A DNA stretch of 64,000 bases, taken from NCBI GenBank assembly GCA_947084965.1, contig CAMTUG010000004.1:23490-87489 (forward strand), given 5' to 3'. Positions 1-64,000 of the stretch are shown here, in pieces. Under the pieces are notes generated by a model. The model did not search any database and was not told where the DNA came from. It saw only the letters and a program-made list of their open reading frames with translations. The translations under genes were made by a program, and so were the position numbers. This DNA comes from an uncultured Parcubacteria group bacterium. GTDB taxonomy: Bacteria > Patescibacteriota > Patescibacteriia > UBA9934 > CAMTUG01. How positions within the stretch are numbered: the first letter of the stretch is position 1; every line of letters begins with the position of its first letter.

Positions 1-108
1 CCGGGTTAAGGGTCGCGATCACGATACCGATCAAGATGGCGATGAGCGCCATGACGATCAAGATTTCGAGAAGGGTGAAACCTTGAAGGCGTTTTGAGAC
101 GTACATAG
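1..108 (-). CDS. type IV pilin / pseudopilin, N-terminal fragment (runs off the left edge)
   Basis: The reverse complement of 1-108 translates to MYVSKRLQGFTLLEILIVMALIAILIGIVIATLNP, a class III prepilin signal (GFTLLE) followed by a hydrophobic helix. Confidence 0.6.
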
Positions 109-228
109 TGCGTCGGGATTAGTTATCCACTTATTAATAGAACTATCATAGCAAACTTTTTAGAAGATCCATAGCGTTCAAACGAAAAGTTGGGTATAAT
201 TCTTTTATCTCTCTAGGAGGAGAATTTT

Positions 229-1512
229 ATGAAGAAGAAAATAGAAAAGCAAAGCAGCGCTGCCAACCTTGAAGAAATCATCAAGCTCAACATCCAGGAA
301 TCACGAAAATCAAAGACGCTCGAAGGCTTGCAGGACTTAGAACGTGCCACCATCAAAGACGTCGCCGACGGTATCATCCGCTACGCTTATCAGGCGTCCG
401 CGTCCGATGTGCACATCGATCCGGACGAAAGCTATATCGTCATCCGTTATCGTATCGACGGCATTTTGCACGACGTCTTAATGCTCCCCAAAAAGGTCCA
501 TCCGATGCTTCTCACCAGGTTCAAAGTTCTTTCTGAACTGCGCACCGACGAACACCTGGCCGCCCAGGACGGACGCTTCCGACTTATTTTTGATGATTTG
601 CCGATTGACGTGCGCGTATCGATCACCCCGACGTATCACGGAGAAAACGCGGTTATGCGTCTGCTCGTCGGTCACGTCAAGGCACTCGCCCTCGAAGAAT
701 TAGGGTTCGCTGACCGCGACTTGGAAAAGGTCCTGGCTAACATCCGTAAATCCTACGGGATGATTTTGGCGACTGGACCGACCGGTTCAGGAAAAACCAC
801 GTCGCTCTACTCTATTCTTCAGCTGTTGAATACCCGCGAGCGTTCGATCATTACGATTGAAGACCCGATCGAATACGCCGTCGGAGGGATCACACAAATT
901 CCGGTCAACGTCCGTACCAACCTAACCTTTGCCCACGGCTTGCGCTCCATCGTTCGCCAAGACCCAAACATCATCATGGTCGGGGAAATTCGTGACGAAG
1001 AAACGGCAGGGGTGGCTGTGAACGCGGCGATGACCGGGCACTTGCTTTTATCGACCCTCCACACCAACGACGCCGCCGTAACCTTGCCGCGCCTGCTCGA
1101 TATGGGGATCGAGCCGTTCTTAATCGCTTCGACGGTCAATATTGCTATTGGTCAGCGTTTGGTGCGCAAACTCTGCACAACATGCGCGACGCACCGCAAA
1201 ATGACAAAAGAAGAGCGGGAGAGCTTAACCACCTTCATCCCTGCCGACGTCTTGGATGAATATGACACGTTCTACGAACCGGTCGGCTGTGAGGCTTGCA
1301 ATCGCACGGGCTACTACGGCCGCATCGGTATTTATGAAGTGCTAGAAATTTCGGAAGAGATTCGTCGGTTGATTATGAAACAGGAAAATGCGGACACGAT
1401 CCGCAAACAGGCGGTGTCTGAAGGGATGACCACGATGATCGTTGATGGAATTAAAAAAGCCTCTTCCGGGATTACATCGATCGCCGAAATTCTTCGCGTG
1501 ATCCACGAGTAA
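229..1512 (+). CDS. pilB: type IV pilus / T2SS assembly ATPase (GspE/PilB family)
   Basis: Walker A GPTGSGKTT, Asp/His boxes, tetracysteine CTTC...CEAC; AGGAGG RBS 8 nt upstream of the ATG. Confidence 0.9.
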   Translation: MKKKIEKQSSAANLEEIIKLNIQESRKSKTLEGLQDLERATIKDVADGIIRYAYQASASDVHIDPDESYIVIRYRIDGILHDVLMLPKKVHPMLLTRFKVLSELRTDEHLAAQDGRFRLIFDDLPIDVRVSITPTYHGENAVMRLLVGHVKALALEELGFADRDLEKVLANIRKSYGMILATGPTGSGKTTSLYSILQLLNTRERSIITIEDPIEYAVGGITQIPVNVRTNLTFAHGLRSIVRQDPNIIMVGEIRDEETAGVAVNAAMTGHLLLSTLHTNDAAVTLPRLLDMGIEPFLIASTVNIAIGQRLVRKLCTTCATHRKMTKEERESLTTFIPADVLDEYDTFYEPVGCEACNRTGYYGRIGIYEVLEISEEIRRLIMKQENADTIRKQAVSEGMTTMIVDGIKKASSGITSIAEILRVIHE

Positions 1513-1513
1513 T

Positions 1514-2614
1514 ATGGCTAAACAGAAAGTAGAAAAACGCCCTTGGTCAACAAAAGTTTCGCGCTTTGGACGGATCTCTTCAAAAGAACGGATCGCCTTT
1601 TTTAAATACTTGGGCATCATGACCGAGTCCGGAGTTCCGCTCGAAAAAAGTTTGATGGCGATCCATGCCCAGGCTCGTACGCAGACGATGCACAACGCCC
1701 TGCACCTGATGTTGAATGACGTTTCCTCTGGTGAATTCCTCTCAAGCAGCATGGAAAAGATGCCCCAGCTTTTCGATAAGTTAACGATTCAACTGGTCGC
1801 CGTTGGCGAGGAATCCGGAACGCTGACCCAAAGCTTCATTCGCATCAGTGAATACTTGGAAAAATCACGCGACGTGCGTGGCAAGATCCAATCTGCGCTC
1901 CTCTACCCGCTGATCGTGGTCGGCGGCACACTGACGATCAGTTCCTACATGATTTTTGTCCTTCTGCCGCAGCTGCGTCCGCTCTTCACTTCGCTCAAGG
2001 TGACGTTACCATGGACAACGGCGATGCTCTTTGCTTTTTCTGATTTCATCACTGGCTATGGCCTGTGGGTCCTGTTGGCTGGAATCTTGCTCGTCGTGTT
2101 GCTCTTTTTCTTGCACCGCATTGAGTCGGTGCGGTATGTGCTCGACGCCGCTGCATTGCACCTGCCGGTCATCGGCAACCTCATGAAACGCGCCCAGATC
2201 AGCCAATTCTCGCGCATTATCTCAACCCTTATTAAATCCGGGATTACGATCGACGAATCGTTTAAAATTGCCAGCCTCGCGCTCGACAATCGTGTTTATC
2301 AACGCGCGCTGTCCAACATCGCCGGTTCCTTCCAGCAGGGACAATCCGTTTCCGACTATCTGCTTAATAGCCAAGCGCTCTTCCCTCCGTTTGTCAGCCA
2401 GATGGTCAGCGTCGGTGAAGAAACGGGACGATTGGACGAAAGTTTCCGCTACTTGGCCGATTTCTCTGAACGCGAAGTGGACGACGCCACCAAAACGCTG
2501 ACCACCGTTCTTGAACCAGCGATGATGATCTTTGTCGGTTTACTCGTCGGCTTCATCGCCATCTCGATCATCACTCCGATTTATCAGCTGACCCAAGGAA
2601 TTCAAGCTCGCTAG
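1514..2614 (+). CDS. pilC: type IV pilus / T2SS inner-membrane platform protein (GspF/PilC family)
   Basis: 366 aa, two T2SSF-like repeats with TM segments; starts 2 nt after pilB. Confidence 0.85.
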   Translation: MAKQKVEKRPWSTKVSRFGRISSKERIAFFKYLGIMTESGVPLEKSLMAIHAQARTQTMHNALHLMLNDVSSGEFLSSSMEKMPQLFDKLTIQLVAVGEESGTLTQSFIRISEYLEKSRDVRGKIQSALLYPLIVVGGTLTISSYMIFVLLPQLRPLFTSLKVTLPWTTAMLFAFSDFITGYGLWVLLAGILLVVLLFFLHRIESVRYVLDAAALHLPVIGNLMKRAQISQFSRIISTLIKSGITIDESFKIASLALDNRVYQRALSNIAGSFQQGQSVSDYLLNSQALFPPFVSQMVSVGEETGRLDESFRYLADFSEREVDDATKTLTTVLEPAMMIFVGLLVGFIAISIITPIYQLTQGIQAR

Positions 2615-2615
2615 T

Positions 2616-3047
2616 ATGCTGCGCGGTTTTACCCTCATTGAAATCCTGATCGTCATGGGGATCGCCGCCATTCTAGCCGGACTTGCCGCGACCTGGTCCT
2701 TTGATTACGTCCGCTCACAGCGGGTCGAGTCAGCAGCCCGATTCATCCTAGCCGATCTCACCCAAGCCCAAACAGACGCCTACACCCAAGCAAACGACTC
2801 TGCACACGGTGTTCTGATTGAAAGCGACCAAACAACCCGATTTGAAGGCGACAGCTACGCCACTCGTACGGTCTCTGCCGATGTTGTAAATCCGTATCCG
2901 TCACCCGTCACCGTTTCCGGATTAACCGAAGTTGTCTTCCCTGCCGGAGCGCTCGCTCCTGTGGCCGGTGGGGCGATCACCATTTCTAGCGACGACAAAA
3001 CGTTCACCATCACTGTTTCCGATTATGGTTTACTCAGCATCGAATAA
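2616..3047 (+). CDS. prepilin-type N-terminal cleavage/methylation domain protein (pilin/pseudopilin)
   Basis: N-terminus MLRGFTLIEILIVMGIAAILAGLAA. Confidence 0.7.
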   Translation: MLRGFTLIEILIVMGIAAILAGLAATWSFDYVRSQRVESAARFILADLTQAQTDAYTQANDSAHGVLIESDQTTRFEGDSYATRTVSADVVNPYPSPVTVSGLTEVVFPAGALAPVAGGAITISSDDKTFTITVSDYGLLSIE

Positions 3048-4458
3048 AGGCCAGTCCACGATCGAAGTCATGTTTGCCGTAGCTATTTTCGTCATCATGG
3101 CTGTCTCTGTGTTCACGCTCTTCGGGGTGATCCTGACACAAGGCAATCTCGGCCAGGAGCGCCAGCAAGCACGGTCGCTCTTGGCCGAGGGGCTGGAGGC
3201 AACGCGACAGATCCGCAATCAAAACTGGGATGATCTCTCCGTCGGAACGCACGGACTCGCTCTCACCACCCACTGGGGATTTAGCGGATCAGAAGATCTG
3301 ACCGGGATTTATCACCGCAGCGTGACGGTCACAGAAACAAACGATGATGAGCGCCAAGTTGAAGTTGAAATCCGTTGGGAATCAGCGAGCGGCCGTACGC
3401 TCACCGTAAGCGGATCGACGATTCTTAGTAATTGGTTGACCTACGGTTTCACGGTCGCTGGAACGAGCAACTGTGAAGCGTCATCGTCATTCACGGGCGA
3501 CTGGACCAATCCGGTGGCGGTCGGTAGTGGCGATATCGGTCCAGGAAACCAAGGAACGGACGTGGCCGTAGATTATCCGTACGCCTTTATTTCAGGGGTC
3601 GCCGCCAGTTCGTCAAAACCTGACCTCTTTGTCTTTGACGTCAGTAACCCCGCTTCTCCCACGCTGGTCCTCGAAGTAAACACGGGAAGTTCGGGGATTC
3701 AGACCCTGTCGATCGAAGGCGATTATCTCTACGCCGCATCCGCCAACGACAGTAGCGAGCTGATGATCTTTGATATCAGCAATCCGCTTACAACAAGCAA
3801 AATTGGCGGGGCTAACATCAGTGGAAGTGCCGACGGGGCGACGATCATCGCCGGTGAAGGATGGGTCGCCTTAGGCATGACCTCGAGCGGCCTGCATGAC
3901 CTCTTTATTTATGATGTGGGCGATCCTGCCACACCCAGCTTAGTCGGAAGCTTTGAAGTCGGTGCAGGAGTCACCGACCTCGCGGCGTATGAATCCACAC
4001 TCTATGTCGCGACGAGTTATGCCACCGGGGATCTTTTCCTTGTGGACATGACCGATCCGATCTTCCCTGTTTCTCTCAGCACTTATAACGTCTCTGGAGC
4101 CAGTGGCCTGACGGGCGTGGCGTATAACTATCCGAACACCCTCATCGCCGGTGACGGAACGGGTAGGCTGTATATTTTAGACGTCACTGATCCATTGGCG
4201 ATCACCGAAACGGCAAACTACTACACCGGCAGTACGATCAACGATATCTTCTGTGTGGTGGACGACCTCGCCTTTGCCGGCACAACCAACAGCACAAAAG
4301 AATTCTTAGTTCTCGACATCTCCGATTTCGCCGCGATCACCGAAGCGACCTCTATCAATTTCCCGCAAATGGCGACCGGACTCGACTTCGCAGAAAATTA
4401 CGTCTTCATCTCCCTGCGCAGTAATGATGCCCTGCGTATTGTCACTTCAACACCGTAG
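3025..4458 (+). CDS. pilin-like protein fused to an LVIVD-repeat beta-propeller
   Basis: Start taken at the internal Met (MVYSASNKGQSTIEVMFAVAIFVIMAV, a prepilin-like N-terminus). Six LVIVD-type repeats follow: LFVFDVSNP, LMIFDISNP, LFIYDVGDP, LFLVDMTDP, LYILDVTDP, FLVLDISD. Confidence 0.6.
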   Translation: MVYSASNKGQSTIEVMFAVAIFVIMAVSVFTLFGVILTQGNLGQERQQARSLLAEGLEATRQIRNQNWDDLSVGTHGLALTTHWGFSGSEDLTGIYHRSVTVTETNDDERQVEVEIRWESASGRTLTVSGSTILSNWLTYGFTVAGTSNCEASSSFTGDWTNPVAVGSGDIGPGNQGTDVAVDYPYAFISGVAASSSKPDLFVFDVSNPASPTLVLEVNTGSSGIQTLSIEGDYLYAASANDSSELMIFDISNPLTTSKIGGANISGSADGATIIAGEGWVALGMTSSGLHDLFIYDVGDPATPSLVGSFEVGAGVTDLAAYESTLYVATSYATGDLFLVDMTDPIFPVSLSTYNVSGASGLTGVAYNYPNTLIAGDGTGRLYILDVTDPLAITETANYYTGSTINDIFCVVDDLAFAGTTNSTKEFLVLDISDFAAITEATSINFPQMATGLDFAENYVFISLRSNDALRIVTSTP

Positions 4459-4467
4459 CCGGAACGT

Positions 4468-4947
4468 ATGAAAGGATTTCTCCTGGTGGAAACACTCATT
4501 TACACCGCCCTGCTTGCATTGATCACCTCTGTGCTTGCATCGATCTACGTTTCCGGGATGGATACGCGTTCCCTAATTGAAGGCCAACAACGAGTGCTGC
4601 AAACGAGCCAGTTCGTCGAGCAAGCCATCCTTCACCGGCTGGAGCAAGCGACACTCGTCAATGTCCCGTCTTCGGCCGGGGTGAGTGACACCCTCTCGAT
4701 CGACTCCCCAACCGCCGCAGATGATCCGGTCATCTTCGCAATCACCGATGAAACGTTGACCATGACTCTGGGAGCTGGGGCACCGATCGCGTTAACGACG
4801 GATGTTACGGTTCAAGAGTTTACGGTCACCCGCCTGAGCGGTTCACCCGCTTCGCTGAGCATCGAAGTGACGTATCAAACGACGACGTCATCTGGGGCAA
4901 GCCCAACGATGACTTCGACGATCCCCTACACCTTCCGCTATGAATAA
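4468..4947 (+). CDS. minor pilin / pseudopilin
   Basis: N-terminus MKGFLLVETLIYTALLALITSVLA (prepilin-like). Confidence 0.6.
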   Translation: MKGFLLVETLIYTALLALITSVLASIYVSGMDTRSLIEGQQRVLQTSQFVEQAILHRLEQATLVNVPSSAGVSDTLSIDSPTAADDPVIFAITDETLTMTLGAGAPIALTTDVTVQEFTVTRLSGSPASLSIEVTYQTTTSSGASPTMTSTIPYTFRYE

Positions 4948-5332
4948 TCAACGAGGATTCACCCTCATTTTGAGCACCATCATCATCTCCACCGTCTTCC
5001 TCCTGATCGGCATCACCACCGCCAATCAGCTGTTTGGTCAGATAGAAAACACGCTCGGCGGAGAAGACTTTTTTCAGGCCAAAATCCTGGCTGAAGGATG
5101 CGCCGACGCCGCTTTGATCGAACTGTCGTACGACAGCGCCTATAACGGAAACGAAATGCGGACGATCAACGGAGCGTCCTGCACGATCCGTCCTGTAACT
5201 ACCAGCGGGCCTACAGCGACGATCGAAACAGAAGCCGAAGTCAACGACCGCATCTATCGACTCCGCGTCGAAGTTTCCAACACCAATCCCCCGATCACCG
5301 TCTCTTCTTGGCAACGAGTGACAACGTTTTAA
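4940..5332 (+). CDS. minor pilin / pseudopilin
   Basis: N-terminus MNNQRGFTLILSTIIISTVFLLIGI; overlaps the upstream gene by 8 nt. Confidence 0.6.
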   Translation: MNNQRGFTLILSTIIISTVFLLIGITTANQLFGQIENTLGGEDFFQAKILAEGCADAALIELSYDSAYNGNEMRTINGASCTIRPVTTSGPTATIETEAEVNDRIYRLRVEVSNTNPPITVSSWQRVTTF

Positions 5333-5379
5333 CTGGACATTTTTTCTTTTTGCTGTACGGTTCCCTTTAAGGAGGTCCC

Positions 5380-5847
5380 ATGCGCGATGCTGTGCTCGTC
5401 TTTCTTCTGCGGCGACGGTCCGTGGCGCTTGGGCGAAAGCTCAAATACATCGTGGCCGGATACCGCACCAGCGCCGGCGGAAAAATCGAACCGGGCGAAA
5501 CACCCGAACAGGCCGCCAAACGTGAAACGAGTGAGGAGGCCGGCGCTGAAACGCACCTTCTGCTGTACCGCGGGGTGGTCGAGATCGAGAACATCGATCA
5601 CTCGGACTGGAACTGTCGCCTGCACCTCTACATCTGCCGCGAATTCGATGGTGAGCCGACGAACAGCGATGAGATCATCGACTGGCAGTGGTACGACATT
5701 GACAACCTGCCATGGGGCGAGATCCGTCCTTCGGACCGCACCTGGCTCGAGGCGATCCTCGTCCACGACGAGATCGTCGCGTTGCGCTGCGTAGTACAGA
5801 ACAATCAGCTCGTGAGCTGTCAGATCCTCGACGGCCCACTTCCATGA
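5380..5847 (+). CDS. NUDIX hydrolase
   Basis: Nudix box GGKIEPGETPEQAAKRETSEEAG; about 65% GC; GGAGG RBS. Confidence 0.75.
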   Translation: MRDAVLVFLLRRRSVALGRKLKYIVAGYRTSAGGKIEPGETPEQAAKRETSEEAGAETHLLLYRGVVEIENIDHSDWNCRLHLYICREFDGEPTNSDEIIDWQWYDIDNLPWGEIRPSDRTWLEAILVHDEIVALRCVVQNNQLVSCQILDGPLP

Positions 5848-6295
5848 GCTCACCCTTCAAGCGCCGGCGCGGCCACTCCCCGCCGGCTTTGAAATTTTTG
5901 ACCGTTTGGTTCTCCTCGGAACAGAAAAATCTCCAACGTATGTTGAAGATTTTTCTGGTGAACCGAAAGCTAGCTTAACCGAATACTTGGAGAAAAATAA
6001 GGAAAAGCTCGTATTACTTCAGTTTAATTACTCTTTGGCGTAAACGTAGTTTTGAAAAGAAACAGCGCACCCACGGAAGTCGGCGGGCACTCACGTGGGT
6101 GGTGAGCTGTCTCCGCCGCGCGTAGGTGCGCGAGCTAGTATTCGTTGGTAGTGGCTCTCCTGCACGGAACCATCGCCCTTCCGACGAAACAGAGAGTGTC
6201 TTCGTACACCACCTCCTGGATTGGTGGCGATGTCTTGATGCGCTCATCTTCAGCCGTGAGGCCGAGCCAGAGCAGGATGATGACGACGAGCTCCA

Positions 6296-6457
6296 TCACG
6301 TCACCATCTTGGAAGTGGCCGAGACGGCCAGCGCTCGATCGAGGAAGACGACCATGAGCGCGAACAGGATCATGGCCGCCAGGTACTCGATAGGGGTGGA
6401 CGCGTCCTGGGGGGAGATGAGCTTCTCCCAGTACGCGCTGAGCGTGTGAAGCATCAT
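6296..6457 (-). CDS. small single-TM membrane protein (53 aa), translationally coupled to the upstream lipoprotein
   Basis: TGATGATG stop/start overlap; AAGGAGG inside the 3' end of the upstream gene; hydrophobic helix IEYLAAMILFALMVVFL. Confidence 0.4.
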   Translation of the reverse strand: MMLHTLSAYWEKLISPQDASTPIEYLAAMILFALMVVFLDRALAVSATSKMVT

Positions 6458-6918
6458 CACTTCACCTCCTTGTCGATCGGGTAGTGGATGATCAGGGCGT
6501 GCCTGGAGTCGGTCGTGGCCAGGAGGTAGTCGCCCGTCGCGTCCACGACCCACTGCGGGTCGGTGACGTGCGAGCGCTGCCAGGTGCCTCGCTCGAAGCG
6601 AAGCTCCTGTCCCACGTGCATGATCTTGACCCGCCCGTCGGACTCGACCTTCCAGTGTGCGTCTGTCCTGGACATCAGGTTGCATGGCTCGGCGTCGTCA
6701 CACCACTGCCGAAGTTCGACATCGCACGGAGCTCCGTCGACGAGCACTTGATGGACAGGGATGTAGGCCTTGGGCTCGTCGGATCCCGTGCAGCCATTGA
6801 GCAGGCCGATGATGGCGCCTCCCGTCGGCAGGATGACGGCCAGGACGAGCAGACCTCCGCCAAAGAAGTGCTTGGCTACTTCACCCCAGTACTCGATTTC
6901 CCACATGATCCTTTCCAT
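6457..6918 (-). CDS. hypothetical lipoprotein
   Basis: Signal peptide with lipobox LLNGC after an internal Met (MERIMWEI...); high GC; start uncertain. Confidence 0.45.
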   Translation of the reverse strand: MERIMWEIEYWGEVAKHFFGGGLLVLAVILPTGGAIIGLLNGCTGSDEPKAYIPVHQVLVDGAPCDVELRQWCDDAEPCNLMSRTDAHWKVESDGRVKIMHVGQELRFERGTWQRSHVTDPQWVVDATGDYLLATTDSRHALIIHYPIDKEVK

Positions 6919-7085
6919 GCTTGCTCCCAGCGAAGATTTCGCTAGAGGGTCGGCTATCCCAGCCGTAGGGTTCGCTCCGAGGGAGACGACAAAGTAAGAT
7001 AACAACAGCGAAGCGTTTTGTCCAGCGTTTTACTGGATTCTTTTGAAGAAATGCTGGATAATGTGAGTAATTTTATCTTAGCAAC

Positions 7086-7862
7086 ATGAAACTCGGGGAA
7101 AAAACACAAATTACCCTTTTGATCGTCGGCTTCGTGGCATTTTTAGCTGTTGTCGTGTGTTTGTTGGCAAATGGCACCCAGCTTTCAGAGGGATTCAGAG
7201 AATCATTGATCGTTGAGTTGATCGGGGCGGGATTTGTGACTCTCTTCGTTTCTCTTGCGATGGCCTTGATCCAGCACCTTTTTGCGGCGAATGTAGAGAA
7301 GATTAGAGCAAAAAGAGAATCTCTAGCATGGATAGAAGAGATCATGGAGCCAGAATTCAAATCCGAATTTGAAAAGGGTGCCACGCCTTGGAACATGCAC
7401 GAGCGAGAGGATGCGGCGTTTTATTTTCACGACTCGCCCATTAACCGCATATACGACCTCATAATGCGACACCATGAAAACATCGTGAAGTGTGCGGGTC
7501 CAAGTGACTCCATGTTTTTGGCGCGTCTTTTGGAGATCAAACGGATTGTTGAAGCAGGTCGTAGTGTTGGCAGTAAAATTGATCTCGATTTGCGAAACAG
7601 AGTACGTTCGTTTAACAAAAATAGAAATGCAAATTCCGCAAATGACGGGTCGTTGTTTGTATACGCAAGAGCAAAGATTTTTTCCAATCTGACCGAAGCG
7701 AAGATTTTGGAGTATGTCGAATATGGCAATGACCAAATCCGCACGGAGTTTATGAAGACGCTGGACGATAACACGACCAACACCTGGCGTGAGAAAATTG
7801 GAATCTACACCGCCTCTCTCAAAGGCGCGCTATACAAAATGGGTTACCGAGCTGACAAGTAA
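7086..7862 (+). CDS. hypothetical two-TM membrane protein with a cytoplasmic domain
   Basis: Two N-terminal TM helices; AT-rich; first gene of the AT-rich island. Confidence 0.5.
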   Translation: MKLGEKTQITLLIVGFVAFLAVVVCLLANGTQLSEGFRESLIVELIGAGFVTLFVSLAMALIQHLFAANVEKIRAKRESLAWIEEIMEPEFKSEFEKGATPWNMHEREDAAFYFHDSPINRIYDLIMRHHENIVKCAGPSDSMFLARLLEIKRIVEAGRSVGSKIDLDLRNRVRSFNKNRNANSANDGSLFVYARAKIFSNLTEAKILEYVEYGNDQIRTEFMKTLDDNTTNTWREKIGIYTASLKGALYKMGYRADK

Positions 7863-7877
7863 ATTAATGTTGATTTT

Positions 7878-8747
7878 TTATTGTCTCTCAATATTTTTTC
7901 TTTCGTGTTCATCGATAGCAAGATAGATCGCGTCAACCGTAATAATTTTCGCCAATCCTAGATGCCCTTCGATCTTTGCCAAATCACCCTGACTCAACCC
8001 AGCGTTCTCGTCCTTTTCTCTATGCAAAAATTTAGTAACGATTCCAAGTAAGTAAGCCTTCTTGATGGGTTTTGTGCCTTCGATATGCATGAACTGTGGT
8101 TTGCAAAAAACTGGTCCACCGCTATTGCCTGGAAAAACTGGAGCATCCAAGTAAATGATGTTTTGTTTTAGGGATTCTGAATCAAGACGAGCTATCAGGC
8201 CACCTCGGCAAATAGCATAATTCTTTACTTCACCACGTAGTCCTAACGGGAACCCCAGGAAGAATACTTCATCACCCGAACAGAGGCCGACCTCTTCGTA
8301 ATCTTGGGAGCGAAGCGCCGTTTCAGTATCAATAATTTCGACGAAATCTATTCCGTTGTCACGCAATACCCTCGTCTGTATCGGGATAACAGCAACATCG
8401 ATTTCATTCGAAGGAAAACTGAAGTTTGCACCATTAGCCCCCGTGTAGAGAGGCAATTGAAAACTTTGAGTCGTTTCTTCCCCGAGCCGATCAAAACGTA
8501 AGAAAATCTCTTTTTTCTGGGAGGATTGATCGATGCCATTTTTGTAAATGACATGTTTTGCGGTCACAAGGTAGGATTTCACCTCAAATCTTGTATCGTC
8601 GATTTTTTCGATGACCTTACTGAAAAGAAAGCCTGTCCCAATCGGCTGAAGTACGCCAAAGGCATCGGGGTAGTCAATTGAAACCACGCACTTTAGGTAT
8701 CCAGGAGGAAGTAGCGCCATATAATAGACAACCCCAACATTTTGCAA
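7878..8747 (-). CDS. trypsin-like (chymotrypsin-fold) serine peptidase
   Basis: Catalytic triad context TAKHV (His), DVAVIP (Asp), GNSGGPVF (Ser). Confidence 0.7.
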   Translation of the reverse strand: MQNVGVVYYMALLPPGYLKCVVSIDYPDAFGVLQPIGTGFLFSKVIEKIDDTRFEVKSYLVTAKHVIYKNGIDQSSQKKEIFLRFDRLGEETTQSFQLPLYTGANGANFSFPSNEIDVAVIPIQTRVLRDNGIDFVEIIDTETALRSQDYEEVGLCSGDEVFFLGFPLGLRGEVKNYAICRGGLIARLDSESLKQNIIYLDAPVFPGNSGGPVFCKPQFMHIEGTKPIKKAYLLGIVTKFLHREKDENAGLSQGDLAKIEGHLGLAKIITVDAIYLAIDEHERKNIERQ

Positions 8748-8774
8748 TAAAATTCAACAATAATCAACACTTGT

Positions 8775-10037
8775 ATGCGTTTTCCAACAGAAGCCTCCCT
8801 CAGCGATTTGAGTCTCGATAAATTTGGGCATCGAGAACTGGCCAAAAACCTTGTAGCAAATGTTTTTTTGGAGATGGAGCTTCCGAACACCTTTGGCATA
8901 TACGGAAATTGGGGAACGGGAAAATCAACCTTCTTGCAGGCAGTCCAAGGGGAACTTACAAACAATGCAGATGCAAGAGACATACTTGCTATCAGATTTG
9001 ATCCGTGGAAATACGAGTACGCTGATCATATTGATCTGTTTACAGCTTTGATAAGTGATTTCAGAGAGCAGGCTAAAATTCCAAAAACAAATGAGGTTTG
9101 GAATGATCTCACAAGCGCAATGCTTGGCATATCAACTTCTATCTTCAAAAAACTGCTCCATAAAGCAAGTGCAGGGATGCTTGATGTGGATGACATGCGC
9201 GCCGAGGCTAATCTGGCCGCTACGGCATTTCCCGAGGATCAATTTGAACAAGCCGATCTGGTTCAACAACTGCGTGGAAAGCTCAACAATCTCATACAGG
9301 TTGCTCTTACGGAGAACACGAAAAAGCGCGTTTGCATCTTCATCGATGATCTTGACCGATGCTCCCCAGAGCATACAGTTACACTTTTGGAAGCGATAAA
9401 AAACTTTCTACTTACCAGCAACGTACTATTCGTTTTTGCACTGGACCGTCGCATCGTTTCTGAGATGATCGAGAAAAAATATGGTCTGCACTCTGGCTAT
9501 GGGGACGAATATCTAACAAAAATTATTCAGTACTCGCTCACACTTCCCGCGCCAACTCATGAAGGTATTTTGAGCGATATCCTTGCTGATCACCTCATTG
9601 AAATGCCGAAGGACACACAGGGTTGGATTATCAGATTTACCAATAGATTCGCGAATGAAACACGAAAATTCAAACAATTGGTTTACCAGTTAATTACGCA
9701 AGCAAAATTGGGAGGCATTGATCTTTCAAAAGACGCTCCGCTTGATACTACAAGTCTATTCTGTGCTATTTATTTGAAGTCTCGTTTTCCAAAACTTTTT
9801 CATGTCAGTCGAAAAGCGGCTCTTGAAAACATTAAAACCTATGGTTCTATGATTTCGGCTGAAACTGATAATAAGCCAGAAAAAGCTCGTGACTTCGCAA
9901 GTCAGTTGGGCATATCGGGGGAAGAGAGAAAAATATTGACTGAATTGTTTATTTTCCAAATGCCAAACAACAAAGGGCTCATGAACGAGAATCGTCATAA
10001 GCTCGAGGAAGCAGGTTTTTCGAGAATGATCGATTAG
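8775..10037 (+). CDS. KAP-family P-loop NTPase
   Basis: KAP-type Walker A GIYGNWGTGKST (GxWGxGKS) and Walker B FIDDLDRC. Confidence 0.75.
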   Translation: MRFPTEASLSDLSLDKFGHRELAKNLVANVFLEMELPNTFGIYGNWGTGKSTFLQAVQGELTNNADARDILAIRFDPWKYEYADHIDLFTALISDFREQAKIPKTNEVWNDLTSAMLGISTSIFKKLLHKASAGMLDVDDMRAEANLAATAFPEDQFEQADLVQQLRGKLNNLIQVALTENTKKRVCIFIDDLDRCSPEHTVTLLEAIKNFLLTSNVLFVFALDRRIVSEMIEKKYGLHSGYGDEYLTKIIQYSLTLPAPTHEGILSDILADHLIEMPKDTQGWIIRFTNRFANETRKFKQLVYQLITQAKLGGIDLSKDAPLDTTSLFCAIYLKSRFPKLFHVSRKAALENIKTYGSMISAETDNKPEKARDFASQLGISGEERKILTELFIFQMPNNKGLMNENRHKLEEAGFSRMID

Positions 10038-10237
10038 TCCTCAGGGCAAATCTTCGCACACCTGTCCGTCGGTGCAGTATTTGAGCTTTGGGAGCTCGTA
10101 TCAGCCTCAGTTACTGCCTCCTGTGGCGCGCCAGAATCTCCTGTGACATGGTCGCAGGCTCCATTCGCCCATAACCCTCGCTTTGCGCTTTCGGCGTCAA
10201 ATTGGGACGTTTCTTAGTCCTGGGGATGTACATAGCA

Positions 10238-10489
10238 CTATGTCTTCATCGCACTGTAAATTGCGTCGCGTAGTTTCTCTTTATCACCGAGCTTTACAGG
10301 GATCTTATGTTTCTCGCCTCCGCTCGTTTCGATAACAACCTGGGCGTGGAGTGGAACGCCAAGTTCGATACTGGAGATGCGATGAATTGGAATAGATTTT
10401 TCTATGAAGAAAACCTTGTAGGAAACATGGGTGGAAAAAACCGTTGTCTTCGTCCCAAGGTAATTCGTTTCAAATAGCGCTTCAGCCAT
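10238..10489 (-). CDS. hypothetical protein (83 aa)
   Basis: ORF only, AT-rich. Confidence 0.3.
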   Translation of the reverse strand: MAEALFETNYLGTKTTVFSTHVSYKVFFIEKSIPIHRISSIELGVPLHAQVVIETSGGEKHKIPVKLGDKEKLRDAIYSAMKT

Positions 10490-10813
10490 ATGTGTTGTTG
10501 TGGTTTTGAATTAGGGCTGGATTTTGAGCAACGCAAAAGGTCGCCCGAGCCAGCGACGATTCTCTTTCGAAAACCGCCTCACGTCCTTTCGGAGCGTGAA
10601 CCACAACAACGAGGGCTGGTCAGACGACCAACAACGTTGTTGTGGATTTATTAGAGCCATGCCCATCATTATCTGATGGGTTTAGGCAATTGTGCTTGTA
10701 TTTTAACGTAAGGCACTGAAAAAGCAAACGCTATAGGCTGAATAAAGCCAAAAAATCTAGCATAAATTGCTTAATAGTGGCAGAATCAATAGGAAAAAGA
10801 ATGAAGAATAAGT

Positions 10814-11491
10814 ATGAAGGATGAGGACTTAGATTTGTCGGCAAAAGCAATAGAGCTTAATCGGCAGCAGTTTGTAGGCACCATTTGTCATTTCGAGGGT
10901 GAAAAAATCGCCCAGTGGCTTCGTGTTAAAAAGTTGGGGATCCCGCAAGAAGGTTTTGTTGATCAACACGCTGAAAACCGTTGGTTGAATCCAGTAGACC
11001 AGAATGTAGAAGAGGTAATGAGGAGACATCATCTTGTTGGGCGCGCTATCAAGGTATTGTTGGGTATTTTCAAACTCACAGATAATTACAGTGGAGCCGT
11101 ACGACATTTCCTACTCCAAAACAAAGTCGGACATATTCCAGGGAATTTTTCCATCGAGTACACGCCCGATAACGGTAAGATTAAAACCGAGTATCATGAC
11201 CTGCCAAAGACAGGAGAGAAGACGCTTGAAAACAAATTACGAGTTGAGGTTTTCAAACATCTGAAACCGAAGACTGTCGCTCGAAGAACAAGAAAAACTG
11301 CAGAGCGGGATAGCCGTGTTACCAGCCTCACGAAGACAAAAAAGAAAGGAACGCAGGTGGAAAGGGATTTTGGCATTGTGGCGGAACTGTATCCCGTGGG
11401 AACAGTGGACGATTTTTCAAAAAAAGCTGATACGAAGCGTGTACAGTTGATAAAAAAAGCCCGTGAAAGAGATAAAAAACGTTACAGTTAA
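10814..11491 (+). CDS. hypothetical protein with a Lys-rich C-terminus
   Basis: ORF followed by an intrinsic terminator. Confidence 0.4.
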   Translation: MKDEDLDLSAKAIELNRQQFVGTICHFEGEKIAQWLRVKKLGIPQEGFVDQHAENRWLNPVDQNVEEVMRRHHLVGRAIKVLLGIFKLTDNYSGAVRHFLLQNKVGHIPGNFSIEYTPDNGKIKTEYHDLPKTGEKTLENKLRVEVFKHLKPKTVARRTRKTAERDSRVTSLTKTKKKGTQVERDFGIVAELYPVGTVDDFSKKADTKRVQLIKKARERDKKRYS

Positions 11492-11525
11492 TTTTCAAAA
11501 TTAGTGTCACCATTCAAGGAGCGCA

Positions 11526-11552
11526 AAGGGGTACCGTCGAGGTACCTTTTAT
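11526..11552 (+). terminator. rho-independent terminator
   Basis: GGTACCgtcgaGGTACC hairpin followed by TTTT. Confidence 0.55.
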
Positions 11553-11929
11553 GTTTGCGCCCGACGCCTCACAACAAACCTCCGAAGATCAGGTCGTCGA
11601 AGCATTCGCTGAGATGTTGTATATGGCTGCGCGTCAGGAGGTAAAAAATAAGTATGAACACAATCCACAATCAGTTTCCGACAAGTAATTTCTACCTTGC
11701 CGCCTATCTGCTTTCGCACGAGATCAATATGATCAACTGCGAACGTGAACATGGCGGAAAGGTTACTTTTGTTTTTTCAGATTCTGAAAATCTACGCAAC
11801 CGCGTGACTGAATTTACATTCGAACGAAATGCGCTCGTGAGTGCATCCTCCTTTGTGAATTCGATCAAGAAGTTGAAATCCCTTTTGTACGACGGGATTT
11901 GATGACAATCAAAGTATAAGAATAACCAT

Positions 11930-12538
11930 ATGGCGGAACGCCGAATGATACGCAAAGATCTTTGTGAGAATGATGCTTTCAATGATCTCACGATGCCCGC
12001 ACAAATTCTCTACATGATGCTGATTCTCCACGGCGATGATGAGGGTTGTTTCAGGGCGGATGCAAAGTACTGGAGTAGAACCGTTTTTTACACAAAGCGC
12101 CAGGGTCCATTTCGTGTAGAGCGAATGCTTGATGAACTGCGAGAAGCGAGACTAATCATCACGGGCGAAACAAAAAATGGTCCCGCTGGCTTCATTCTTG
12201 GGTGGTTTAACATGCAAACTCTCACCGCAAGCAAGAGTAAACCTAGCCAATTTTATGAACTTTTGGTTGCCCATGGAATAACTCCATGTTGGGGAATTCC
12301 TGCAGAAGAGAATGTAAGGAAAGAAAAGCAAAGTGAAGTGAATGAAGGTGGGGTGAGGTCGAATTCGCCAAGTCGTTTTCGAGAAGTTGCAGGTAAACAC
12401 AGGGACGAAAAAATCGCTAGATTACAGGCGGAAAAGAAAGCTGTAATGGAGGGAATGTCTATGGGGGCTATTTCAACTCCTAATGATTTCGATGAAATTA
12501 GCGAATATGCCGAAAATGACGTGCGAGAAGATACCTAA
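11930..12538 (+). CDS. hypothetical protein (202 aa), mobile-element-associated
   Basis: ORF with an AGGAGG-like RBS. Confidence 0.4.
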   Translation: MAERRMIRKDLCENDAFNDLTMPAQILYMMLILHGDDEGCFRADAKYWSRTVFYTKRQGPFRVERMLDELREARLIITGETKNGPAGFILGWFNMQTLTASKSKPSQFYELLVAHGITPCWGIPAEENVRKEKQSEVNEGGVRSNSPSRFREVAGKHRDEKIARLQAEKKAVMEGMSMGAISTPNDFDEISEYAENDVREDT

Positions 12539-13001
12539 GGTTAGCACGCGGTACTTCCGACCGCGCATGAGAGGATCGATTCTCACGGATCAACGCCTTG
12601 CTTCTTTTACTCTAACATCAACGCCCTGCTATTTCGGAGGGCAACGGTATTGGTTCATTTGTACGGCGGATAAAGATGGAGAACCGTGTGGAAAGAGGGC
12701 TGGCGTCTTGTACTTAATAAACGACATATTCGCTTGCCGCCGATGCCACGATTTGGCATACGAGAGCCAGCAAAGGAATCACGTCGGCAGAAGAGCATTT
12801 TGTCGTAAGTATCGAGAAGGAGAAAAAAACATGGAACGATCTTTTATGGAGATGCGAATAAAACAATGGCGAGGGAACCCAACGAAGCGCTATCAGAAAT
12901 GGCTCATGCTCAGCGAGCGGCGCACACGCGATGCATCACGATTTCTGCTTGCAGAAATGTTAGTCATCGGATTCATTAAAAGTCGTCGTAAATCTCGCTG
13001 A
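12483..13001 (+). CDS. hypothetical Cys-rich (zinc-finger-like) protein
   Basis: CxxC motifs (CTADKDGEPCGKR...CRRCHD); start uncertain. Confidence 0.35.
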   Translation: MISMKLANMPKMTCEKIPKVSTRYFRPRMRGSILTDQRLASFTLTSTPCYFGGQRYWFICTADKDGEPCGKRAGVLYLINDIFACRRCHDLAYESQQRNHVGRRAFCRKYREGEKNMERSFMEMRIKQWRGNPTKRYQKWLMLSERRTRDASRFLLAEMLVIGFIKSRRKSR

Positions 13002-13052
13002 AGTATGCAGGAACTTTTCATTTCTCCAGTTGCACGACATAATTCAAATGAT

Positions 13053-14645
13053 ATGGACAAAAAAGCACTTCTCTATCTTCGCGTTTCAACGGACAAACAG
13101 GCCGAAAAAGGTTTCAGCCTGCCAGCTCAAGAAGAGGCGTGTCGTACCTACGCAAAAACGCATGGTTTTTCTGTTGAACATGTTTACCGTGATGAGGGAG
13201 AATCTGCGCGCTCCGACGATCGGCCTCAACTGCAAGAGATGCTCGCTCGTTGCGACGAAGGTGACATTGCCGCGGTTATCGTCTACAAGCTCGATCGCTT
13301 TGCGCGCAACGTTTTCGATCACGTGCGGAATGCCGCTCGCATACGCATGAAGAAGGCCGAACTCCATTCTGTTACAGAAAATATAAGCGGTACACCCGAA
13401 GGAATGATGGTAGAAGCCATCCTTGCTAGCGTAGCGCAATTTTTTAGCGGTAACCTTGCCCGTGATGTACTCAAGGGCATGAACGAGCGAGCCAAACAGG
13501 GCATGTGCAACTCCAAGGCTCCGCCTGGCTACAAAAACATGCGGGAGATCATTAACGAAGATGTTGAGAGAAAATTCGTGATTCCTGACTCCAAAACTAA
13601 GGATTATGTGATTCAGGCGTTTGAAAAGTTCGCGACGGGCGGTTATACGGTGGCCGATCTTTGCGATTGGTTCTTTTCCGTTGGAATGGAGCAAAAAAAG
13701 AACAAAGGCAAGCCTCTCGCTATTTCAATGGTGAGTCGAATGTTGAGCAACAAATTCTACATCGGCATCACGCAATGGAATGGCATTGAGGCGGAAGGAG
13801 TACACGAGCCCATTATTTCCAAAGAACTATTCCAGCGTGTCCAACTTGTACTCAGCGACCGTATCCACGGAAGAAGCAGGAAGCGTAAAAACCTTTTCTT
13901 ATTACGCGGGCTCATGCAATGCGGCGAGTGCGGTGCAAACATCACTTATGAAAAGCAACTCACTTCATCGAAGCGGTTGATACCGTATTACCGTTGTTCA
14001 AAAAGGCAAGATAACCGAAAAGTCGATTGCACCCAATCATACGTAGACGCTAATTTTTTGGAGAAAGAAATTGCAAAAGCCGTAGAAGCCGCTCGTCTCC
14101 CCCGACACATTATTGTAAAAATCGAAAAGAAGCTCGCAGAGATTCACGAGCGGGAACAGGAGTCGGTTACTAGGGAGCGTAAGCAGATTCAAGCAAAAAT
14201 GAATCAGCTCAACGAAAAGGAACGTTCGCTGGTGAACAAGTATCTCGAAAATAAGCTGACCGAGGAAATCTACGAAACGATCCGAGAAGAAATCTCTTCA
14301 GAACGCATAAACTGCAAGGCAAGGCTCGAAGCAAACGAAAGCACGATCCAGGCGGCGATCCGCATCCTGGAACAAGCGGTTACCTTCACGCGCGACCTCC
14401 CAGTCGCCTATAAGCGCGCGCCAGACCCAATCAAGCGACGATTCCTGGCCATTCTCTTCAAAGAGATTGTGGTGAAGGATGGTGGCTTGTATAAGGTTGT
14501 ATTGAATGAGCCGCTCGACTATCTCTGCAAAGAGTTTGCCCAAAATAAAAACCTCCCCGTCAAATTCGACGGAGAAGCTTTTGGTGACCCCAAGGAGAAT
14601 CGAACTCCTATTTGGTGGATGAGAACCACCTGTCCTAACCGTTAG
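13053..14645 (+). CDS. large serine recombinase (integrase)
   Basis: Resolvase N-domain LYLRVSTDKQ with catalytic Ser, recombinase domain, zinc ribbon CGECG; 3' end overlaps the tRNA-Glu. Confidence 0.85.
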   Translation: MDKKALLYLRVSTDKQAEKGFSLPAQEEACRTYAKTHGFSVEHVYRDEGESARSDDRPQLQEMLARCDEGDIAAVIVYKLDRFARNVFDHVRNAARIRMKKAELHSVTENISGTPEGMMVEAILASVAQFFSGNLARDVLKGMNERAKQGMCNSKAPPGYKNMREIINEDVERKFVIPDSKTKDYVIQAFEKFATGGYTVADLCDWFFSVGMEQKKNKGKPLAISMVSRMLSNKFYIGITQWNGIEAEGVHEPIISKELFQRVQLVLSDRIHGRSRKRKNLFLLRGLMQCGECGANITYEKQLTSSKRLIPYYRCSKRQDNRKVDCTQSYVDANFLEKEIAKAVEAARLPRHIIVKIEKKLAEIHEREQESVTRERKQIQAKMNQLNEKERSLVNKYLENKLTEEIYETIREEISSERINCKARLEANESTIQAAIRILEQAVTFTRDLPVAYKRAPDPIKRRFLAILFKEIVVKDGGLYKVVLNEPLDYLCKEFAQNKNLPVKFDGEAFGDPKENRTPIWWMRTTCPNR

Positions 14646-14656
14646 ACGATGGGGCC
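14582..14656 (-). tRNA. tRNA-Glu (anticodon CUC)
   Basis: Cloverleaf folded by hand: acceptor GGCCCCA/TGGGGTC, anticodon loop TTCTCAT, T-loop TTCGATT, encoded CCA. Confidence 0.7.
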
Positions 14657-14747
14657 AAATGGTTTTCGCGACCGCTTTGGCGTCGCAACGGTAACATTTC
14701 AAAAGGGCCGAGTCAATAGATTTCGCGCTGTGGATGAGGCGAAACGG

Positions 14748-14776
14748 TTGACAAAGCCTTCCAAAAGCCCTATCTT
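14748..14776 (+). promoter_or_regulatory. sigma70-like promoter (TTGACA-N17-TATCTT)
   Basis: Near-consensus -35 and -10 elements upstream of the 14811 CDS. Confidence 0.4.
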
Positions 14777-14810
14777 TTCCTCTCCCCTTCCGGGAGAAAA
14801 GAGAGGCCCC

Positions 14811-15500
14811 ATGTTCGCACTGATCATTTCGGCAGCCATGGCCACGGACCCCACGGAGCAGGTGCTCGACGAAGCGCCGCCGCCCGTGACCGAAGCGCCT
14901 GCGCCGCCGGTTCGACCGGTGCCGAGCGGGCTGTACGCCACCTTCCAGGGCGGGGTGATCGGCGGGCTCAACCACCCGCTCGTCGACACCTACACCGTGA
15001 CCGACCTCTTCACCGGCGAGCAGCGCGAGGTGACCGACATCCTGCGCGGGATCTTCCACGACGGCTTCAAGGTCAACATCGGACTTGTGAACCTGCGGGC
15101 GAACGGTGTCCGCTACGGCGCGCGTCTCGCCTTCTCCCTCCTCTCCGAGGGTGGGAGCTTCGGCAACTTCGACGTCATCGCCGCTGGGCTCGACCTGCGG
15201 CCGGAGATCCTCCTGACTCCGTTCCCGGGCAAGCCCCGGCTCGCGCTGATCGTGAGTCCCGTCTCCTGGCACGGGACCGGCACCTTCGCGAGCGCGGTTC
15301 GCTACCCTGGGCTCGGCGCCGAGTACGCGATCTCGGTCCTGCCGGATCAGCTCCCGCCGCTCACCGAAGTACACATCGGGGCCTTCGTGGCACTCGAGAA
15401 CGTCACCGCCACGACCGATAGCTCCGGACCGACGGTGAACCCCGGCTGGGTGGTGCAGACCTCCCTCACGATCGGCACAGCGGTGCACATGCCGGACTGA
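14811..15500 (+). CDS. hypothetical secreted/envelope protein (high GC)
   Basis: Internal Met with a GAGAGG RBS; about 66% GC. Confidence 0.4.
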   Translation: MFALIISAAMATDPTEQVLDEAPPPVTEAPAPPVRPVPSGLYATFQGGVIGGLNHPLVDTYTVTDLFTGEQREVTDILRGIFHDGFKVNIGLVNLRANGVRYGARLAFSLLSEGGSFGNFDVIAAGLDLRPEILLTPFPGKPRLALIVSPVSWHGTGTFASAVRYPGLGAEYAISVLPDQLPPLTEVHIGAFVALENVTATTDSSGPTVNPGWVVQTSLTIGTAVHMPD

Positions 15501-15624
15501 ACCACGGTTCAACACTCTTCACTTCTCGCTCCCCGCTGGATCACTTCCAGCGGGGTTCGACGTTTAAAACGACGCGACCACGAGGGAGTGTCCCTCGCGG
15601 TCGAACGTGGAATTCAGGGACGGG

Positions 15625-16020
15625 TCAGGAACGGAGACGAGCGATCTCTGCGCGAAGCGCTGCCTCGATCTCCGGCATCCCGATGGGCTTGTTCAGCCCG
15701 ATCACCCCCAGCTTGAGGAGCTCGCCTGGATGCAGCTCAGGAAAGGCGTGGACGTCCTGCCCATGAACGAGCAGGAAGGCGATCCTGCGCCTGACCAGCT
15801 CGTCGCGAAGTCGCGCGTGAATCTGCAGGCCAGATTCGCCCGGCAGCGTCTGGTCGCAGATGATCCCGACGATGTCCTCACCGAGGCACCGATCGAGGTC
15901 GGCTCCGGAGGAACCCGTCACGACCTCGTAGTTCCACATCGTGAAGATCTCGCGGTAGAGCGAGAGGATGAGCGGCTCATCCTCGATGATGCAGATCCGG
16001 CCCAATGTGTGCGTGGTCAT
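15625..16020 (-). CDS. standalone response-regulator receiver (CheY-like) domain protein
   Basis: Motifs ICIIEDEP...IICD...NKP; high GC; AAGGGGGAAGG RBS. Confidence 0.6.
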   Translation of the reverse strand: MTTHTLGRICIIEDEPLILSLYREIFTMWNYEVVTGSSGADLDRCLGEDIVGIICDQTLPGESGLQIHARLRDELVRRRIAFLLVHGQDVHAFPELHPGELLKLGVIGLNKPIGMPEIEAALRAEIARLRS

Positions 16021-16093
16021 TGTCCTTCCCCCTTGGTTGTTCAGGACCGAGGATTTAACCACCTTTTCGGTGTTTGGCAAGAGTCGCCATGGC

Positions 16094-17068
16094 CTATGGT
16101 ATTTCCTCAAGGATCGGCTGACTCAAAACACTTTTAAAATCATAAGTTGTGAACGTCCAAACTCCATCGAGAACCTCGACCCCAACCGCGAGACCGCGCT
16201 GCGTCTCCTCTGAAAAGTATTGGTCGAAAATGAAATTCCCCAATGAGTAAAAAATCTGCACGCCGTTATAGATCTCAGACTCCTGCACCACGTGCGGATG
16301 ATGGCCGATGATCAGATCCGCGCCGGCATCAACCAACCGATGAGCCAGTTCCTGCTGAGTCAGATTGCTCCGCGTCTGATACTCCTCACCCCAGTGCACG
16401 TTGACGATAATCGGATCGTCCGATTCGGTTTCAAGCTGAGCGATCGTTTCAACCGCGGCATCAGCATCACTAAATGGGAACGTAACGTTGAACGAAGCGA
16501 AGATCATCGGGATTCCAGGAGCATCCGTTTTCAACACATGATCGAGGCCCATCTCGACCGCATGTCCTGAATGAAGAATCCCAACTTCGTCGAGAACGTG
16601 CAGCGTGTAGACATATGCCGCATGACCCTGGTCGAGGGTGTGATTGTTGGCGAGCGTCACTGCATCGAATCCGTGACGGGCCAAAAGCGGGCCGATCGTG
16701 TCAGAGAAGTTAAAACTCACGGAGTGATCCGGCGTCTGGGTGTGATCCTCAACGATCGGGCCTTCCAAATTTGCGTGAACGAAGTCATAGGCATCGATCA
16801 GTGACTGAATCTTTTCAAACGGATAGTCCTCCCCGTTCACCCGCATCAACGTCTCGACGTTCCGCCCAAGCATCATGTCACCGAAAAACAAAAGACGGAC
16901 CGGAACCGAAGGTGGTTCAGGTACGTCAGCCGCGAGCTGAAGTTGCGGTGTATCGATAATCATCGGCGCCGGTGCTGCGGTGCTCCGTGGCCAAAATGCA
17001 AAGACAGCCGCCGAAAGAGCGATGAACGCGGAAATACCGACGAGAACAATGAACGGTCGATGGGTCAT
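16094..17068 (-). CDS. CapA-family metallophosphoesterase (poly-gamma-glutamate synthesis-like)
   Basis: N-terminal TM; motifs GDMMLGR...LANNH...GHHPH. Confidence 0.6.
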   Translation of the reverse strand: MTHRPFIVLVGISAFIALSAAVFAFWPRSTAAPAPMIIDTPQLQLAADVPEPPSVPVRLLFFGDMMLGRNVETLMRVNGEDYPFEKIQSLIDAYDFVHANLEGPIVEDHTQTPDHSVSFNFSDTIGPLLARHGFDAVTLANNHTLDQGHAAYVYTLHVLDEVGILHSGHAVEMGLDHVLKTDAPGIPMIFASFNVTFPFSDADAAVETIAQLETESDDPIIVNVHWGEEYQTRSNLTQQELAHRLVDAGADLIIGHHPHVVQESEIYNGVQIFYSLGNFIFDQYFSEETQRGLAVGVEVLDGVWTFTTYDFKSVLSQPILEEIP

Positions 17069-17143
17069 AATGAAAAATTATAGCCCGTTGCGGCCCAAAA
17101 TGCGAACGCGCCCTGGGAGTGACCCAAGGCGCGGGCGGGCGGA

Positions 17144-18604
17144 TTATTCGCCCGTGTCGTAGGCCGCCGTGTCGACGGAAGCCGTATCGATCGATCCCGT
17201 GTCGGTGGCAGTGTCCACCGTGTTCCAGTCCTCGAGGCGATCGAGAAGACGGTCGAACTCCTGCGCCACCTGCTCGACGCGCGGCTCGTAGAAGTCGATG
17301 ACGTCATCACACCTTGCATCGTCGCCGTCGCGCATCCATCCGTTCCCAACAAGCTTCAGACAGATCTCCGATGCGATCTCAGCCGGGTTGACCTCGGCGA
17401 TCGTGGCGAGGGTGTCGACGCCGGTCAGGAGTTCCTCCTCGCGGCAGGCGTGGTCGCGCTTGCACATCGAGGTCATCACCGACATGCCGTCGTAGCGAAC
17501 GCCCGTGTACCAGGGATGGTCCGCGGTGATGTCCACGCTGTAGAGGTACTGCGGGCCGAAGGCGACCGCGTTCGAGGACTGCACCACCACGCAGTTGTTG
17601 GTGTTCCGCTCACAGTCATCGCCCGCCCCGAGGAAGTAGGAGATGAACTTGTAGTCCCAGTAGGAACGCACGTCCCAGACCTCGCTGGCGCTCTCGAGCC
17701 AGCCGTCCCCAGAAGGAACAGCGTAGAGATCGGCGACCGACTGGGCGAAGGCGGTGTTGTCGCAGTCCTCACCGTCGATCGTCCACTGGCAGTCGACCTC
17801 GGAGAGGTTCTCGACCGTGTACTCGTTGATCCCTCCGACGTACTCCCAGGCCTGCACCGCTTCCGGGACTTCGCGCTCGAAGAACCCGGTCTTGTAGCGC
17901 TCGACCAGCGTGTAGACGGCCCAGACGCCGGAGTCGATCTCCGCATCCCAGAACGAGGTCTGGACGAGGACGTGGGTGGACTTGGGCGCCGGGAATCCGG
18001 AGGCACGGGCGATCGAGAGCGCGGTGTGCTCCCGCTGGATCCCGGACTCGGCCCCGCCGCCGTTCAGGCGGACTTTGGTGTAGCCACCCGGCAGGATCTG
18101 CCCTGCGACCTCTTCGTCGATGTTCATGGCGATGTTCGGGATCCCGAACGTCCCATCGTCGCGGGTGAAGTAGTCAAAGGAGGACTCCCCCGAGAGCCAG
18201 GCCTCGACGTTGACGAGCTTGACGCAGTCCTCGGTATCGAGGTTGATCACCCAGACCGCATCGAGCGTCGGCGCTCCGCTCTCCGCGCTCTCGAGATCGT
18301 AGACGTACCAGTCGTAGTCCATGTCCGAGGTCTCGTCGAGTTCTTCGGCCGTCTCCGCGTCGAAGTCAAGGTAGAAGGCGATGTTCGCGGCGTTGTCGAA
18401 GACGTCGTCCATCTCCGAGGCCGCCATCTCGTTGCAGACCGGCTCGTTCGAGCCGTCGGCACCGGGGACAACTTCGACCCCGGTGGTGTCCTCGCCGTCG
18501 TCGACCCCGGTGGTGTCCTCGAGGTAGTAGGTGTTGTAGACGTTCGTCACGTCGGGGACGCACCCCGCGAGAACGAGGGGGAGAAGGACAGGGCGGCAGT
18601 TCAT
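17144..18604 (-). CDS. hypothetical acidic lipoprotein (high GC)
   Basis: Lipobox LVLAGC; GGAG RBS; about 62% GC. Confidence 0.45.
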   Translation of the reverse strand: MNCRPVLLPLVLAGCVPDVTNVYNTYYLEDTTGVDDGEDTTGVEVVPGADGSNEPVCNEMAASEMDDVFDNAANIAFYLDFDAETAEELDETSDMDYDWYVYDLESAESGAPTLDAVWVINLDTEDCVKLVNVEAWLSGESSFDYFTRDDGTFGIPNIAMNIDEEVAGQILPGGYTKVRLNGGGAESGIQREHTALSIARASGFPAPKSTHVLVQTSFWDAEIDSGVWAVYTLVERYKTGFFEREVPEAVQAWEYVGGINEYTVENLSEVDCQWTIDGEDCDNTAFAQSVADLYAVPSGDGWLESASEVWDVRSYWDYKFISYFLGAGDDCERNTNNCVVVQSSNAVAFGPQYLYSVDITADHPWYTGVRYDGMSVMTSMCKRDHACREEELLTGVDTLATIAEVNPAEIASEICLKLVGNGWMRDGDDARCDDVIDFYEPRVEQVAQEFDRLLDRLEDWNTVDTATDTGSIDTASVDTAAYDTGE

Positions 18605-18716
18605 GGGTACTCCGTTTAGGGTCAACATGACCCTTTTTTGTCGTTAGGACAAACAAAAAAGGACCATTTTGAAAGGTTTATGTACCATCAAAAGGCCCTT
18701 CTGTCAATCGATGTTT

Positions 18717-20516
18717 CTACTCCCCAATAAACCCGCCCGCTTGAATTTCCCACAGCGTTTTGTAAATACCGTGTTTCTTGATAAGTGCTGTATGTGTTCC
18801 CGTATCTACGACTTTGCCTTTGTCCATCACCACAATCCGATCCATTTTGAGAATCGTGGAAAGGCGGTGGGCGATGACGATCGTTGTCTTGTCTTTCATC
18901 AACTTGGTCAAGGCATCCTGAATCAGCGCCTCGGACTCAGAGTCCAAGCTCGAGGTGGCTTCATCAAGAATCAGAATTGGTGCGTTTTTCAAAATCGCCC
19001 GAGCGATCGCCACCCGTTGGCGCTCACCGCCAGACAACTTCACCCCACGTTCGCCAACGAACGTGGCGTAGCCTTCCTTGAGACCAGAGATAAACTCATG
19101 ACAGTGCGCCAACTTCGCCGCAGCGATAACTTCTTCATCACGTGCATCACGACGACCGTAACGAATGTTCTCCATCAGCGTACGATGAAACAAGATCGGC
19201 TCCTGAGGAACGAGTGCAACGTTCTGCCGTAATGACTCCTGCGTCACACGCGAAATGTCCTGTCCATCGATAGTGATCTTCCCGCGCTGAATATTATGGA
19301 ATCGCATCAACAACTTTGTAACCGTGGACTTCCCCGCACCGGACGGTCCAACCAACGCGACTTTCTCGTGTGGTGCGATGCTCAGCGAGAAATTATCAAG
19401 CACTGTACGCGCACCTCGATAGTTGAACCGAACGTTCTTAAAGTTAAGATTTCCCTTGCGTACACCCAGCTCTTTCGCCTTACGCACGTCACGGATCTCA
19501 TGCGGCGTTTGCATGATCCCAACCATCTCTTCTGCATCGGCAAAGGCATCAAACACATGACGGAACGCGCGACCCACTTCCCATAGGCGGTTAAAGGCGA
19601 CAACGAGGTAGGCCTGAATGAAGGCGATATCTCCGAGGGTGAAGACGCCGGCAATCCAGAACTTCACCGCAATATACAGGAACGCAATGTTGATCCCGAT
19701 CATCAAGGTTCCCTGCATGGCGAAGATCGCTTCATGACGATCCCAGCTTCTTGTCCGTGCTTTAGACAATCGATCGAGCGCTGTTCGGAATCGACCCGTT
19801 TCATACGCGGCCGCGGGAAACAGCTTGATCGTTGTCGCGTTTGAAATCGCGTCCGCCAGCGCCGCCCCCGCTTCTGAATCAAAGGTCGAACGCTGAATAT
19901 CTGCTTTATAGGCCCAACGCGTTGCATAATATTGCAGGACCAAAAAGAGCGTGGTCCAGAGGATAAATCCCAAGGCCAAAATCGGTTTTTGCAAAGAAAG
20001 CCCTATTACCGCGCCGATTAACACAACAAGAACAGCAACGAGCCGGAACGTGATCTCGTCCGCCAAGCGCTCAAAGCTAGAGCTCAGACGGTGAACACGT
20101 TTGACGAGTGCTCCCGCAAAAGAATCAGCAAAAAATCCGAGCGAGTGACCGAGAAGATAGGTAAACGCACTCTCTTCGAGGTCGGCCATGACGCGCGGTT
20201 GAAAGCGGTTATTGTGATACGCCTGAAACCTCCAACAGATCCAACCAAAAATCATGACGCTGACGAGGGCGAGAATCGTCGGAAGAAAAAGATCCATGTT
20301 GGCCGTAGACGGCGTTTCACGCTCGAGGAGATCAAAAAGATGCTTGAGGAGCCACGGTTGAGCCGCTTCAGCCCCGGTCGCCAGAGCAACAAAGGAGAGA
20401 ACGAGAAACATCCGCCCTTTGTAGCGACGGGTATGCCGCCAAAAAAGGGCAAGGATCGAACGAATAGTGATCTTTTTTGTAATGGATCCCTGCGCCATAT
20501 GAAATACGATCGACAA
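18717..20516 (-). CDS. ABC transporter permease/ATPase (MsbA-like exporter)
   Basis: Six TM helices plus ABC domain with LSGGERQRVAIARA. Confidence 0.85.
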   Translation of the reverse strand: MSIVFHMAQGSITKKITIRSILALFWRHTRRYKGRMFLVLSFVALATGAEAAQPWLLKHLFDLLERETPSTANMDLFLPTILALVSVMIFGWICWRFQAYHNNRFQPRVMADLEESAFTYLLGHSLGFFADSFAGALVKRVHRLSSSFERLADEITFRLVAVLVVLIGAVIGLSLQKPILALGFILWTTLFLVLQYYATRWAYKADIQRSTFDSEAGAALADAISNATTIKLFPAAAYETGRFRTALDRLSKARTRSWDRHEAIFAMQGTLMIGINIAFLYIAVKFWIAGVFTLGDIAFIQAYLVVAFNRLWEVGRAFRHVFDAFADAEEMVGIMQTPHEIRDVRKAKELGVRKGNLNFKNVRFNYRGARTVLDNFSLSIAPHEKVALVGPSGAGKSTVTKLLMRFHNIQRGKITIDGQDISRVTQESLRQNVALVPQEPILFHRTLMENIRYGRRDARDEEVIAAAKLAHCHEFISGLKEGYATFVGERGVKLSGGERQRVAIARAILKNAPILILDEATSSLDSESEALIQDALTKLMKDKTTIVIAHRLSTILKMDRIVVMDKGKVVDTGTHTALIKKHGIYKTLWEIQAGGFIGE

Positions 20517-20524
20517 TTATCCGA

Positions 20525-22291
20525 CTACTCCCCAATAAACCCACCGGCCTGAATCTCCCACAACTTTTTGTAGATGCCGACCTTCTTGCTGAGCGCCGCG
20601 TGCGTTCCAGAGTCAACAACCTTGCCCTGATCCATCACCACAATCCGATCCATTTTGAGAATCGTGGAAAGACGATGGGCGATGACGATCGTTGTTTTGT
20701 CTTTCATCAACTTGGTCAAGGCATCCTGAATCAACATCTCAGATTCTGAATCGAGGGATGATGTGGCTTCGTCGAGAATCAGAATCGGTGCGTTTTTAAG
20801 AATCGCCCGAGCGATCGCCACCCGTTGGCGCTCACCGCCAGACAACTTCACCCCACGTTCGCCAACGAACGTGGCGTAGCCTTCTGGAAGTTGAGCGATA
20901 AACTCGTGACAATGCGCCTGTTTGGCGGCTTCGATCACTTCAGTATCCGTGGCGTCGCGGCGGCCGTAGCGAATGTTGTCCATCAGTGAGCGATGGAACA
21001 GTACCGCCTCTTGTGGCACAAGCGAAATCTGTTCACGCAAACTATCCTGCGTCACTTTAGCGATGTTTTGACCGTCGATCGAAATCGCTCCACGCTGAAT
21101 GTCATGGAAGCGCATCAGGAGTTTCACAACCGTCGACTTTCCCGCCCCGCTTGGGCCGACCAGCGCCACCTTTTCCCGTGCGTTGATCGACAAGGACATC
21201 CGATCCAGCACCTGACGCTTTTTGCGATAGTTGAAATCTACTTTGTTGAAGACGATCTTTCCTTGACGCACCACCAGATCTTTTGCCGCCCGCGCATCGC
21301 GAATTTCGTGCGGCGTTTCCATGATCTCAACCATCTCCTTCGCATCCGCCACCGCTTCGTACGTCTTACGAATCGTGCGCCCCAAATCCCAGACACGAAT
21401 GAAGATGGTGATCAGATAACTCTGCACCAGGACGATGTCCCCGATCGTCAAAACGCCGATCGACCAGTAATGCAAGGCGGTCAACATCGAAACAAATTCG
21501 AGAGTGGTCATCATGATCCACTGGGCCGCTTCGTTTCCGTCGGCCAAGAACCAGGCGGTGGTCTGCGCCTTGCGCCACTTTTCAATCGCGGTAGCGAACA
21601 ACCCCTTTTCAAACGTGCGTCCGACAAAGGTCATGATGTTGACGCTGTTGGAAATCGCATCCGCCGCGACCGCGGTCGAGGCCGAGTCTTCCTTGGAACG
21701 TCGTTCATCGTACTTCAACTTCCAGATGGAAAACCCGTAGCTAGCGATGGTGTAGAGCAGTACCCAAGCCCCTAAAATCAAACTAAGCATTGCGCTCCGC
21801 GACCACAGGATAACGAGGACCGTCGTGATGACCGTTGCGGTTTGCAAAAAGGTCCACTTAAAATTCTCGCTGATCGTGGCGTACGATTGTGACAATCGAC
21901 GCACTTTGCGCACTAAGGAACCGCTGAAGCTGTTTGTAAAAAACTTGTACGAATGACCGAGCAAATAGCCAAAGGCACTCTTTTCCAGTTCGGCCATGAT
22001 TCGGCCGTCGGTAGCGGTGCTCAAAAATCCTGCCGTGCGATTCATCACCCAGTTCACGAGATGCAAGGCAAAAACCATATACAGGATCTCTCGTAACGAA
22101 CTTTCGGTCGACGCGCTCGGTGCTTCGGCCCCACTCAGCACGTCAAAAAACTGTTTGTAGTACAGCGGAGCGATGACGTTGACGATCTCCCCGCCGACGA
22201 TCAGAAAGATCACAAACAAAAACATCCCCCTGTGCGGTCGAATATGTTCAAAAAAAACACGGAACACGCTGCGATTACTTGTCATGCCCAT
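20525..22291 (-). CDS. ABC transporter permease/ATPase (MsbA-like exporter), tandem paralog
   Basis: Same architecture; C-terminal about 250 codons nearly identical at the DNA level to 18717-19100. Confidence 0.85.
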   Translation of the reverse strand: MGMTSNRSVFRVFFEHIRPHRGMFLFVIFLIVGGEIVNVIAPLYYKQFFDVLSGAEAPSASTESSLREILYMVFALHLVNWVMNRTAGFLSTATDGRIMAELEKSAFGYLLGHSYKFFTNSFSGSLVRKVRRLSQSYATISENFKWTFLQTATVITTVLVILWSRSAMLSLILGAWVLLYTIASYGFSIWKLKYDERRSKEDSASTAVAADAISNSVNIMTFVGRTFEKGLFATAIEKWRKAQTTAWFLADGNEAAQWIMMTTLEFVSMLTALHYWSIGVLTIGDIVLVQSYLITIFIRVWDLGRTIRKTYEAVADAKEMVEIMETPHEIRDARAAKDLVVRQGKIVFNKVDFNYRKKRQVLDRMSLSINAREKVALVGPSGAGKSTVVKLLMRFHDIQRGAISIDGQNIAKVTQDSLREQISLVPQEAVLFHRSLMDNIRYGRRDATDTEVIEAAKQAHCHEFIAQLPEGYATFVGERGVKLSGGERQRVAIARAILKNAPILILDEATSSLDSESEMLIQDALTKLMKDKTTIVIAHRLSTILKMDRIVVMDQGKVVDSGTHAALSKKVGIYKKLWEIQAGGFIGE

Positions 22292-22352
22292 ATGTTAGCA
22301 TACTCGGCAGAACTTTGCCGAGTATGCTCCTCGCGTCTTGAGCGGATCACGC

Positions 22353-23669
22353 TCACGATCGGGCCTCCCACTCCGGTTCCTGTCGCACCAAAAGTTCGCT
22401 GGCTCGCAGCGGGTCGGCGAGCACATTTTTTGTAACGCGTTCCATGCGCGCCGATTGTGATCCCTTGATCAAGACAATGTCGCCTGTGGCAATTTCCTTG
22501 TCCAGGTACGCGCCCGCTTCATCTGTGGTGTCAAAGGTCAGCACCTGCTCTTTTTTCATCCCTGCTTCCTCTGCCCCACGAGCGATATCCCGAGCGGGTT
22601 CACCAACACAAACGAGCAGATCAACACCGACCTCGGCCGCTTTCCAGCCGATCTGTCGATGCATCTCTTCACTAAAACTTCCCAGTTCCGCATGCGTCCC
22701 GAGACAGGCGATGCGTCGCGCCGCTTCTACTGGGTGAAACTGCGCCAGAACATCAAGCGCCGATTTGGTCGATGTCGGTGCGGCGTTATAGGAATCATCA
22801 AGCAACAAGGCCCCTTTAATTCCCCGCAACGGTTTTAGGCGACCGCTCGGGGAAACGTACTGCTCGCTCAGAGCGCGCGCGGCTTCGGGAAGCGAAATAC
22901 CAAACCGCTTTCCGACCGCAATCGCAGCCAAACAGTTGTAGGCTTGATGAATCCCGATCGTATCTTTTAGAACAACGTCCGCACGTTCATCCATACGACG
23001 GTCGTGAACAGTAAACGAAGCACATGCAAGCGTTTCCCCGGCCTCAAAATGATCATCCTCACGCGTTTGCAACTGATACCCCTGCCCGTCGATCTCTGCA
23101 TCTGGCCCAAATCCATACGTCACGACCGCTGCTTCGCCCGCCGAGGCCATCTGAGTGACCAGCTCATCATCCGCGTTCAAAACAGCAAGTCCGTCCGCAG
23201 GAAGATGCTTCACTAACTCGGTCTTTTCGGCGACAAGCGCTTCAAAACTTGGAAAATTCTCCACATGAACATGACTGATCGCTGTGACTACCCCGACGCT
23301 CGGCTGGGCCAGCTTCATCAGGTGGGTAATATCACCAGGACGATCCGCCCCGAACTCCAACACCAGATGCGTTGGAAACTGCTGATCCCTTCTGATCGCC
23401 ATACCGACGGCGTTGGCCAACACCTGACCCCAGCGATAAAAATTGCGCGACGGATTTTGCATCCCAAGAATAGAAAGCGGCACGCCGATTTCGGTGTTCA
23501 GATTCTTTGATCCTGCACGAACGGCGTATCGCACGGACAACACCGCAGTGATCGCATCCTTGGTCGAAGTTTTTCCGACCGAACCGGTAACCGCAATCAC
23601 CACCGGCTTATTCAGCAGAAGCACCCGCTTCGCCGCCCATGTCAAAACCGCTACAACAAGACTTTTCAT
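22353..23669 (-). CDS. murF: UDP-N-acetylmuramoyl-tripeptide--D-alanyl-D-alanine ligase
   Basis: Mur ligase motif VIAVTGSVGKTSTKD. Confidence 0.8.
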   Translation of the reverse strand: MKSLVVAVLTWAAKRVLLLNKPVVIAVTGSVGKTSTKDAITAVLSVRYAVRAGSKNLNTEIGVPLSILGMQNPSRNFYRWGQVLANAVGMAIRRDQQFPTHLVLEFGADRPGDITHLMKLAQPSVGVVTAISHVHVENFPSFEALVAEKTELVKHLPADGLAVLNADDELVTQMASAGEAAVVTYGFGPDAEIDGQGYQLQTREDDHFEAGETLACASFTVHDRRMDERADVVLKDTIGIHQAYNCLAAIAVGKRFGISLPEAARALSEQYVSPSGRLKPLRGIKGALLLDDSYNAAPTSTKSALDVLAQFHPVEAARRIACLGTHAELGSFSEEMHRQIGWKAAEVGVDLLVCVGEPARDIARGAEEAGMKKEQVLTFDTTDEAGAYLDKEIATGDIVLIKGSQSARMERVTKNVLADPLRASELLVRQEPEWEARS

Positions 23670-23672
23670 AGA

Positions 23673-25511
23673 TTATCGTTGAGGAGGAACCTCGAAATAG
23701 CGTAACAGAAACGCCGCAATATCACCAAACAGCGGACCGGCTGTGGATTCGGCCCATTGCACATCGCGCGGCCTGTCGATGCGCACAACGATCGCAAAGC
23801 GCGGGTCACCGACAGGGCCATATCCGGCAAAGGAACCGATCGTCGCATCGGCCAAATACGTCCCTGACGCACCGGCGACTTGCGCCGTCCCCGTTTTTCC
23901 CGCGATGTAATACCCTTCGACCGCCGCCTTTTTCCCGTGGCCGTTCTCCACGACAGAAATCAGCATAGCACTGATCAAATTCGATGTCTTTTCCGAAATG
24001 ACCTGACGCACTTCAATCGGTTCGACGTCGCGTACCCGACCGTCAGCGTAGCGCACTTCATCAACAATGTAGGGCTGCATCACGTGTCCGCCGTTCGCCA
24101 GCGCCGCGTAGGCCTGGGCCATCTGCAGAACGGTCGTCGTCACCCCTTGACCGAAACTTGCTGTCGCGTCATAGACCTCCGCTGACCGATCAAGGGAAGA
24201 AACGTCTCCGGCCGATTCTGTCTCAAGCTCAATACCCGTGTAAACACCGAATCCAAAATTGCGCATGTAGGTGTCAAAGAGATCGCTGCCCATCTGCTGC
24301 ATAGCGAAGATCACCCCGGTGTTGATCGATTCCTCAAGTACCTTCACCATGTTCACCTTCCCGTAAACTTTGTCTTCAGAGTTTCTAATGGTGAAATCGT
24401 CCATCTCGACGAACCCAAAATCTTCAAACTCCGTGGTCGGCGTGATCGCCCCAGCGTCGATCGATGCCGCGATCGTCAACGGCTTCATAATCGACCCAGG
24501 TTCGTAAGCGTTAAAAATGACCGGATTATTATAGACACGGATATTCTCCACTCGCGAATAGGCGTTTGGATCAAAATCCGGCGACCCGCACATGGCGAGA
24601 ACTGCCCCTGTCTTTGGATCAAGCACCACAACCGAGCCGCCATCCGCCGAATGCTTGGCAACCGCCTTTTCAAGCAGATCGCACACGGTGTGCTGAATGT
24701 TGCGATCAAGGGTCAACACGATGTCCGCCCCATCAACCGCCGGCTGGAACTCCCGCTCTCCGCTCGTAATCAAACGCCCCGCAGCATCACGCTCACTCGC
24801 CAAAAACCCGCCGGTTCCAGAAAGTTCCTCCTCAAAATACCCCTCAATGCCGTAGCGCCCACTCAACGAACCGTCTTCATTCACACCGACAAATCCCAAG
24901 ACATGACCACCGAGTGACGTTTCCGGATAGGAACGTGACGGTTCGCGCACATAGGTGATCCCTGGGAGTTGTTTATTGCGCTTTGCTTCATCAATCAAGG
25001 CCAGCGCTGCTTGCGGAACTTTACGAGCCACCGATTCATATCGATCTGTTTTATCTTCGAAACGAAGTTCGAGCGCGTCAATCTCTTCTCCAGACAAACC
25101 AAGTATTTCACCGAGGATCTCGGCCTCGCCATCCGGATCTTCCACGTTCTTCGGATCAGCGATCACCCAGCCGAGATGCAAATTCGTCGCGGCTGGATAC
25201 AGCTGACCATCTTTCAGGTCGCGCACCAAAATTTCCCCACGCTCCGGGACCAGCTCCTCATAAAAATCATACTGATTGCTTGCCAATGCCTGATAATAAC
25301 TTCCGGAGATGATCTGCAAAGAAAATAATCGAATGAGGATGCATCCGGCAATGATCGCCACGCCGAATTGAACCACGTTCATCCGCTTGTCAGGTGAATC
25401 CCCGCGTCGTTCTCGTGATGCGCCTCGCGAAACCATATTAATCGCCAAGGCCAAATGAAAAGATCGATCCTTTTCCCGTCGGATTTTGGCCGCGAGAAAC
25501 TTCCTCCCCAT
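23673..25511 (-). CDS. ftsI: peptidoglycan D,D-transpeptidase (PBP2/FtsI family)
   Basis: SIMK (SxxK) and KTGTA motifs with an N-terminal TM; the start may be the internal Met at about 25382. Confidence 0.8.
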   Translation of the reverse strand: MGRKFLAAKIRREKDRSFHLALAINMVSRGASRERRGDSPDKRMNVVQFGVAIIAGCILIRLFSLQIISGSYYQALASNQYDFYEELVPERGEILVRDLKDGQLYPAATNLHLGWVIADPKNVEDPDGEAEILGEILGLSGEEIDALELRFEDKTDRYESVARKVPQAALALIDEAKRNKQLPGITYVREPSRSYPETSLGGHVLGFVGVNEDGSLSGRYGIEGYFEEELSGTGGFLASERDAAGRLITSGEREFQPAVDGADIVLTLDRNIQHTVCDLLEKAVAKHSADGGSVVVLDPKTGAVLAMCGSPDFDPNAYSRVENIRVYNNPVIFNAYEPGSIMKPLTIAASIDAGAITPTTEFEDFGFVEMDDFTIRNSEDKVYGKVNMVKVLEESINTGVIFAMQQMGSDLFDTYMRNFGFGVYTGIELETESAGDVSSLDRSAEVYDATASFGQGVTTTVLQMAQAYAALANGGHVMQPYIVDEVRYADGRVRDVEPIEVRQVISEKTSNLISAMLISVVENGHGKKAAVEGYYIAGKTGTAQVAGASGTYLADATIGSFAGYGPVGDPRFAIVVRIDRPRDVQWAESTAGPLFGDIAAFLLRYFEVPPQR

Positions 25512-26613
25512 CCGTCACACCATCACCGTCGGTGTCAGGATTATTTCCGTCTGTCCCGTAAAATGTCTCCAATGAATTAGGGAGCCCATCTTCATCAGGA
25601 TCATCGTTGGTCGCTGCTGATCCACTCGCACTTGGCAAGCTATTCTCCCCATCTGAAGAGTGTATCGTGTTCGAAGATCTTCCTGCGTTCGCCGTTGGAA
25701 GACCCGCCGTGTTAAAACCGAGATCTTTAAGCGCCTGACGTACATCTGTTGCTTGGATGGTGGGGGCTGTGAGTTCTACCGGTTCGTTAAAATCGCTCAG
25801 TTCAAGCGTGAACGAAAAGGTTGGAGCGTTGAGTTCAAGTTTGTGCAATAAAAATGTTTTGCGCCCGATCCACAACGTTCCGGACCAACTCTGCATGGCA
25901 GCGACGTCTGCTTGCAGGGATTGATAATCAACAGCAGAGATCGCGGTACCGTGACGCATCTCCCAGAGCGTTGAAAGAAAAACGAGCAGGCCTTCTTCAT
26001 GGATCACGAAGCTGTATGGGAGAGTCGCGTCACCGTGCATAATGGTCGCAACTCCCGTTTGCGGCACTTCAACCAGATCGATCTGACGCAAAAGTTCGGC
26101 AAGCTCCTCAAACTGTTCGATCGAAAGATCCGTGCGTTGTTCACGACCGGTCAGGGCCGCAAAAGAAAACGTTGACGGAATGCGAATCCACTCGCCCGCA
26201 AAGGGGGTCAGATCAACATCCCCATACTGCGGAGCCCGTTTCATAAACAGATAAAAAGCATCTTCGAGGTCGCGAATCTCGGCACGCACTTCAGCGCCAT
26301 CGAGCGAGGTCATCACTTGAACCGCGGCTTGATACTGAAGATCGGCCTTATCCGAAAGATCGATCGACCCTTCCGCACCCAGGCGCACGTCCACCGGTTC
26401 TGGCAACGGGAAGACCGGAAGATCCTGGACCTCGGCAGTAGATAACTGCACCTTGGCCTTCACGGTCTCGAGTTGCCACATCGTCAGAATCATCCGCCGC
26501 ACGTCCCCTTCCAAGGAACGACCAAAAATCAACCAAACGACGAAAATGGCGGCACTTAATAGCACCGCCGCGATCGCAAATCCACCGACAATTCGAGTAG
26601 TATTTATCGACAT
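25438..26613 (-). CDS. hypothetical membrane-anchored protein with C-terminal DxDxDG calcium-binding repeats
   Basis: N-terminal TM; C-terminus DDPDEDGLPNS...NPDTDGDGVTDGEE (thrombospondin type-3-like). Confidence 0.45.
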   Translation of the reverse strand: MSINTTRIVGGFAIAAVLLSAAIFVVWLIFGRSLEGDVRRMILTMWQLETVKAKVQLSTAEVQDLPVFPLPEPVDVRLGAEGSIDLSDKADLQYQAAVQVMTSLDGAEVRAEIRDLEDAFYLFMKRAPQYGDVDLTPFAGEWIRIPSTFSFAALTGREQRTDLSIEQFEELAELLRQIDLVEVPQTGVATIMHGDATLPYSFVIHEEGLLVFLSTLWEMRHGTAISAVDYQSLQADVAAMQSWSGTLWIGRKTFLLHKLELNAPTFSFTLELSDFNEPVELTAPTIQATDVRQALKDLGFNTAGLPTANAGRSSNTIHSSDGENSLPSASGSAATNDDPDEDGLPNSLETFYGTDGNNPDTDGDGVTDGEEVSRGQNPTGKGSIFSFGLGD

Positions 26614-26618
26614 GGTGA

Positions 26619-27065
26619 CTACGTCTCGCGGACGTCTTCTTCAGTCACCATTTTACCAGTAAACCACACTTCTTCGCCATACCCGGTCCAGGTCAGGCGG
26701 CGCAAAATCTCGCCGCGGTCCGTTTCAAACTGTTTGACTTCAAAGGTGTCCCCGTCCTCATGTTCGCATTCCCCAGAACAGGTTAGTAACTCACCCGTAT
26801 CTTCGTACATCTCCTCGTACGAATTGCCCATGTACAGAGCAAACCCCTCTTCATCAAGTTCAACTTCGTTTTCGACCGGGGCGAGGATGATCAGTTCATC
26901 TCCATCTGGATCGACAACGAGCCATGCCGCGTCGCTTCCCCACATCCAGGTCATGCGGTCACCGGAAGCGAGCTTCAAACGTTCAATTCCGGCGATCGTA
27001 AATTCGCTGTCTGCGACGGAGAGCTTAGTGTCTTCGCCGGCGGTAAGAATTTTTTCAAAAGTCAT
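26619..27065 (-). CDS. hypothetical acidic protein (148 aa)
   Basis: Start taken at the internal Met to avoid overlap with the tRNA-Pro. Confidence 0.4.
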   Translation of the reverse strand: MTFEKILTAGEDTKLSVADSEFTIAGIERLKLASGDRMTWMWGSDAAWLVVDPDGDELIILAPVENEVELDEEGFALYMGNSYEEMYEDTGELLTCSGECEHEDGDTFEVKQFETDRGEILRRLTWTGYGEEVWFTGKMVTEEDVRET

Positions 27066-27150
27066 AACGCGATCGTAAAGAAAAATTGGAACAAGGGCGA
27101 TGATAGCGTTTCTGCAGAGCGTGTCAAGCGCAGAGCTGTCCACAGAGTTT

Positions 27151-27225
27151 TGGTCGGGCCGACCGGGATTGAACCGGCGACCTCTTGGACCCCATCCAAG
27201 CGCGCTCCCACTGCGCCACGGCCCG
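27151..27225 (-). tRNA. tRNA-Pro (anticodon GGG)
   Basis: Hand-folded cloverleaf: acceptor CGGGCCG/CGGCCCG, anticodon loop ATGGGGT, T-loop TTCAATC, CCA encoded. Confidence 0.7.
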
Positions 27226-27436
27226 ACAGAGAACGACTCAAAACTGGCGCTCTTTCGTCTCACGGGTCCCTGCCACTTTGTCGTCGTACATTTTTGGTAC
27301 GCCTCCAAAGTGCCATCCCGTTCAACGAAATAGCATCCATTTTTGAGCCGTTCTCGTGGCTACACTGTAGTAGAGCTGTTGATCTTTTTCAAGGATTCCG
27401 ATATTCTCTCGGGCATCGGTTCCCGAATCTATCTAT

Positions 27437-27512
<76 letters not shown>

Positions 27513-27613
27513 GAAAAATACTCCACTTCGCGTGGAGTATTTTTCTGTGCTGCAAGGGATTTGAATCGAGTCTTCATCTTCGCCTGACTTTCAGCTATAG
27601 TGTCGTTGCTATG

Positions 27614-27796
27614 CTACGTATTCTCGTTTCAATTCTGCTTGCGGCGACCGTCGCAACGGCCAGCTGGTTTTCTCTTCAAGATGAGCACGAAGACGCTCCG
27701 GTCGCGCCCGTTACAGCGTTGACTACTGAGGCATACGAAACGATCCAAGCAGAACTCCTTTCTGTGTTGCAGAGCAAGGTCCTGCCGCCGCAATGA
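27614..27796 (+). CDS. small ORF encoding a signal peptide (60 aa), possibly the frameshifted N-terminus of the next gene
   Basis: MLRILVSILLAATVATASWF signal-like sequence; ATGA overlap with the next ORF. Confidence 0.3.
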   Translation, partial: LRILVSILLAATVATASWFSLQDEHEDAPVAPVTALTTEAYETIQAELLSVLQSKVLPPQ

Positions 27797-28623
27797 CGGC
27801 ACTGCAGACAAAAAGCGCAGCTGATCCTTCTGTCTTGCGCGACTGTCATCCGCTCGTTCATGCCATCGGGTTTGCGGCGTTCAACCAACTGAACTCGGTC
27901 AGCGAGGCGATGATCGACGGCGCGGACTGGTGCACCAGCGGCTATTATCACGGGGTCTTTGAAGGGGCATTCACTCAGACAGATGATCCGATCGCTCTGA
28001 TGCAAACGGTCTGCGTCAGTCAACCTGATCACACCTTTCGCGATTGGCAGTGCCACCACGGAATCGGCCATGGACTGATGTTCTATTATGAAAACGATCT
28101 GCCGGCCGCAACGGATGCCTGCCATCGCTTTCCTGATTCTTTTCAATCGGAAGCCTGTATCAACGGAATGTTCATGGAAAATTTCGTCGCCGACGGTATC
28201 GTCCACAAAGCGCCCTACCGCCAGGCAGAGAACCCCCTCTACCCTTGCGCTGAGCAAGCTGAAGCAGATCAAGCGCATTGCTACGCAACGGCAGCCCACT
28301 ATTTCCTGACGTTATACCCCAACGCCTATGCGGATGGGTTCAAATGGTGTAAAGAAGCAGGGACTCAGGAAGCGAACTGTGTCCGCGGGATCGCTTCCCG
28401 GGCGATGCGCGACCAGTTGGCACACCCCGAAGTGGTGGAAGCGCTCTGCCGCCAAGCGGGCGACTTTGAACCGTGGTGCATCATCGGCATGACCTCGGTT
28501 TACCTTTCGCACATCGGCAACAGTTCGACCGGCGACGCCTTCTGTGCCTCCTTGTCGCTCTCCCATCAAGTCCCTTGCCTCCTTGAATTAGAAGACTTCC
28601 GAACAACCTATGAATCAATATAA
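27793..28623 (+). CDS. hypothetical Cys-rich protein (22 Cys), probably secreted
   Basis: No signal peptide of its own, many paired Cys residues. Confidence 0.45.
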   Translation: MTALQTKSAADPSVLRDCHPLVHAIGFAAFNQLNSVSEAMIDGADWCTSGYYHGVFEGAFTQTDDPIALMQTVCVSQPDHTFRDWQCHHGIGHGLMFYYENDLPAATDACHRFPDSFQSEACINGMFMENFVADGIVHKAPYRQAENPLYPCAEQAEADQAHCYATAAHYFLTLYPNAYADGFKWCKEAGTQEANCVRGIASRAMRDQLAHPEVVEALCRQAGDFEPWCIIGMTSVYLSHIGNSSTGDAFCASLSLSHQVPCLLELEDFRTTYESI

Positions 28624-29398
28624 ACGTATGACTCCAGGAAAAAGACGGCCAGTAAAAACAACGTCCTGGGGGCGCGTGGCTAAATGGTATGAAGGGGTCG
28701 TTGGTGACCCAGACTCTTTTCAGCAAAAAGTCATTTTGCCAAACTTAGTGCGTTTGATGGATATCAAAGCAGGCGAGTCAGTCCTCGACATCGCTTGCGG
28801 CACAGGATTGTTCGCCAAGGTGTTTCATAACGCCGGAGCGATCGTCACGGGCACGGACATTTCACCAGAATTGATTGAGATCGCCCGCAAGGATGCTCCG
28901 GAAACGCTGACGCTCAAAGTCGCGGCCGCGGAAAGTCAGCCATTTGTAAAATCCGCCAGCATCCACAAAGCAACGATCATTCTCGCTTTACAAAATATCG
29001 ACAAATTCGGTGCGGTGCTTAAAGAAACAGCGCGCGTGCTGAAAAAAGGTGGCAAAGTTTTTATTGTCATGAATCATCCGGCGTTCCGCGTGATTCAAGG
29101 AAGCTCCTGGGGTTGGGAAGGAACCGAGGTGCAATATCGCCGCATCGACAAGTATCTGACGCCGTTTAACGTGCAGATCGACATGCACCCGGGGATCGCC
29201 CCGCGCGAAGTGACGACCACGTTTCATCGCCCTCTTCAGGCCTACATCAAAGCACTGGCCGCCGCAGGGTTGCCCGTAACCGACTTCGAGGAATGGATTT
29301 CGCACAAAAAGAGTGATAGCGGCCCGCGCGCTCCTGCCGAAAACGTCGCTCGCAACGAAATCCCGATGTTCCTTTGTCTCGTCGCGACAAAACTGTGA
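28610..29398 (+). CDS. class I SAM-dependent methyltransferase
   Basis: Motif I VLDIACGTGLF. Confidence 0.7.
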   Translation: MNQYKRMTPGKRRPVKTTSWGRVAKWYEGVVGDPDSFQQKVILPNLVRLMDIKAGESVLDIACGTGLFAKVFHNAGAIVTGTDISPELIEIARKDAPETLTLKVAAAESQPFVKSASIHKATIILALQNIDKFGAVLKETARVLKKGGKVFIVMNHPAFRVIQGSSWGWEGTEVQYRRIDKYLTPFNVQIDMHPGIAPREVTTTFHRPLQAYIKALAAAGLPVTDFEEWISHKKSDSGPRAPAENVARNEIPMFLCLVATKL

Positions 29399-30072
29399 AG
29401 ATTCATCGATTTATCACCGACGCCAACCTTGACGACGACGCCGTGATGCTGACCGGCGATCTTTTTCATCAGATCAAAAACGTTTTGAAGTTGAAGATCA
29501 ACGAAACGATCGATCTTTCAGACGGCCACGGAATAGCTCGGCGCGGAACGATCACGACGATCACCAAGACCTCGGTCGACGTGCACCTTCACGAAACGCT
29601 ATCTGCGCTCGAAAGCACGAAGCGTGTTGTGTTGTACTGCGCCATATTGAAACGTGAAAACTTCGAGTTGGTGGTGCAAAAGGCGACCGAGATTGGGGCG
29701 AGCGAAATCGTGCCCGTGCACACCGAACGGACAGTCAAACTTGGTATCAAGATGGATCGCTTACAAAAAATCGCTCTCGAAGCGGCGGAGCAATCTGGCC
29801 GCAGTGTTGTACCGACGATTCACGAGCCGATGAAGTTTGCTGATGCTCTCGATGACGCGAAACGAAACGACACGAACACCATCTTGCACATGGATGGCAA
29901 GGATTTGCCACAAACAAAAACATCGATCGGACTTTTTATCGGTCCTGAGGGCGGCTGGTCGAAAAACGAGCTCACTCTCGCCGCATCCGCCGGACTTGTA
30001 GCCACTTCGCTCGGCCCACGACCACTCCGCGCCGAAACGGCAGCGATCATCGCTACTTATCTTAATGTGTAA
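29374..30072 (+). CDS. rsmE: 16S rRNA (uracil1498-N3)-methyltransferase
   Basis: RsmE-like PUA plus SPOUT layout; C-terminus LGPRPLRAETAAI. Confidence 0.65.
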   Translation: MSRRDKTVKIHRFITDANLDDDAVMLTGDLFHQIKNVLKLKINETIDLSDGHGIARRGTITTITKTSVDVHLHETLSALESTKRVVLYCAILKRENFELVVQKATEIGASEIVPVHTERTVKLGIKMDRLQKIALEAAEQSGRSVVPTIHEPMKFADALDDAKRNDTNTILHMDGKDLPQTKTSIGLFIGPEGGWSKNELTLAASAGLVATSLGPRPLRAETAAIIATYLNV

Positions 30073-30111
30073 AATGCGCTATACTTAGCGCGTTGACCTT
30101 TTGAAATTTCT

Positions 30112-31836
30112 ATGCGCAAACATCTTTTTTGGTTCGGTGCGATCGTTGTTCTGATCCTCGCCGCGGTCGCCATTTTCTACCGCGACCGTATTCCTACCGT
30201 CGTGATCCCAGGAACAAACGATGAGGACTCGTTTGCCGATACGATCATTGAAGGATTCACCCTGACAACCTTTGCCGATGACCTCGGCGGGGCGCGCGAT
30301 ATGATTCGCGACGATGTCGGGAATATTCTTGTGAGTATTCCGTCGGAAGGATCGGTAAAATCCGTGTCCCCAGACGGCTCTGTGCGCACGCTGTTGCGCG
30401 GTCTCAATAAACCACACGGACTGGCGATGCGCTGCGTCGAAGGATGCACGCTGTACGTCGCCGAAACGGACGCGATCGTTGCCTATACATTTGAAAACGG
30501 CGAAGTGACGTCCGAAGCGACAACACTCGTCGATCTCCCCGGCGGCGGATTTCACTCCACCCGCTCGCTCACCTTCCTCCCCTCCCCGGACGATAACGTT
30601 CTCCTCGTCTCGATCGGCTCGTCCTGCAATGCCTGCGACGAATCAGACGATCGCCGCGCAACGATCATGGCGTTTGAAGTCGAAGACAAAGATGAGCCGT
30701 ACTTACAGCCATTTGCCACCGGTTTGCGCAACAGCGTCTTTATGGCGCTTCATCCAGCGACGGGCGACGTATGGGCAACGGAAATGGGCCGCGACTTCCT
30801 CGGCGATGATCTCCCACCAGATGAAATCAATATCATCCGCGAAGGGGGTGACTACGGCTGGCCGATCTGCTACGGACAGAATATCAACGATCGTGACGTT
30901 GATAAGAACGTCTACATCCAAGATCCGTGTAACGACAAGATTGCCGCACACATCGATCTCCCTGCTCACGTCGCTCCTCTTGGAATCGCCTTCATTCCAG
31001 AAGAAGGTTGGCCAGAAGAATGGTGGTACGACGCGGTCGTCAGCTATCACGGGTCATGGAATAGCTCGACGCCCGTCGGCTACAAAGTGGTGCGCATTCC
31101 GCTCGACGCCGAAGGAAATCAAACCGGACCGATCGTCGACCTCTTCACCGGCTTTTTGGATGAAGAAGGTGAAGCGATCGGACGGCCAGTCGATCTGCTG
31201 ATTGAACCGGGCGGAACGATCTATATCTCCGACGACAAAGCTGGCAAGATTTACAAAGCGGTGGCCCAGCAAGAAGAATCAACAACGTATAACGATCTGA
31301 TCCGTGTCACAAATCTTTCGGAAGGCGACACGATTAAAAGTCCGCTGACGCTTTCGGGCGAAGCGCGCGGCAACTGGTACTTTGAAGCGAGTTTTCCGAT
31401 TCGACTGTACGACGCCGATGGAAATGAATTGGCCGTGGCGGTCGCCCAGGCCCAAGGGGATTGGATGACGACCGAATACGTTCCGTTTAAAACAACACTC
31501 ACCTTTGATCCTCCATCGACACCAACGGGGACGATCGTTCTACAAAAAGATAATCCTTCTGGATTACCGGAATATGATGACGCCTTCCGCATCAACGTGC
31601 AGTTTGGCCCATCTGCCGACGGACGTGCGGACTGTAAACCAACCGGATGTAGTTCTCAGGTGTGCTCGGACGAAGATAGGGTCACAACCTGCGAGTATCG
31701 AGCTGAATATGCCTGTTACCAGTCAGCAACGTGCGAACGGCAATCCAATGGCGAATGCGGATGGACAACCACGACGAAACTGTTGACCTGTCTTGAAGAA
31801 GCGGCGCTCTCTACCCCAGAAGAGATTATCTATTAA
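30112..31836 (+). CDS. PQQ-dependent sugar dehydrogenase-like beta-propeller fused to a Gmad2-like Ig domain and a Cys-rich tail
   Basis: YliI-type beta-propeller motifs (GLRNSV...GDYGWP), then a Gmad2-like segment. Confidence 0.6.
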   Translation: MRKHLFWFGAIVVLILAAVAIFYRDRIPTVVIPGTNDEDSFADTIIEGFTLTTFADDLGGARDMIRDDVGNILVSIPSEGSVKSVSPDGSVRTLLRGLNKPHGLAMRCVEGCTLYVAETDAIVAYTFENGEVTSEATTLVDLPGGGFHSTRSLTFLPSPDDNVLLVSIGSSCNACDESDDRRATIMAFEVEDKDEPYLQPFATGLRNSVFMALHPATGDVWATEMGRDFLGDDLPPDEINIIREGGDYGWPICYGQNINDRDVDKNVYIQDPCNDKIAAHIDLPAHVAPLGIAFIPEEGWPEEWWYDAVVSYHGSWNSSTPVGYKVVRIPLDAEGNQTGPIVDLFTGFLDEEGEAIGRPVDLLIEPGGTIYISDDKAGKIYKAVAQQEESTTYNDLIRVTNLSEGDTIKSPLTLSGEARGNWYFEASFPIRLYDADGNELAVAVAQAQGDWMTTEYVPFKTTLTFDPPSTPTGTIVLQKDNPSGLPEYDDAFRINVQFGPSADGRADCKPTGCSSQVCSDEDRVTTCEYRAEYACYQSATCERQSNGECGWTTTTKLLTCLEEAALSTPEEIIY

Positions 31837-31837
31837 T

Positions 31838-32161
31838 ATGGACTTGCTTCAAAAGAAATGTGCGGCTTGTGAGGGCGGGACCCCGCCGCTCACAGCAGAC
31901 CAGATCGCCACGTTCAAGGCAGAATTAAAAACCCCTTGGGACGTCGTAGACGAAAAACATCTTCGACGATCGTTCACCTTTGCGGATTTCAAGGAGGCGA
32001 TGGAGTTTGTAAACAAGGTCGCCGAGGTCGCTGAGTCGGAAGGTCACCACCCAGATATCAGCATTCACTGGAACAAGGTCGACATTGATCTGTGGACCCA
32101 TGCGATCGGCGGACTCTCAGAAAACGACTTTATCCTCGCGGCAAAAATCGAGGTTCTGTAA
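31838..32161 (+). CDS. 4a-hydroxytetrahydrobiopterin dehydratase (PCD/DCoH)
   Basis: Motif EGHHPDI; start taken at the internal Met. Confidence 0.7.
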   Translation: MDLLQKKCAACEGGTPPLTADQIATFKAELKTPWDVVDEKHLRRSFTFADFKEAMEFVNKVAEVAESEGHHPDISIHWNKVDIDLWTHAIGGLSENDFILAAKIEVL

Positions 32162-32175
32162 TCCAAAAACAACAA

Positions 32176-32210
32176 GAGACTCGGCCCTTGATCGCCGGGC
32201 CTCTTTTTGT
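32176..32210 (+). terminator. rho-independent terminator
   Basis: GGCCC...GGGCC stem followed by CTCTTTTTGTT. Confidence 0.45.
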
Positions 32211-32246
32211 TAAGGTCCGGTCGGACCATCAACCCCGGAGAGTCCC

Positions 32247-34046
32247 ATGACCCGCACCGTCCCGACCCGCACCGTCCCGACCCGTCCCGATCCCCACTCG
32301 TACCGTGACAACACCCAGCCGACCATGAAGCACATCGAAGTCGAGATCGAACCTGACTTCGACCAGCGCATCATCTACGGCGTCGTCGAGATCGTCTTCG
32401 ATCGCGGCGGTACCGTTGACCTCGACACCCGTGACCTGACGATCACGCGCGTCGTCAACGCCGACTTCCAGTCGCTCCCCTTCGAGCTCGCCGAGCCGGA
32501 CCCGCTGCTCGGCACCCGACTGACCTTCGTCGTTCCGGACGACGAGCCGGTGGTCATCATCGAGTACAAGACCGCCCCGACCGCCAGCGGCCTGCAGTGG
32601 CTCACCCCGGAACAGACCGCGGGCAAGCGGCACCCCTTCCTCTACAGCCAGGGGGAGTGCATCCACACCCGGAGCTACATCCCTTGCCAGGACACCCCCG
32701 GCGTGCGGGTCACGTTCCAGGGCAGGATCATCGTGCCGTCGGAACTGCGAGGACTGATGGCCGCAACCTTCGTCGAGCGCCGCAAGGATGGTGACGGAGT
32801 CTCCGACACCTGGAAGATGACGAAGCCGATCCCGCCCTACCTGATCGCCTTCGCTGTCGGCGACGTCGTCTCACACGCCCTCACGCCTCGCATCCGCGTC
32901 TGGGCCGAACGCCCGGTGATCGAAGCCGCGGCGCGCGAGTTCGAGGCCCTGTCGACGATCATGGACAAGGCCGAGGAGCTCTTCGGTCCCTACCCCTGGG
33001 ACCGCTACGACCTCCTCATCATGCCCCCCTCCTTCCCGTTCGGCGGGATGGAGAACCAGGGGCTGACCTTCCTCAGCCCGTCGGTTCTCGCCGGAGATGG
33101 CTCGATGCTCTCCGTGGTCGCCCACGAGCTGGCCCACTCCTGGACCGGCAACCTGGTGACCAACGCGACCTGGGACCACTTCTGGCTGAACGAGGGCTGG
33201 ACGACCTGGGCCGAGGGACGGATCGGCGAGCTCGCCTTCGGCGTCTCGGTCGCGGACCTCAACCGCGCGATCATGGGTACCGACCTCCGGCGCGACATCG
33301 AGCGGTTCATGAAGACCGGCCGACCGGATCTCACTCGCCTCGCCTGGAACCTCGGTGGCACTGACCCGGACGACGCCTTCAGCCGCGTCCCCTACAGCAA
33401 GGGCGCCCAGTTCCTGACGGCGCTCGAGACCCACGTCGGCCGCGACGCCTTCGATGCGTTCACCATGCACTACATCCAGGAATTCGCCTTCCAGAGCATC
33501 ACGACCGAGGAGTTCCTCCACTTCCTCGAAGCACACCTGCCGGGCGCGTTCGCGGCGATCGATGGCGATACCTGGATCCACGGCACCGGAATGCCGAGCA
33601 CCGCCGTGCCGATCTCCTCCCCGCTCATCGACGAGGTCACGCAGTTCGCCGTCCAGGGGCAGCTCCCGTCGCTCGCGCAGGCCGCGGACTGGCACGCGCT
33701 GCAGTGGGCGATCTACCTCGAGCGCCTTCCGCGGACGATCATGCACGATCGCATCCACGACCTCCAGCGCCTCCTGCACCTCGAGGAGCACGGCAACATG
33801 GACATCCGCTTCAACCTGGCGCTCCTGTACGCCGAGGCAGGCTACTACGACGGACTCCAGTTCGTCGAGTCGGTCCTCGCGGGCACCGGTCGCACCCGCT
33901 ACCTCCTCCCGATCTACAAGGCGCTGGCGCAGAAGGGCGGCGTCTTCGGAGAGTTCGCCCGCCGCGTCTTCGCCGAGCAGAGCGCGAGCTACCACGCGAT
34001 CGCTCAGAAGGGGGTCGAACGGACCTTCGTCGAAGCAGCCACGTAG
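32247..34046 (+). CDS. M1-family zinc aminopeptidase (LTA4 hydrolase-like)
   Basis: HELAHSWTGN...NEGWTTW (HExxH-x18-E), GGMEN motif; about 66% GC; the 5' end carries a 15-nt tandem duplication. Confidence 0.8.
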   Translation: MTRTVPTRTVPTRPDPHSYRDNTQPTMKHIEVEIEPDFDQRIIYGVVEIVFDRGGTVDLDTRDLTITRVVNADFQSLPFELAEPDPLLGTRLTFVVPDDEPVVIIEYKTAPTASGLQWLTPEQTAGKRHPFLYSQGECIHTRSYIPCQDTPGVRVTFQGRIIVPSELRGLMAATFVERRKDGDGVSDTWKMTKPIPPYLIAFAVGDVVSHALTPRIRVWAERPVIEAAAREFEALSTIMDKAEELFGPYPWDRYDLLIMPPSFPFGGMENQGLTFLSPSVLAGDGSMLSVVAHELAHSWTGNLVTNATWDHFWLNEGWTTWAEGRIGELAFGVSVADLNRAIMGTDLRRDIERFMKTGRPDLTRLAWNLGGTDPDDAFSRVPYSKGAQFLTALETHVGRDAFDAFTMHYIQEFAFQSITTEEFLHFLEAHLPGAFAAIDGDTWIHGTGMPSTAVPISSPLIDEVTQFAVQGQLPSLAQAADWHALQWAIYLERLPRTIMHDRIHDLQRLLHLEEHGNMDIRFNLALLYAEAGYYDGLQFVESVLAGTGRTRYLLPIYKALAQKGGVFGEFARRVFAEQSASYHAIAQKGVERTFVEAAT

Positions 34047-34113
34047 TTCAACCGGACCCTGACTCTCACACACGAACAGCCCCGGTCGGATCACTTCCGG
34101 CCGGGCGCTCGTT

Positions 34114-34701
34114 TTAAAAATCGATTCCTTCACGCGCTTTCACGCCGGAGTAAAAGTAATGTTTGTGTAAAACGACTTCGGACACAAGATGCGCTTTTGT
34201 TTTGAATGACTCCGGAGCGTTGCGACCTGTTAAAATCAACTCAAGTTTGTCCGGTTTTTGATCAAGCAATTTCAACACCTCCGCTTCGTCGAGAAACCCG
34301 AGCGCCGTACTCGAATTCACTTCATCGAGAACGATCAAGTCATACACATTATTGGCAAATAGTTCTCGCGCTTTAGTAATTCCTTCCGCCCCGAGCTTGC
34401 GATCAACATCGGTCACCGAAAAATCAAATCGACCACTGACCGGATCGATCCGATCGCGCCCAAAGGCAAACCAATCCACGCCGATCTGATCAAACACACT
34501 CCGTTCCATGTAGTGCTCTCCACCTTTGTCGAAATAAAGAAACGCCGCCCGCTTCCCCGCCCCAACTGTGCGCACGCACGACCCGATCGCACTGGTCGTT
34601 TTCCCTTTCCCGTCGCCGGTCACAACCTGAATCAACCCATACCCTTGGCGTCCTTTAATCCGCTCGTCAAGTTCCGGCGCTCCTGATACAGTGTTTTCCA
34701 T
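34114..34701 (-). CDS. cobO: cob(I)yrinic acid a,c-diamide adenosyltransferase
   Basis: CobA/CobO P-loop GLIQVVTGDGKGKTTSAIG. Confidence 0.75.
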   Translation of the reverse strand: MENTVSGAPELDERIKGRQGYGLIQVVTGDGKGKTTSAIGSCVRTVGAGKRAAFLYFDKGGEHYMERSVFDQIGVDWFAFGRDRIDPVSGRFDFSVTDVDRKLGAEGITKARELFANNVYDLIVLDEVNSSTALGFLDEAEVLKLLDQKPDKLELILTGRNAPESFKTKAHLVSEVVLHKHYFYSGVKAREGIDF

Positions 34702-35481
34702 ATGACCTACGACGAACTACGAAATGAAATTCTGACCAAAGGATATCATGAAGTTCCTTTCTCCGTCCCACGCTCGGCAGTCGAACTAGCGATCGCTCGC
34801 TATTTTGATTTTCTTACTCTGTCTGATGAAGAAAAGAACCGCTGGACGATTCACTTGAAGAGGGATGAAAACGATCGTGGTTCAGAGCTCGGGCATTGGC
34901 GAAGGCAATCCAAAACGGGATTCGGTTACGACGATAAGGAATTTTTTCATTATAACGCAGAGTTTCGTAACCGCTTCCGCAATGATCCAACAGCCCCACC
35001 AGAACTCACGGCGTTCATCGACGCTACAGAACCGATCTACCAGGCCGCTATGAGTTCTATCCAGTCCATGCTCGATATTGTCGGAGAAAAATATCCGAAC
35101 GTCGCCGATCCTTACAATGAACTGAGTGTCCTCAGGTTCCTTAAATACGACCGAGCCCCGGCGGGAGAATTTTTGGCGCGGGGCCATTACGATCGTGGGG
35201 GTTGTTCATTGGCGATTGCAGAGAGTGCCCCAGGGCTTCGCATCGGTCACACCGAACGCGATCTTAAAGAGGTCACCCACCAGGAAGGAAAGGCGTTCTT
35301 CTTCCCAGCCCTGTTTATGGATCAGAAGACAAACGGAGAATTTCCACCAAGTTGGCATGACGTCGTACAAAAATCCGAGAACGCATTTCGACCAGACACA
35401 GCTCGTTGGGCGATCGTCTTTTTTGCCACACCGAACGAACCGTCCTACTTTGACCGCGAACTGGTTCACACTTCGCGTTAA
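34702..35481 (+). CDS. 2OG-Fe(II) oxygenase superfamily protein
   Basis: HxD (GHYDRGG) ... H (SWHDV) ... R arrangement. Confidence 0.45.
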   Translation: MTYDELRNEILTKGYHEVPFSVPRSAVELAIARYFDFLTLSDEEKNRWTIHLKRDENDRGSELGHWRRQSKTGFGYDDKEFFHYNAEFRNRFRNDPTAPPELTAFIDATEPIYQAAMSSIQSMLDIVGEKYPNVADPYNELSVLRFLKYDRAPAGEFLARGHYDRGGCSLAIAESAPGLRIGHTERDLKEVTHQEGKAFFFPALFMDQKTNGEFPPSWHDVVQKSENAFRPDTARWAIVFFATPNEPSYFDRELVHTSR

Positions 35482-35942
35482 GGATTCTCCCGTCGCCATT
35501 TGATGATCTCGATCGCGGCGAGGGCAGCCTCGATCCCTTTGTTGTTGTCGTTGTCGCCACCACGGGCGATGACCTGTTCGATCGAGGTGACCGGCAGGAC
35601 CTCGATCAAGATCGGGATGTCGTTGTCATGCATCGCGCGCACAAACCCTTGTTCAATCATGTTTAGAATGAGATCGAAGTGATACGTCTCCCCTTTCATA
35701 ATCACCCCGAAGCAAACGATCGCATCAAACGTTTTACTCTTAGCCAAACGATCAGCGGCGAGCGGAAGTTCGAGCGAACCTGGGAGGACGTGCAGCTCTG
35801 ATGTCGCCCCGGCCGCACCCAAAATCTCCACGCACTTCTCGACCATCAGATTCGTTTCATCGCTGTGCCACTTTGATTGAAGAATCGCAACCTTGGTCCC
35901 TTCGATCTTCGGCAGGTTCTCGGTCGAATAGTGATGTTGCAT
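35478..35942 (-). CDS. ribH: 6,7-dimethyl-8-ribityllumazine synthase
   Basis: RibH fold motifs (KVAILQSKWH...VLPGSLELP...); the annotated N-terminal extension runs into a REP element, so start is taken at MQHHYS. Confidence 0.75.
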   Translation of the reverse strand: MQHHYSTENLPKIEGTKVAILQSKWHSDETNLMVEKCVEILGAAGATSELHVLPGSLELPLAADRLAKSKTFDAIVCFGVIMKGETYHFDLILNMIEQGFVRAMHDNDIPILIEVLPVTSIEQVIARGGDNDNNKGIEAALAAIEIIKWRRENP

Positions 35943-35947
35943 AGTTT

Positions 35948-35973
35948 GTATAGGCGGGGCCACTGCGCCCCGC
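35948..35973. repeat. REP-like palindrome tataGGCGGGGCcactgcGCCCCGCC
   Basis: Imperfect palindrome recurring six times in the window. Confidence 0.7.
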
Positions 35974-35978
35974 CGCGA

Positions 35979-36605
35979 TTAATCGACCCGATAATCTGGA
36001 TTCACGTAAAGATATGGATAATCCCTTGGCCTTGCCGCAAGTCCATCTTCTACTGGATTTTCCATTATGTAAAGGATCTTCTCCTCGAGCTTCCGTTCAT
36101 TGAGGATAAGATAGTCAAAAAACGAGTCCTGCCAAATCTTTTTTATATCTCGGCTTGGCGGGGCAGAGTCGCCCCGCCTATACGATGGTTCGTTAACGGA
36201 TGAACGCTGGTCTGAGCTTGAACCTTGTATTATAGGCGGGGCCACTGCGCCCCGCCTCGCCGATTCATCCGCGTACCATCGAGCAAAATAACTCTTTACA
36301 CCGTGCATATAATCCGAAAACGTTTTCTCTTTTGTCTGCGGCCAGATAATCGCGTGAAAATGATCCGGCATGACGACCGCGGCGATGAGCTCAACTTTAA
36401 AGCGGTCTGCGTAAAAGTGAAGTTCCTCGAGGAGCTTGCGAGCGCATACTTCATCTCTAAATATCTCCGCCCGCCCATGCGTCACCGAGGTTACGTAGTG
36501 CGGTGTGTCCTCGTGGACAAAAAGAGCGTGATAGCGAGGGGAACGCATACGAACTAAAGCGCATATTTTCCAATCGTCGTGCAAAAATCGTAAGTCTTTT
36601 CCCAA
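35979..36605 (-). CDS. IS200-like / REP-associated tyrosine transposase (RAYT), with an in-frame REP-pair insertion
   Basis: HUH motif PDHFHAIIW, C-terminal YIMENPV; two REP palindromes at 36157-36256 lie inside the ORF. Confidence 0.6.
   Translation of the reverse strand: MGKDLRFLHDDWKICALVRMRSPRYHALFVHEDTPHYVTSVTHGRAEIFRDEVCARKLLEELHFYADRFKVELIAAVVMPDHFHAIIWPQTKEKTFSDYMHGVKSYFARWYADESARRGAVAPPIIQGSSSDQRSSVNEPSYRRGDSAPPSRDIKKIWQDSFFDYLILNERKLEEKILYIMENPVEDGLAARPRDYPYLYVNPDYRVD
36157..36182. repeat. REP-like palindrome (GGCGGGGCagagtcGCCCCGCCtata)
   Basis: Same family, inverted relative to the 36231 copy. Confidence 0.7.
36231..36256. repeat. REP-like palindrome
   Basis: Identical to the 35948 copy. 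Confidence 0.7.
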
Positions 36606-36777
36606 TTGCCAGTACTAGTATCTTCACTTGTCCCCTCCATAACTCGATCTAGGCATCTCGAAATCCTTAGATCGTCCAAGATCGGCCAAACAACCAAGCG
36701 AAATAGAATCGAGCAGGAAACAATCCCTGTTCCAATTATTATCGTCCAAGTTAGTTTTTTACCCATACTATAAGGAG

Positions 36778-36810
36778 GTGGTGGGACTCAGTGGCCCCGC
36801 CATAATTAAC
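36778..36810. repeat. degenerate REP-like copy
   Basis: ggtgggactcagtggccccgccataattaa compared with the 37010 copy. Confidence 0.45.
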
Positions 36811-37009
36811 CCAGGGCCAGAGTATTCCAAGCAGCTCGAGCAGTATCTTCATTATCGAATAACCGTTCGGGAATATGGACAACCTGAGTTCGGCTGGCTT
36901 CCGGCCAATCATAAATCACCCACCGATCGCCCCAATTAACGAGTTCATGTTTCAAGCCCAGGGCATCTATAAATTCAGCAACAACTTTTTTAGGCACATC
37001 TTACGCAAA

Positions 37010-37034
37010 GGCGGGGCACAGTGGCCCCGCCTAT
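37010..37034. repeat. REP-like palindrome
   Basis: GGCGGGGCacagtgGCCCCGCCtataattaa. Confidence 0.7.
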
Positions 37035-37267
37035 AATTAACCAATTATCTCAGGGCCGCTAATTTTCCAGGCACCCGCTCCGGTCAACTTCACTGTCGTT
37101 CTGCCAGAAACGGCCTTGATCCCAACTTGACCGTGCGTTTCTTTCGTCCAACCATTCCCACCCCCGACGATCTCCAGCACTGGGCTGATCTCAGCTTTCT
37201 TACCAAAATCGAGACCAAGGTTTCCAATCAATGTAGGTTTCAAATCAAACATAAATTTTATTGCTCT

Positions 37268-40200
37268 TTAACTACATCCGCTCGTGGCCCCGCAGTTCAA
37301 GCACTTGTAGCAAGCGGCGTTGCGCACCATCATCGATCCGCAGGTGGCGCAGGCTGGAGCGTCGGACTGGTTGTCGAAGGTAGAGGTGTGCGTCACTGTG
37401 GTCGCTTTGGCTGGAGCGTTGGCAGCGAGCGGTTCGGCAAAGATGTTCGCTTGTTGCACTTTTGGTTCATCCGTACCGACAGCGGCGGCGACTTCGGCGG
37501 CCTTCTCAACGACTTCGAAGTTCACGCCTACTTCGCGCTGTTCGTCAGGCGACAAGAACTTGAGCGCCATCCAGCGGAAGATATAATCGACCGTTGACTT
37601 GGCGATACGGATATGTTCGTTGTTGGTGAATCCGCTCGGTTCAAAACGGGTGTGTACGAATTTGTTGACGAGGACATGAAGCGGCACACCGTACTGCAAA
37701 CCGATCGAAACCGAAGTGGCGAAGGAATTCATGAGACCAGAGACGACGGAACCGTCCTTGCTCATGGTGATGAACAACTCGCCTGGCTGCCCATCATCAA
37801 ACAATCCAACGGTGATGTACCCTTCATGTCCACCGATCGAGAACTTGTGGGTGATCGAGCGACGTTCGTCTGGCAAACGGCGGCGGCGCGGAGTGGTATC
37901 GACGACCGCGGCAACCGATTTTGATTTTCCAGATTGATCTTTGTCTTGGCTGGTGGTCAACGGCTGTTGACGCTTGGAACCGTCACGATAAATAGCGACC
38001 GCTTTCAATCCAAGACGCGCCCCTTCCATGTACACCTCGGCAATATCTTCTGGGGTGACGTCGCTCGGCATGTTGACCGTCTTTGAAATCGCGCCAGAAA
38101 CGAACGGTTGCACCGCGGCCATCATCCGCACGTGACCCATGTAGCCGATCGAGCGCGTGCCATTCTTGGCTTTAAACGCGCAATCGAAGATCGGCAAATG
38201 AGCGTCTTGAATATGCGGAGCGCCTTCGATCGTATCTTTTTCATCGATGTACTTCAGAATGTCATCGATCTGTTCCTTGGAATACTGCAGGCGCGCTAGT
38301 GCTTCTGGAACGGTTTGGTTGACGATCTTGACCATTCCACCACCGACCAGCCACTTGTATTTAACTAAGGCAAGATCTGGTTCGATCCCGGTCGTGTCAC
38401 AATCCATAAAGAAGGCGATCGTACCGGTTGGAGCGATAACGGAAATTTGCGAGTTCTTCAAACCGAATTTGTCGCCGTGCTCTACCACCTTCTCCCAGGC
38501 CTGACGGTGGGCAGCTTGCAAATCCGCTGGCACGCCGATGTCGGAAACTTGATACGCAGCGTCGCGGTGCATGCGCATCACTTCCATACACGGCTCGGCG
38601 TTCTTTTTGAATCCGTTAAATGGGCCGGTCTTTTCTGCAATCAAGGCGGACTGATCGTAACATTCGCCAGATAACAACGAGGTGATCGCCGCGCAGAAGT
38701 TACGGGCTTCGTCCGAATCGTAAGCCATGCCGCGCGACATGAGGAGCGCGCCCAAGTTGGCATAACCGATCCCGAGCGGACGATAGTCGTGCGAGTTCTG
38801 TTCAATCGACGGCGTTGGGTAGGAGGAGAATCCAACCGAGATTTCCATCGCCGTGATAACCGTGCGTGACGCTTTGGCGAATGACTCGACGTCAAATTCC
38901 ATCGTCTTTCCGTCTGCACTCGGCTTGCGGAACTTCATCAGGTTAAGCGACGCCAAGTTGCAGGCGGTGTCGTTCAAGAACATGTATTCACTGCACGGGT
39001 TGGAGGCATGGATGCGGTCGGTGTTCTTGCAGGTGTGCCACTTGTTGATCGTGGTGTCGTACTGCACGCCCGGATCGCCGCAGTGCCAGGCCGCTTCGGA
39101 CATCATTTTCATCAGATCGCGCGCTTTGAATTTAACCGATTCTTTGCCGGTCGTTACTTCCTTGGTGACCCATTCGCCGTCGTTCTCAACCGCACGAACG
39201 AATTCATCGGTAATGCGCACCGAGTTGTTGGCGTTCTGGAAATAGATCGAAGAATAGGCCGGGCCATCGATCGAACCGTCGTAGCCGGCGTCCATCAACG
39301 CCCAGGCTTTCTTTTCCTCTTCTGATTTACACTTGATGAATTCCTCAACGTCCGGGTGATCGATATTCAAAATAACCATCTTAGCCGCTCGGCGTGTTTT
39401 GCCGCCGGACTTAATCACACCCGCAAAGGCGTCGAGACCTTTCATGAAACTGATCGGGCCTGATGAGCGACCGTTTGATCCGCCCAAGAATTCTTTGCTC
39501 GAACGCAGCGGCGACAAATTGACCCCTGATCCTGAACCACCTTTAAAAATCATCCCCTCTGTGGTGCACAGGTGCAGAATCGAACGCATGTCATCGCTGA
39601 CCGAATTGATGAAACAGGCCGAGCACTGCGGGTGCGGATTGACCCCCACGTTAAACCAGACCGGCGAGTTAAAGGCCGCCATCTGGTGGACAAGAATATG
39701 AGTCAATTCGTGTTCGTAAATCTCGGCATCCTCGGCTGTTTGGAAATACCCGCCAGCGCGGCCCCAGTTGGACATCGTCACCGCCACGCGCGAAACGAGT
39801 TGTTTGACGCTCGTCTCACGATCAGCTTGGCCAACTTTGCCACGGAAATATTTTTGCACCACGATATTGGTTGCTGTCTGCGACCAAAAGTCTGGAACTT
39901 CAACGTCGGTCTGTTCAAAAATAACGCCGCCCTTTTCGTTGGTAATTTTGGCTGTGCGCTTGACCCAGTTGATCAGGTCGTACGGATGCTTACCCGGAGT
40001 AGTGAAATAACGCTGCCAGGCAAGGCCGTGTCCGTATTTTGGTTCTGTGGAAACCGCGCGAGCATCAAACTTGGCTTGGGCGTACTTTTTCGAAATGTGG
40101 ACGAGGTTGTGATCGATACAGGTCAAGTTGATGACTTCGCGGATCGCCGCCGTCTTCGGAACGGTGTGTCCATCATAGACGCGCTGTAGCCGACCGAGAA

Positions 40201-40417
40201 CCGTTTCGACAATTCGGTCGACCAACGTTTCGTCGCGTGTGCCGGCCGCGGCAAAGGCCTTAGCCACCGAAGCGCGCAACTTATCCTTAGAAAAATCTTC
40301 CTGACGCCCATCATCCTTGATGACAAACTTTAAACTGGTCATGTAGTTCCAAACGGCGTCGACAGCGCCACTGGCTGACTGGGTACCGACCTGCGTGGAT
40401 GGGGCGAAGTTGGACAT
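37268..40417 (-). CDS. nrdJ: class II adenosylcobalamin-dependent ribonucleotide reductase
   Basis: 1049 aa; N-terminal ATP-cone; RNR catalytic core with thiyl-radical Cys region; C-terminal Zn ribbon CATCG...CYKCLNCG. Confidence 0.85.
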   Translation of the reverse strand: MSNFAPSTQVGTQSASGAVDAVWNYMTSLKFVIKDDGRQEDFSKDKLRASVAKAFAAAGTRDETLVDRIVETVLGRLQRVYDGHTVPKTAAIREVINLTCIDHNLVHISKKYAQAKFDARAVSTEPKYGHGLAWQRYFTTPGKHPYDLINWVKRTAKITNEKGGVIFEQTDVEVPDFWSQTATNIVVQKYFRGKVGQADRETSVKQLVSRVAVTMSNWGRAGGYFQTAEDAEIYEHELTHILVHQMAAFNSPVWFNVGVNPHPQCSACFINSVSDDMRSILHLCTTEGMIFKGGSGSGVNLSPLRSSKEFLGGSNGRSSGPISFMKGLDAFAGVIKSGGKTRRAAKMVILNIDHPDVEEFIKCKSEEEKKAWALMDAGYDGSIDGPAYSSIYFQNANNSVRITDEFVRAVENDGEWVTKEVTTGKESVKFKARDLMKMMSEAAWHCGDPGVQYDTTINKWHTCKNTDRIHASNPCSEYMFLNDTACNLASLNLMKFRKPSADGKTMEFDVESFAKASRTVITAMEISVGFSSYPTPSIEQNSHDYRPLGIGYANLGALLMSRGMAYDSDEARNFCAAITSLLSGECYDQSALIAEKTGPFNGFKKNAEPCMEVMRMHRDAAYQVSDIGVPADLQAAHRQAWEKVVEHGDKFGLKNSQISVIAPTGTIAFFMDCDTTGIEPDLALVKYKWLVGGGMVKIVNQTVPEALARLQYSKEQIDDILKYIDEKDTIEGAPHIQDAHLPIFDCAFKAKNGTRSIGYMGHVRMMAAVQPFVSGAISKTVNMPSDVTPEDIAEVYMEGARLGLKAVAIYRDGSKRQQPLTTSQDKDQSGKSKSVAAVVDTTPRRRRLPDERRSITHKFSIGGHEGYITVGLFDDGQPGELFITMSKDGSVVSGLMNSFATSVSIGLQYGVPLHVLVNKFVHTRFEPSGFTNNEHIRIAKSTVDYIFRWMALKFLSPDEQREVGVNFEVVEKAAEVAAAVGTDEPKVQQANIFAEPLAANAPAKATTVTHTSTFDNQSDAPACATCGSMMVRNAACYKCLNCGATSGCS

Positions 40418-40624
40418 AATATAGAAATGGTTTAGCTTTGTGAAACTTTTGAAACTGGATGAGATGCGATGTGCTGGAGGAGAGAAAACAGCGAGACGTA
40501 GTATGACCTACGTTGAGCTGTTTTCGATCCGAAGCACGAGCAGGTCGTCAGTTTCAGAAGTTTCACTGAGACGAAGGAAGTCCTCCAAGCATGGATAGGA
40601 CTTCCCACAGTTTTTACCTCCAGA

Positions 40625-40673
40625 CCACAAGATATTGTGGTCAACAGTTAGATTCTACCACAAGGGATTGTGT
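40625..40673 (-). promoter_or_regulatory. two NrdR-box-like 16-bp palindromes upstream of nrdJ
   Basis: CCACAATATCTTGTGG and ACACAATCCCTTGTGG on the nrdJ strand, about 32 bp centre-to-centre. Confidence 0.45.
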
Positions 40674-40718
40674 TGATGCAAAAGGGACGGTTATCCACAG
40701 ATACCTGCTTTTTGCGAC

Positions 40719-41297
40719 TCAAAATCCCATCGTTAAATTGATCTTTGGCTCGGCAACAGGGACGTCTTGAAAATCGATCGGGACATCGTGGCAGACCCCC
40801 AAGCGATCGAAATAGCGGACAATACCGTACTGCTTTCCGAACTCATACACCTCTTTCGTCACCCGCACGTCGTCGAGGCAGTATTTTTTGATCTTCTCTA
40901 CCTCCCCTTGCTTCCACCACTCCACCGCCTGCAACCCATGACCGGTTTTGCCGTGTCCAACCGTCGCGGCAGCCACGTCGTCAAGCTTCACCCGGAAACC
41001 AAGTTGCTTGGCGATCAGTTCGAGAATATCGAGCGAAGGGAAGGTTAAAAAATCCCCGGCGTAATAGTTATTCATGACCGGATAGTCAAAATGCTTGGTG
41101 TTGTACCCGATGATCCGGCCGGACTTTTCGAGCCGGGTCCAGAGCTTGGGCAACTCGTGCTCTTCATAAGCAATGTACTCGTCGGTTTCGTAAAAATAAC
41201 AACCGACAACAGAGATCTTCAGAAGCTTGGTATCCCAACTCCCCGCCTCCTGAAAGGTGTTCTGGGTTTCAATGTCGAGGACAACTTCATTAGCCAT
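40719..41297 (-). CDS. RNase H-like 3'-5' exonuclease family protein
   Basis: N-terminal VVLDIETQN motif typical of DEDD/PolB-exo-like domains. Confidence 0.45.
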   Translation of the reverse strand: MANEVVLDIETQNTFQEAGSWDTKLLKISVVGCYFYETDEYIAYEEHELPKLWTRLEKSGRIIGYNTKHFDYPVMNNYYAGDFLTFPSLDILELIAKQLGFRVKLDDVAAATVGHGKTGHGLQAVEWWKQGEVEKIKKYCLDDVRVTKEVYEFGKQYGIVRYFDRLGVCHDVPIDFQDVPVAEPKINLTMGF

Positions 41298-41354
41298 AGC
41301 GGGGAGATTATAGCATAATGGAGAGGTCCGCCAAGAGTCATTAAAAGATCGATT

Positions 41355-41849
41355 ATGCGTAACGTTCTCCCTGCGATCGCCGCCTTATTATTGGTCGGTG
41401 GAGGATGCCTAAATGCCGGGGTCGAGGTTGACTCGACAACGGAATCAAAGGTCGAAGCAGAGCAAATGATTATTGGTGCTGTCGAAGGAACGGTGGACAC
41501 AGAGGTGAACGTTGAAGCCGGAGCCGGAACAGTGATTGAGGTGGAAGGAGGAGCGGAAGTCGAGGCCAACACAAAGGCCGAAGTGATCGTATCTATCACC
41601 TCAAGCGGATTTTCACCAGCGTCGATCACGGTCGAAGCCGGCACAACCGTTACGTTCGTCAACAACGACACGATCCCTCACTGGCCAGCGAGCAACCCGC
41701 ACCCCGTCCATACTACGCTCAGCGCCTTTGATTCCAAAGGCAAAGTTCAGCCAGGCGATTCCTACAGCTACACCTTCACCGACGAAGGGACTTGGAAATA
41801 TCACTGTCACCTGCGTCCAGGGTTAACGGGTGAAGTGATCGTTGAATAA
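41355..41849 (+). CDS. cupredoxin-like domain lipoprotein
   Basis: Lipobox LVGGGC; C-terminus WKYHCHLRPG (cupredoxin-like His/Cys). Confidence 0.5.
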   Translation: MRNVLPAIAALLLVGGGCLNAGVEVDSTTESKVEAEQMIIGAVEGTVDTEVNVEAGAGTVIEVEGGAEVEANTKAEVIVSITSSGFSPASITVEAGTTVTFVNNDTIPHWPASNPHPVHTTLSAFDSKGKVQPGDSYSYTFTDEGTWKYHCHLRPGLTGEVIVE

Positions 41850-41865
41850 AGCCAAAAACAGACCT

Positions 41866-41936
41866 TCGCTCCGCAGGACCACACCACGACATAGAATGTT
41901 GGCCATTAATGTCGTGGCGTGATCCTGACTCCGCTC
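41866..41936. repeat. about 70-bp repeat with an internal hairpin; inverted partner at 46030-46095
   Basis: ctccgcag..ccacgacatagaatgttggccattaatgtcgtggcgtgatcctgactccgc is nearly identical to the reverse complement of 46030-46095. Confidence 0.65.
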
Positions 41937-41945
41937 GGGTCTGTT

Positions 41946-43379
41946 TTAAATTACTTCAACGGTGCTTGCCGCTCCCGAAATCGCTTCAGAAAAGGTTGGA
42001 AAGGCGTGCATCATGTCGGCTAGATCATACAAGGTCGCCTTCATCCGTATCGCCAGCGCGACTTCGTGAATCATCTCCCCTGCGCCGTGGCCTTGAATGC
42101 ACCCCCCAACGACCACCCCTGTTTTCGGGTGAGCGATTAACTTGACCCGGCCCTGAGCAGACGAATCGGTAACAGATCGTCCGAGGGCAGAAAGGGGGAA
42201 TCGTCCGATGTAGGTACTGCCAAACGCCTTCTTTGCCTCTTCACTCGTCATTCCAACAGAAGCGATCTCTGGCTCGACAAACGTTACCCTCGGCACAACC
42301 GACAGATCACGCACCAAAAATCCTTTTGTTTTGCCGAGCGCTTTTAGGGCAGCGTTCGTTCCTGCGATCGTCCCTTTGTGATGGGCAGTGTGGGTGAACT
42401 GCAATCCTCCATCGACATCTCCGGCGGCAAAGATATGTGAAAGGCTCGTGGCTCCGCGATCGTCGGTAAGTAGATCACCCTGTTTGTCGAGCTTGACCTT
42501 GATCGTATCGAGACCTAATCCTTCGACCCTGGCGCGCTTTCCTGCGGCAAGCAGAATCGATTCAACGTGAACGGTCCCATCCTTCAGGACAACGGTTTTT
42601 GTTTTTCCAGCAACACCGACGGACACAATCTCCGCACCGGTGCGCACCGTCACCCCCATCGCCTCAAGCGCCCGTCCGGCCAGTTCAGCGATCTCGCGAT
42701 CCTCTCGTGACAACACAACATCCGCTCGTTGAATAAGCGTCGTTGCCACACCAAATGAAGCAAAAAACGTGGCGAACTCACAGCCGACCGGGCCAGCCCC
42801 GATGATCGCGATCGATGCCGGGAGCTTTTTTAATGAAACAGCCTCTTTGAACGTTAGATAGGATGATTCAGGGAGCCCGCTAATCGGGGGCACAAATTCC
42901 GCCGTCCCTGTCGCGATGACAAACGCCTTGGCGGTGACCTCTTGAATTCCACCGTCCTTTCCTGTAACCGCGATCGTCTGCTTATCAATGAACCGAGCCG
43001 TTCCGGCTACAAAGGTGATCTCTAACTCGCGCAACAATTCCTCATAACGCTTGCCCACTTCGCCGCCGCCGGTAATCGCTGCCACCACCCGATCTTTGTA
43101 GGCCATGACCTGCGCAAAATCGAATTCCACACGACGGACGATGACTCCAAAATCCGAGGCGCGTTTCGTCGCTCGATAGACTCGTGCCGCTTTGAGCAAT
43201 GCTTTGGTCGGAATGCAGGCCCAATTGGGACATTCACCCCCGAGCTTTTCGCGTTCAACAATGCAGACCGCTGCCCCGCGTTCGCGGGCCGCTTCCGCCG
43301 CCGCAAAACCTGCTGACCCCGCACCGATAATCACGACATCAAAGGTCATAAAGCAAAGAGTTCTTTGGCCGCCTCCCAA
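41946..43379 (-). CDS. FAD-dependent pyridine nucleotide-disulfide oxidoreductase (dihydrolipoyl dehydrogenase family)
   Basis: FAD motif GAGSAG, redox-active GGECPNWACIPTK, NAD motif, dimerisation domain. Confidence 0.75.
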   Translation of the reverse strand: MGGGQRTLCFMTFDVVIIGAGSAGFAAAEAARERGAAVCIVEREKLGGECPNWACIPTKALLKAARVYRATKRASDFGVIVRRVEFDFAQVMAYKDRVVAAITGGGEVGKRYEELLRELEITFVAGTARFIDKQTIAVTGKDGGIQEVTAKAFVIATGTAEFVPPISGLPESSYLTFKEAVSLKKLPASIAIIGAGPVGCEFATFFASFGVATTLIQRADVVLSREDREIAELAGRALEAMGVTVRTGAEIVSVGVAGKTKTVVLKDGTVHVESILLAAGKRARVEGLGLDTIKVKLDKQGDLLTDDRGATSLSHIFAAGDVDGGLQFTHTAHHKGTIAGTNAALKALGKTKGFLVRDLSVVPRVTFVEPEIASVGMTSEEAKKAFGSTYIGRFPLSALGRSVTDSSAQGRVKLIAHPKTGVVVGGCIQGHGAGEMIHEVALAIRMKATLYDLADMMHAFPTFSEAISGAASTVEVI

Positions 43380-44344
43380 TAATCATCATTCCCTTGGACC
43401 TTCATCAAATACCACCACTCCACCCCCCACAAATGGATCTCATCAAACCCGCCTTGGGCAGCAAAGGCGATGTTGGCCGAAAACTCCTCGGGCGGAAACG
43501 AGTTCACCTGATCGACTAAGGACATCTCCTGAGGCGGGTCGCGGAAGAACGGCTCCATCTGAAGCTCGGAGACGATCACGTGGGCGAACGGTTCAGCCGC
43601 CGCCGCCTTAGCCCGATAAAAGTCCGGCCCAAGGGGGAAGACAAAATAGCCGATCTGCTCGTTCCAGGTCACGCGATACATCGACACCCCGAGAACGTCG
43701 GCCGGAATCGCGCTTTCCACCCAGAATTCAGCCTCGCCAGAGGTCGTGATCACGATCGGCTTGTTGGAAATGGACCGCACCAAGTCCAACTCATGAGTAA
43801 AGAGTTCGTAATCGGGCGGCGGACACTCCCCAAACGGAAAGAACGGCTCGTTTTCTACCTGCCAACGCCCAAGTGCGGGATGGTCATTATAACGACGCAC
43901 CGTTGTTTCCAAAAAATCTAAGACCGCCTGGTTTTGATATTCACGGCCTAGCCGCTCCGCCCAGTCAGGGATGTAACATTCTGGCCAGCGCGGAACTTTA
44001 CGACCGACAGCGAGCGTGACTGTGGCATGACGAAGAGCGGCTTCGTCCATCATGAAGTCAATGTCATTCCAATAAAACTCTCCGTCGGACCGTTCCACGT
44101 CGCTCCAGGCCACCGGAATGCGAAGATGTCTCACCCCCACCTCGTCGAGCGTATCAATAAACACCTTGCGCCAATCGAGTCCTAAGTCCCTGGCGTAATT
44201 GGCAGAAAAGGTCACTCCGAAGATCTTTTCTTCCGGTTGCCGCATCGCCCAAAAGCGCACACAAGCCAGAACAATAACAACAAGGACGAGCGCCAGGAAG
44301 GCGATCACTTCAGCGCTCTGTTTGTTCCCCCTTTTGAAAAACAT
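43346..44344 (-). CDS. membrane-anchored TIM-barrel glycoside hydrolase-like protein (GH5 clan-like)
   Basis: N-terminal TM; WQVENEP motif. Confidence 0.4.
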   Translation of the reverse strand: MFFKRGNKQSAEVIAFLALVLVVIVLACVRFWAMRQPEEKIFGVTFSANYARDLGLDWRKVFIDTLDEVGVRHLRIPVAWSDVERSDGEFYWNDIDFMMDEAALRHATVTLAVGRKVPRWPECYIPDWAERLGREYQNQAVLDFLETTVRRYNDHPALGRWQVENEPFFPFGECPPPDYELFTHELDLVRSISNKPIVITTSGEAEFWVESAIPADVLGVSMYRVTWNEQIGYFVFPLGPDFYRAKAAAAEPFAHVIVSELQMEPFFRDPPQEMSLVDQVNSFPPEEFSANIAFAAQGGFDEIHLWGVEWWYLMKVQGNDDYWEAAKELFAL

Positions 44345-44347
44345 GAT

Positions 44348-46045
44348 TTATTCTAATTCCTCTTTTTTCTCGCGTACAAAGGCCATCCACCCTTCAATCA
44401 CTTCGATCGCCAGTTTAAACGGTGCTTCGATGATGAAATCCATGAAGAAGATGAAGACGTTAATGCGCGGCGTGCGGATGGAGATCCAGCGGCCCACACG
44501 CACGATCGGAAGCATAAACCAATCGATCAAAGCGCCAATAATCCCGGTACGACCCCTGTCCACAACGACCTCCTTAATCGATTGGCGAATCTGCAAGCCA
44601 AAAAAAGTGACGAGGGTGAGGAACAGGAGGAAGATACTCATCGACACGATGTTGAATCCGAATCCGATCAAAAGCGTGCCGATAAAGCCGAAGACAAAAA
44701 TAAAGCTGAAGGCATAGAGCAACCCGAACGTCCAGGTGAACGCCTGATTCCACCCTTTGGTGACTTTGAAGATCATGTTCAGCTCTTGGGTTCCAAAGGC
44801 GATCGAACGGACGCCCTTTTGAATCGTCTTCACGTGCAGTTTGATGTTCAACTGCGCTGTCAAAGCGATGAAGGCGAGCAAAAGCGGGGGGAACACAATA
44901 TTAACCGCGAGCGGGAGCATCGACGTTTCATGGGCGATCACCAAGTCGTACGGCAATTCAATAACGAGGGCGAGCAACATCTTTGTCACGAACAGGAAGG
45001 CGACCGCACGGAAGACACGACGCGCCTTACGCGACTGAAAGAGATGGATGCGCGCTGCCGCCGCCTTGCCGACGAGCTTATCAAGTTCAGCCGAATCCCC
45101 GACCGCGCTTAAAAACTCTTGCGGATTCTTAGCTACGACATCAAACAAGACATTGAAGAGCACCGCGAACTTACGTACCTCACGGCTCAGACGCTCCGCG
45201 ATCGGATGTTTGATCTGTCCATCCACGGTGGCGATCACCTGGTCGAGGCGGGCGGCGATCTCCTCGTTCGTATGGCCCGTTTTCCAATCTGGGTGATAGA
45301 GCAAAAACACGCGGGAACGCAAACGGGCGGCGTCCGCCTTTAGCAACGTTCGATAGACCGCAAGATACAACTGAAGCTCACGCTCGTCTTCTGACAGACT
45401 CCCCTTTTTCCACTCAATCTTTTCCTGCAAAATGCGATAGGCAAAAGAAGCCAGGGCATCTTCCCGCGTTGGCGGAGCAACATGACTCTCGACATCGATC
45501 GCCATCAAATCCAGGATGAAATCAAAGGCGAGCGAAGGATTGCTTGACCTCGATACGGCCGCAACGAGCGGATTGTATTTGACGAGGGCGGCCGCAACCG
45601 TATCGATCACCGCGATCGGGATCGTGTTGTTCGGGAGATACCGCGCCCAGATCAATTCGGTGATCACGTCTTTGGCCAACTGCCAAGACTCAACGTCTAC
45701 TCCAATACGGCGCTTCAGGACCCGACGAATGGCGTTGCGGCGCAAGCGATGTTCCTCTTCGTATTCTAAAACGTTGCGCAGTTTTTCATACAGTGCAGCG
45801 GCGGCACTCACCGTATCCGCCACCTGAATCGTTTCTTCCCCTTCTTTGGCATGAACGACCTCTTCGATTTCAAAAATGGTCGGAAGTTGAAGAATCCGCT
45901 GATCAAGTTCGTGTTTTCCCGCCGCTTCGTGGCCATGCCCACCGCCATGCCCACCGTGTCCGCCGTGTGAATCGCTCATATGTTCTAAGGGCATTTTAGC
46001 CCAAAACACTGGATTAAGCCAGCCACAGTGCGGAGTCAGGATCAC
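44348..46045 (-). CDS. hypothetical polytopic membrane protein with a His/Gly-rich N-terminus
   Basis: HGGHGGHGGGHGH tract; several C-terminal TM helices; start uncertain. Confidence 0.4.
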   Translation of the reverse strand: MILTPHCGWLNPVFWAKMPLEHMSDSHGGHGGHGGGHGHEAAGKHELDQRILQLPTIFEIEEVVHAKEGEETIQVADTVSAAAALYEKLRNVLEYEEEHRLRRNAIRRVLKRRIGVDVESWQLAKDVITELIWARYLPNNTIPIAVIDTVAAALVKYNPLVAAVSRSSNPSLAFDFILDLMAIDVESHVAPPTREDALASFAYRILQEKIEWKKGSLSEDERELQLYLAVYRTLLKADAARLRSRVFLLYHPDWKTGHTNEEIAARLDQVIATVDGQIKHPIAERLSREVRKFAVLFNVLFDVVAKNPQEFLSAVGDSAELDKLVGKAAAARIHLFQSRKARRVFRAVAFLFVTKMLLALVIELPYDLVIAHETSMLPLAVNIVFPPLLLAFIALTAQLNIKLHVKTIQKGVRSIAFGTQELNMIFKVTKGWNQAFTWTFGLLYAFSFIFVFGFIGTLLIGFGFNIVSMSIFLLFLTLVTFFGLQIRQSIKEVVVDRGRTGIIGALIDWFMLPIVRVGRWISIRTPRINVFIFFMDFIIEAPFKLAIEVIEGWMAFVREKKEELE

Positions 46046-46095
46046 GTCACGACATTAATGGCCAAAATTCTATGTCGTGGCGGGATTCTGCGGAG
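46030..46095. repeat. about 70-bp repeat, inverted partner of 41866-41936
   Basis: See the partner entry. Confidence 0.65.
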
Positions 46096-46112
46096 CACCT
46101 GTGGCTTGCCAG

Positions 46113-47459
46113 CTAGACAATGAGTGGCAACGGATGAATTTCGCTCTTGCGTCCCAAAACAATATCCTCGATGCGATAGGCCCCGTGGGTCGGCGCTTCC
46201 ACGTAGCCGTTCCAAGCCATGCGTGCCACCCCCCCGGAATTAATCCAGTCGAAGAGCCACTCGTTCATGTAGCGCGGATCTGACATTGGGACGCCTCCCC
46301 CGATGTACTGCAACCAAACGGCGTTAAACTGTTCTTGTGAACCGATCGGCGGAGCCATGATGATCGGCACCCCAAGCGCCGTGTAGAACGACATTTCCGA
46401 CGGCTTGGTCATGACGATATCTGTTTCGTGCAAGAACGCGTTAAACGCTTCGAAATATTCCGCGCGATCTTTGTATACAGGAATCAATAAACTCTTACCG
46501 ATCTCTTTGCCGAGACCAAGTTCCTTGGCACTCTCAATGTAATAATCGGCCACGTTCTTACGAATCCCCGCAAACAAAGCCAAGCGAATGCGATGCTGGC
46601 GAATGTCATGAGCGAGGGACGTCATCACGTCTACCCCGAGTTTGCGCTGAGCACCGGCACCGCCAACAGAAAACGACAAGGTGAGTGGATGGGTCTTTTT
46701 TGGCACACATTTGGCGGCCCCAAGCGCGGCACGGATCGTTTTGGCGTAGCGCGAAAGAAAGATGCCGTTCGGATCGAGGTTGCAGATACGGCCCATCAGA
46801 TCGGCTTGCAGCACTTTCTCTGGATAACCGCCGATTAAATCTTTTGGGAGCGGAAAACCGGTAAGGAAGATCTGATTCTCTGGTACACCGTACAATTGCA
46901 GGCGTTCCTTACACCGGCCATTGGCGGCAAAGTATTTGATCTTTGAATTTTTCGGATCCAGCGGCGCCCAGTGGCGGGCGATGTCCGTGTCGGTTGTCAC
47001 GCAATAAATCTCACCTGGGTAGCCGTAGTAGTCAGCCATGAACGCGACCGTAAAAAAGGTCGTGACGATCGGCAACGGATCTTCGCGCAACTTCTCAATC
47101 AGGTGCTTCCCCCATCCTTTTTTGATCATCCGGTACACCTGCCGCAATTGCAACGACGGTTTGGATAAGTCACGCCGCGGATAAAACGGCGGGATCTCTT
47201 GAAATTCATCCATGATGCCGAACATCAAGTCCCCGATGATCGGAATCGGTTTCAAACGCGAAATGGCTTCGTAAATCTTGCGGCCTTCCTCCCAAAACTT
47301 TCGGTCCGACGTGGGGATTCCACGATAATCGTTCGCCGTGACAATGTCGTGGCCAGCCAGATCGCGAATCGCATAGGCGGCACGGGCGTGGCCGTATCCC
47401 ATGTTGACGTCGATCACGTGCGCCATCTTTCGGTGATGCTGTTGGTGATGATAAGCCAT
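46113..47459 (-). CDS. GT-B glycosyltransferase, GT28-like (MGDG synthase/MurG-like)
   Basis: N-terminal VIDVNMGYGH; C-terminal PIIMAPPIGSQEQFNA (GT28 C-domain-like). Confidence 0.45.
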   Translation of the reverse strand: MAYHHQQHHRKMAHVIDVNMGYGHARAAYAIRDLAGHDIVTANDYRGIPTSDRKFWEEGRKIYEAISRLKPIPIIGDLMFGIMDEFQEIPPFYPRRDLSKPSLQLRQVYRMIKKGWGKHLIEKLREDPLPIVTTFFTVAFMADYYGYPGEIYCVTTDTDIARHWAPLDPKNSKIKYFAANGRCKERLQLYGVPENQIFLTGFPLPKDLIGGYPEKVLQADLMGRICNLDPNGIFLSRYAKTIRAALGAAKCVPKKTHPLTLSFSVGGAGAQRKLGVDVMTSLAHDIRQHRIRLALFAGIRKNVADYYIESAKELGLGKEIGKSLLIPVYKDRAEYFEAFNAFLHETDIVMTKPSEMSFYTALGVPIIMAPPIGSQEQFNAVWLQYIGGGVPMSDPRYMNEWLFDWINSGGVARMAWNGYVEAPTHGAYRIEDIVLGRKSEIHPLPLIV

Positions 47460-47482
47460 AATATTTTGAGATGTCTGATATT

Positions 47483-48817
47483 TTACACGATGCTGGGTAA
47501 CTGCACGAGCGACGTTTCCCGGCCAAGCAGAAGATCTTCGATGCGGTACGTCCCGTGGGTCGGCGCTTCGACGAGCCCGTTCCAGGCTGCCCGTGCCAGG
47601 CCGCCGGAAGCGATCCAATCAAAGATCCATTCGTTAGCATAGCGCACATCATCTTGCATCACCCCACCGCCAACGTACTTGAGCCAAGTGGCGTTAAATT
47701 GCTCCTGTACTCCGAGCGGATTGCTCATGATGATCGGCAAGCCGAGGGCCGTGTAAAATGCCAGTTCGCTCGGCTTAGTCCATAAAATATCTGTGTCGTG
47801 CAGGGCGTGATTAAACTGAGCAAAATACTCCGCACGATCGTGACTAAAAATAAACTCGACCCCATGTTTGATATTCAACTCTTTGAGCGTCTGTTGATAA
47901 TAACGCAGAACGTCCGAGCGCGTCCCGGCAGATAATCGGATCTTCACCTCTCCACGCTTCAATCGCATTGCCATGCTCTTTAAAATCTCACGCCCGACGC
48001 CACGTTGAGCGCCGGCGCCGCCAACGGCATACAAGATTGTGAGAATATGCGATTTGCGATAGGAACAAGCTGAGGCACCGAGCGTCGCGGCGATCGTTTT
48101 CCTATGACGATCAAGAAAGAGTTCGTTTGGATCCAGGTTGCACAAACGCGCGAGGAGATCATGACGAATCACCGTGCTTCGTTCCCCGCCGATCAACTCT
48201 TTGGGAAGCGGAAAACCGGTGAGATGCAGTTGATTCTCACGGACACCGTAGAGCGCCAGCCGCTCCATCAACCGACCGTTGGCGCACAAGTACTTTATGC
48301 GTGACTGTTTGGAGTCCATCGGCACCCAAGCACGGGCAACGTCTGCATCTGTTGGCACGCACCAGATGTCACCGGGATAGCCATGCACCTCCATAGCAAA
48401 GGCCGGGACAGGATGCGTACAAATGACCGGAAGCGGGTTGACTTCAAGGGTGCGCACCAGGTGCTTGCCAAGCCCATTATGAATCATCCGATATGCCTGG
48501 CGCAAAGCAAAGTTTGCTTTGGACAGATCACGGCGCGGATAAAACTTGGGGATCTCTTCAATCTTGGCGATCGGCGCAAATAAAATACCCCCGACGATCG
48601 GGGTCGTGTGCAGACGCGACATCGCTTCGTACAGTTCGCGCATCTCCTTCCAGGTTTTGCGATCCGACGCTGGAATTCCAGGATAATTGTTACTCGTAGT
48701 TACAACTCCACCAGAAAGGTCCTTAAGTGCGTAAGCCGCGCGGGAATGTCCATACCCCATGTCAACGTCAATGACATGGGCGATCGGGGTTTTAATGCTG
48801 TGGCGATGCTCGGCCAT
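47483..48817 (-). CDS. GT-B glycosyltransferase, GT28-like, tandem paralog
   Basis: About 45% identical to the downstream paralog, same motifs (VIDVDMGYGH ... GVQEQFNA). Confidence 0.45.
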   Translation of the reverse strand: MAEHRHSIKTPIAHVIDVDMGYGHSRAAYALKDLSGGVVTTSNNYPGIPASDRKTWKEMRELYEAMSRLHTTPIVGGILFAPIAKIEEIPKFYPRRDLSKANFALRQAYRMIHNGLGKHLVRTLEVNPLPVICTHPVPAFAMEVHGYPGDIWCVPTDADVARAWVPMDSKQSRIKYLCANGRLMERLALYGVRENQLHLTGFPLPKELIGGERSTVIRHDLLARLCNLDPNELFLDRHRKTIAATLGASACSYRKSHILTILYAVGGAGAQRGVGREILKSMAMRLKRGEVKIRLSAGTRSDVLRYYQQTLKELNIKHGVEFIFSHDRAEYFAQFNHALHDTDILWTKPSELAFYTALGLPIIMSNPLGVQEQFNATWLKYVGGGVMQDDVRYANEWIFDWIASGGLARAAWNGLVEAPTHGTYRIEDLLLGRETSLVQLPSIV

Positions 48818-48855
48818 GCTCTTCAGATACTGTGTTAACTCATGTCATGTTCGAC

Positions 48856-49344
48856 CTATTCTGGAGGGAGGATATTTATACTTTTGGGCAAATCACGATC
48901 ATTAACAGGCACGACTTGGGCCGGTTTTTGATTCACCTCCGAGCGCCATTCAAAGTCGTGATCGTTTCCATGGCGCGGTACAAATGCAGATTTTGGAAAG
49001 ACGTACACGTATGCCGTCCGCCCCTTTACCGAATCCAGCGCCAATTGTGTTGCTGACATCTGGAGCGTCCCATCGTTCGCTTGGCCGAAACTATGCGAGT
49101 CATCACGTACCAAGGCATGAAAAATCGCCATATCTGCATATGGTGTTGTCGCGACAGCCGGAGGACCGTCGTTCTGCTTAACATCATCTACCCAAGTAGT
49201 GCCTTGAAAAGGTACAAGTTCAGGAATGTCGGGTTTGTCGGATCCGTGAAAAACAAAATCCCCGGACCTTTCTAGCTCATGAAGAAGCTTTGCCCCCTCA
49301 CCCACCTCGCGAACTTCTGAAAACCCAGTGAATGTTTCTGGCAT
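48856..49344 (-). CDS. hypothetical protein
   Basis: ORF only. Confidence 0.3.
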   Translation of the reverse strand: MPETFTGFSEVREVGEGAKLLHELERSGDFVFHGSDKPDIPELVPFQGTTWVDDVKQNDGPPAVATTPYADMAIFHALVRDDSHSFGQANDGTLQMSATQLALDSVKGRTAYVYVFPKSAFVPRHGNDHDFEWRSEVNQKPAQVVPVNDRDLPKSINILPPE

Positions 49345-49423
49345 AGATTCTAAATGTTTGATGCCAGTATTTTACCATAAACAAAAACTCCTGCCGTAGC
49401 AGGAGTTTTTGGTGCCGGCTCGA

Positions 49424-49672
49424 TTACTCGCGAGGAGCTTTCGGGCGGGCGACATCGAGGTGGATCGGGCGTCCATCGATTTCGGTGCCATCGAGTTCAG
49501 AAATTGCTTTCTGAGCTTCTTCGGCGGTCGAAAAAGTGACGAACCCGAAACCCTTCTTCATTGGGACGTACACGTCGGTCACGGATCCAACGCCAGCAAA
49601 GTGGTCGCGGACCATGTCCTCGGTTGCGCCGAATGAGAGGTTCCCGATGAACAGACGATTTCCGTTGTCCAT
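49424..49672 (-). CDS. RRM-domain RNA-binding protein
   Basis: RNP-2 LFIGNL and RNP-1 KGFGFVTF. Confidence 0.75.
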   Translation of the reverse strand: MDNGNRLFIGNLSFGATEDMVRDHFAGVGSVTDVYVPMKKGFGFVTFSTAEEAQKAISELDGTEIDGRPIHLDVARPKAPRE

Positions 49673-49768
49673 AGTTCGGTAATAGGGTCTTTGGCTCCGG
49701 CATCGAACGAGGAAATCGTCGATCGGTGGCTTAGGTACCCGGTGAATTATGGCCACAGTGTAACACGA

Positions 49769-50827
49769 TCAACCCTTTTTGTCAACGGCTGGACCTGTTT
49801 TCACGTCAATCAGGCGCTTTTTAGCCACTTGGAGTAATTCCCGCCCGCCGTGGACGATACCGGCCGTGACGAACAACGCATCACGCAAACGGATAATGAG
49901 GACAAGGGCAACGGCATTAATCGGAATACCAAGCAAAGCAAAGATCGCCGTATTCCCTGCTTCTAGGAACCCAAGCCCAGACGGAACCGGGATCAGCAGG
50001 GCGAGCCCAGGGATCGTTGCTGTCAGGAACGCCTGACCAAAGGTAATATCCACCCCGAGGAAATGAGCGATGAATAATTGTTCGACCGCTTTAAACGAGG
50101 TCATCACGAGCGAAAGGAAAAGAAGCCAGATAAGGATCAGCGGTTTCTTTCCCATGAACTTGGTCATCTCCCCTTCCATGCTCAGAATCCAATGGTCGAA
50201 CTTCTGCAGACGCTTAATGCGATCAAGGCGCAAAACACGAATCGCCGTGCCAAAAAATCCTTTACCCGTCACCGTGGCGTAATAAAACGCCGCCATGATG
50301 AGGGCGATGCTGCCGAGCATCACGATCGCGAGAAGCTTTAAATTTCCAAGGGCAACCCCTTCAGTCACCGCCAGAACAACCCCAAGGCCAACAAAGAGAA
50401 TAAATGCCACCAATTCAAATGCGATATCAATGATCACTGAGCTTGTGGCTCGATCCGTTGACACGCCGTCTTTGGCAAGAAGCGCCACCCGAATCGGCTC
50501 ACTCCCAACAAAAGAAAGTGGCAAAAGATTCACCCCAGCAAAGCCAGACATACGGTGCATGTACAGCCGCCAGAATCCGATCCGCTGCGACTTGGGCTGG
50601 CCGTCGTTCACAATGTATTGCCAACGATAGGTGTACAAAGCGAAGTTCACGAGAGAAATCGTCACGAATCCACAAAACGGAAGAAGCCCGAATCCGATGA
50701 TCGTCGAAAGTACCGTGTCGACCCCCTCCCGCGCGACCAGAACGCCAAAAATCGTTGCTCCAACGAGAAAGAGCAGAACAAGAAGGATCGCTTGCCGAGT
50801 GGTCGTGCCAAGAACGTTCATAGGCAT
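49769..50827 (-). CDS. flippase-like / lysylphosphatidylglycerol-synthase TM-domain family membrane protein
   Basis: About 8 TM helices, UPF0104-like. Confidence 0.5.
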   Translation of the reverse strand: MPMNVLGTTTRQAILLVLLFLVGATIFGVLVAREGVDTVLSTIIGFGLLPFCGFVTISLVNFALYTYRWQYIVNDGQPKSQRIGFWRLYMHRMSGFAGVNLLPLSFVGSEPIRVALLAKDGVSTDRATSSVIIDIAFELVAFILFVGLGVVLAVTEGVALGNLKLLAIVMLGSIALIMAAFYYATVTGKGFFGTAIRVLRLDRIKRLQKFDHWILSMEGEMTKFMGKKPLILIWLLFLSLVMTSFKAVEQLFIAHFLGVDITFGQAFLTATIPGLALLIPVPSGLGFLEAGNTAIFALLGIPINAVALVLIIRLRDALFVTAGIVHGGRELLQVAKKRLIDVKTGPAVDKKG

Positions 50828-50883
50828 AGTGTATCAAAACAAAAGGAACGGAGCACATAGCCCCGTTCCCCTTTGCTTGTCGA

Positions 50884-51165
50884 TTAAAGGACAGCGTCCT
50901 TTGCCGCTTTGGCAACACGGAACTTGACGACCGTCTTGGCTGGGATCTGGATCGTTTCGCCGGTCGCTGGATTGCGGCCCTGGCGTGCGGCACGGTGCAC
51001 TTTGACGAGCTTACCGATGCCAGCAACGACGAATTCCCCGCTTCCTTTGACCTCTTTATAAGCCATTTCAACAAGGGCGTCCATAAATTCGCCGACCTGC
51101 TTCTTGGTCATACCGGTCTTTTCCGCGAGCGACTGGAGCATCTGGGACTTGGTCATCTTTGCCAT
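50884..51165 (-). CDS. hup: HU family DNA-binding protein
   Basis: Motifs GIGKL...RNPATGE...KFRVAK. Confidence 0.85.
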   Translation of the reverse strand: MAKMTKSQMLQSLAEKTGMTKKQVGEFMDALVEMAYKEVKGSGEFVVAGIGKLVKVHRAARQGRNPATGETIQIPAKTVVKFRVAKAAKDAVL

Positions 51166-51226
51166 ACGAGTAAACGTTAATGATTCTGGGGATTAGTATA
51201 ACAGGGGGCCTATTTCTTGGGAAGAT

Positions 51227-54200
51227 CTAGCGTCTAGCCGTCGCCTGCATCGCCGCTTTGGTCGCTGCCCAGTCCGCGGCACTCTCTGCCGGGATCTTGA
51301 CATTATTTTCAACGTCCTGAATAGCGATCGAAACGATCCTTTCAGGGGTGTCGTGCCCTAAAACGTTCGGATTTGGGGCATAAGACCTTACCGGGTCTTC
51401 CACCGCACGCATCATCCCCGCCAGTTCTTTTTCTCGTGTTGCGATCAGTTTGGAAACTTGGCGTACAAACCGCCCATCTCCCGCGCTCTGATCAAGAACC
51501 GTGCGCCCCTCGAAGTTGTGCAAGGTCGCACGTAGTGCCGCAACTTCCCGCTCGCGGGATGATGCTTCGGCCAACAGCATCGCTTCTTGTTCTGGCGTGT
51601 ACTTATCTGCCGGGAAATCGATCGCCCCTTCTGCCTCTCTAGAAACCTCAGTGATCGCCGCAGCTTCGGCGGTTGCAGGAACTTCTCTGTACGTACCAGC
51701 CCAAGGATCCTCTTCGATCTTCATCCACGGACTTCCAGGGGCGATCGGCACTTCACGCGTTCCAGGGATAAATTCCACAGGTTTGGAAGCGATCTCGTTC
51801 CATGTGGCGATACGTTCCGCTTGTTGTGCGTCAAATTCCGCTTGTGTCATTGGCTCTCCGGAATCGGTCTGAGCCAGTGGTGCACCCCCTTCACTGGCGC
51901 CAAGCGATGAAGCATCTGCACCCCCTCCGGTCACCGTTGTCGATTCTCCCGTCGCTCCTGGGGCTGCAACGGCCTCTGGCTCCCCCTCAATCGGCTTCAT
52001 CAAGAATCGTGACGATTCTTCCGGCGAAAGGACGCTCCCATCTTTCAGGTCAATAAAACGCACGTGATACTCCCCATCTGCCTTCGTCAACACGACCGCG
52101 GCATTTTCAACCGATCCCTTATTCAACCAAGCGTCTGACATCCCGTTTGCATCAGCGATTTCAAACGCCTTTTTCATGGCAAACAGATGGACCGCACCTT
52201 GGTTGTTTAAGTCACCTTTGAATCCCATTGCTTGAAGCTGAGCGCTGTCGAGCTGTTCAATCTGACGGGTCAGAACGGTCGTAATACCGTCCCCACCTTT
52301 AACTTCTGAAACAACACGCAATACTTCTGACTTCGCAAGAGCAACGGTCTCCCCGCCTTTAAGATTGACGTTCAATTCCGTGTCCGTCACCGTTGCACTT
52401 CCGCCTTGTTCTACTGTGGCGGCGACAACAGCTTCGCCTGAGTCGGCAGGGGCGGCAGTGGCAGCAGCTTCGGCTGGCGCCTCTGCGGCTGGCGGCGCGG
52501 CGGACTCAACCGGAACTGGCGGCTCAAGCGGCGGAGCCTCTGTTCCTGCCGGTGGCGCTTCAAGATCGCTGGACAGAGCAGGTGCTGGAGCATCAGGATG
52601 TGCGGCGCTTTCCGCGCCGCTCGGCTCGGCACCCTCGAACGCCTTGGCAAGATCTGCCGCCGACGGCGAATGACCAGATTCTGCAAAACTCGCGACCAAA
52701 TCGGAGATGCGATCAGCACTGATCACACCTAAGCTGACATATTTCAATCCTGTTCCAACGACAGCGGCCTTGCCGAGCTTGCCTTGTGCCCAGAGAGTCT
52801 TAAGTTCTTTGAAGCCACGAGTAAATGACTCGCCGGCATCTTTTGCCATCCGTGTCGCAGTTGCATTGTCGAATTCGCCCTTGGCCGTGCGCTCGTACTG
52901 AATCTGTTGATAACGATCCCAGAACTGCCCGACGCTAAACGAAACTGAACGCGCCGCGCCAGACACCCCCAACGTCCCGAGGAAGAGGATCGTGTTCGCC
53001 GCCTCTTTGCGCATGGAGATATCTCGCTTTGTCCGTTCTAGAGCCTCGTCGAGAATCGCCTCTACGCGCCTATCATACTCGCGATTGGAAAGGACGAGAT
53101 TCCCCATGATCCCCTCCAACTTTGCCGACAATTCAGCTTTCTTGGTGTCAGTCAAATACTTAGATCCGCTGACAGCAGCCTTTGCGGCATCGATCCGTTC
53201 ATCCAGGGACCTCCCCTCTTTTTGCTTTGCTGATTCAAGCAAACGATCGAGCTCCTTTTGAGTGAAATATGCGCGAGTACCCTCAGTCATCGCTCGTGCA
53301 CCAAAAATCGTTCCGGCAACTTCAAGCACTTTGCGTCCGCGCGCCCAGTTAACGTTTTGGGCTAGTTCCTTTTGCTCTGACTCGGTGAGCTCCCCACGAA
53401 CGTAGGCAGAAAAACGCTTGTCCATCTCTTTGATGACGTCCACTGATTCTGACAGGAAACTCTTGGACTCAAAACCCGGAGGTACAGGTGCGGCCGGCGC
53501 GGCTTCTGGCTTTTTGCCTCCAAACCAGCCTTTGACCCGTGCCAACAAACCGAGTTTCTCAGGAGGCGTCGCCGTCCACGCAGCCAGGTCTGCAAGATCC
53601 GCACGACGCTCAGCAATGGCCGCATTCAGCTCACCGAGTTGAGCATACGTAATTTTTCCGTCAACTTCGGCCTGAGTGACAAGCGTCGTCAGCTCATCGA
53701 GACGATGTTCATCTGTGGCAACCCCGATCCCCATCATAAAGGCATCTTGGGCTTTGACCTGCTCCGCTGTAGGCGGAACCGCTGAAAATCGTCTTTCAAG
53801 AAGCGCCGAGGCACTCGAGACTTCATCAGCATGATCTTTGGTCAACGTCCCAGCACTAATCGCGTCAGCAAATTCTTGATTAACCAAATCTAAAGCCGCC
53901 TGATCGGGAGCTGCCGCCACTTTGGCCAGAAGCGCGTCTGCCACACCTCGCGAAGCAACTTCTCCCGAGCGCGCAAGCTCTGCATCAAGCTCAGCTATCT
54001 TTGTTGCAACCTCACCTTCGAGCTGGGCAACAGGGGCATCAGCAACGTTCCACTCTGGCTGCAATCGGGCGATGTCAACCAAAACGGCTCTGGCCTCATC
54101 TGGTGTTTTTGCCTTGTCAATACGGTCGTGAATGCCCGTTATAACCGGTGTAACTAACTCTCCCCATCGAGCATCAATCTGGTCCGCCGCTGCCGTTTTT

Positions 54201-55213
54201 TCATCGTCTGAAATAAGCACACGACCAGCCAATTCAACCAATTTCGTTTCAATAGCCAAAAGATCTGCAAAATTCTTAGCCGCACCAAGATCGCTTAATA
54301 TGCGTTTGATCTGATCGGCCCCGGACTCTACCGTCAGTTTTAACGCATCTTTCCGTGCCCCGATCGCTTTCGTCACTTCACGCGCATCCGTACCAATTAA
54401 TTCGCCTTTGTTAACAAGCTCGGAAAACGCACTCTCTATCGCAGTGAGTTCGTCTGCCGTAGCCGTGGCTAAGCGCCCAAGGAGTTGATCTTTGGCCGCG
54501 CCCGACTCAGCAACTTTATCCACTGAACCGGTAGCCCTGGCCGCGCCAGGATCGGTATCAAGGGTGGGTGGGGCAGAGCTTTTTGCCTTCGTAGCGGCAT
54601 CAGGAGCTTTGGTCGCTGTATCTGGAGAGGGCTTTTCTAGATCAACGATCGATTGCAGACGACGAAGAAATTCGAGACGAGGTTTCCCTGCCAAAACACT
54701 TTCAGCCAAAGAGAGATGCTTCGCCTTTGTACCGGATCTCATCTGTTGAAGCGCATCGTCGATAGCTGCCCTGCGGTCGTCCGGCGAAGTATTTTTACGG
54801 AAGAAGTCGTCGTCCGCGACCATGGCATCAATTTTTGTGTCGGCCGCAGATTTTTCCTCAACAATACTAGGTGCTGCTTCTGCCTCGGCAGGTTCAGGAG
54901 GAGCGGTCGGAGCGGCCTCGGCTTTCGTCGGAGCGGGCAACCCCCCGGACATAATCCGTTCTTTCTCTGTCCTGGCAACTTCAATCATGGTGATATGCGA
55001 AGCAACCTTATCAACCTTCCCTGGTTTAAACTTTGCCTTTAAGGCGTCAGCGGTAATGTCGCCCTTAATAAAGGCGTCAACAAGCGCTTCACGTTCCGGT
55101 TTTGGCGCACTCCAATCGCGAGATCTCAGCAGGTCAGCGCGATGACTTTGGATCGCCGTTTCCGCCTGACCGAGCTCTACTGCAAATATCTCTGCTGGAT
55201 TTTCTCTGTTCAT
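51227..55213 (-). CDS. giant Ala/Glu/Lys-rich low-complexity (coiled-coil-like) hypothetical protein (1328 aa)
   Basis: Long uninterrupted ORF with compositional bias. Confidence 0.5.
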   Translation of the reverse strand: MNRENPAEIFAVELGQAETAIQSHRADLLRSRDWSAPKPEREALVDAFIKGDITADALKAKFKPGKVDKVASHITMIEVARTEKERIMSGGLPAPTKAEAAPTAPPEPAEAEAAPSIVEEKSAADTKIDAMVADDDFFRKNTSPDDRRAAIDDALQQMRSGTKAKHLSLAESVLAGKPRLEFLRRLQSIVDLEKPSPDTATKAPDAATKAKSSAPPTLDTDPGAARATGSVDKVAESGAAKDQLLGRLATATADELTAIESAFSELVNKGELIGTDAREVTKAIGARKDALKLTVESGADQIKRILSDLGAAKNFADLLAIETKLVELAGRVLISDDEKTAAADQIDARWGELVTPVITGIHDRIDKAKTPDEARAVLVDIARLQPEWNVADAPVAQLEGEVATKIAELDAELARSGEVASRGVADALLAKVAAAPDQAALDLVNQEFADAISAGTLTKDHADEVSSASALLERRFSAVPPTAEQVKAQDAFMMGIGVATDEHRLDELTTLVTQAEVDGKITYAQLGELNAAIAERRADLADLAAWTATPPEKLGLLARVKGWFGGKKPEAAPAAPVPPGFESKSFLSESVDVIKEMDKRFSAYVRGELTESEQKELAQNVNWARGRKVLEVAGTIFGARAMTEGTRAYFTQKELDRLLESAKQKEGRSLDERIDAAKAAVSGSKYLTDTKKAELSAKLEGIMGNLVLSNREYDRRVEAILDEALERTKRDISMRKEAANTILFLGTLGVSGAARSVSFSVGQFWDRYQQIQYERTAKGEFDNATATRMAKDAGESFTRGFKELKTLWAQGKLGKAAVVGTGLKYVSLGVISADRISDLVASFAESGHSPSAADLAKAFEGAEPSGAESAAHPDAPAPALSSDLEAPPAGTEAPPLEPPVPVESAAPPAAEAPAEAAATAAPADSGEAVVAATVEQGGSATVTDTELNVNLKGGETVALAKSEVLRVVSEVKGGDGITTVLTRQIEQLDSAQLQAMGFKGDLNNQGAVHLFAMKKAFEIADANGMSDAWLNKGSVENAAVVLTKADGEYHVRFIDLKDGSVLSPEESSRFLMKPIEGEPEAVAAPGATGESTTVTGGGADASSLGASEGGAPLAQTDSGEPMTQAEFDAQQAERIATWNEIASKPVEFIPGTREVPIAPGSPWMKIEEDPWAGTYREVPATAEAAAITEVSREAEGAIDFPADKYTPEQEAMLLAEASSREREVAALRATLHNFEGRTVLDQSAGDGRFVRQVSKLIATREKELAGMMRAVEDPVRSYAPNPNVLGHDTPERIVSIAIQDVENNVKIPAESAADWAATKAAMQATARR

Positions 55214-55222
55214 AGATATTCC

Positions 55223-55546
55223 TTACGCCGTTGCTTCGGCTGCTTTTACTTCTTCTAGCACCTCCGCGAGGCCCGACTGTGCCTGGAGGTTAATCATTGC
55301 CATCTTGGCATCATATTCTACCCTCAACGCTTCGAGCTTGACGCGAAGTTCAGCAAGTTCCGGCATCGCCGACTGCTCCACATACCGTTCCAAGACCGTA
55401 GCGAACTTGAGCATCTGATCCAGAGCCATATGCGGAACGAGCCCGGCCCACGCCTCCTTTTGCTCATCGGACAGATTCGAGGCTACGAGCAACTGGGCCA
55501 TGTACTGTCCGAACCCGCGCATCTCTTCTTGCATGTCGTCGGCCAT
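55223..55546 (-). CDS. hypothetical protein (107 aa)
   Basis: ORF immediately upstream of the giant ORF. Confidence 0.3.
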   Translation of the reverse strand: MADDMQEEMRGFGQYMAQLLVASNLSDEQKEAWAGLVPHMALDQMLKFATVLERYVEQSAMPELAELRVKLEALRVEYDAKMAMINLQAQSGLAEVLEEVKAAEATA

Positions 55547-55608
55547 AGAAAAATATTGTGGAATTTAAGAAAATGGTAGCACTAAAAGACCCAAAACAAC
55601 AGTACAAT

Positions 55609-56820
55609 CTAGGCAACACGGCGTAATCCCTCAAAAAGCTCGGTGAGATCATCCACGTAACGATGCATAGCGTACGGGGCAATCGTTGCGCGAACAGCGC
55701 CAGAATTCGCCCAAAGTCGCTCTTTTTGAGCGTCAAGCGTGCGTAACGTCGAAAGCAGATCCTCCCGCTCGCCAGCGGCAAATAGGTACCCGTTGACCCC
55801 TTCCTGAATCAACTCGGCCACCCCGCCGATGTCAGAGGCAACAACAGGCAGACCGGCCTCAAGCGCTTCGTATATGACGGTCGGTGAATTTTCATAACAC
55901 AAGGACGGGACGACTAGGGCGTCCGCCATCTCGAACAGCTTGATCAACTGGGTCATCGCCAGGTAGCCGACGTAAATAGTGCGCTTGTCCTGGCGAGCCT
56001 TATCCTTCACCCATTTGCCGATCGACCCTTCGCCAGCGATCGACAGCTCCCAGGGAATCTCCAGCTTTTCAAGTCCGTCCATCAAAAAGCGGATCCCTTT
56101 GTGCTCTTCGAGCTGACCGACAAAGAGCAGACGCAGGGGCCCGTTTTGACGCACGGTCCGTTCGATTGACGCCATAATCGGAGCGGGATTGGGCATGACC
56201 GTTACTTCGCTGTGGCAAAAAAACCCGCGCGCCTCGTAAAATTCTTTCAAAAACTTGGACGGAGAGATGACCAGCGTCGGCGAGTCGAACAGGAGGCGAC
56301 AGATCTGGGTGTAGATCCAACGGCCGATGCGCATGCAGCAAGCGCCTTTTTCCCGTCCGGCGATAATCAACCCACTGGGAACCGACAGTTGTACGTCGTG
56401 CACCTGATGGACGTGGGGGATGCCAAGACCGCGGAGAAACAACGGGATCGTCAAGCCGATCCCTTTTAGATTATGTGTCCAAATAACGTCCGGACGCTCG
56501 TGCTTCATCACCTGGCGTACAAAATACCCGTTGAGCGGATTGAACATGTCGATCAGATGCCAGCAGAGGCGGACGAGCGCTGGGTGTCTGTTGTCGCGCA
56601 GCGAGTGATAGACGTTCAACGGAAAAAATCGGTAGACCTGTTCGGTCGCCGTCGTCTCAAGCTTGGGCGTTAACGTCGAAAATCCGCCGAACGGTTTGCT
56701 GGTGACCACGATCACTTCATGGCCGCGGGCCAACAACTCGGTCACCGTCCGAGTAATGACGACCTCCGCCCCACCGCGCGCGTAGGGAGGATATAAATTC
56801 GTCACAATGGCAATCTTCAT
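55609..56820 (-). CDS. glycosyltransferase family 4
   Basis: GT-B fold with EX7E-like C-terminal motif. Confidence 0.65.
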   Translation of the reverse strand: MKIAIVTNLYPPYARGGAEVVITRTVTELLARGHEVIVVTSKPFGGFSTLTPKLETTATEQVYRFFPLNVYHSLRDNRHPALVRLCWHLIDMFNPLNGYFVRQVMKHERPDVIWTHNLKGIGLTIPLFLRGLGIPHVHQVHDVQLSVPSGLIIAGREKGACCMRIGRWIYTQICRLLFDSPTLVISPSKFLKEFYEARGFFCHSEVTVMPNPAPIMASIERTVRQNGPLRLLFVGQLEEHKGIRFLMDGLEKLEIPWELSIAGEGSIGKWVKDKARQDKRTIYVGYLAMTQLIKLFEMADALVVPSLCYENSPTVIYEALEAGLPVVASDIGGVAELIQEGVNGYLFAAGEREDLLSTLRTLDAQKERLWANSGAVRATIAPYAMHRYVDDLTELFEGLRRVA

Positions 56821-56844
56821 AGCACCTCTTCTTTCCTTTTACCT

Positions 56845-57891
56845 CTAACCTCTTTCTTTATAAACCTCAAGAATCCGATCAATAATACCATCCCACGCAT
56901 ATACAGAAAGACAACGCTCCCGTGCTGACCGACCCAGTTTCTCACGAAGGGCACGATCGTTCAACAGCCGATCGATCGCGGTCGCCAACGCTTGCGCATC
57001 GCCAGGCGGGACGAGCAAACCAGTCACTTCGTCCTTCACAACCGTCCGAACCCCCGGCAAGTCCGAGGCAATAGTCGGGATTCCGCTTGCAGCGGCTTCG
57101 AGAGCGACGAGCCCAAACGCCTCCGCCCGAGACGTGGAAGGAAAAAGATGAATATCTGCGCCGCGATAGTATTCCGGAAGGGCCTCGGGACTGACGGCAC
57201 CGACAAACTCCACGTTCTGACGACCACCGAGCGCTTGTGCCGTGGCCTCAAAGCTCGCCCGAAGATTCCCATCGCCAACGATCGTTAATCGCCACGGATT
57301 TTTAATGAGCGGTAACGCCTCGAGTAAAACAGGCAATCCTTTGAAGATGTGCGCAGAGTCGAGGCCGCCAACAAAAATCATCTTTGGAGCTTGATCAACA
57401 CGCTCAGTGTGCTCAGCTGGAGTGAATCGATCCGTGTCGACACCGAATGGAAGCTCGTGCAACGGGAGGGCCTGCATCGTACGCAACGAGCAGTTCGATG
57501 CATAATCTTTCGAGCTGACGAGAATCACGTCTGCCGTGCGGAGAATCCAAGGCTGAAGCAGCTTGCGATGCCAATCAAAGATCATGCCCTTAAACCCTGG
57601 TGCAACGGCATCCATGTGAAACGTGATGACGAGACGATTGATCCACCTGAGCTTTTTTGCAATCGCCACCAGCTCTGCTGTGCCGTAAAAGGGATAGTGC
57701 AGGTGAACGACGTCGTACGCCTTCAGTCGCCACAGCGGGAAAAAAAGTCCGGCGTTCATCACTTTGAACGTCGGGCCGATGACATCAACCGCATGACCGC
57801 GCTCGCGCAAACGCGTCGCATATTCCATCACCGCGGTCGTGATCCCGCTTTTGTAAGGCGGCACCACCGGTGTCAGCATCGCGATCTTCAT
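56845..57891 (-). CDS. glycosyltransferase family 4
   Basis: Motif AFGLVALEAAASGIPTIASD. Confidence 0.65.
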   Translation of the reverse strand: MKIAMLTPVVPPYKSGITTAVMEYATRLRERGHAVDVIGPTFKVMNAGLFFPLWRLKAYDVVHLHYPFYGTAELVAIAKKLRWINRLVITFHMDAVAPGFKGMIFDWHRKLLQPWILRTADVILVSSKDYASNCSLRTMQALPLHELPFGVDTDRFTPAEHTERVDQAPKMIFVGGLDSAHIFKGLPVLLEALPLIKNPWRLTIVGDGNLRASFEATAQALGGRQNVEFVGAVSPEALPEYYRGADIHLFPSTSRAEAFGLVALEAAASGIPTIASDLPGVRTVVKDEVTGLLVPPGDAQALATAIDRLLNDRALREKLGRSARERCLSVYAWDGIIDRILEVYKERG

Positions 57892-57892
57892 A

Positions 57893-58234
57893 CTACTTCT
57901 TTGGTTCCGGTTCCTTGGCGTTATCAATGGCGAGTTTGCGTACTAACTCCGTAAGCTCCTCTCGGGACTTCTCAAGAGCGATCGTATGAGAAAGAGTGGC
58001 AATAAACAGAATCACAAGGGATGAATAGACAACCAAATCTGCACCACGGCCGACCCCAGCGATATTTGCAAGAAAATCCGTGATACCTGGATTCAGAACC
58101 ACAACCACGACAGCCGCAGAAAAAAGCGTGCACACAGAAAGCCAGCTGAAGCTCACTTTCTTTGTCCGATATTGTCCGAAAATCCGCAAAAAGAATGCCG
58201 ATGCAGCGATAATCAAAAGAATTCTAAATAGCAT
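57893..58234 (-). CDS. DUF2304-like small membrane protein
   Basis: Three TM helices; sits immediately upstream of the GT2 gene, which is typical of this family. Confidence 0.45.
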   Translation of the reverse strand: MLFRILLIIAASAFFLRIFGQYRTKKVSFSWLSVCTLFSAAVVVVVLNPGITDFLANIAGVGRGADLVVYSSLVILFIATLSHTIALEKSREELTELVRKLAIDNAKEPEPKK

Positions 58235-58236
58235 AC

Positions 58237-58911
58237 TTATTTCAAAAACTTATCTTTCACGATATTACTGGCGAGCGAAAACGCCGCCGATGACGACTGA
58301 CCTTTTTTTAACGTATCGTCAGTGTAGCGAATCGTCACGGGAATTTCTCGATAGCGAAGATGTTTTTTTCTGATCAATTCTAAAATCTCGGAAGCATGAG
58401 CCATGCGATCCTGCTGAAGCCGAATCGCTTGTACCGCCTTTTTGGAAAGCGCACGGAATCCGTTGTGAGTGTCGGTCAACCACAGACCAGAGGTGATGAA
58501 GGTGAAGACGATCGCTGCTTTAAGCATCATCTTACGAGCGAACGGAATATTTTTCGCCGTACCAAGAAATCGCGAACCGAGCGTTACCTCCACTTCTCCG
58601 TGGACAATCGGCTCAACCATCATCGGAATTTCGCTCCCCTGCATCTGCCCGTCCGCATCGAAGTGAACGACGATGTCAGCACCAAGATTCTGCACAGCGA
58701 AATCCATCCCCGTTTGTAGCGCCGCCCCCTGGCCGCGGTTGATGACGTGACGCAAGACGTAGGCCCCAGCCGCGTGAGCACGGGTCGAAGTGGCATCGCG
58801 TGAGCAGTCATCGACGACAACAATCGCATCAACAAAAGACGCCGCATCGTGGATCGTGGCCTCGATGCGGGATTCTTCGTTATACGCAGGGACAACGGCG
58901 ACAATCTTCAC
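58237..58911 (-). CDS. glycosyltransferase family 2 (polyprenyl-phosphate sugar transferase-like)
   Basis: Motifs VVPAYNEE and VVVDDCSRD. Confidence 0.7.
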   Translation of the reverse strand: MKIVAVVPAYNEESRIEATIHDAASFVDAIVVVDDCSRDATSTRAHAAGAYVLRHVINRGQGAALQTGMDFAVQNLGADIVVHFDADGQMQGSEIPMMVEPIVHGEVEVTLGSRFLGTAKNIPFARKMMLKAAIVFTFITSGLWLTDTHNGFRALSKKAVQAIRLQQDRMAHASEILELIRKKHLRYREIPVTIRYTDDTLKKGQSSSAAFSLASNIVKDKFLK

Positions 58912-59915
58912 AGCGACGTGAGCAAAATTTTATTGGCTTTGACGTATTCAATCGTTTTGCGCAGCCCGTCTTCGAGGCGCACCAGTGGCAGCCAGCCGAG
59001 CGCTTCTTTGGCCTGGGTAATGTCTGGCAACCCGAGCGAAGTCAGGAAAACGAGCGGGGCTTCAAATTTGACCGCTGACGTTGACCCTACCATTTCGATC
59101 ACCTTTTTTGCAACGTCTGCGATCGGCAGGTCGACATCGCTCCCCAGGTTGACGATCTTGACCTCTTTTCCTGTGCCCATCAGCCGCACCAGCCCATCAA
59201 CCACATCTGTAACGTACACTAACGACGTGGAGAACTTCTCATCGCCGTAAATCACCAAATCCTTGCCGTCGATCGCGTTCAAGACAAAATCTGGGATCAG
59301 ATGGCCATCAAACAGCGGCATACGCGGGCCGTAGGTGCGGAAGATACGGGCGATCTTCACTTCGATCCCATGGACCTGGGCGTACGTTTCAAACATCGTT
59401 TCGGAAAAACGTCGACCTTCATCGTAGCAGGCACGCGGAGAAAGATGATCAAGGATCCCTTCCGAATCTTCACGGAACATCTTAACCCCTTCCCGACGCG
59501 GGCCATAGACAACCGCGCTCGACGAAAGAAGTACTTTTGCCTTATAGCGAACGGCTACATCAAGAATGTGTTGATTGCCAACCGAATTGGAAAGCAACGT
59601 CTGCATCTTGAACTGATCGAACTTTTTGATCGTCGTCGGACAGGCCAAGTGATAAATTTCCTGAATCCCGGCGAACTTAATTTTGAACCCATCGAGTTCA
59701 GGGAACTTCTCCAGATCGATCGGCTCATTGACATCAAGGCGTAGGAACTGAAAATCTGGGTGCTGCAAAAGTTGATTGATGTTCTGCTCATGGCTGGTGG
59801 AAAAATTATCAATGCAAATCACGCGATTTCCCCCATCCAGCAAGCGCTCGCACAGATGTGAACCGATAAATCCCGCTCCGCCGGTCACCAAAATATTTTT
59901 CTTTTCGTTCGGCAT
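58908..59915 (-). CDS. NAD-dependent epimerase/dehydratase (UDP-glucuronate decarboxylase-like)
   Basis: Motif VTGGAGFIGSHL, catalytic YxxxK region. Confidence 0.7.
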   Translation of the reverse strand: MPNEKKNILVTGGAGFIGSHLCERLLDGGNRVICIDNFSTSHEQNINQLLQHPDFQFLRLDVNEPIDLEKFPELDGFKIKFAGIQEIYHLACPTTIKKFDQFKMQTLLSNSVGNQHILDVAVRYKAKVLLSSSAVVYGPRREGVKMFREDSEGILDHLSPRACYDEGRRFSETMFETYAQVHGIEVKIARIFRTYGPRMPLFDGHLIPDFVLNAIDGKDLVIYGDEKFSTSLVYVTDVVDGLVRLMGTGKEVKIVNLGSDVDLPIADVAKKVIEMVGSTSAVKFEAPLVFLTSLGLPDITQAKEALGWLPLVRLEDGLRKTIEYVKANKILLTSL

Positions 59916-59941
59916 ACTGCCTGTATTGTACGCGGAAAGGA

Positions 59942-61945
59942 CTAAATCGACAACGCATCGCTCACCGCTAAAAACGTCGCGCCAACGTTGCCGTAACGAT
60001 CAAAGATACTTACGACGGATGACCCGCCACGCCCTTCTGTAGCGACGATTTCAGCGGTGCCGTCACCGTTGGTGTCCACGACACTCACCTGTACTCCCAA
60101 TCGATCTGCGGAATCAAAAGCGAAAAACTGGCCTTCCGGTTGGCCGTTTTGGTCGAAGATCCGCACTTGCGGACCACCGCCATTTCGCGGACCGGTGACG
60201 ATCTCTGCCACGCCATCACCGTCCACGTCCCCGACTGCAACATGTACTCCACCCAAAAATAATTCGGCGTAGGCAAAAAACTCGGTGCGCAGCGTTCCTG
60301 TCGATTCATACACACGCACCCGTGGTGCTTCTCCAGCCCCTGTGGCCGCAATAATCTCCGCAACCCCATCACCATCTACGTCACCCGTGGCAAGCGATAG
60401 ACCCAGAACAGACGTAGTAAACGGAACAAAACGTGCGAGCAACGCCCCTGTTCGGTCATACGTTCGAATTTCTGCTGAACTCCCCGAAGGATCGGAAACG
60501 ACGATCCTTCCATCGGCGACGGCAACTTCGACCCCGCCACGGAGTGACGCATCAAAGGCAAAGAATTGGCCGATCACCGCTCCGTTCAGATCAAAAATTC
60601 TCACCTGTGGGCCGCCACCCACCCCGGCACCGGTGACGATCTCTTGAACCCCATCGCCTGTGAGGTCACCGGTCGCTACCCGAACTCCACCCAAAAACGA
60701 TTCGGCATAAGCAAAAAACTCAGATGCTTGCACGCCGTCCGCGCCATACACACGAACGACCGGTGGCGCACCAGCAGCACTCCCGAGCACGATCGACTGC
60801 GGACCGCTCTCGGGATCAGACGACCCTGTGGTCGCGGCAGATCCGAGGAGTGCCTCGGCTACCTGCAGCGCCTTGGCGACATTTAATCGCCCTGGACCGA
60901 GCTCCCCATGATAGTACGTTCCGCGAGTGACAACCGGATCAGCCCCCAGCTTGAGCGCCAACTGCATCTGCGGCACAGAAATTGTTGGGAACGCCGCCTT
61001 GAGTAAAACCGCCGCCCCGCTCACCATCGGCGCGGCAACGGACGTTCCGGCGTAATACCCGTCGTACGGTTCCAAAAATGCCTCTTCGTCCAGATCGTAA
61101 TTCAGCGTTCCGAAAATAAACTCCCCTGGAGCACTCATGTCCGTACATCCGGAGCCATAATTGGAAAAGTCGGACTTGGTGTCTCCTTCATCAAGTGCAG
61201 CGACTCCAAAAACCCAATCTTCAATCGGGCTCATGATGCAGGCGGGGAACACTTGCCCCGCATTCAAATTCTCGTCATCGTTTCCAAGAGCCGCGACCGT
61301 AAAAATGCCGCGTCGATAAGCGGTGCGCAGAGCGTCTTCCAGATCCTGATCGAAAATAAACCCGGTGAAGCTTAAATTAATAACGTCTGCCCCGTTGTCG
61401 ATGGCATACTGAACGGCATTCGTCGCGGCAGTTGTGTCCCCACTGCCTTGCCCGTCCAAAATACGAATCGGCATGATTCGCACGCGCCAAGCGACCCCGG
61501 CAACCCCTTCATTGTTGTCGGCTTCGGCTCCGATCACCCCGGCAACGAGCGAACCGTGATTCATCGCATCCGGATCAAAACCGTTGGTGCTGTCAGGAAT
61601 CGGACTACTGTCATTGCCGACAAAATCCCAGCCGTGAAGATCATCGATGAATCCATTCGCATCATTATCCAAACCGTCACCGGCGATCTCGCCCGCATTG
61701 GTCCAGATCTGATCTTCCAAGTCAGGATGATCAATGTCTACACCGGCATCGATGACCGCCACCACCACATCACGGCTTCCGACCGTCACATCCCAAGCAT
61801 CCAGCGCGCCGATATGTGAAAAGTACCACTGCTCATGTAAGTACTCGTCATCAGGGACACGAGCAGACACCGGCATGGCCGTCGTCGCCAGCAAAAAAAG
61901 TAACAAAAACAATATCCGAGCTTTCATACCCGGATATTGTAGCAC
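59942..61945 (-). CDS. S8 (subtilisin) serine peptidase with C-terminal FG-GAP repeats
   Basis: Asp VIDAGVD, His HGSLVAG, Ser GTSVAAPMVSG; repeated GDxDGDGVAEI motifs. Confidence 0.75.
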   Translation of the reverse strand: MLQYPGMKARILFLLLFLLATTAMPVSARVPDDEYLHEQWYFSHIGALDAWDVTVGSRDVVVAVIDAGVDIDHPDLEDQIWTNAGEIAGDGLDNDANGFIDDLHGWDFVGNDSSPIPDSTNGFDPDAMNHGSLVAGVIGAEADNNEGVAGVAWRVRIMPIRILDGQGSGDTTAATNAVQYAIDNGADVINLSFTGFIFDQDLEDALRTAYRRGIFTVAALGNDDENLNAGQVFPACIMSPIEDWVFGVAALDEGDTKSDFSNYGSGCTDMSAPGEFIFGTLNYDLDEEAFLEPYDGYYAGTSVAAPMVSGAAVLLKAAFPTISVPQMQLALKLGADPVVTRGTYYHGELGPGRLNVAKALQVAEALLGSAATTGSSDPESGPQSIVLGSAAGAPPVVRVYGADGVQASEFFAYAESFLGGVRVATGDLTGDGVQEIVTGAGVGGGPQVRIFDLNGAVIGQFFAFDASLRGGVEVAVADGRIVVSDPSGSSAEIRTYDRTGALLARFVPFTTSVLGLSLATGDVDGDGVAEIIAATGAGEAPRVRVYESTGTLRTEFFAYAELFLGGVHVAVGDVDGDGVAEIVTGPRNGGGPQVRIFDQNGQPEGQFFAFDSADRLGVQVSVVDTNGDGTAEIVATEGRGGSSVVSIFDRYGNVGATFLAVSDALSI

Positions 61946-62070
61946 ATATGGATGTCACCGTACTCGGTCTCGCTGACACGCTTTTCGTGCTCGACCCCTT
62001 GCGGACGGTTTAAGGGCTGCGCGCGAAAAGAGAACTCGTCAGCTCGAACCTCCGCCGGTGACATCCTAAC

Positions 62071-62754
62071 TTAGCTCTCAACCACCGCGCGCATCTCATC
62101 GTTTAAGGCCTCGTTGTCTGGATCGAGTAAGATCGCCTGACGGTAATATTCGAGCGCCTTCTCTTTATTCCCTTGCGCCAAATACCACTCCGCGAGATGA
62201 ACGTAAGCTGGGACAGAACCCCCGTTCTCCGCGATCTGATTTTGCAACAGCGGGCCGATCAGATCCATCCGATCTTCTGTTCGATACTCCATGTAGTAGT
62301 TGTACAGTTGGTTGTAGGTGGAGTCAGCCGGATAGGCTTCGATCGCTTTCAGAAAATACCCTTCCGCCGCGATCGGATCGCCCATATCGATCATCAACTC
62401 AGCCATATTGTTCCAGGCCGTTTCGTTCCCCGGGTCCCCTTGCGAAACAACGAGATAATCTTCGAACGCCGCGCGCAAGTGACCGAGACGAGAAAGATGA
62501 TAGGCGCGCTCAAAATACAGATGCAGGTTATAGGCGCCCGTGGCGTCCGTATCGATGATCTCTTGCGTTAGACGCGCAACGTCGGCTTCGTGCTCCGCTC
62601 TCTTTTCTGCAGTCAGTCCTTCGCGTTCTACTTCGGTCGTTAGGCCTTCGTAATGGTCAGCGATCTCGAAGGAATCATTGAGCGTCAGGGCGAGATAGAC
62701 TCCGGCACCGGCGAGCAAAATCACGACAACAGCGATCATCAATTTATTGTTCAT
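62071..62754 (-). CDS. TPR-repeat membrane-anchored protein
   Basis: N-terminal TM; TPR-like helical repeats. Confidence 0.5.
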   Translation of the reverse strand: MNNKLMIAVVVILLAGAGVYLALTLNDSFEIADHYEGLTTEVEREGLTAEKRAEHEADVARLTQEIIDTDATGAYNLHLYFERAYHLSRLGHLRAAFEDYLVVSQGDPGNETAWNNMAELMIDMGDPIAAEGYFLKAIEAYPADSTYNQLYNYYMEYRTEDRMDLIGPLLQNQIAENGGSVPAYVHLAEWYLAQGNKEKALEYYRQAILLDPDNEALNDEMRAVVES

Positions 62755-62778
62755 AGTGCCATCACGATATCAGAACCA

Positions 62779-62805
62779 AAAAGACGGCACAAGGCCGTCT
62801 TTTTA
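62779..62805. terminator. bidirectional rho-independent terminator
   Basis: aaaaaGACGGCacaaGGCCGTCttttt. Confidence 0.5.
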
Positions 62806-62977
62806 GAGGTGCAGTGACGATTTTACCCGAAGGAAAAATGGTGTATCACCTGTTGTTTTCCGCCCACGGACCAGAGTGATCCGAAGACCGCGCCGGAGAT
62901 GGGAGGAATGACAGACGTCGGCAAAGCCGAAAGTCTGTTATCCAGATCGTTGTATCTAGGTTAAACGGTCGGTGGAA

Positions 62978-63003
62978 GGCGGGGCACGGTGGCCCCGCCT
63001 ATC
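62978..63003. repeat. REP-like palindrome (distant copy)
   Basis: GGCGGGGCacggtgGCCCCGCCtat. Confidence 0.65.
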
Positions 63004-63017
63004 CACTACGCCAGTGG

Positions 63018-63944
63018 TTAGTACACGATTGTACCACCCGTGACTGGAAGGGTCTTGACGAAGTCTGCCTGAGCCGAAGCTCCTGCCGTGTCGTCGTTCC
63101 AGATCATGGTCGTGATCGTATCAGCGACCGCGAGTGTTTCCAATTCCGTGTCACGTGGCAAGTCGAAGCGGATCGAGTCGCCGTTGTCCCCTGAGGCAGC
63201 ACCGGTGCTGTCGAAGTAGAGGGCAAAGGTTTCGGTCGAACCTGCATCAACCTGAATTTCATCTCCGCCGTTCAAGTCGAGCTCGATGTAGACGATCGGT
63301 TCGCCTGCATCACAGTCATCGGCTGCGGCGTCGAAGAAGGTCCAGTCCGCGTCAGCTCCCTCAAGTTCAGTACCGAGGTCATCGGTATTGTAGAGTGAGA
63401 AGTCGGCGGTTGTGATCGTAGCGTCATCACATTCGTTCCACAGAGTAGCAACGGCGGCGTTGTCGGTCGAGGTGAACTTGAAGATAAGTTCTTCGATTTC
63501 GACATAGCCATGTGAATCAGCAGCCACGTTGAAGCGGAACACTTCGTCGAGGCCTGGGGCACCAGCGCCGGATGGGCTACCAGAGGCAAGCGACAACGTC
63601 GGCTTGGTCTTGCGGAGCTCCATAACGTTGGCATCAACGTCCCCACCGGTCAATTCGTCCACGATCGTTCCGGAAGAGACACCAACAGCTTCGATATCTG
63701 CAGCATCCCCTTCAAGAGCAATCTGGATCGTGTTGCCCGAGTTACCAACGGTCGATGACACAGCGGCGGCGTCAATGCTGACCGTCAAGTTGGCCGTGCC
63801 GTCAGCTGGGACGTAGAAGTCCAAGTTGCTGAAGGTCACAGTATCGCTTGTCAACGATCGAGTCTTGGTCTTGGTCGTACCGGCCGCGTTCGCGTAGCTA
63901 ATCTCTACGGAATCTGCAACGTCGTCGGCAGAAAGATCCGTCAA
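63018..63944 (-). CDS. hypothetical Thr/Asp-rich surface protein (N-terminus may lie beyond the window edge)
   Basis: ORF reaches the window edge; low-complexity acidic sequence. Confidence 0.35.
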   Translation of the reverse strand: MTDLSADDVADSVEISYANAAGTTKTKTRSLTSDTVTFSNLDFYVPADGTANLTVSIDAAAVSSTVGNSGNTIQIALEGDAADIEAVGVSSGTIVDELTGGDVDANVMELRKTKPTLSLASGSPSGAGAPGLDEVFRFNVAADSHGYVEIEELIFKFTSTDNAAVATLWNECDDATITTADFSLYNTDDLGTELEGADADWTFFDAAADDCDAGEPIVYIELDLNGGDEIQVDAGSTETFALYFDSTGAASGDNGDSIRFDLPRDTELETLAVADTITTMIWNDDTAGASAQADFVKTLPVTGGTIVY

Positions 63945-64000
63945 GGTGAGCTCACTGACCGTGAATGATTCCGTCGAAGCGCTGAAGCGGTATTTTGCAA

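Follow-up and report, generated by a model that had tools for sequence, protein, structure and literature searches.

We identified, in the 64,000-nucleotide window (the whole stretch of DNA analysed here), a gene for a predicted modular minor pilin in which a pilin module is followed by a seven-bladed LVIVD β-propeller. The overall explanation that we favour, with a probability of roughly 0.6, is that this propeller pilin belongs to the tip complex of a type IV filament and that the propeller acts as an adhesin. The parts of this reading differ in strength. That the protein is a modular pilin assembled into the filament is highly probable, its location at the filament tip is probable, and adhesion as the function of the propeller, which is argued by analogy, has about an even chance. 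The tip-complex assignment follows from the I-class best match of the pilin module and from the K-slot product of the same operon, which, like GspK, always lacks Glu5. Pfam matches, the family alignment, the structural model and synteny agree on a pilin-type N-terminus joined to an LVIVD propeller within a type IV pilus or filament operon, as the initial annotation of this DNA had proposed.

The gene and its operon

The open reading frame of the propeller pilin (Table 1) starts at ATG 3025 and stops at 4456-4458. The initial annotation had the frame right (3025-4458, plus strand) and gave the length as 478 residues; the product has 477, and 478 is the number of codons including the stop. An identical, independently gene-called 477-aa product is present in a public collection (P0001), in which the propeller pilin also has more than 60 full-length homologues with 25-84% identity. 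The number of homologues and the Pfam LVIVD match (E 4.3e-17) show that the reading frame is not due to chance. In-frame alternative starts exist upstream (TTG 2932 and GTG 2968), and a true start there would place the hydrophobic segment inside the protein, which the initial annotation had named as an objection to its own reading. Among the 29 alignment rows listed (of 58 sequences), however, the start lies mostly 7-9 residues ahead of the conserved Gly, and the sequence upstream of ATG 3025 belongs, in another frame, to the 3' end of the pilin gene before it. Thus, an upstream start is unlikely and the start at 3025 is upheld.

Table 1. Positions of the propeller pilin, its parts and the neighbouring genes in the window.
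Feature	Position	Strand	Description	Basis
Divergent major-pilin gene, 5' part	1..106	-	MYVSKRLQG/FTLLEILIVMALIAILIGIVIATLNP..., cut by window edge	minus-strand translation
PilB/GspE family assembly ATPase	229..1512	+	427 aa	Pfam T2SSE E 1.8e-120
PilC/GspF family platform protein	1514..2614	+	366 aa	Pfam T2SSF E 4.8e-51, two domains
H-slot minor pilin	2616..3047	+	143 aa, MLRG/FTLIE	PF07963, TIGR02532, GspH
Modular minor pilin gene (propeller pilin)	3025..4458	+	477 aa, I-class pilin module and seven-bladed LVIVD propeller	
Predicted leader	3025..3051	+	M1-G9 (MVYSASNKG), predicted cleavage G9/Q10	family statistics
Pilin α1 helix	3052..3222	+	residues 10-66 (model helix 12-66)	AlphaFold models
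Pilin globular head	3223..3435	+	residues 67-137, six-stranded β-sheet	model and NCBIfam matches
Linker	3436..3498	+	residues 138-158 (about 20)	AlphaFold; low confidence at 141-145
Seven-bladed LVIVD β-propeller	3499..4455	+	residues 159-477	PF08309, AlphaFold, Foldseek
J-slot minor pilin	4468..4947	+	159 aa, MKG/FLLVETLIY	weak ComGE/ComGF matches
K-slot minor pilin	4940..5332	+	130 aa, NQRG/FTLIL, without Glu5	orthologue comparison

It is strongly supported that the gene is part of a tight, translationally coupled and conserved six-gene cassette, PilB-PilC-H-I*-J-K, where I* denotes the propeller pilin. The cassette is colinear in 18/18 species genomes, and four additional loci show the order as well. 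These 18 genomes are all those returned by a scan of representative genomes with a profile built from 18 closer sequences; all of them were assembled from metagenomes, and the majority carry the label of a CPR lineage. T2SSE and T2SSF genes stand directly upstream both in the window and in all 18 related genomes. The ATPase of the window reaches 482.6 bits with the NCBIfam model for GspE and 467.1 bits with that for PilB, each under the equivalog cut-off, and the platform protein scores 275.6 bits with GspF.

The genes flanking the propeller pilin gene (2616-3047, 4468-4947 and 4940-5332) are pilin-like, in agreement with the earlier description of this locus. The H-slot pilin is matched by PF07963 (26.6 bits, cut-off 21.2), TIGR02532 (28.4 bits) and GspH (E 9.5e-11), and its Glu5 is present in 18/18 orthologues. 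The N-terminus GFTLIE(T)LIY is conserved among J-slot orthologues, with Glu5 in 16/16. In the K slot, neither Glu nor Asp occurs at +5 in any of 21 copies (the window copy and 20 orthologues). A missing Glu5 is a hallmark of capping pilins of the GspK/PilX/ComGG type. The divergently oriented pilin at the window edge corresponds to the N_methyl pilin encoded ahead of T2SSE in locus L001 and to the '5th' pilin of loci L002, L004 and L005. A class III motif search by regular expression and a Pfam scan over about 40 open reading frames found no PilD, PilT, PilM/N/O or ComEC in the window.

The pilin module

The propeller pilin begins with a class III leader and cleavage region, MVYSASNKG/QSTIE (the slash marks the predicted cleavage site). 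The leader is short, positively charged and ends in Gly, and about 20 hydrophobic residues follow it (MVYSASNKG/QSTIEVMFAVAIFVIMAVSVFTLFGVIL); the segment quoted in the initial annotation, KGQSTIEVMFAVAIFVIMAV, corresponds to residues 8-27. Across the propeller-pilin family, position -1 is Gly in 48/53 sequences and Ala in the other 5/53, position +1 is Gln in 45/53 and Phe in 4/53, and position +5 is Glu in 54/56, which is E14 of the precursor in the window copy. In the wider family of pilin modules, G/Q and G/F alternate (61 versus 58) and E5 is found in 147/150. We infer that prepilin peptidase cleaves the propeller pilin after Gly9.

The two profile searches that had been suggested for this protein gave different outcomes. 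PF08309 detects the LVIVD repeats, whereas PF07963 and TIGR02532 leave the window copy unmatched even at E ≤ 1 (Pfam and NCBIfam). N_methyl is matched, weakly, in 16/21 relatives, and it exceeds the Pfam cut-off in the homologous pilin modules P0138, P0196 and P0271. The pilin identity is therefore drawn from the family-wide G(-1) and E(+5), from the N_methyl matches of relatives and homologous modules and from the predicted fold, and on these grounds the proposed prepilin-type N-terminus stands. AlphaFold predicts a pilin 'lollipop' of a 55-residue helix (12-66) and six strands at 74-135, with a pLDDT of 91.9 for the full-length protein and 91.8 for the pilin module alone. Helix α1 is hydrophobic over its first ~25 residues, and W118 and W137 in the head are invariant in the family. 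In comparisons of the pilin module with the PDB, Foldseek returned nothing significant (best E 0.1), and a profile search aligned the N-terminal helix alone, to geopilin (E 0.31).

Judged by sequence comparison, the pilin module best matches minor pilins of the GspI/PilV/ComGE class. Among 21 family members, the pilin module is matched by the NCBIfam models for ComGE in 15, PilV in nine and GspI in eight, all of these matches being below curated cut-offs and resting largely on the N-terminal helix (ComGE 21.3-24.6 bits, with a cut-off of 49; GspI 11.9 bits, with one of 44.35). An hhalign comparison with E. coli GspI gave 86.7% probability over 100 columns, reaching into the head (at other settings only 23 columns aligned), whereas GspG, GspH and GspJ gave 20-64% and aligned over the helix alone. 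The position of the gene is consistent with this class, as it lies between the H- and J-class genes, followed by the Glu5-less K-class gene. GspI, PilV and ComGE share with the propeller pilin the place in the E-F-(G)-H-I-J-K gene order and the best sub-threshold HMM matches; unlike the 477-aa propeller pilin with Gln at +1, they have 80-130 aa, no extra domain and Phe or Met at +1. When the products of the H, J and K slots were aligned with E. coli GspG-K by hhalign, the N-terminal helix was dominant; the H-slot pilin was about equal to GspH and GspG, and the J and K slots were uninformative. Hence, it is gene order, the pattern of Glu5 and the NCBIfam matches that support the labels H-I-J-K.

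The linker and the LVIVD propeller

Pfam LVIVD (PF08309) matches the propeller pilin with 61.6 bits, compared to a gathering cut-off of 20.2 bits. The six LVIVD strings listed in the initial annotation were all located in the protein, between residues 201 and 434: LFVFDVSNP (201-209), LMIFDISNP (246-254), LFIYDVGDP (293-301), LFLVDMTDP (337-345), LYILDVTDP (382-390) and FLVLDISD (427-434). The blade count of six derived from them has to be raised to seven, as the AlphaFold model contains 28 strands forming seven four-stranded blades in seven units of 44-47 residues, and a degenerate seventh repeat is present (ALRIVTSTP, 469-477). The blades start at about residues 159, 206, 251, 298, 342, 387 and 432. 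The best Foldseek matches of the propeller are seven-bladed WD40 propellers (E 6e-12). A profile of the full propeller-pilin family gave marginal WD40 matches only against the PDB (E ≥ 1e-3), and no solved relative was found there with profiles of the module or the full family.

The propeller is extremely acidic, with a net charge of -31, a pI of 4.05 and six Lys and Arg in 322 residues. The family shares this property (mean net charge -22.7, range -39 to -12). Conservation is highest in a sector formed by blades 7, 1 and 2 and the linker (43-49% family-wide, 91-95% in the closest pair), and the invariant residues of the family are mostly Gly, Pro, Trp or Asp. Probably, the linker and blades 7, 1 and 2 pack against the pilin or the tip complex, and the variable blades 3-6 probably face outward and may hold specificity. 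Cys150 in the linker and Cys410 in blade 6 occur together in 35 sequences and are both absent from 23; neither is ever found alone.

Relation to known modular pilins

The propeller pilin is a further example of the known "modular pilin" design and no new kind of system. The modular pilins described by Raynaud et al. (2021; PMC8179133) likewise consist of an N-terminal pilin module, a short linker and a bulky C-terminal effector module that is probably displayed at the tip; here too, a pilin module is connected via a short linker to a domain that is not specific to pili. Known representatives from S. sanguinis are PilB, an adhesin composed of a pilin and a vWA module, and PilC, composed of a pilin and a ConA-like lectin module (PMC8179133). 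Dataset S1 of the same study lists 30 proteins combining N-methyl (IPR012902) with LVIVD (IPR013211; PMC10210494), in architectures counted as 8+8+7+4+1+1+1 and including an 860-aa Falkowbacteria protein, and LVIVD is termed there a 'motif of unknown function'. The statement in the initial annotation that LVIVD repeats fused to pilins are not commonly described is thus half true, given these 30 catalogued cases and a propeller-bearing minor pilin of a CPR bacterium that has been studied genetically. The catalogue required a canonical N-methyl signature, which most of the propeller-pilin family (G/QS..E), the window copy included, escapes; catalogues based on this signature therefore undercount modular pilins. 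In addition, the carrier pilin is assigned here to slot I within the conserved set H-I-J-K.

The genetically studied protein is PilX2 of Nanosynbacter lyticus TM7x (Saccharibacteria), a proposed tip adhesin or lectin (Grossman et al., 2024; PMC11623550). Host binding is 10.6% with PilX2 and 4.6% once it is deleted. PilX2, as described, and the propeller pilin both carry a heptabladed propeller on a minor pilin, and both occur in CPR bacteria. The propellers differ in type, RCC1 in PilX2 and LVIVD here; RCC1 is absent from the four Pfam matches of the propeller pilin at E ≤ 1. Moreover, machinery and pilins are encoded in separate loci in TM7x, whereas a single cassette holds both here. A similar role is known for PilY1/PilC of type IVa pili, where a tip β-propeller functions with four core minor pilins in adhesion and priming. 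PilY1 is, however, not a pilin and docks non-covalently, whereas the propeller is fused to the pilin here, and the PilY1/PilC adhesin family (Neisseria_PilC, IPR008707) is likewise not among these four matches. Homologous propellers (22-34% identity over 21-98% of the query) are found in non-pilin LVIVD surface proteins of Zixibacteria, WOR-3, Chloroflexota and others. These have 600-800 aa and T9SS sorting or FlgD-Ig domains, lack a pilin module and use other export routes.

Function and competing explanations

If the propeller pilin is a tip adhesin, a prepilin peptidase encoded elsewhere would cut it after Gly9, and its pilin module would assemble with the three other minor pilins on the PilC platform into a priming complex, capped by the Glu5-less K subunit. 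PilB-driven polymerisation of major pilins beneath this complex would then raise it, so that the propeller would be displayed at the filament tip. There, it might serve as the adhesin with which an episymbiotic CPR bacterium recognises its host or a surface, and a PilY1-like function would be covalently fused to a core minor pilin of the GspI/PilV/ComGE class.

The propeller might instead serve the tip complex mainly as a cap, as a stopper or as a checkpoint of its assembly and not bind a ligand as an adhesin. The gene position is strictly conserved within the four-minor-pilin set, conservation is strong in the linker and in blades 7, 1 and 2, and PilY1 and minor pilins prime type IVa pili (reference 56 in PMC11623550). 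We nevertheless consider such a mainly structural or priming role unlikely. The same slot carries a 125-aa domain, lectin-type domains or no module at all, suggesting that the propeller itself is dispensable for priming, and TM7x filaments form without PilX2 (PMC11623550). It is more doubtful still that the protein is not a pilin in practice and that an uncleaved signal-anchor keeps it, as an LVIVD surface protein, membrane-bound beside the pilus machinery. While the prepilin HMMs miss the window copy, Gln at +1 is atypical among substrates of bacterial prepilin peptidases and SignalP also failed for the TM7x pilins PilX1 and PilX2 (PMC11623550), G(-1) and E(+5) are near-invariant in the family, and G/Q and G/F interchange inside one homologous module family. 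The predicted fold with its 55-residue helix is that of a pilin, the operon slot between the H and J pilins is conserved, and Gln at +1 is the normal N-terminus of processed pilins in Methanococcus (PMC4471445).

Both an adhesin and a DNA receptor had been envisaged in the initial annotation, and the two fare differently. In the latter case, the cassette would correspond to comGA-GG in CPR bacteria, with the propeller catching DNA outside the cell so that it can be taken up. Among NCBIfam models, ComGE matches the pilin module most often, the neighbours weakly resemble ComGD and ComGF, the gene order is similar to comG, no PilT was found in the window, and minor pilins located at the tip capture DNA in monoderms (PMC12153270). 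Known pilin DNA receptors, however, rely on electropositive patches, and the Com pilus binds DNA via the ComGD-ComGF interface and not via ComGE (PMC12153270). The net charge of the propeller argues against DNA binding and in favour of adhesion, and the acidity extends to the whole family. We therefore rejected the DNA receptor as very improbable, and a tip adhesin is the better guess. Least probable of all is a catalytic propeller displayed at the tip, e.g., with a glycan- or cell-wall-modifying activity on the host surface. Modular pilins with peptidase modules do exist (PMC8179133), and there are weak matches to SBP56 and to a quinohemoprotein amine dehydrogenase domain; yet both lie below the cut-offs, and the latter falls in the pilin head and not in the propeller. 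Furthermore, no conserved set of catalytic-type residues was apparent among the invariant positions, most of which are Gly, Pro, Trp or Asp, and the nearest solved folds are WD40 scaffolds.

Implications and module exchange

The ultrasmall CPR/Patescibacteria are for the most part episymbionts not yet in culture. Little is understood of how they locate and stay attached to their hosts, and genetic work is limited to Saccharibacteria. In Uhrbacteria, Harrisonbacteria, Paceibacterota and related lineages, the propeller-pilin family is a concrete and widely conserved candidate for a module that binds the host, and the six-gene cassette is a defined unit that could be expressed heterologously. The LVIVD repeat, on record without a function since 2004, gains a testable context. 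The general picture of type IV filaments is unchanged by the propeller pilin.

A more far-reaching proposal, which we regard as speculative and more probably wrong than right, is that CPR bacteria of the Parcubacteria/Uhrbacteria type use the I-class priming pilin as a universal plug-in carrier. The acidic LVIVD propeller would then set host recognition and blades 3-6 the host range, with a PilY1-like function merged into the pilin, and the G/Q site would yield a pyroglutamate N-terminus as in Methanococcus instead of N-methyl-Phe. If true, this would place archaeal-style pilin chemistry within a bacterial filament.

Besides the LVIVD propeller, the modules seen so far on homologous pilin modules comprise an unannotated 125-aa domain, fn3, and Flg_new+DUF2341+Laminin_G_3, a ConA-like lectin. 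Some pilin modules in the propeller-pilin slot have no extra C-terminal module, and in locus L007 an alternative C-terminal module sits in the same operon slot as the propeller pilin.

Architecture of the LVIVD pilin

The LVIVD pilin is encoded in a tight plus-strand operon at the start of the window, in which neighboring genes are separated by 1-10 bases or overlap by 8-23 bases. It is the second of four minor-pilin genes (slots H, I*, J, and K) that follow pilB and pilC. The initial annotation placed it at 3025-4458 but gave 478 residues; the product of the frame opening with ATG 3025 has 477, and an identical protein from an independent gene call is present in the public protein collection. 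A true start upstream of 3025, which would make the hydrophobic segment internal, is unlikely judging from sequence comparison, because among the rows listed of a 58-sequence family alignment most homologs begin 7-9 residues ahead of the conserved Gly, and because the sequence lying in frame ahead of 3025 belongs to the 3' end of the pilin gene before it, which uses a different frame.

Around the predicted cleavage site (-1|+1), the family shares the motif [KR]-G|Q-S-x-[ILV]-E-[VI]-[LI]-[IV]-A, with Gly (48/53) or Ala (5/53) at -1, Gln (45/53) or Phe (4/53) at +1 and Glu (54/56) at +5. The predicted +1 residue of the LVIVD pilin is Gln10 (3052-3054). Gln at this position is unusual among bacteria and resembles the archaeal style: in Methanococcus maripaludis, Gln+1 is the normal processed pilin N-terminus and becomes pyroglutamate (Berry and Pelicic, 2015; PMC4471445). 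N-methyl HMMs miss the G|Q variant, and PF07963 and TIGR02532 leave the window copy undetected even at E<=1. The initial annotation had named such a miss as a refutation, yet we do not think that it refutes the pilin reading. We retain it because of the family motif, because PF07963 matches the N-terminal modules of 16/21 relatives, albeit weakly (best E 2e-5), and because G|Q alternates with canonical G|F, homologs score above the cut-off and the predicted fold is that of a pilin. We searched 1.84 billion cluster representatives with a profile built from residues 1-140; 354 proteins passed E<=1e-30 and 3,784 passed E<=1e-10. Among the best 150 representatives, 61 carry G|Q, 58 carry G|F and 147 have Glu5, and the homologous modules of proteins P0138, P0196, and P0271 exceed the Pfam N_methyl cut-off. 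Given the family alignment, AlphaFold2 predicts a pilin lollipop, with a helix at 12-66 and then six strands forming a sheet at 74-135; pLDDT is 91.9 over the full-length protein and 91.8 when the pilin module is modeled alone.

As anticipated, the model joins this lollipop to a propeller, through a linker at residues 138-158 with low model confidence at 141-145. The hydrophobic segment and all six quoted LVIVD motifs were found in place, and Pfam LVIVD scores 61.6 bits (gathering score 20.2; E 4.3e-17). The C-terminal end is a seventh, degenerate repeat (ALRIVTSTP), and the six blades claimed from the motifs become seven in the model, where 28 strands are grouped by four into blades that begin near residues 159, 206, 251, 298, 342, 387, and 432. 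The propeller is thus seven-bladed in the predicted structure. In a Foldseek search of the PDB, the hits are WD40 propellers with seven blades (11-13% identity), led by beta-TrCP (E 6e-12; TM normalized to the query 0.53, covering the propeller only), and a profile search of the PDB found no solved structure with sequence kinship (best match E 1e-3).

Blades 1, 2, and 7 average 48, 43, and 49% pairwise identity, compared with 28-34% in blades 3-6. The two most similar sequences (84% identity over the whole protein) show the same trend, at 91-95% in blades 7, 1, and 2 and 70-89% in blades 3-6. From blade conservation one may speculate that the linker and blades 7, 1, and 2 attach to the pilin or to the tip complex, with blades 3-6 perhaps facing the ligand. 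Cys150 (linker, 3472-3474) and Cys410 (blade 6, 4252-4254) occur together in 35 sequences, are both missing from 23 and are never found singly. This pattern suggests a putative disulfide staple between linker and propeller; shared ancestry could also produce it.

A conserved pilus cassette

Conservation of the architecture in the pilus loci of relatives, which the initial annotation had proposed to check, is borne out. Four divergent loci, identified by exact-product look-up, share the layout T2SSE, T2SSF, ~145-aa pilin, ~470-aa LVIVD pilin, ~165-aa pilin and ~128-aa protein, sometimes with a 150-aa canonical pilin at the end. Scanning a single genome for each species gave 18 genomes, and tblastn with the six window proteins finds PilB-PilC-H-I*-J-K colinear in 18/18, as far as contigs reach. 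The genomes are labeled Patescibacteria group, Uhrbacteria, Harrisonbacteria (three), Paceibacterota or unclassified "bacterium" MAGs, and include third-party-assembled MAGs labeled Saccharibacteria or Gammaproteobacteria; some of these labels are doubtful. Two third-party-assembled contigs labeled "uncultured Gammaproteobacteria" (CAYJVP010000067.1 and CAYRYG010000061.1) carry a complete CPR-type cassette, at 45-47% identity to the LVIVD pilin and 67-70% to PilB; their labels are probably wrong.

The E. coli gsp operon, taken for comparison, has the same gene order, E-F-(G)-H-I-J-K. The H slot begins with G|F..(I/V)E in 18/18 and the J slot with G|FTLIE(T)LIY in 16/16, while an acidic residue at +5 is found in 0/21 copies of K. 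Absence of Glu5 is characteristic of GspK, the pseudopilin that acts as cap, and of its counterparts PilX and ComGG. In the window, the H-slot pilin exceeds the cut-offs of both PF07963 and TIGR02532. Pfam scans of about 40 window ORFs revealed no prepilin peptidase gene. A divergent canonical pilin gene, whose 3' part lies beyond the window edge, resembles the probable major pilin adjoining the same cassette in related genomes and probably supplies the filament's main subunit.

ComGE, PilV, and GspI are mutual equivalents, and in an NCBIfam scan of 21 family pilin modules they match 15 (best 2e-5), 9 (5.9e-8), and 8 (3.3e-4), respectively, all under curated cut-offs. With hhalign, the module profile aligns to E. 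coli GspI over 100 columns extending into the sheet (86.7% probability), a parameter-dependent result that shrinks to just 23 columns under different settings; alignments to GspH, GspJ, and GspG are helix-only (20-64%). We therefore place the LVIVD pilin in the I slot and regard it as similar to I-class pilins, rather than as a demonstrated member of that family.

Table. Genes and partial genes in the window.
Feature	Coordinates	Strand	Evidence or remark
Divergent canonical pilin, start only	106-1	-	Translation: MYVSKRLQG|FTLLEILIVMALIAILIGIVIATLNP; MYVSKRLQG|FTLLEILIV...
PilB/GspE-family ATPase, 427 aa	229-1512	+	Pfam T2SSE, E 1.8e-120
PilC/GspF platform protein, 366 aa	1514-2614	+	T2SSF, E 4.8e-51
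143-aa pilin, MLRG|FTLIE	2616-3047	+	PF07963 26.6 bits; TIGR02532 28.4 bits; GspH E 9.5e-11
LVIVD pilin	3025-4458	+	ORF and Pfam LVIVD
159-aa pilin-like protein, MKG|FLLVE	4468-4947	+	HMM scans (Pfam, NCBIfam)
130-aa pilin-like protein, NQRG|FTLIL	4940-5332	+	HMM scans (Pfam, NCBIfam)
NUDIX gene	5380-5847		Downstream of pilus operon
Trypsin-like peptidase	7878-8747	-	In low-GC island
KAP-family P-loop NTPase	8775-10037	+	In low-GC island
Large serine recombinase	13005-14645	+	In low-GC island
M1 aminopeptidase/leukotriene A4 hydrolase-like	32247-34046	+	Coincides with GC spike
IS200-like Y1 transposase	35979-36605	-	Near GC spike
DUF6938 paralog	46113-47618	-	Adjacent to next
DUF6938 paralog	47483-48817	-	Adjacent to previous
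Subtilase (Peptidase_S8) and FG-GAP repeats fusion	59942-61945	-	

Interchangeable heads on one carrier

Tails were dissected in the best 150 pilin-module representatives. An LVIVD propeller follows the carrier in 60, and an unannotated ~125-aa domain in 1-3 copies in 36 (e.g., P0135, P0138, P0139, P0140, P0171, and P0212); two of these 36 (P0134 and P0248) have both. About 27 bear fn3, Flg_new+DUF2341+Laminin_G_3 or unknown sequences as long as 730 aa, and ~29 are bare or truncated. The ~125-aa domain has no Pfam match and looks like an undescribed family of pilus-tip modules. At locus L007 (T2SSE, T2SSF, 157 aa, 272 aa, 185 aa, 140 aa, PilM), the 272-aa protein in the slot of the LVIVD pilin is the ~125-aa-domain variant P0138 (6001-6819). 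Therefore, the propeller is one of several exchangeable heads on one carrier. On another CPR contig (L006, 4231-7728), T2SSE-T2SSF are followed by two tandem ~575-aa pilins, both with Flg_new, DUF2341, and Laminin_G_3 modules; a faint N_methyl match is recorded on the upstream pilin only, and the downstream one (P0271) shares its carrier module with the LVIVD pilin. Laminin_G_3 belongs to the ConA-like lectin superfamily, as in S. sanguinis PilC.

Proposed function and relation to known pilins

Architecture, predicted fold, cassette and module swapping are established or strongly supported by computation. In the mechanism that we propose, prepilin peptidase would cleave after Gly9, and the four minor pilins, with the Glu5-less K subunit topmost, would assemble on PilC into a priming complex. 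PilB would polymerize the major pilin below this complex, and the propeller would thereby arrive at the filament tip.

By analogy, the propeller most likely serves adhesion to a host or surface ligand, because the modular pilins and tip propellers with genetic or biochemical data that we found all mediate binding, for example the vWA module of S. sanguinis PilB (PMC8179133), PilY1, and PilX2 of TM7x, without which host binding drops from 10.6% to 4.6% (PMC11623550). Moreover, sister variants bear lectin-type modules, and all cultivated CPR bacteria are obligate episymbionts (Grossman et al., PMC11623550). The alternative of a DNA receptor is argued against by the extreme acidity of the propeller (net charge -31, 6 Lys+Arg in 322 residues, pI 4.05), a trait found across the family (mean -22.7, range -39 to -12).

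The initial annotation regarded pilin-LVIVD fusions as not commonly described, which holds only in part. The protein follows the "modular pilin" design that Raynaud et al. described in 2021. Architectures combining N-methyl and IPR013211 are already in their InterPro survey (8+8+7+4+1+1+1 = 30 proteins), and they remark on a Falkowbacteria protein of 860 aa in which IPR013211, a "motif of unknown function" that corresponds to the LVIVD repeat (PMC10210494), occurs 12 times. In Saccharibacteria, a minor pilin that bears a propeller and has a non-canonical signal peptide has been characterized genetically; its propeller, however, is of the RCC1 type. On LVIVD itself, the literature yielded nothing past the 2004 definition of the repeat. 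The LVIVD pilin hence adds to the modular pilins rather than forming a new category; what is added is a large G|Q subfamily invisible to the N-methyl signature, its placement as the I-slot member of a cassette of six genes that is conserved in several CPR lineages, and one carrier that exchanges heads.

Other features of the window

Following the pilus operon and NUDIX gene, a GC-poor island (~7000-14650; 0.42-0.47 vs. ~0.53), in which several ORFs have no Pfam match, is probably an integrated mobile or defense element. GC rises to 0.651 (vs. ~0.53) at 32001-34000, and the M1 aminopeptidase region may be a horizontal acquisition. The two DUF6938 ORFs as listed overlap by ~135 bases, so one start probably lies further downstream. 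A 1328-aa ORF (51227-55213, minus strand) has no Pfam match at E<=0.001. The Peptidase_S8/FG-GAP protein is probably another secreted or surface propeller-type protein.

Follow-up and report, generated by a model that had tools for sequence, protein, structure and literature searches.

A family of NCACT-loop hairpins downstream of GC3-rich genes in a likely Patescibacteria genome

The window analysed here is a 64-kb stretch of DNA from a genome that probably belongs to the candidate phyla radiation (CPR; Patescibacteria), a placement derived from the genes flanking its GC-rich units. GC content is 53.1% over the whole window and 53.0% once the GC islands are left out. Coding GC within the islands is 60.0–68.3%, which bears out the islands seen in a preliminary description of this DNA. 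The excess resides chiefly at third codon positions: GC3 is 0.74–0.91 in the GC3-rich genes versus a background median of 0.61 (range 0.50–0.68; 39 window genes). The PGA_cap gene (16094–16963), flanked by two GC-rich units, has an ordinary GC content of 51.8%. The units are clustered in the vicinity of tRNA-Glu and of a low-GC integrated element (a recombinase-bearing island), and the sole recombinase among the scanned ORFs of 1–36 kb is a large serine recombinase. Ribosomal-protein and EF-Tu genes are absent from the window.

The first unit is a plus-strand NUDIX hydrolase gene (5380..5847; Pfam NUDIX, E = 1.2e-17; GC 60.0%, GC3 0.74), with the Shine–Dalgarno (SD) sequence AAGGAGG, then TCCC, then ATG at its start. 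Hairpin hp1 (GCCGGCGCGG-CCACT-CCCCGCCGGC; 5863..5887, +; 48.4 bits, −22 kcal/mol) lies 15 nt past the stop and has a stem extension, UUCAAG/CUUUGAA, with AUUUUU directly behind. On the minus strand, a GC3-rich two-gene operon (6296..7005, GC 61%) joins a lipoprotein-like ORF (6457–7005, GC3 0.78) to a 53-aa membrane ORF (6296–6457, GC3 0.89; SD AGGAGGTGA) through a TGATG stop/start overlap. No Pfam or NCBIfam matches were found for the operon, and its terminator (~6050–6110, −) is outside the NCACT family.

The next gene (14811..15500, +; GC 68.3%, GC3 0.89) encodes a 229-aa ORFan with a hydrophobic N-terminus; the gene call is matched by that of an independent assembly, and a word search of 5.8 billion proteins returned no match but the protein itself. 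By consensus scan, a promoter-like TTGACA-17-TATCTT lies upstream (14748..14776, +). Thirty nucleotides past the stop stands hp2 (CCCCGCTGGA-TCACT-TCCAGCGGGG; 15531..15555, +; 52.5 bits), which folds at −26.5 kcal/mol (z = −6.6). A stand-alone response-regulator receiver gene of 131 aa (15625..16020, −; Pfam Response_reg; GC 62.6%, GC3 0.82) sits downstream of PGA_cap on the same strand as the latter. Its hairpin, hp6 (CGACCGCGAGGG-ACACT-CCCTCGTGGTCG; 15575..15603, −; 47.9 bits), lies 21 nt past the stop and converges with hp2 across the palindromic spacer GTTTAAAAC. The 14811–16020 region, originally taken for a single block, is therefore two convergent genes with one hairpin each, hp6 having been overlooked. 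A third gene in this part of the window (17144..18628, −; GC 63.7%, GC3 0.88) encodes an acidic lipoprotein of 494 aa with the lipobox LAGC and weak CotH-like similarity. The word search of 5.8 billion proteins again found no match but the protein itself, while phmmer found 59 distant relatives, the best at 37% identity. Ten nucleotides past its stop is hp3 (CGCGCCTTGGG-TCACT-CCCAGGGCGCG; 17107..17133, −; 46.5 bits, −32.1 kcal/mol), with a promoter-like site for PGA_cap directly behind (17106..17077).

The last unit is an M1 aminopeptidase gene of the leukotriene-A4-hydrolase type (32247..34046, +; GC 66.8%, GC3 0.91) with the Pfam domains Peptidase_M1, Peptidase_M1_N and Leuk-A4-hydro_C. Its upstream region (32162..32246, +) holds, in order, the terminator of the Pterin-4a gene (GGCCC..GGGCC plus TCTTTTTG), the element TTTTTGTTAAGGTC, which is conserved with the related sequence L002, and the SD GGAGAG with TCCC. 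Downstream, hp4 (CCCGGTCGGA-TCACT-TCCGGCCGGG; 34081..34105, +; 46.8 bits) begins 34 nt past the M1 stop and folds at −27.7 kcal/mol (z = −6.8). The convergent BtuR gene (34114–34701, −) has its stop 8 nt beyond hp4, a placement from which the hairpin may terminate both genes.

In covariance-model searches of the 64 kb, five hairpins and no more emerge as one family, each with a 10-bp GC stem and an NCACT pentaloop. The four that had been described earlier are present where they had been placed, with stems of ~10 bp and a 5-nt YCACT loop. All five keep CACT in the loop and the adjoining G/C pairs unchanged, whereas seven of ten stem pairs show both-sided (compensatory) changes, with 98% of cells paired. 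Members score 46–52 bits against the five-member model, and the next match in the window 13.7 bits. When a model was built from hp1, hp3 and hp6 only, the omitted hp2 and hp4 were the top non-training matches (37.9 and 27.8 bits; E = 4e-7 and 1e-4), ahead of a next match at 15 bits (E = 0.17). The likeness thus survives formal comparison and is stronger than first noted. The hairpins lie 10–34 nt past a stop codon, always that of a GC3-rich gene; none was found behind the ~40 ordinary-GC genes in the window or in 128 kb of relatives' sequence. They are a genuine family, confined to the 3′ ends of GC-rich genes in the window. The proposal that every GC-rich cassette ends in such a hairpin holds for the NUDIX, 14811, receiver, 17144 and M1 genes and fails for the lipoprotein operon of the first block.

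Could the pattern be an artefact or a coincidence, through chimeric assembly of a high-GC organism or chance look-alike hairpins? The window derives from a metagenome-assembled genome, and independent confirmation of the junctions extends to three of its four blocks, block 1 (5380–7005) being the exception. An independent Logan assembly (run ERR3478686) reproduces 14610–18852 and 27458–39056, taking in the junctions of those three, at 99.98–100% identity; chimerism is unlikely for the units so covered. The GC-rich M1 gene also turns up with the same neighbouring genes in another sample, and the leave-out model's recovery of its omitted members speaks against chance resemblance. Such an origin is very improbable.

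By their predicted folds, the five hairpins look like intrinsic terminators and would be expected to act as such. On the coding strand, stems of 10–13 bp fold at −22 to −32 kcal/mol (z −2.6 to −6.8) and either run into a U-run or have one within a few nucleotides. The extended stem of hp4 pairs into GUUUU, and in hp2, hp3 and hp6 a UUU(U) run starts 5–7 nt beyond the core stem. A consensus terminator scan picked up hp6 alone. Like intrinsic terminators, these are GC-rich stem-loops a few to ~35 nt past the stop and strong in folding energy, with a U-run close by though not always directly 3′ of the stem; like bidirectional terminators, the hp2/hp6 pair and hp4 lie between convergent genes. Unlike ordinary examples, they combine an invariant NCACU pentaloop and G/C closing pairs with covarying stems, are limited to one compositional class of gene and, in three cases, have the U-run set off from the core stem. 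A downstream A/T motif, initially thought to be shared by two of them, was rejected as part of any element. At hp4, the motif GTTTTAAAAA is the stop codon (34114–34116) and last codons of BtuR, and the relative L004 has a homologous BtuR 3′ end, TAAAAATCAATTCC (window: TAAAAATCGATTCC), though it lacks M1. At hp2, the motif is the spacer common to hp2 and hp6.

A conserved loop on variable stems is also what structure-recognised sites look like, and the hairpins might accordingly be recombination or recognition sites for a mobilisation system dedicated to single-gene cassettes, comparable to attC sites or HUH/Y1 hairpins, with the GC-rich genes as cargo. Each unit is one ORF, or an ORF and promoter, with a 3′ hairpin, and insertions or deletions of units take in the hairpin. 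The apex of hp4 is identical to that of hp2 at 11 of 11 positions and different from that of the L002 ortholog. The window also carries a Y1 (RAYT-type) transposase gene, Y1_Tnp, surrounded by a REP-type family (GGCGGGGC-N6-GCCCCGCC) whose hairpins likewise have CACTG in their loops. Integron cassettes with attC share with these units mostly ORFan single genes, a 3′ imperfect palindrome and a composition unlike the host. But the hairpins measure 25–29 nt, versus 55–140 nt for attC, and lack RYYYAAC/GTTRRRY cores; in flanks inspected by eye, neither GTTTAAA nor GTTAAGG, both close by, matches GTTRRRY. Nor do the units form an array: they are dispersed at 5.4, 14.8–16.0, 17.1–18.6 and 32.2–34.1 kb on both strands, have their own promoters, and are accompanied by no intI in the scanned ORFs of 1–36 kb. 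There is a single hairpin per unit; no counterpart at the 5′ end, no target duplication and no empty-site scar came to light, and no further copies in relatives or the searched collections. M1 has, moreover, been fixed at one locus since before the window and L002 split. Mobilisation of this kind is highly doubtful.

Other repeat families fare no better. REP/BIME elements with RAYT and the inverted-repeat terminators formed by Neisseria uptake sequences are also short GC-rich palindromes that recur behind genes. There, however, the stem is conserved and copies are numerous genome-wide, whereas here the loop is conserved, stems vary, and five copies per 64 kb all follow GC3-rich genes. REP identity was rejected on the differing, covarying stems, with a true REP/RAYT pair present separately in the same window. 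A DNA uptake sequence was likewise rejected: GGATCACTTCC occurs exactly twice in the window and, with one mismatch allowed, gives six matches, four of which are not hairpins.

The genes themselves have a codon signature in common: C-ending codons, CTC over CTG, TAC at 100% and ATC at 96%. All four units that are preceded by an intergenic region of their own have a clear SD, three of them with a YCCC spacer, and an obvious SD is missing from most neighbouring genes. In strong SDs, uniform C-ending preference, strong terminators and a bias that persists in orthologs, the units resemble the highly expressed 'class II' genes of E. coli and B. subtilis. They differ in a much larger bias and in their products: instead of translation machinery, the units encode a receiver domain, an aminopeptidase, a NUDIX enzyme and lipoproteins that are ORFans. 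A GC3 shift of 0.25–0.3 is far beyond the usual expression-linked codon bias. No AT-rich ramp is seen in the first codons of M1.

The proposal made at the outset was repeated horizontal acquisition from one high-GC donor lineage, with codons and hairpins as a donor signature that has not yet ameliorated. The units do share a GC3 level, a codon usage, an SD style and a terminator loop that set them apart from the host; two units are ORFans, at least two are indels when compared with L004, and the tRNA gene and recombinase-bearing island are nearby. For example, MurE and PGA_cap are adjacent in L004, while the window has the 17144–18628 gene and two ABC genes between them. High-GC CPR-like contigs that prefer CTC over CTG also exist (L021, 65.6% GC; L023, 63%), but their Ala and Thr codon choice is unlike that of the units. 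No donor could be named for any of the units, the homolog searches having covered M1 and the two ORFan proteins, nor was a strict-pattern copy of the hairpin found in viral or metagenome contigs.

M1 is the only unit whose history can be traced, and that history argues against such a donor. Its clade holds sequences labelled Uhrbacteria, Magasanikbacteria and Patescibacteria and is separate from Myxococcota. An Actinobacteria-like source, as first suggested, finds no support: M1 groups with Patescibacteria as the flanking genes do, and the check on best homologs that had been set beforehand found, for M1 only, homologs in the lineage of its flanks. The nearest homolog is the syntenic ortholog in L002 (56% amino-acid identity, GC3 0.84), which lies between Pterin-4a and BtuR as in the window. 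The M1 promoter region and hairpin base, including the same T-G wobble, are homologous in the two. L004 has no M1, and there the stop codon of Pterin-4a overlaps that of BtuR. Amino-acid identities resolve as (window,(L002,L004)), and on that tree the sharing of M1 by the window and L002 but not L004 implies that the gene was there ancestrally. Fourfold-site identity above compositional expectation is 0.12 in M1, within the 0.03–0.18 spanned by its flanking genes, which puts their divergence at about the same level. Nonetheless its GC3 is extreme in both genomes, at 0.91 (window) and 0.84 (L002) versus ~0.6 in flanking genes.

This pattern extends beyond the two genomes. M1 is a GC3 outlier, in the coding sequence only, in six of the 10 CPR-clade contexts sampled (window, L002, L020, L144, L146 and L147), with flanks from 35% to ~60% GC. 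GC3 is ordinary in L022 and L148, and the L021 and L023 contexts are high in GC throughout. Five of the six outliers have a GARP/FYMINK amino-acid ratio of 1.0–1.5, and the ratio does not track GC3: L144 has a ratio of 1.01 at GC3 0.84, L148 one of 1.02 at GC3 0.50. Proteins of the other units are likewise host-like (1.2–1.9, versus a background of 0.8–2.0). Host-like amino acids with extreme synonymous sites, the ratio being independent of GC3, are the opposite of what amelioration after transfer predicts. Recent import of M1 from high-GC donors lacks support.

Horizontally acquired islets ('class III' genes) share with the units deviant GC and codon usage, ORFans, presence/absence differences and a location close to a tRNA gene and recombinase island. 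They differ in that the traceable unit is old, syntenic and grouped with the host phylum, in the pairing of extreme silent sites with host-like amino acids, and in the single gene with its own terminator that makes up each unit. M1 has the deviant composition of a recent island, but its closest homologs are not foreign, and absence from relatives with a younger divergence does not describe it either (L004 lacks it, L002 has it). From the single-donor proposal, the shared codon signature, SD style, hairpins and at least two indel units thus stand, and recent, repeated high-GC import finds no support. As a whole we regard it as unlikely, though the strongest of the alternatives.

A GC excess confined to silent sites, with amino-acid composition untouched, could also arise if the units were frequently recombining accessory genes in which GC-biased gene conversion, or another recombination-linked bias, lifted silent-site GC, the hairpins being ordinary terminators that became GC-rich by drift under that same bias. 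The units are accessory, and recent exchange between the window and L002 lineages is clear 1.4 kb away, where DMRL synthase and the Y1 transposase are 93–96% identical. But the effects of biased gene conversion reported so far in bacteria are far smaller than the GC3 shift seen here. The bias also ends exactly at coding-sequence borders, leaves PGA_cap between two units unaffected, and gives no account of an invariant loop on variable stems. We consider this improbable.

Our preferred reading, held tentatively and at a little under an even chance, is that the units are codon-biased, self-contained transcription units, a maintained class in a Patescibacteria genome with a lineage-specific terminator motif, and not newly imported parts of some foreign high-GC genome. 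Several observations weigh against a maintained class. Two ORFan units and at least two indel units have the look of accessory or acquired genes. The tRNA-Glu gene and low-GC element are close by, M1 has no ramp, two CPR M1 genes have ordinary GC3, and the size of the GC3 shift is itself a difficulty. The L002 M1 hairpin has a different apex, AGCG-CAA-CGCT, and the GC3-rich genes of L002 end in ordinary terminators, from which it follows that the loop motif is dispensable for the GC3-rich state. Persistence, furthermore, is known from M1, and we infer by extension that it holds for the other four units.

If the units are such a maintained class, the five hairpins would act as Rho-independent terminators and also as stable mRNA 3′ ends, closing five self-contained units that all combine strongly C/G-ending codons with a GC-rich terminator; four of the units start behind an intergenic region of their own and a clear SD. 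The GC excess would reside in synonymous sites of the coding regions and be upheld over long times, most likely because selection acts on which codons are used or on properties of the mRNA, as it would in an expression class. The NCACU pentaloop, invariant on a stem that is closed by GG/CC and varies elsewhere, would then be a lineage-specific constraint; a trans-acting factor that recognises it, or strong selection favouring a single terminator design, may be its most plausible source.

The window is 53.1% GC overall, and sliding windows locate within it the four GC-rich stretches reported in the preliminary description, each at its reported place, together with a 44.7% GC stretch at 7.0-14.6 kb. 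Gene by gene, the GC excess falls mostly on third codon positions (GC3). Background genes have a median GC3 of 0.61 (range 0.50-0.68, n=39), against 0.74 in the NUDIX gene (5380-5847), 0.89 and 0.78 in the small membrane ORF and lipoprotein gene of a minus-strand operon (6296-7005), 0.89 in an ORFan of 229 aa (14811-15500), 0.82 in a receiver gene (15625-16020, minus), 0.88 in the gene for a 494-aa lipoprotein (17144-18628, minus) and 0.91 in the M1 peptidase gene (32247-34046). A single codon table is common to all of these GC3-rich genes: TAC reaches 100%, CAG 98%, ATC 96% and TTC 93%, CTC is preferred to CTG, and GTC, GCC, ACC and CGC are also preferred. Their proteins are host-like in amino-acid composition. 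Clear Shine-Dalgarno (SD) sites occur at the NUDIX, ORFan, receiver, 494-aa lipoprotein and M1 genes, three of which have a YCCC spacer in common; an obvious SD is absent from most of the neighbouring genes. The three tRNA genes in the window, Glu(CUC) at 14582-14656, Pro(GGG) at 27151-27225 and Pro(CGG) at 27437-27512, all read G/C-ending codons of the kind enriched in the GC3-rich genes (GAG 0.75 versus 0.39; CCC 0.25 versus 0.08).

The four stem-loops initially described as having CACT(T)CC loops were all recovered by a hairpin scan, each with a stem of about 10 bp and a 5-nt YCACT loop. They lie behind the NUDIX gene (hp1), the 14811-15500 ORFan (hp2), the 494-aa lipoprotein gene (hp3) and the M1 gene (hp4), and a terminator scan added a fifth behind the receiver gene (hp6; 15603..15575, minus strand). 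When the five are aligned on the loop, NCACT is common to all, with C14, A15, C16 and T17 invariant, as are G11 and C19/C20 in the closing pairs, the stem pair C4-G26 and a TTT run in the tail. Both sides have changed in 7 of the 10 stem pairs and 98% of cells are paired, compared with 42-58% pairing in slid controls. A covariance model of the five scores its members at 46-52 bits and the next match on either strand of the window at 13.7 bits. Trained on hp1, hp3 and hp6 only, the model still recovers hp2 (37.9 bits) and hp4 (27.8 bits) as its best non-training matches, ahead of the next at 15 bits. The likeness thus survives formal alignment, and the family is real.

The window holds exactly five members, all 10-34 nt past the stop codon of a GC3-rich gene and none behind an ordinary gene. 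The NUDIX-lipoprotein block (5380-7005), originally taken as one hairpin-bearing cassette, fits in part: the NUDIX hairpin belongs to the family, and the lipoprotein operon ends in a different, non-family hairpin. Another candidate, at 57749-57774 (loop TCACTT), was rejected: it fails to align with the five and reaches 7.7-9.1 bits. The apices of hp2 (15538-15548) and hp4 (34088-34098) are identical at 11 of 11 positions. Both read GGAUCACUUCC, one base off GGAUCACCUCC at the 3′ end of E. coli 16S rRNA, the anti-Shine-Dalgarno region; the host's own 16S may differ. This resemblance was spotted post hoc, and the remaining three apices read CACUCC.

Predicted RNA folding energies of the five hairpins range from -22 to -32 kcal/mol. 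The hp1 stem continues out to UUCAAG/CUUUGAA, with AUUUUU after it, and that of hp4 extends through GAAC paired with GUUU. The hp2 and hp6 hairpins of two convergent genes oppose each other across the spacer GTTTAAAAC, and 8 nt separate hp4 from the stop codon of BtuR, which converges on M1. Fold energies and placement have the anatomy of intrinsic terminators, and the hairpins are best read, from sequence, as putative intrinsic terminators, some of them bidirectional, that serve a distinct class of genes. The downstream motif that had been proposed as a shared feature is not an element: the TTA at 34114-34116 after hp4 is the BtuR stop, the adjoining AAAAATCGATTCC encodes the BtuR C-terminus, and a relative without M1 has the homologous BtuR end, TAAAAATCAATTCC. 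GTTTWAAAA was therefore rejected as part of an element: it belongs either to the end of the BtuR coding sequence or to the spacer that separates two convergent hairpins. Native terminators of the low-GC style are exemplified by a perfect 15-bp AT-rich hairpin at 27511-27547, CAGAAAAATACTCCA-cttcgcg-TGGAGTATTTTTCTG, which begins at the last bases of tRNA-Pro(CGG).

As a check on assembly, same-run Logan contigs match the window at 14610-18852 (99.98% identity) and 27458-39056 (100%), and a GC-rich M1 gene occupies the same context in another sample (contig L002). The NUDIX gene was not found in the independent assemblies looked up. A BtuR scan of species-representative genomes returned eight loci. 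Seven have 54-71% identity and, where labelled, are assigned to Patescibacteria or Candidatus Uhrbacteria. The closest, at 80% identity, is on CAZPQJ010000007.1 (L004), a contig labelled 'uncultured Gammaproteobacteria' although about 20 kb of it are collinear with the window; it is itself closest to Patescibacteria-labelled loci, and its label is probably wrong. The type IV pilus genes and general gene content of the window fit a genome of the candidate phyla radiation (CPR; Patescibacteria), to which the window probably belongs.

The M1 unit, that is, the GC3-rich gene with its own hairpin, can be traced through these relatives. Its nearest homolog, on L002, is 56% identical and sits in the same gene order (UbiE, RsmE, Pterin-4a, M1, BtuR and, further on, DMRL synthase and Y1 transposase), with 64.5% GC and GC3 0.84 against a 53% GC background. 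Upstream, TTTTTGYTAAGGTC is common to both contigs. The terminator base is alike as well, CCCCGGTC...GGCCGGGG with the same T-G wobble, around an 11-nt apex that reads AGCG-CAA-CGCT in L002 versus GGA-TCACT-TCC in the window. A tandem 15-nt repeat at the start of the window gene (32250-32285, ACCCGCACCGTCCCG x2, encoding TRTVP-TRTVP) is missing from the N-terminus of the L002 ortholog. L002 also carries, at a different locus (2205-3544), three GC3-rich ORFs (GC3 0.77-0.84) with no family match, which end in ordinary hairpin-plus-T-run terminators without the NCACT loop.

From L004 the entire M1 unit is missing, and the Pterin-4a and BtuR stop codons overlap there. Amino-acid identities between L002 and L004 are 85% for RNR, 67% for UbiE, 64% for RsmE and 81% for BtuR, versus 77%, 51-53%, 50-59% and 74-80% between either contig and the window. 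The two contigs are therefore more closely related to one another than to the window, and the presence of M1 in both the window and L002 implies that the unit is ancestral and was lost in L004. At fourfold sites of conserved residues, M1 identity between window and L002 is 0.53 observed and 0.41 expected from composition; flanking genes give 0.33-0.47 observed and 0.27-0.33 expected. Judged by this excess, M1 and its neighbours have diverged to about the same extent. Were M1 the fading remnant of an old import, its GC3 would be expected to have relaxed; instead, it has stayed at 0.84-0.91 in both lineages. In a crude neighbour-joining tree, the window M1 groups with L002, P0003 and P0038, nested among Patescibacteria-, Uhrbacteria- and Magasanikbacteria-labelled sequences and apart from a Myxococcota block. 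By that tree, the M1 homologs lie in the lineage of the flanking genes.

Eight further contexts of CPR-clade M1 genes were compared. In four, M1 is an outlier: GC3 is 0.85 in a Magasanikbacteria contig (L020; flanks 0.64-0.70), 0.84 in L144 (flanks 35-47% GC), 0.87 in L146 (neighbouring gene 0.51) and 0.82 in L147 (flanks 0.45-0.60). The gene resembles its flanks at GC3 0.62 in L022 and 0.50 in L148, and L021 and L023 (M1 GC3 0.92-0.93) are uninformative, being high-GC throughout. M1 terminators and flanks are AT-rich or ordinary in L144, L146 and L147, so the coding sequence alone carries the GC excess. Of the six M1 outliers, counting the window and L002, five have a GARP/FYMINK amino-acid ratio of 1.0-1.5 and L020 has 2.1, as against 2.3-3.3 in Myxococcota homologs; the ratio does not track GC3 (1.01 at GC3 0.84 in L144; 1.02 at 0.50 in L148). 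Amelioration after transfer is expected at silent sites first. These outliers present the opposite, with slow sites that look host-like and fast sites that do not.

Searches for homologs or a donor of the units that encode the 229-aa and 494-aa proteins returned little. A word search of 5.8 billion proteins with these two returned the queries alone, and exhaustive phmmer added 59 remote matches to the 494-aa lipoprotein, at 37% identity or less and without genomic context. Relative to L004, the 494-aa gene and two ordinary-GC ABC genes sit between MurE and PGA_cap. Covariance models found no hairpin family member in 128 kb of relatives. A strict pattern for the hp2/hp4 type, CCCCG.T.GGATCACTTCC.GC.GGG, with four degenerate positions written as N for viral contigs and with S/R codes for metagenome contigs, had no match in either set. 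With a loose pattern there were 8 matches in viral contigs and at least 120 in metagenome contigs, mostly inside coding sequence, with about 10 terminator-like hairpins among the matches listed. The searched contigs thus offer no evidence of a widespread hairpin element or donor. The high-GC CPR-like contigs L021 and L023 were rejected as donors, as their Ala and Thr codon choice and the signals flanking M1 differ.

Recent import from one high-GC donor, the origin first proposed for the cassettes, is contradicted for M1 and undocumented for the other units, and it is the main rival for the four that cannot be traced. The codon table, SD sites and hairpins that the units have in common would also fit a common source; M1, however, is syntenic and as diverged as its flanks in L002 while remaining GC3-rich in both lineages, and the protein and hairpin searches brought up no donor. 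Because M1 belongs to the set and its hairpin apex matches that of hp2 in full, we prefer, for all units, a common regime acting in this lineage to a common source, a reading extended by inference beyond M1.

The 44.7% GC island at 7006-14656 encodes a trypsin-like peptidase, a KAP-family NTPase, several ORFs without family match and a large serine recombinase (13005-14645, plus strand) whose ORF overlaps tRNA-Glu(CTC) (14582-14656, minus) by 64 nt. The island resembles an element integrated beside a tRNA gene; att direct repeats were looked for by tRNA-Glu and none were found. Within it, positions 10555-10688 (minus) match the full model of the Rfam LOOT RNA (RF03000) at 65.4 bits (gathering score 46.4). 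This motif is not known from outside unassigned marine metagenome sequences, and the match could supply a genomic host and a mobile-element context. Elsewhere, REP-like palindromes, AGGCGGGGC-CACTGY-GCCCCGCCT, whose loops likewise contain CACT, surround a Y1 (RAYT-type) transposase gene (35979-36548, minus). They occur at 35953-37034 and 62977-63000 in the window, 10334-11501 in L002, where the arrangement is kept, and 12844-12867 in L004; two copies lie in frame within the transposase gene, encoding RRGAVAPP and RRGDSAPPS in an insert. Between window 35478-36548 and L002 9856-10929, protein identity is 96% for DMRL synthase and 93% for the Y1 transposase, with fourfold-site identity of 0.67-0.72, while neighbouring genes are 48-78% identical, which points to a recent exchange of this two-gene block between the two lineages.

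A bolder reading, which we regard as a long shot, is that an undescribed trans-acting system in this Patescibacteria lineage recognises the NCACU-loop hairpin as a tag, and that it defines and maintains a class of hyper-GC3 single-gene units. Such a system might act through a factor that binds RNA to bring about termination or stability, or through a nuclease or recombinase specific for the hairpin. Compositional outliers in bacteria are routinely taken as recent horizontal transfers. If the tag reading were true, that rule would be broken here, and an M1 GC3 above 0.8 across CPR genomes of 45-65% GC would reflect a gene-specific process rather than ancestry. Should the pattern hold genome-wide, genes of a class maintained in these reduced genomes would be wrongly flagged wherever transfer is inferred from GC or codon usage. 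Terminators that keep one loop on covarying stems and are confined to that class would also offer a handle on expression control in uncultured organisms.

Follow-up and report, generated by a model that had tools for sequence, protein, structure and literature searches.

A trypsin-like protease and a KAP NTPase as candidate defence genes, probably travelling separately, in the variable slot of a serine-recombinase element, most likely from Patescibacteria

INTRODUCTION

Small integrative elements and satellites carry defence hotspots, a concept associated with P2 and P4, and proteases and membrane proteins are classic types of effector. To our knowledge, almost nothing experimental is known about mobile elements and immunity in Patescibacteria. 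Among the closest described systems, single-gene KAP NTPases defend E. faecalis against phage, an activity that depends on Walker B and on the C-terminal region; the validated single-gene defences of this kind are EF_KAP and three metagenomic KAPs, and members of the family are often membrane-associated (PMC13552941). In Lamassu LmuA, RT-protease, and trypsin-MBL modules, trypsin-like domains play the part of effector or activator; trypsin-MBL modules place the gene for an MBL-fold nuclease immediately beside the trypsin-like gene (bioRxiv 10.1101/2025.09.03.673762). The PDC families are candidates found by "guilt-by-embedding" (bioRxiv 10.1101/2024.01.29.577857). Here, we analysed a stretch of 64,000 nucleotides (the window), in which three adjacent genes, encoding a two-TM protein (g1), a serine protease, and a KAP NTPase, had been proposed to form an unnamed defence module. 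The trio consists of real genes (7086-7862, +; 7878-8747, −; 8775-10037, +) but is not one system.

RESULTS

The genes lie on an element of ~7.6 kb (about 7010-14590) inserted at the 3' end of a tRNA-Glu gene (Table 1), in a host that, judged by the names its homologues bear, is most likely patescibacterial. At its left terminus, GC falls from 59.7% to 43%, and DNA similarity to three sister elements (L166, L167, and L170) starts at ~7010-7020, around TTTACTGGATTCTTTTGAAGAAATG. L166 and L167 share the right-end motif TCGACGGAGAAGCTTTTGGTGACCCC exactly or almost exactly; similarity ends beyond it, and from position 14582 on the sequence is that of the tRNA-Glu 3' end. The AT-rich island of the original prediction was evident (43.4% GC at 7878-10813 and 44.8% over the whole element, against 54% in both flanks), and so was the large serine recombinase at the element's end, which overlaps tRNA-Glu by 64 nt. 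This recombinase carries the domains Resolvase (PF00239, 1.5e-33), Recombinase (PF07508, 2.2e-13), and Zn_ribbon_recom (PF13408, 3.1e-13), matches the phrog_95 integrase at 2.5e-98, and is 81% and 61% identical to its counterparts in L166 and L167, respectively. The view of the locus as accessory cargo of a tRNA-integrated, serine-recombinase-bearing element was supported.

The recombinase, o202, o172, o225, the DUF5659 gene, and the LOOT RNA are common to the window and to the g1-bearing sister elements. The product of o225 is 38% identical to that of the same-position gene of L167-169 and matched no family in profile searches; the DUF5659 gene sits at an equal position in L166, L167, and L170; and o202 matches phrog_8489, phrog_5708, and phrog_1408, with 62% identity to an L166 gene. 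The 83-aa ORF, which has no Pfam match, shows 63% identity to an 84-aa gene of L166 and is matched in L170 too. The backbone order is g1 on the left, the leftward block with the LOOT RNA at its head, o225, the DUF5659 gene, the replication-initiator-like gene, o172, and the recombinase.

Table 1. Features of the element and its integration target (positions in the window)
Feature	Position	Strand	Remark
Left terminus (approximate) and upstream of g1	7010..7085		Similarity to sister elements starts
g1, 258 aa	7086..7862	+	Two TM helices at the N-terminus; soluble domain helical
Trypsin/chymotrypsin-fold serine protease, 280 aa	7878..8720	−	Cytoplasmic, PDC-S45-like
Protease catalytic codons	His56 8553-8555; Asp108 8397-8399; Ser200 8121-8123	−	
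Divergent intergenic region, 54 bp	8721..8774		Promoter-like site for KAP
Short TM-less KAP P-loop NTPase, 420 aa	8775..10037	+	PDC-S20-like
KAP motif codons	Walker A Lys50 8922-8924; Walker B Asp191/Asp192 9345-9350	+	
SNase-Excalibur pseudogene remnants	10040..10234	−	3' end just after the KAP stop, then an internal fragment
83-aa backbone ORF	10238..10489	−	Conserved
LOOT RNA (Rfam RF03000)	10555..10688	−	Structured RNA heading the leftward-transcribed side
o225	10814..11491	+	Backbone gene
DUF5659 backbone gene	11654..11902	+	PF18903, 1.5e-11
o202 backbone gene	11930..12538	+	N-terminus like DnaD-type helicase loaders/replication initiators
o172 backbone gene	12483..13001	+	45% identity to an L166 gene
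Large serine recombinase (integrase)	13005..14645	+	Last ~21 codons enter the tRNA gene
Right-end motif TCGACGGAGAAGCTTTTGGTGACCCC	14566..14591		Likely attachment-site core, element/tRNA junction
tRNA-Glu(CUC), integration target	14582..14656	−	ARAGORN; Rfam tRNA 58.6 bits

The three cargo-side genes run in the order + − +, so they are not co-directional and do not form an operon; g1 and the protease converge across a 15 bp gap, while the protease and KAP diverge across a 54 bp gap. As predicted, g1 shows two hydrophobic helices (~5-34 and 39-70; KD19 up to 3.1 by hydropathy). Profile searches of Pfam, PADLOC, NCBIfam, and PHROG returned no match for it, its AF2 model was poor (pLDDT 58), and its family is rare: a search of 1.8 billion proteins recovered 30 representatives at E<1e-3. 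Homologues with 63-78% identity occupy the same end of the serine-recombinase elements L166, L167-169, and L170-172, beside cargo that differs across these three groups. By these comparisons, in which four element variants with unrelated cargo keep g1 at the terminus, it is a conserved terminal backbone gene and no specific partner of either the protease or KAP; it would serve the element itself, for example through membrane exclusion or maintenance, rather than the present cargo. The idea that all three proteins act together can appeal to the adjacency and common low GC of their genes, and a membrane partner is conceivable given that KAPs are often membrane-associated (PMC13552941). Against it stand the retention of g1 at the above identities in three further element variants whose cargo is wholly different, its convergence with the protease, the lack of a PADLOC match, and its absence from L001, the other locus that carries a protease-KAP block. 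The comparative data largely refute a three-gene module, which we regard as highly improbable.

Between g1 and the LOOT block, cargo turns over from one element to the next, which defines a hypervariable slot. In L166 it contains an SNase gene together with small genes; L167 has a PDC-M36A-like gene there, L170 uncharacterised genes, and the window the protease with KAP. Here, the two genes have replaced the greater part of an older SNase-Excalibur gene: a tblastn search with the L166 SNase aligned 55 aa at 10070-10234 with 69% identity, and the Excalibur C-terminus (..DGQVCEDLP*) is readable from 10042 on the minus strand. The same KAP/SNase junction is found in L234 and L228, where the SNase 3' end is intact. 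The right edge of the slot is marked by the orphan LOOT RNA, a conserved part of the backbone, whose covariance-model score of 65.4 bits exceeds the gathering score (46.4). Four sister copies (60-74 bits) occupy the corresponding site in L166, L167, L170, and L171, and compensatory changes affect 17 of the 37 predicted pairs among four element variants. The RNA heads the leftward gene block and adjoins the divergent control region of the element, a placement that renders hypotheses on its function testable, for instance that it controls a lysogeny-like switch of the element or the expression of cargo. As in P2/P4-type hotspots, a conserved backbone flanks one variable slot enriched in defence-like genes; unlike them, the element has a host that is most likely patescibacterial, uses a large serine recombinase at tRNA-Glu, and bounds its slot with g1 and the LOOT RNA.

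The protease frame 7878-8747 would encode 289 aa if started at TTG, but the true start is the ATG at 8720, which gives 280 aa and the N-terminus MALLPP seen in all homologues. Its assignment to the chymotrypsin fold was borne out by Trypsin_2 (PF13365; 38.4 bits, cut-off 27.6, 2.5e-9) and by a triad in canonical order, His56 (TAKHV), Asp108 (IDVAV), and Ser200 (GNSGGP). Hydropathy revealed no TM segment, signal peptide, or hydrophobic N-terminus. The PADLOC profile of PDC-S45 (PDLC05022) matched at 1.3e-20 and 71.6 bits (in a profile search, not at PADLOC's own thresholds), pairing protease residues 35-247 (213 residues) with profile positions 37-244 of 293. The protease resembles this family, itself a candidate, in being ~280 aa long, cytoplasmic, and without a conserved partner; its back-to-back arrangement with KAP lies outside the PDC-S45 definition. 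Further matches were phrog_7688 (3.7e-25) and, weakly among the PADLOC models, LmuA (1e-5) and RT-Protease_XI (1.1e-5). A profile search of solved structures led to the protease domains of HtrA/DegP/DegS; a periplasmic HtrA/DegP protease was nevertheless rejected, as there is no signal peptide or TM anchor, no PDZ domain in Pfam, and a TIGR02037 score of 17 bits against a cut-off of 416. Like protease-effector modules (trypsin-MBL in Hachiman/AVAST/Argonaute, LmuA-protease, RT-protease type XI), the protein has a Trypsin_2 fold with an intact triad and adjoins a P-loop NTPase; unlike them, it is free-standing, neither fused to nor co-transcribed with a sensor. Pfam and PADLOC models detected no MBL nuclease, LmuB/SMC ATPase, or reverse transcriptase near it, and a trypsin-MBL module was dismissed, the protease neighbours being g1 (no Pfam match) and KAP, with no metallo-beta-lactamase match.

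The KAP assignment was confirmed as well (PF07693; 125.5 bits, cut-off 20, E 3.2e-36, residues 29-264), with Walker A GNWGTGKS at 44-51 and FIDDLDRC at 189-196 (DDLDRC at 191-196). Both Pfam models thus scored above cut-off, and the motifs were not degenerate: on alignment, the triad columns are invariant in 25 protease homologues, and W46, G47, G49, K50, and D191-C196 are invariant in 43 KAP homologues. TM helices, frequent although not universal in the family, were absent, since no 19-residue window reached KD 1.6 (maximum 1.47). The AF2 model (pLDDT 83) comprises an NTPase core and a helical C-terminal domain of ~150 aa, with the insert at 121-154 modelled as low-confidence amphipathic helices. 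Its best matches among solved folds were the RdrA rings of RADAR, ORC/Cdc6, and STAND proteins, and neither Pfam nor the model disclosed a recognisable effector domain. PDC-S20 (PDLC04959) was the best PADLOC match (2.1e-39, 134 bits; a profile search again, not PADLOC's own thresholds), aligning KAP residues 15-311 with profile positions 19-308 of 464 and leaving the C-terminal ~110 residues uncovered. The likeness to this family, likewise a candidate one, extends to length (~420-460 aa), single-gene organisation, mobility, and proximity to defence genes. Weaker PADLOC matches were PifA (5.7e-30, NTPase domain only) and QatA (7.5e-23). PifA was rejected because the match is not full-length (KAP residues 5-261 against profile positions 7-257 of 720). 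The KAP domain of QatA resembles that of the window protein, but the score is far below the equivalog cut-off (NF041923, 94 bits against 600), and QatABCD was rejected; PADLOC models gave no Qat match on g1, the protease, o225, o202, o172, or the recombinase. Like EF_KAP, the protein has a KAP P-loop domain whose Walker B contains the DD motif, essential for defence by EF_KAP, and is carried by a mobile element beside a serine recombinase, large here and small in the EF_KAP study (PMC13552941). EF_KAP, however, has two TM helices and a C-terminal region of 322 aa, whereas the window KAP is TM-less, 420 aa long, and ends in the short helical domain. Similarity to EF_KAP and PifA is confined to the NTPase domain, the tested KAPs being longer, membrane-anchored, and distant. 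The trio as a whole corresponds to no named system, as originally stated, but each enzyme matches the profile of an already catalogued single-gene candidate family, PDC-S45 or PDC-S20; g1 matches none.

A survey of genome, metagenome, and viral collections yielded 88 strong protease loci and 102 strong KAP loci, in which the two genes adjoined each other in just two places, the window and one close relative (L001). Apart from these, ~100 KAP loci had no protease and ~85 protease loci had no KAP; some of these absences are uninformative because many metagenome contigs are short, with at least 1.5 kb on one side in only 48 of 80 protease loci. A failure of the protease and NTPase to co-occur in other genomes had been named beforehand as grounds for refutation, and with one further locus among ~190 the module idea largely fails on this account. 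The 2.2 kb block at 7896-10052 is the only part common to L001, where it has the same divergent layout, a spacer of 54-60 bp, protein identities of 64% and 77%, and unrelated flanks. The closest KAP relative (L234, 80%) has a different divergent neighbour, a third ORF, and in the relatives L228/229 (64%) the divergent neighbour encodes a DUF2254-like multi-TM protein. Nonetheless, ~50 nt before the KAP ATG can be aligned among L001, L234, and L228 despite the different upstream gene, and a consensus scan predicted a KAP-directed promoter-like TAGACA-17-TAAAAT at 8725-8753. More distant 420-aa KAPs stand alone beside an integrase, Shedu, or Abi_C/Mrr, or between uvrB and uvrA. A comparison of 82 protease loci revealed no conserved partner gene, and protease relatives at 50-60% identity lack KAP and neighbour type II R-M, PDC-S19 with OLD/GajA-like, or AbiJ-like genes. 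From these distributions, the protease and KAP appear to be two separately travelling candidate anti-phage genes.

The L001 block, intact in a second, unrelated context with the same layout, is nevertheless the pattern expected of a genuine two-gene unit. KAP would then sense infection and, through NTP hydrolysis or oligomerisation, activate the divergent protease as effector, and the differing neighbours of its close relatives would be swapped effectors, as in Lamassu, AVAST, and CBASS. A 420-aa KAP without a recognisable effector domain makes a partner in trans attractive, and both proteases and membrane proteins are of classic effector type, with trypsin-like domains serving in LmuA, RT-protease, and trypsin-MBL. 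This reading is opposed by the many loci in which either gene lacks the other, by the other neighbour of the closest KAP, by solitary KAPs of the same subfamily that lie among housekeeping genes or by an integrase with no candidate effector, by divergent genes that are not co-transcribed, and by a protease family without a conserved partner of any kind. We consider it unlikely.

A role in defence, the best guess for the protease and KAP, was suggested by their PADLOC matches and by the neighbours of their relatives. Alternatively, one or both could serve the element or an episymbiotic lifestyle, for instance in addiction or competition against rival mobile elements, protein turnover, or host-cell interaction, and the PADLOC matches would then reflect domain-level similarity only. 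We know of no phage data for Patescibacteria, which counts towards this alternative, as do the facts that the protease matched no cultured phage and KAP only five records of the phage collection. SNase-Excalibur, another cargo of the slot, looks like a secreted nuclease and need not be defensive, and the PDC families are themselves candidates (bioRxiv 10.1101/2024.01.29.577857). However, relatives of both genes repeatedly adjoin bona fide defence genes (R-M, Shedu, Abi_C/AbiJ-like, and OLD/GajA-like, in addition to PDC-S19), members of both families turn up in PHROGs and on contigs of viral or prophage origin, and distant single-gene KAPs are validated defences (PMC13552941). A non-defensive cargo is accordingly rated as distinctly unlikely.

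DISCUSSION

The claim of an unnamed three-gene defence system was not upheld, and the value of the analysis lies mostly in this correction. We favour, with somewhat better than even confidence, the explanation that two autonomous candidate defence genes, independently distributed, occupy the hypervariable cargo slot of an integrative element. Each gene alone would provide single-gene defence against phages or mobile elements, to the benefit of both element and host. KAP could act as an NTP-driven switch that oligomerises on an infection cue, possibly into RdrA/STAND-like rings, and would need Walker A and B activity, as distant single-gene KAP defences do. The protease could be a latent cytoplasmic endopeptidase that cuts a phage or host target upon infection.

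A bolder proposal, which we rate as rather unlikely, casts KAP as a sensor with an exchangeable divergent effector and the protease-KAP pair as an undescribed two-gene defence system of Patescibacteria in a hotspot bounded by g1 and the LOOT RNA. Its effectors may be the protease (window and L001), the DUF2254-like multi-TM protein (L228/229), and the third ORF (L234). The recurring protease-KAP block offers a cheap test case for whether minimal KAP NTPases need a partner in trans.

Newly defined here is a family of small patescibacterial elements that carry a serine recombinase and have a single hypervariable slot for cargo. The orphan LOOT RNA gains a concrete genomic home, and together with g1 it provides flanks that serve as a practical handle for harvesting cargo genes. 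If the sensor/effector reading were true, the boundaries of this hotspot could guide the mining of new immune genes in the candidate phyla radiation.

Gene arrangement in the cargo region

The gene for the two-TM protein (g1), the protease gene and the gene for the KAP-family P-loop NTPase (KAP) lie in the order + − +, an arrangement because of which the three are not an operon. The stop codons of the convergent g1 and protease genes are 15 bp apart, and the protease and KAP diverge from a 54-bp spacer containing a promoter-like site for KAP. Homologues of the protease all start with MALLPP, and the public protein identical to it (P0121) is a 280-aa gene call; we therefore assigned its start to the ATG at 8720. 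An exact-sequence look-up of the window KAP and the 289-aa protease ORF returned no match; homology search recovered 100%-identical public proteins for both, P0001 for KAP and P0121 for the protease. Two strongly hydrophobic helices occur at the N-terminus of g1. A search of the protease and KAP for hydrophobic helices and signal peptides found none, indicating that both proteins are cytoplasmic.

Features of the window and of the loci compared with it
Feature	Location	Strand	Remarks
g1	7086-7862	+	258 aa, long ORF
Protease ORF	7878-8747	−	289 aa as long ORF; real gene 7878-8720
Promoter-like site for KAP	8725-8753		TAGACA-17-TAAAAT
KAP NTPase	8775-10037	+	420 aa, long ORF
SNase remnants	10040-10234	−	Excalibur 3' end right after KAP stop; 55-codon internal fragment 10070-10234
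LOOT RNA (RF03000)	10555-10688	−	Rfam scan of window
Large serine recombinase	13005-14645	+	right end of element; last 64 nt overlap tRNA-Glu
tRNA-Glu(CUC)	14582-14656	−	overlapped by recombinase 3' end
ORF beside tRNA	14649-15500		no match in Pfam search
tRNA-Pro pair	27151-27225; 27437-27512	−; +	divergent, anticodons GGG and CGG, 211 bp apart
LOOT RNA, L166	9871-10000		sister element
LOOT RNA, L167	10851-10968		sister element
LOOT RNA, L170	11071-11200		sister element
LOOT RNA, L171	6501-6630		sister element
SNase gene, L166	7985-9037	−	slot cargo
Recombinase region, L166	12350-15976		second large serine recombinase gene
Cargo gene, L170	9898-10737	−	279 aa
Protease with R-M genes, L002	10001-13125		also L003, L004
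Solitary KAP, L010	5989-7395		gammaproteobacterial MAG

The protease and the KAP NTPase

Both domain assignments of the original prediction hold, with the protease above the Pfam Trypsin_2 cut-off (38.4 bits versus 27.6) and KAP above that of KAP_NTPase (125.5 bits versus 20). The catalytic His56, Asp108 and Ser200 (GNSGGP) of the protease are invariant columns in a 25-sequence alignment, as are the Walker A (GNWGTGKS) and Walker B (DDLDRC) motifs of KAP among 43 homologues. In the PADLOC HMM library, the best match of the protease was PDC-S45 (1.3e-20), and that of KAP was PDC-S20 (2.1e-39), with PifA (NTPase domain only) and QatA next in rank. The PDC set comprises 145 single- or multi-gene candidate systems drawn from genes that lie inside BREX, DISARM or type I R-M loci (bioRxiv 10.1101/2024.01.29.577857). 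The protease and KAP would be new members of already known candidate kinds. The window proteins lack defining features of Qat, PifA and HtrA.

The AF2 model of KAP (pLDDT 83) revealed an NTPase core, a poorly ordered insert at residues 121-154 and then an all-helical C-terminal domain, with no recognisable effector domain. Many KAPs carry TM helices at the position of this insert, whereas that of the window KAP is not hydrophobic. The nearest solved folds were the RdrA rings of RADAR, followed by ORC/Cdc6 and STAND ATPases, the TM-scores being modest (0.4-0.5), and a PDB sequence search with the KAP profile gave generic P-loop matches only. Single-gene KAP NTPases protect E. faecalis from phage in a manner that is not abortive and depends on Walker B and on the C-terminal region (PMC13552941); however, those proteins are longer and membrane-anchored, unlike the window KAP. 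In trypsin-MBL modules, the trypsin-like domain serves to activate the effector (bioRxiv 10.1101/2025.09.03.673762), but such modules, like Lamassu and RT-protease modules, have an MBL, LmuB or reverse-transcriptase partner, and the window protease is accompanied by none of these. DefensePredictor and the trypsin-MBL paper contain nothing on this protease family or KAP. Against cultured phages, tblastn with the protease gave no match, and with KAP only five, all weak.

The extreme N-terminus of the protease family is strikingly conserved (M-A-L-L/I-P-P-x-x-L; alignment A2) and is not preceded by a pro-peptide, a feature that, judged from the alignment, could bear on how the protease stays latent.

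Co-occurrence of the protease and KAP

Six-frame ORFs were profile-searched in species-representative genomes (for KAP loci), metagenomes (for protease loci) and IMG/VR (for both), together with contigs of the closest homologues, yielding 88 strong protease loci and 102 strong KAP loci. Conservation of the neighbourhood across genomes did not emerge: with many metagenome contigs short (only 48 of 80 extend 1.5 kb or more on one side), the two genes stood together only in the window and in L001, a 3.9-kb contig. The latter has the same divergent layout around a 60-bp spacer (protease 77%, KAP 64%), and its homology with the window is limited to window positions 7896-10052, the flanks being unrelated. 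Our comparison shows that the juxtaposition is confined to two related loci. Two candidates were rejected: L029, a weak further case of a two-gene locus, carries an HtrA-PDZ protease of housekeeping type close to an LRR-KAP, and the AAA_16 protein beside a protease relative in L232, considered as a cryptic KAP, showed no similarity to KAP.

Each gene was shown to occur alone in many defence-gene-rich contexts. Protease relatives with 50-60% identity neighbour a type II R-M system that separates secY from adk, DUF2779 and PDC-S19 followed by an OLD/GajA-like gene, or an AAA_16 protein and an AbiJ-like gene; clustering the neighbours of 82 protease loci revealed no family common to more than 4 loci. 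Solitary KAPs of the 420-aa subfamily lie beside a tyrosine integrase, overlapping a Shedu gene, between an Mrr fragment and Abi_C, and between housekeeping genes, as well as, in L010, only a few bp from the uvrB-like and uvrA-like genes on either side. In the Candidatus Uhrbacteria genome represented by L002, the islet that encodes a 60%-identical protease also has a cytosine methyltransferase fused to LexA/S24 and an endonuclease of the Bsp6I type. It occupies the gap between secY and adk where the ribosomal-protein operon ends, an unusual site for defence genes.

The integrative element and its cargo slot

No match to g1 was found in Pfam, PADLOC, NCBIfam or PHROGs, nor was it found in IMG/VR, and its structure prediction (pLDDT 58) was too poor for a fold search. 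Only a handful of homologues were found. Their contigs are the same kind of element, which shows that g1 is part of the element backbone: g1 at 70% accompanies o202 (replication-initiator-like, 62%), the backbone gene o172 (45%) and the recombinase (81%) in L166; g1 at 65% accompanies the backbone gene o225 (38%) and the recombinase (61%) in L167-169; and g1 at 63% accompanies DUF5659 in L170-172. The original prediction of a new three-gene system was therefore correct as to the genes and their motifs but not as to their unity, since g1 sits with other cargo elsewhere and the protease and KAP meet in only two loci; such a module is essentially excluded.

The proposal of defence-like cargo on a tRNA-integrated element was borne out by the PADLOC matches and by the recombinase overlapping tRNA-Glu. 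The element (~7010-14590) has a GC content of 44.8% versus 54% on either side. DNA similarity among the sister elements starts ~70 bp upstream of g1 and ends at the motif TCGACGGAGAAGCTTTTGGTGACCCC, which in the window spans the tRNA 3' end. Because sister elements lacking an intact tRNA there also carry TCGACGGAGAAGCTTTTGGTGACCCC, the comparison suggests that the attachment site takes in the tRNA 3' end, and the putative crossover may lie within ...TTTTGGTGACCCC.... Long direct repeats are missing from the element's flanks, in keeping with integration by a serine recombinase. The final ~21 recombinase residues are encoded antisense to tRNA-Glu. Elsewhere in the window, 15001-16000, 17001-18000 and 32001-34000 reach 63-67% GC against a background of ~54%. 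In L166, the second recombinase gene starts 2 kb downstream of the first, with an Aminoglyc_resit-domain gene between them, suggesting tandem elements at a single site.

All elements share one layout: g1 (+), the variable cargo, a leftward set of small genes (−) with LOOT RNA (−) at its head, and a rightward block (+) of o225, DUF5659, the replication-initiator-like gene, o172 and the recombinase. No two variants have the same genes between g1 and the LOOT block, showing that this slot turns over: it holds an SNase-Excalibur nuclease in L166 (PADLOC model 'SNc+LTD', 1.2e-45), a PDC-M36A-like gene in L167 (1.8e-42), unannotated genes in L170, and the protease and KAP in the window. The L170 cargo gene shares only its N-terminal ~75 residues (32% identity) with the L166 SNase, which suggests that one N-terminal module has been joined to differing C-terminal domains in the slot.

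The SNase-Excalibur gene, intact in L166, is a pseudogene remnant in the window. The KAP|SNase junction recurs with an intact SNase 3' end in two short contigs, L234 (KAP 80%) and L228/229 (KAP 64%), and is a record of cargo replacement. In neither is the gene divergent from KAP the protease gene: it encodes a DUF2254-like multi-TM protein in L228/229 and is an ORF beginning MSEKHHWVPQSYLRAF in L234. The ~50 nt that precede the KAP start can be aligned across these loci and the window; sliding-window identity inside the KAP gene gave no informative signal of a recombination breakpoint. In the main rival explanation, a KAP without an effector of its own would rely on the gene lying divergently beside it as an exchangeable effector. 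The swapped neighbours would fit this, as would the reappearance of the whole block in L001. Against it stand the many loci where a KAP or a protease occurs singly, and we regard it as unlikely.

The reading we favour, with somewhat better than even confidence, is that the protease and KAP are autonomous single-gene defences. In this reading, KAP would act as an NTP-driven switch, probably oligomerising, the protease would stay latent in the cytoplasm until infection triggers its endopeptidase activity, and g1 would serve the element. A non-defence role of the cargo appears slightly less probable still than the exchangeable effector.

LOOT RNA and the element family

Rfam detected LOOT RNA at the corresponding place in each sister element, where it heads the leftward gene block and adjoins the divergent region before o225. 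Compensatory changes affect 17 of the 37 predicted pairs, and the RNA has two CGAAAG (GAAA-tetraloop) hairpins. LOOT RNA thus belongs to the conserved backbone of this family of serine-recombinase elements. The more interesting output of the analysis is this context: a family of such elements, putatively assigned to Patescibacteria from the names attached to homologues, in which the cargo hotspot is defined and LOOT RNA is conserved.
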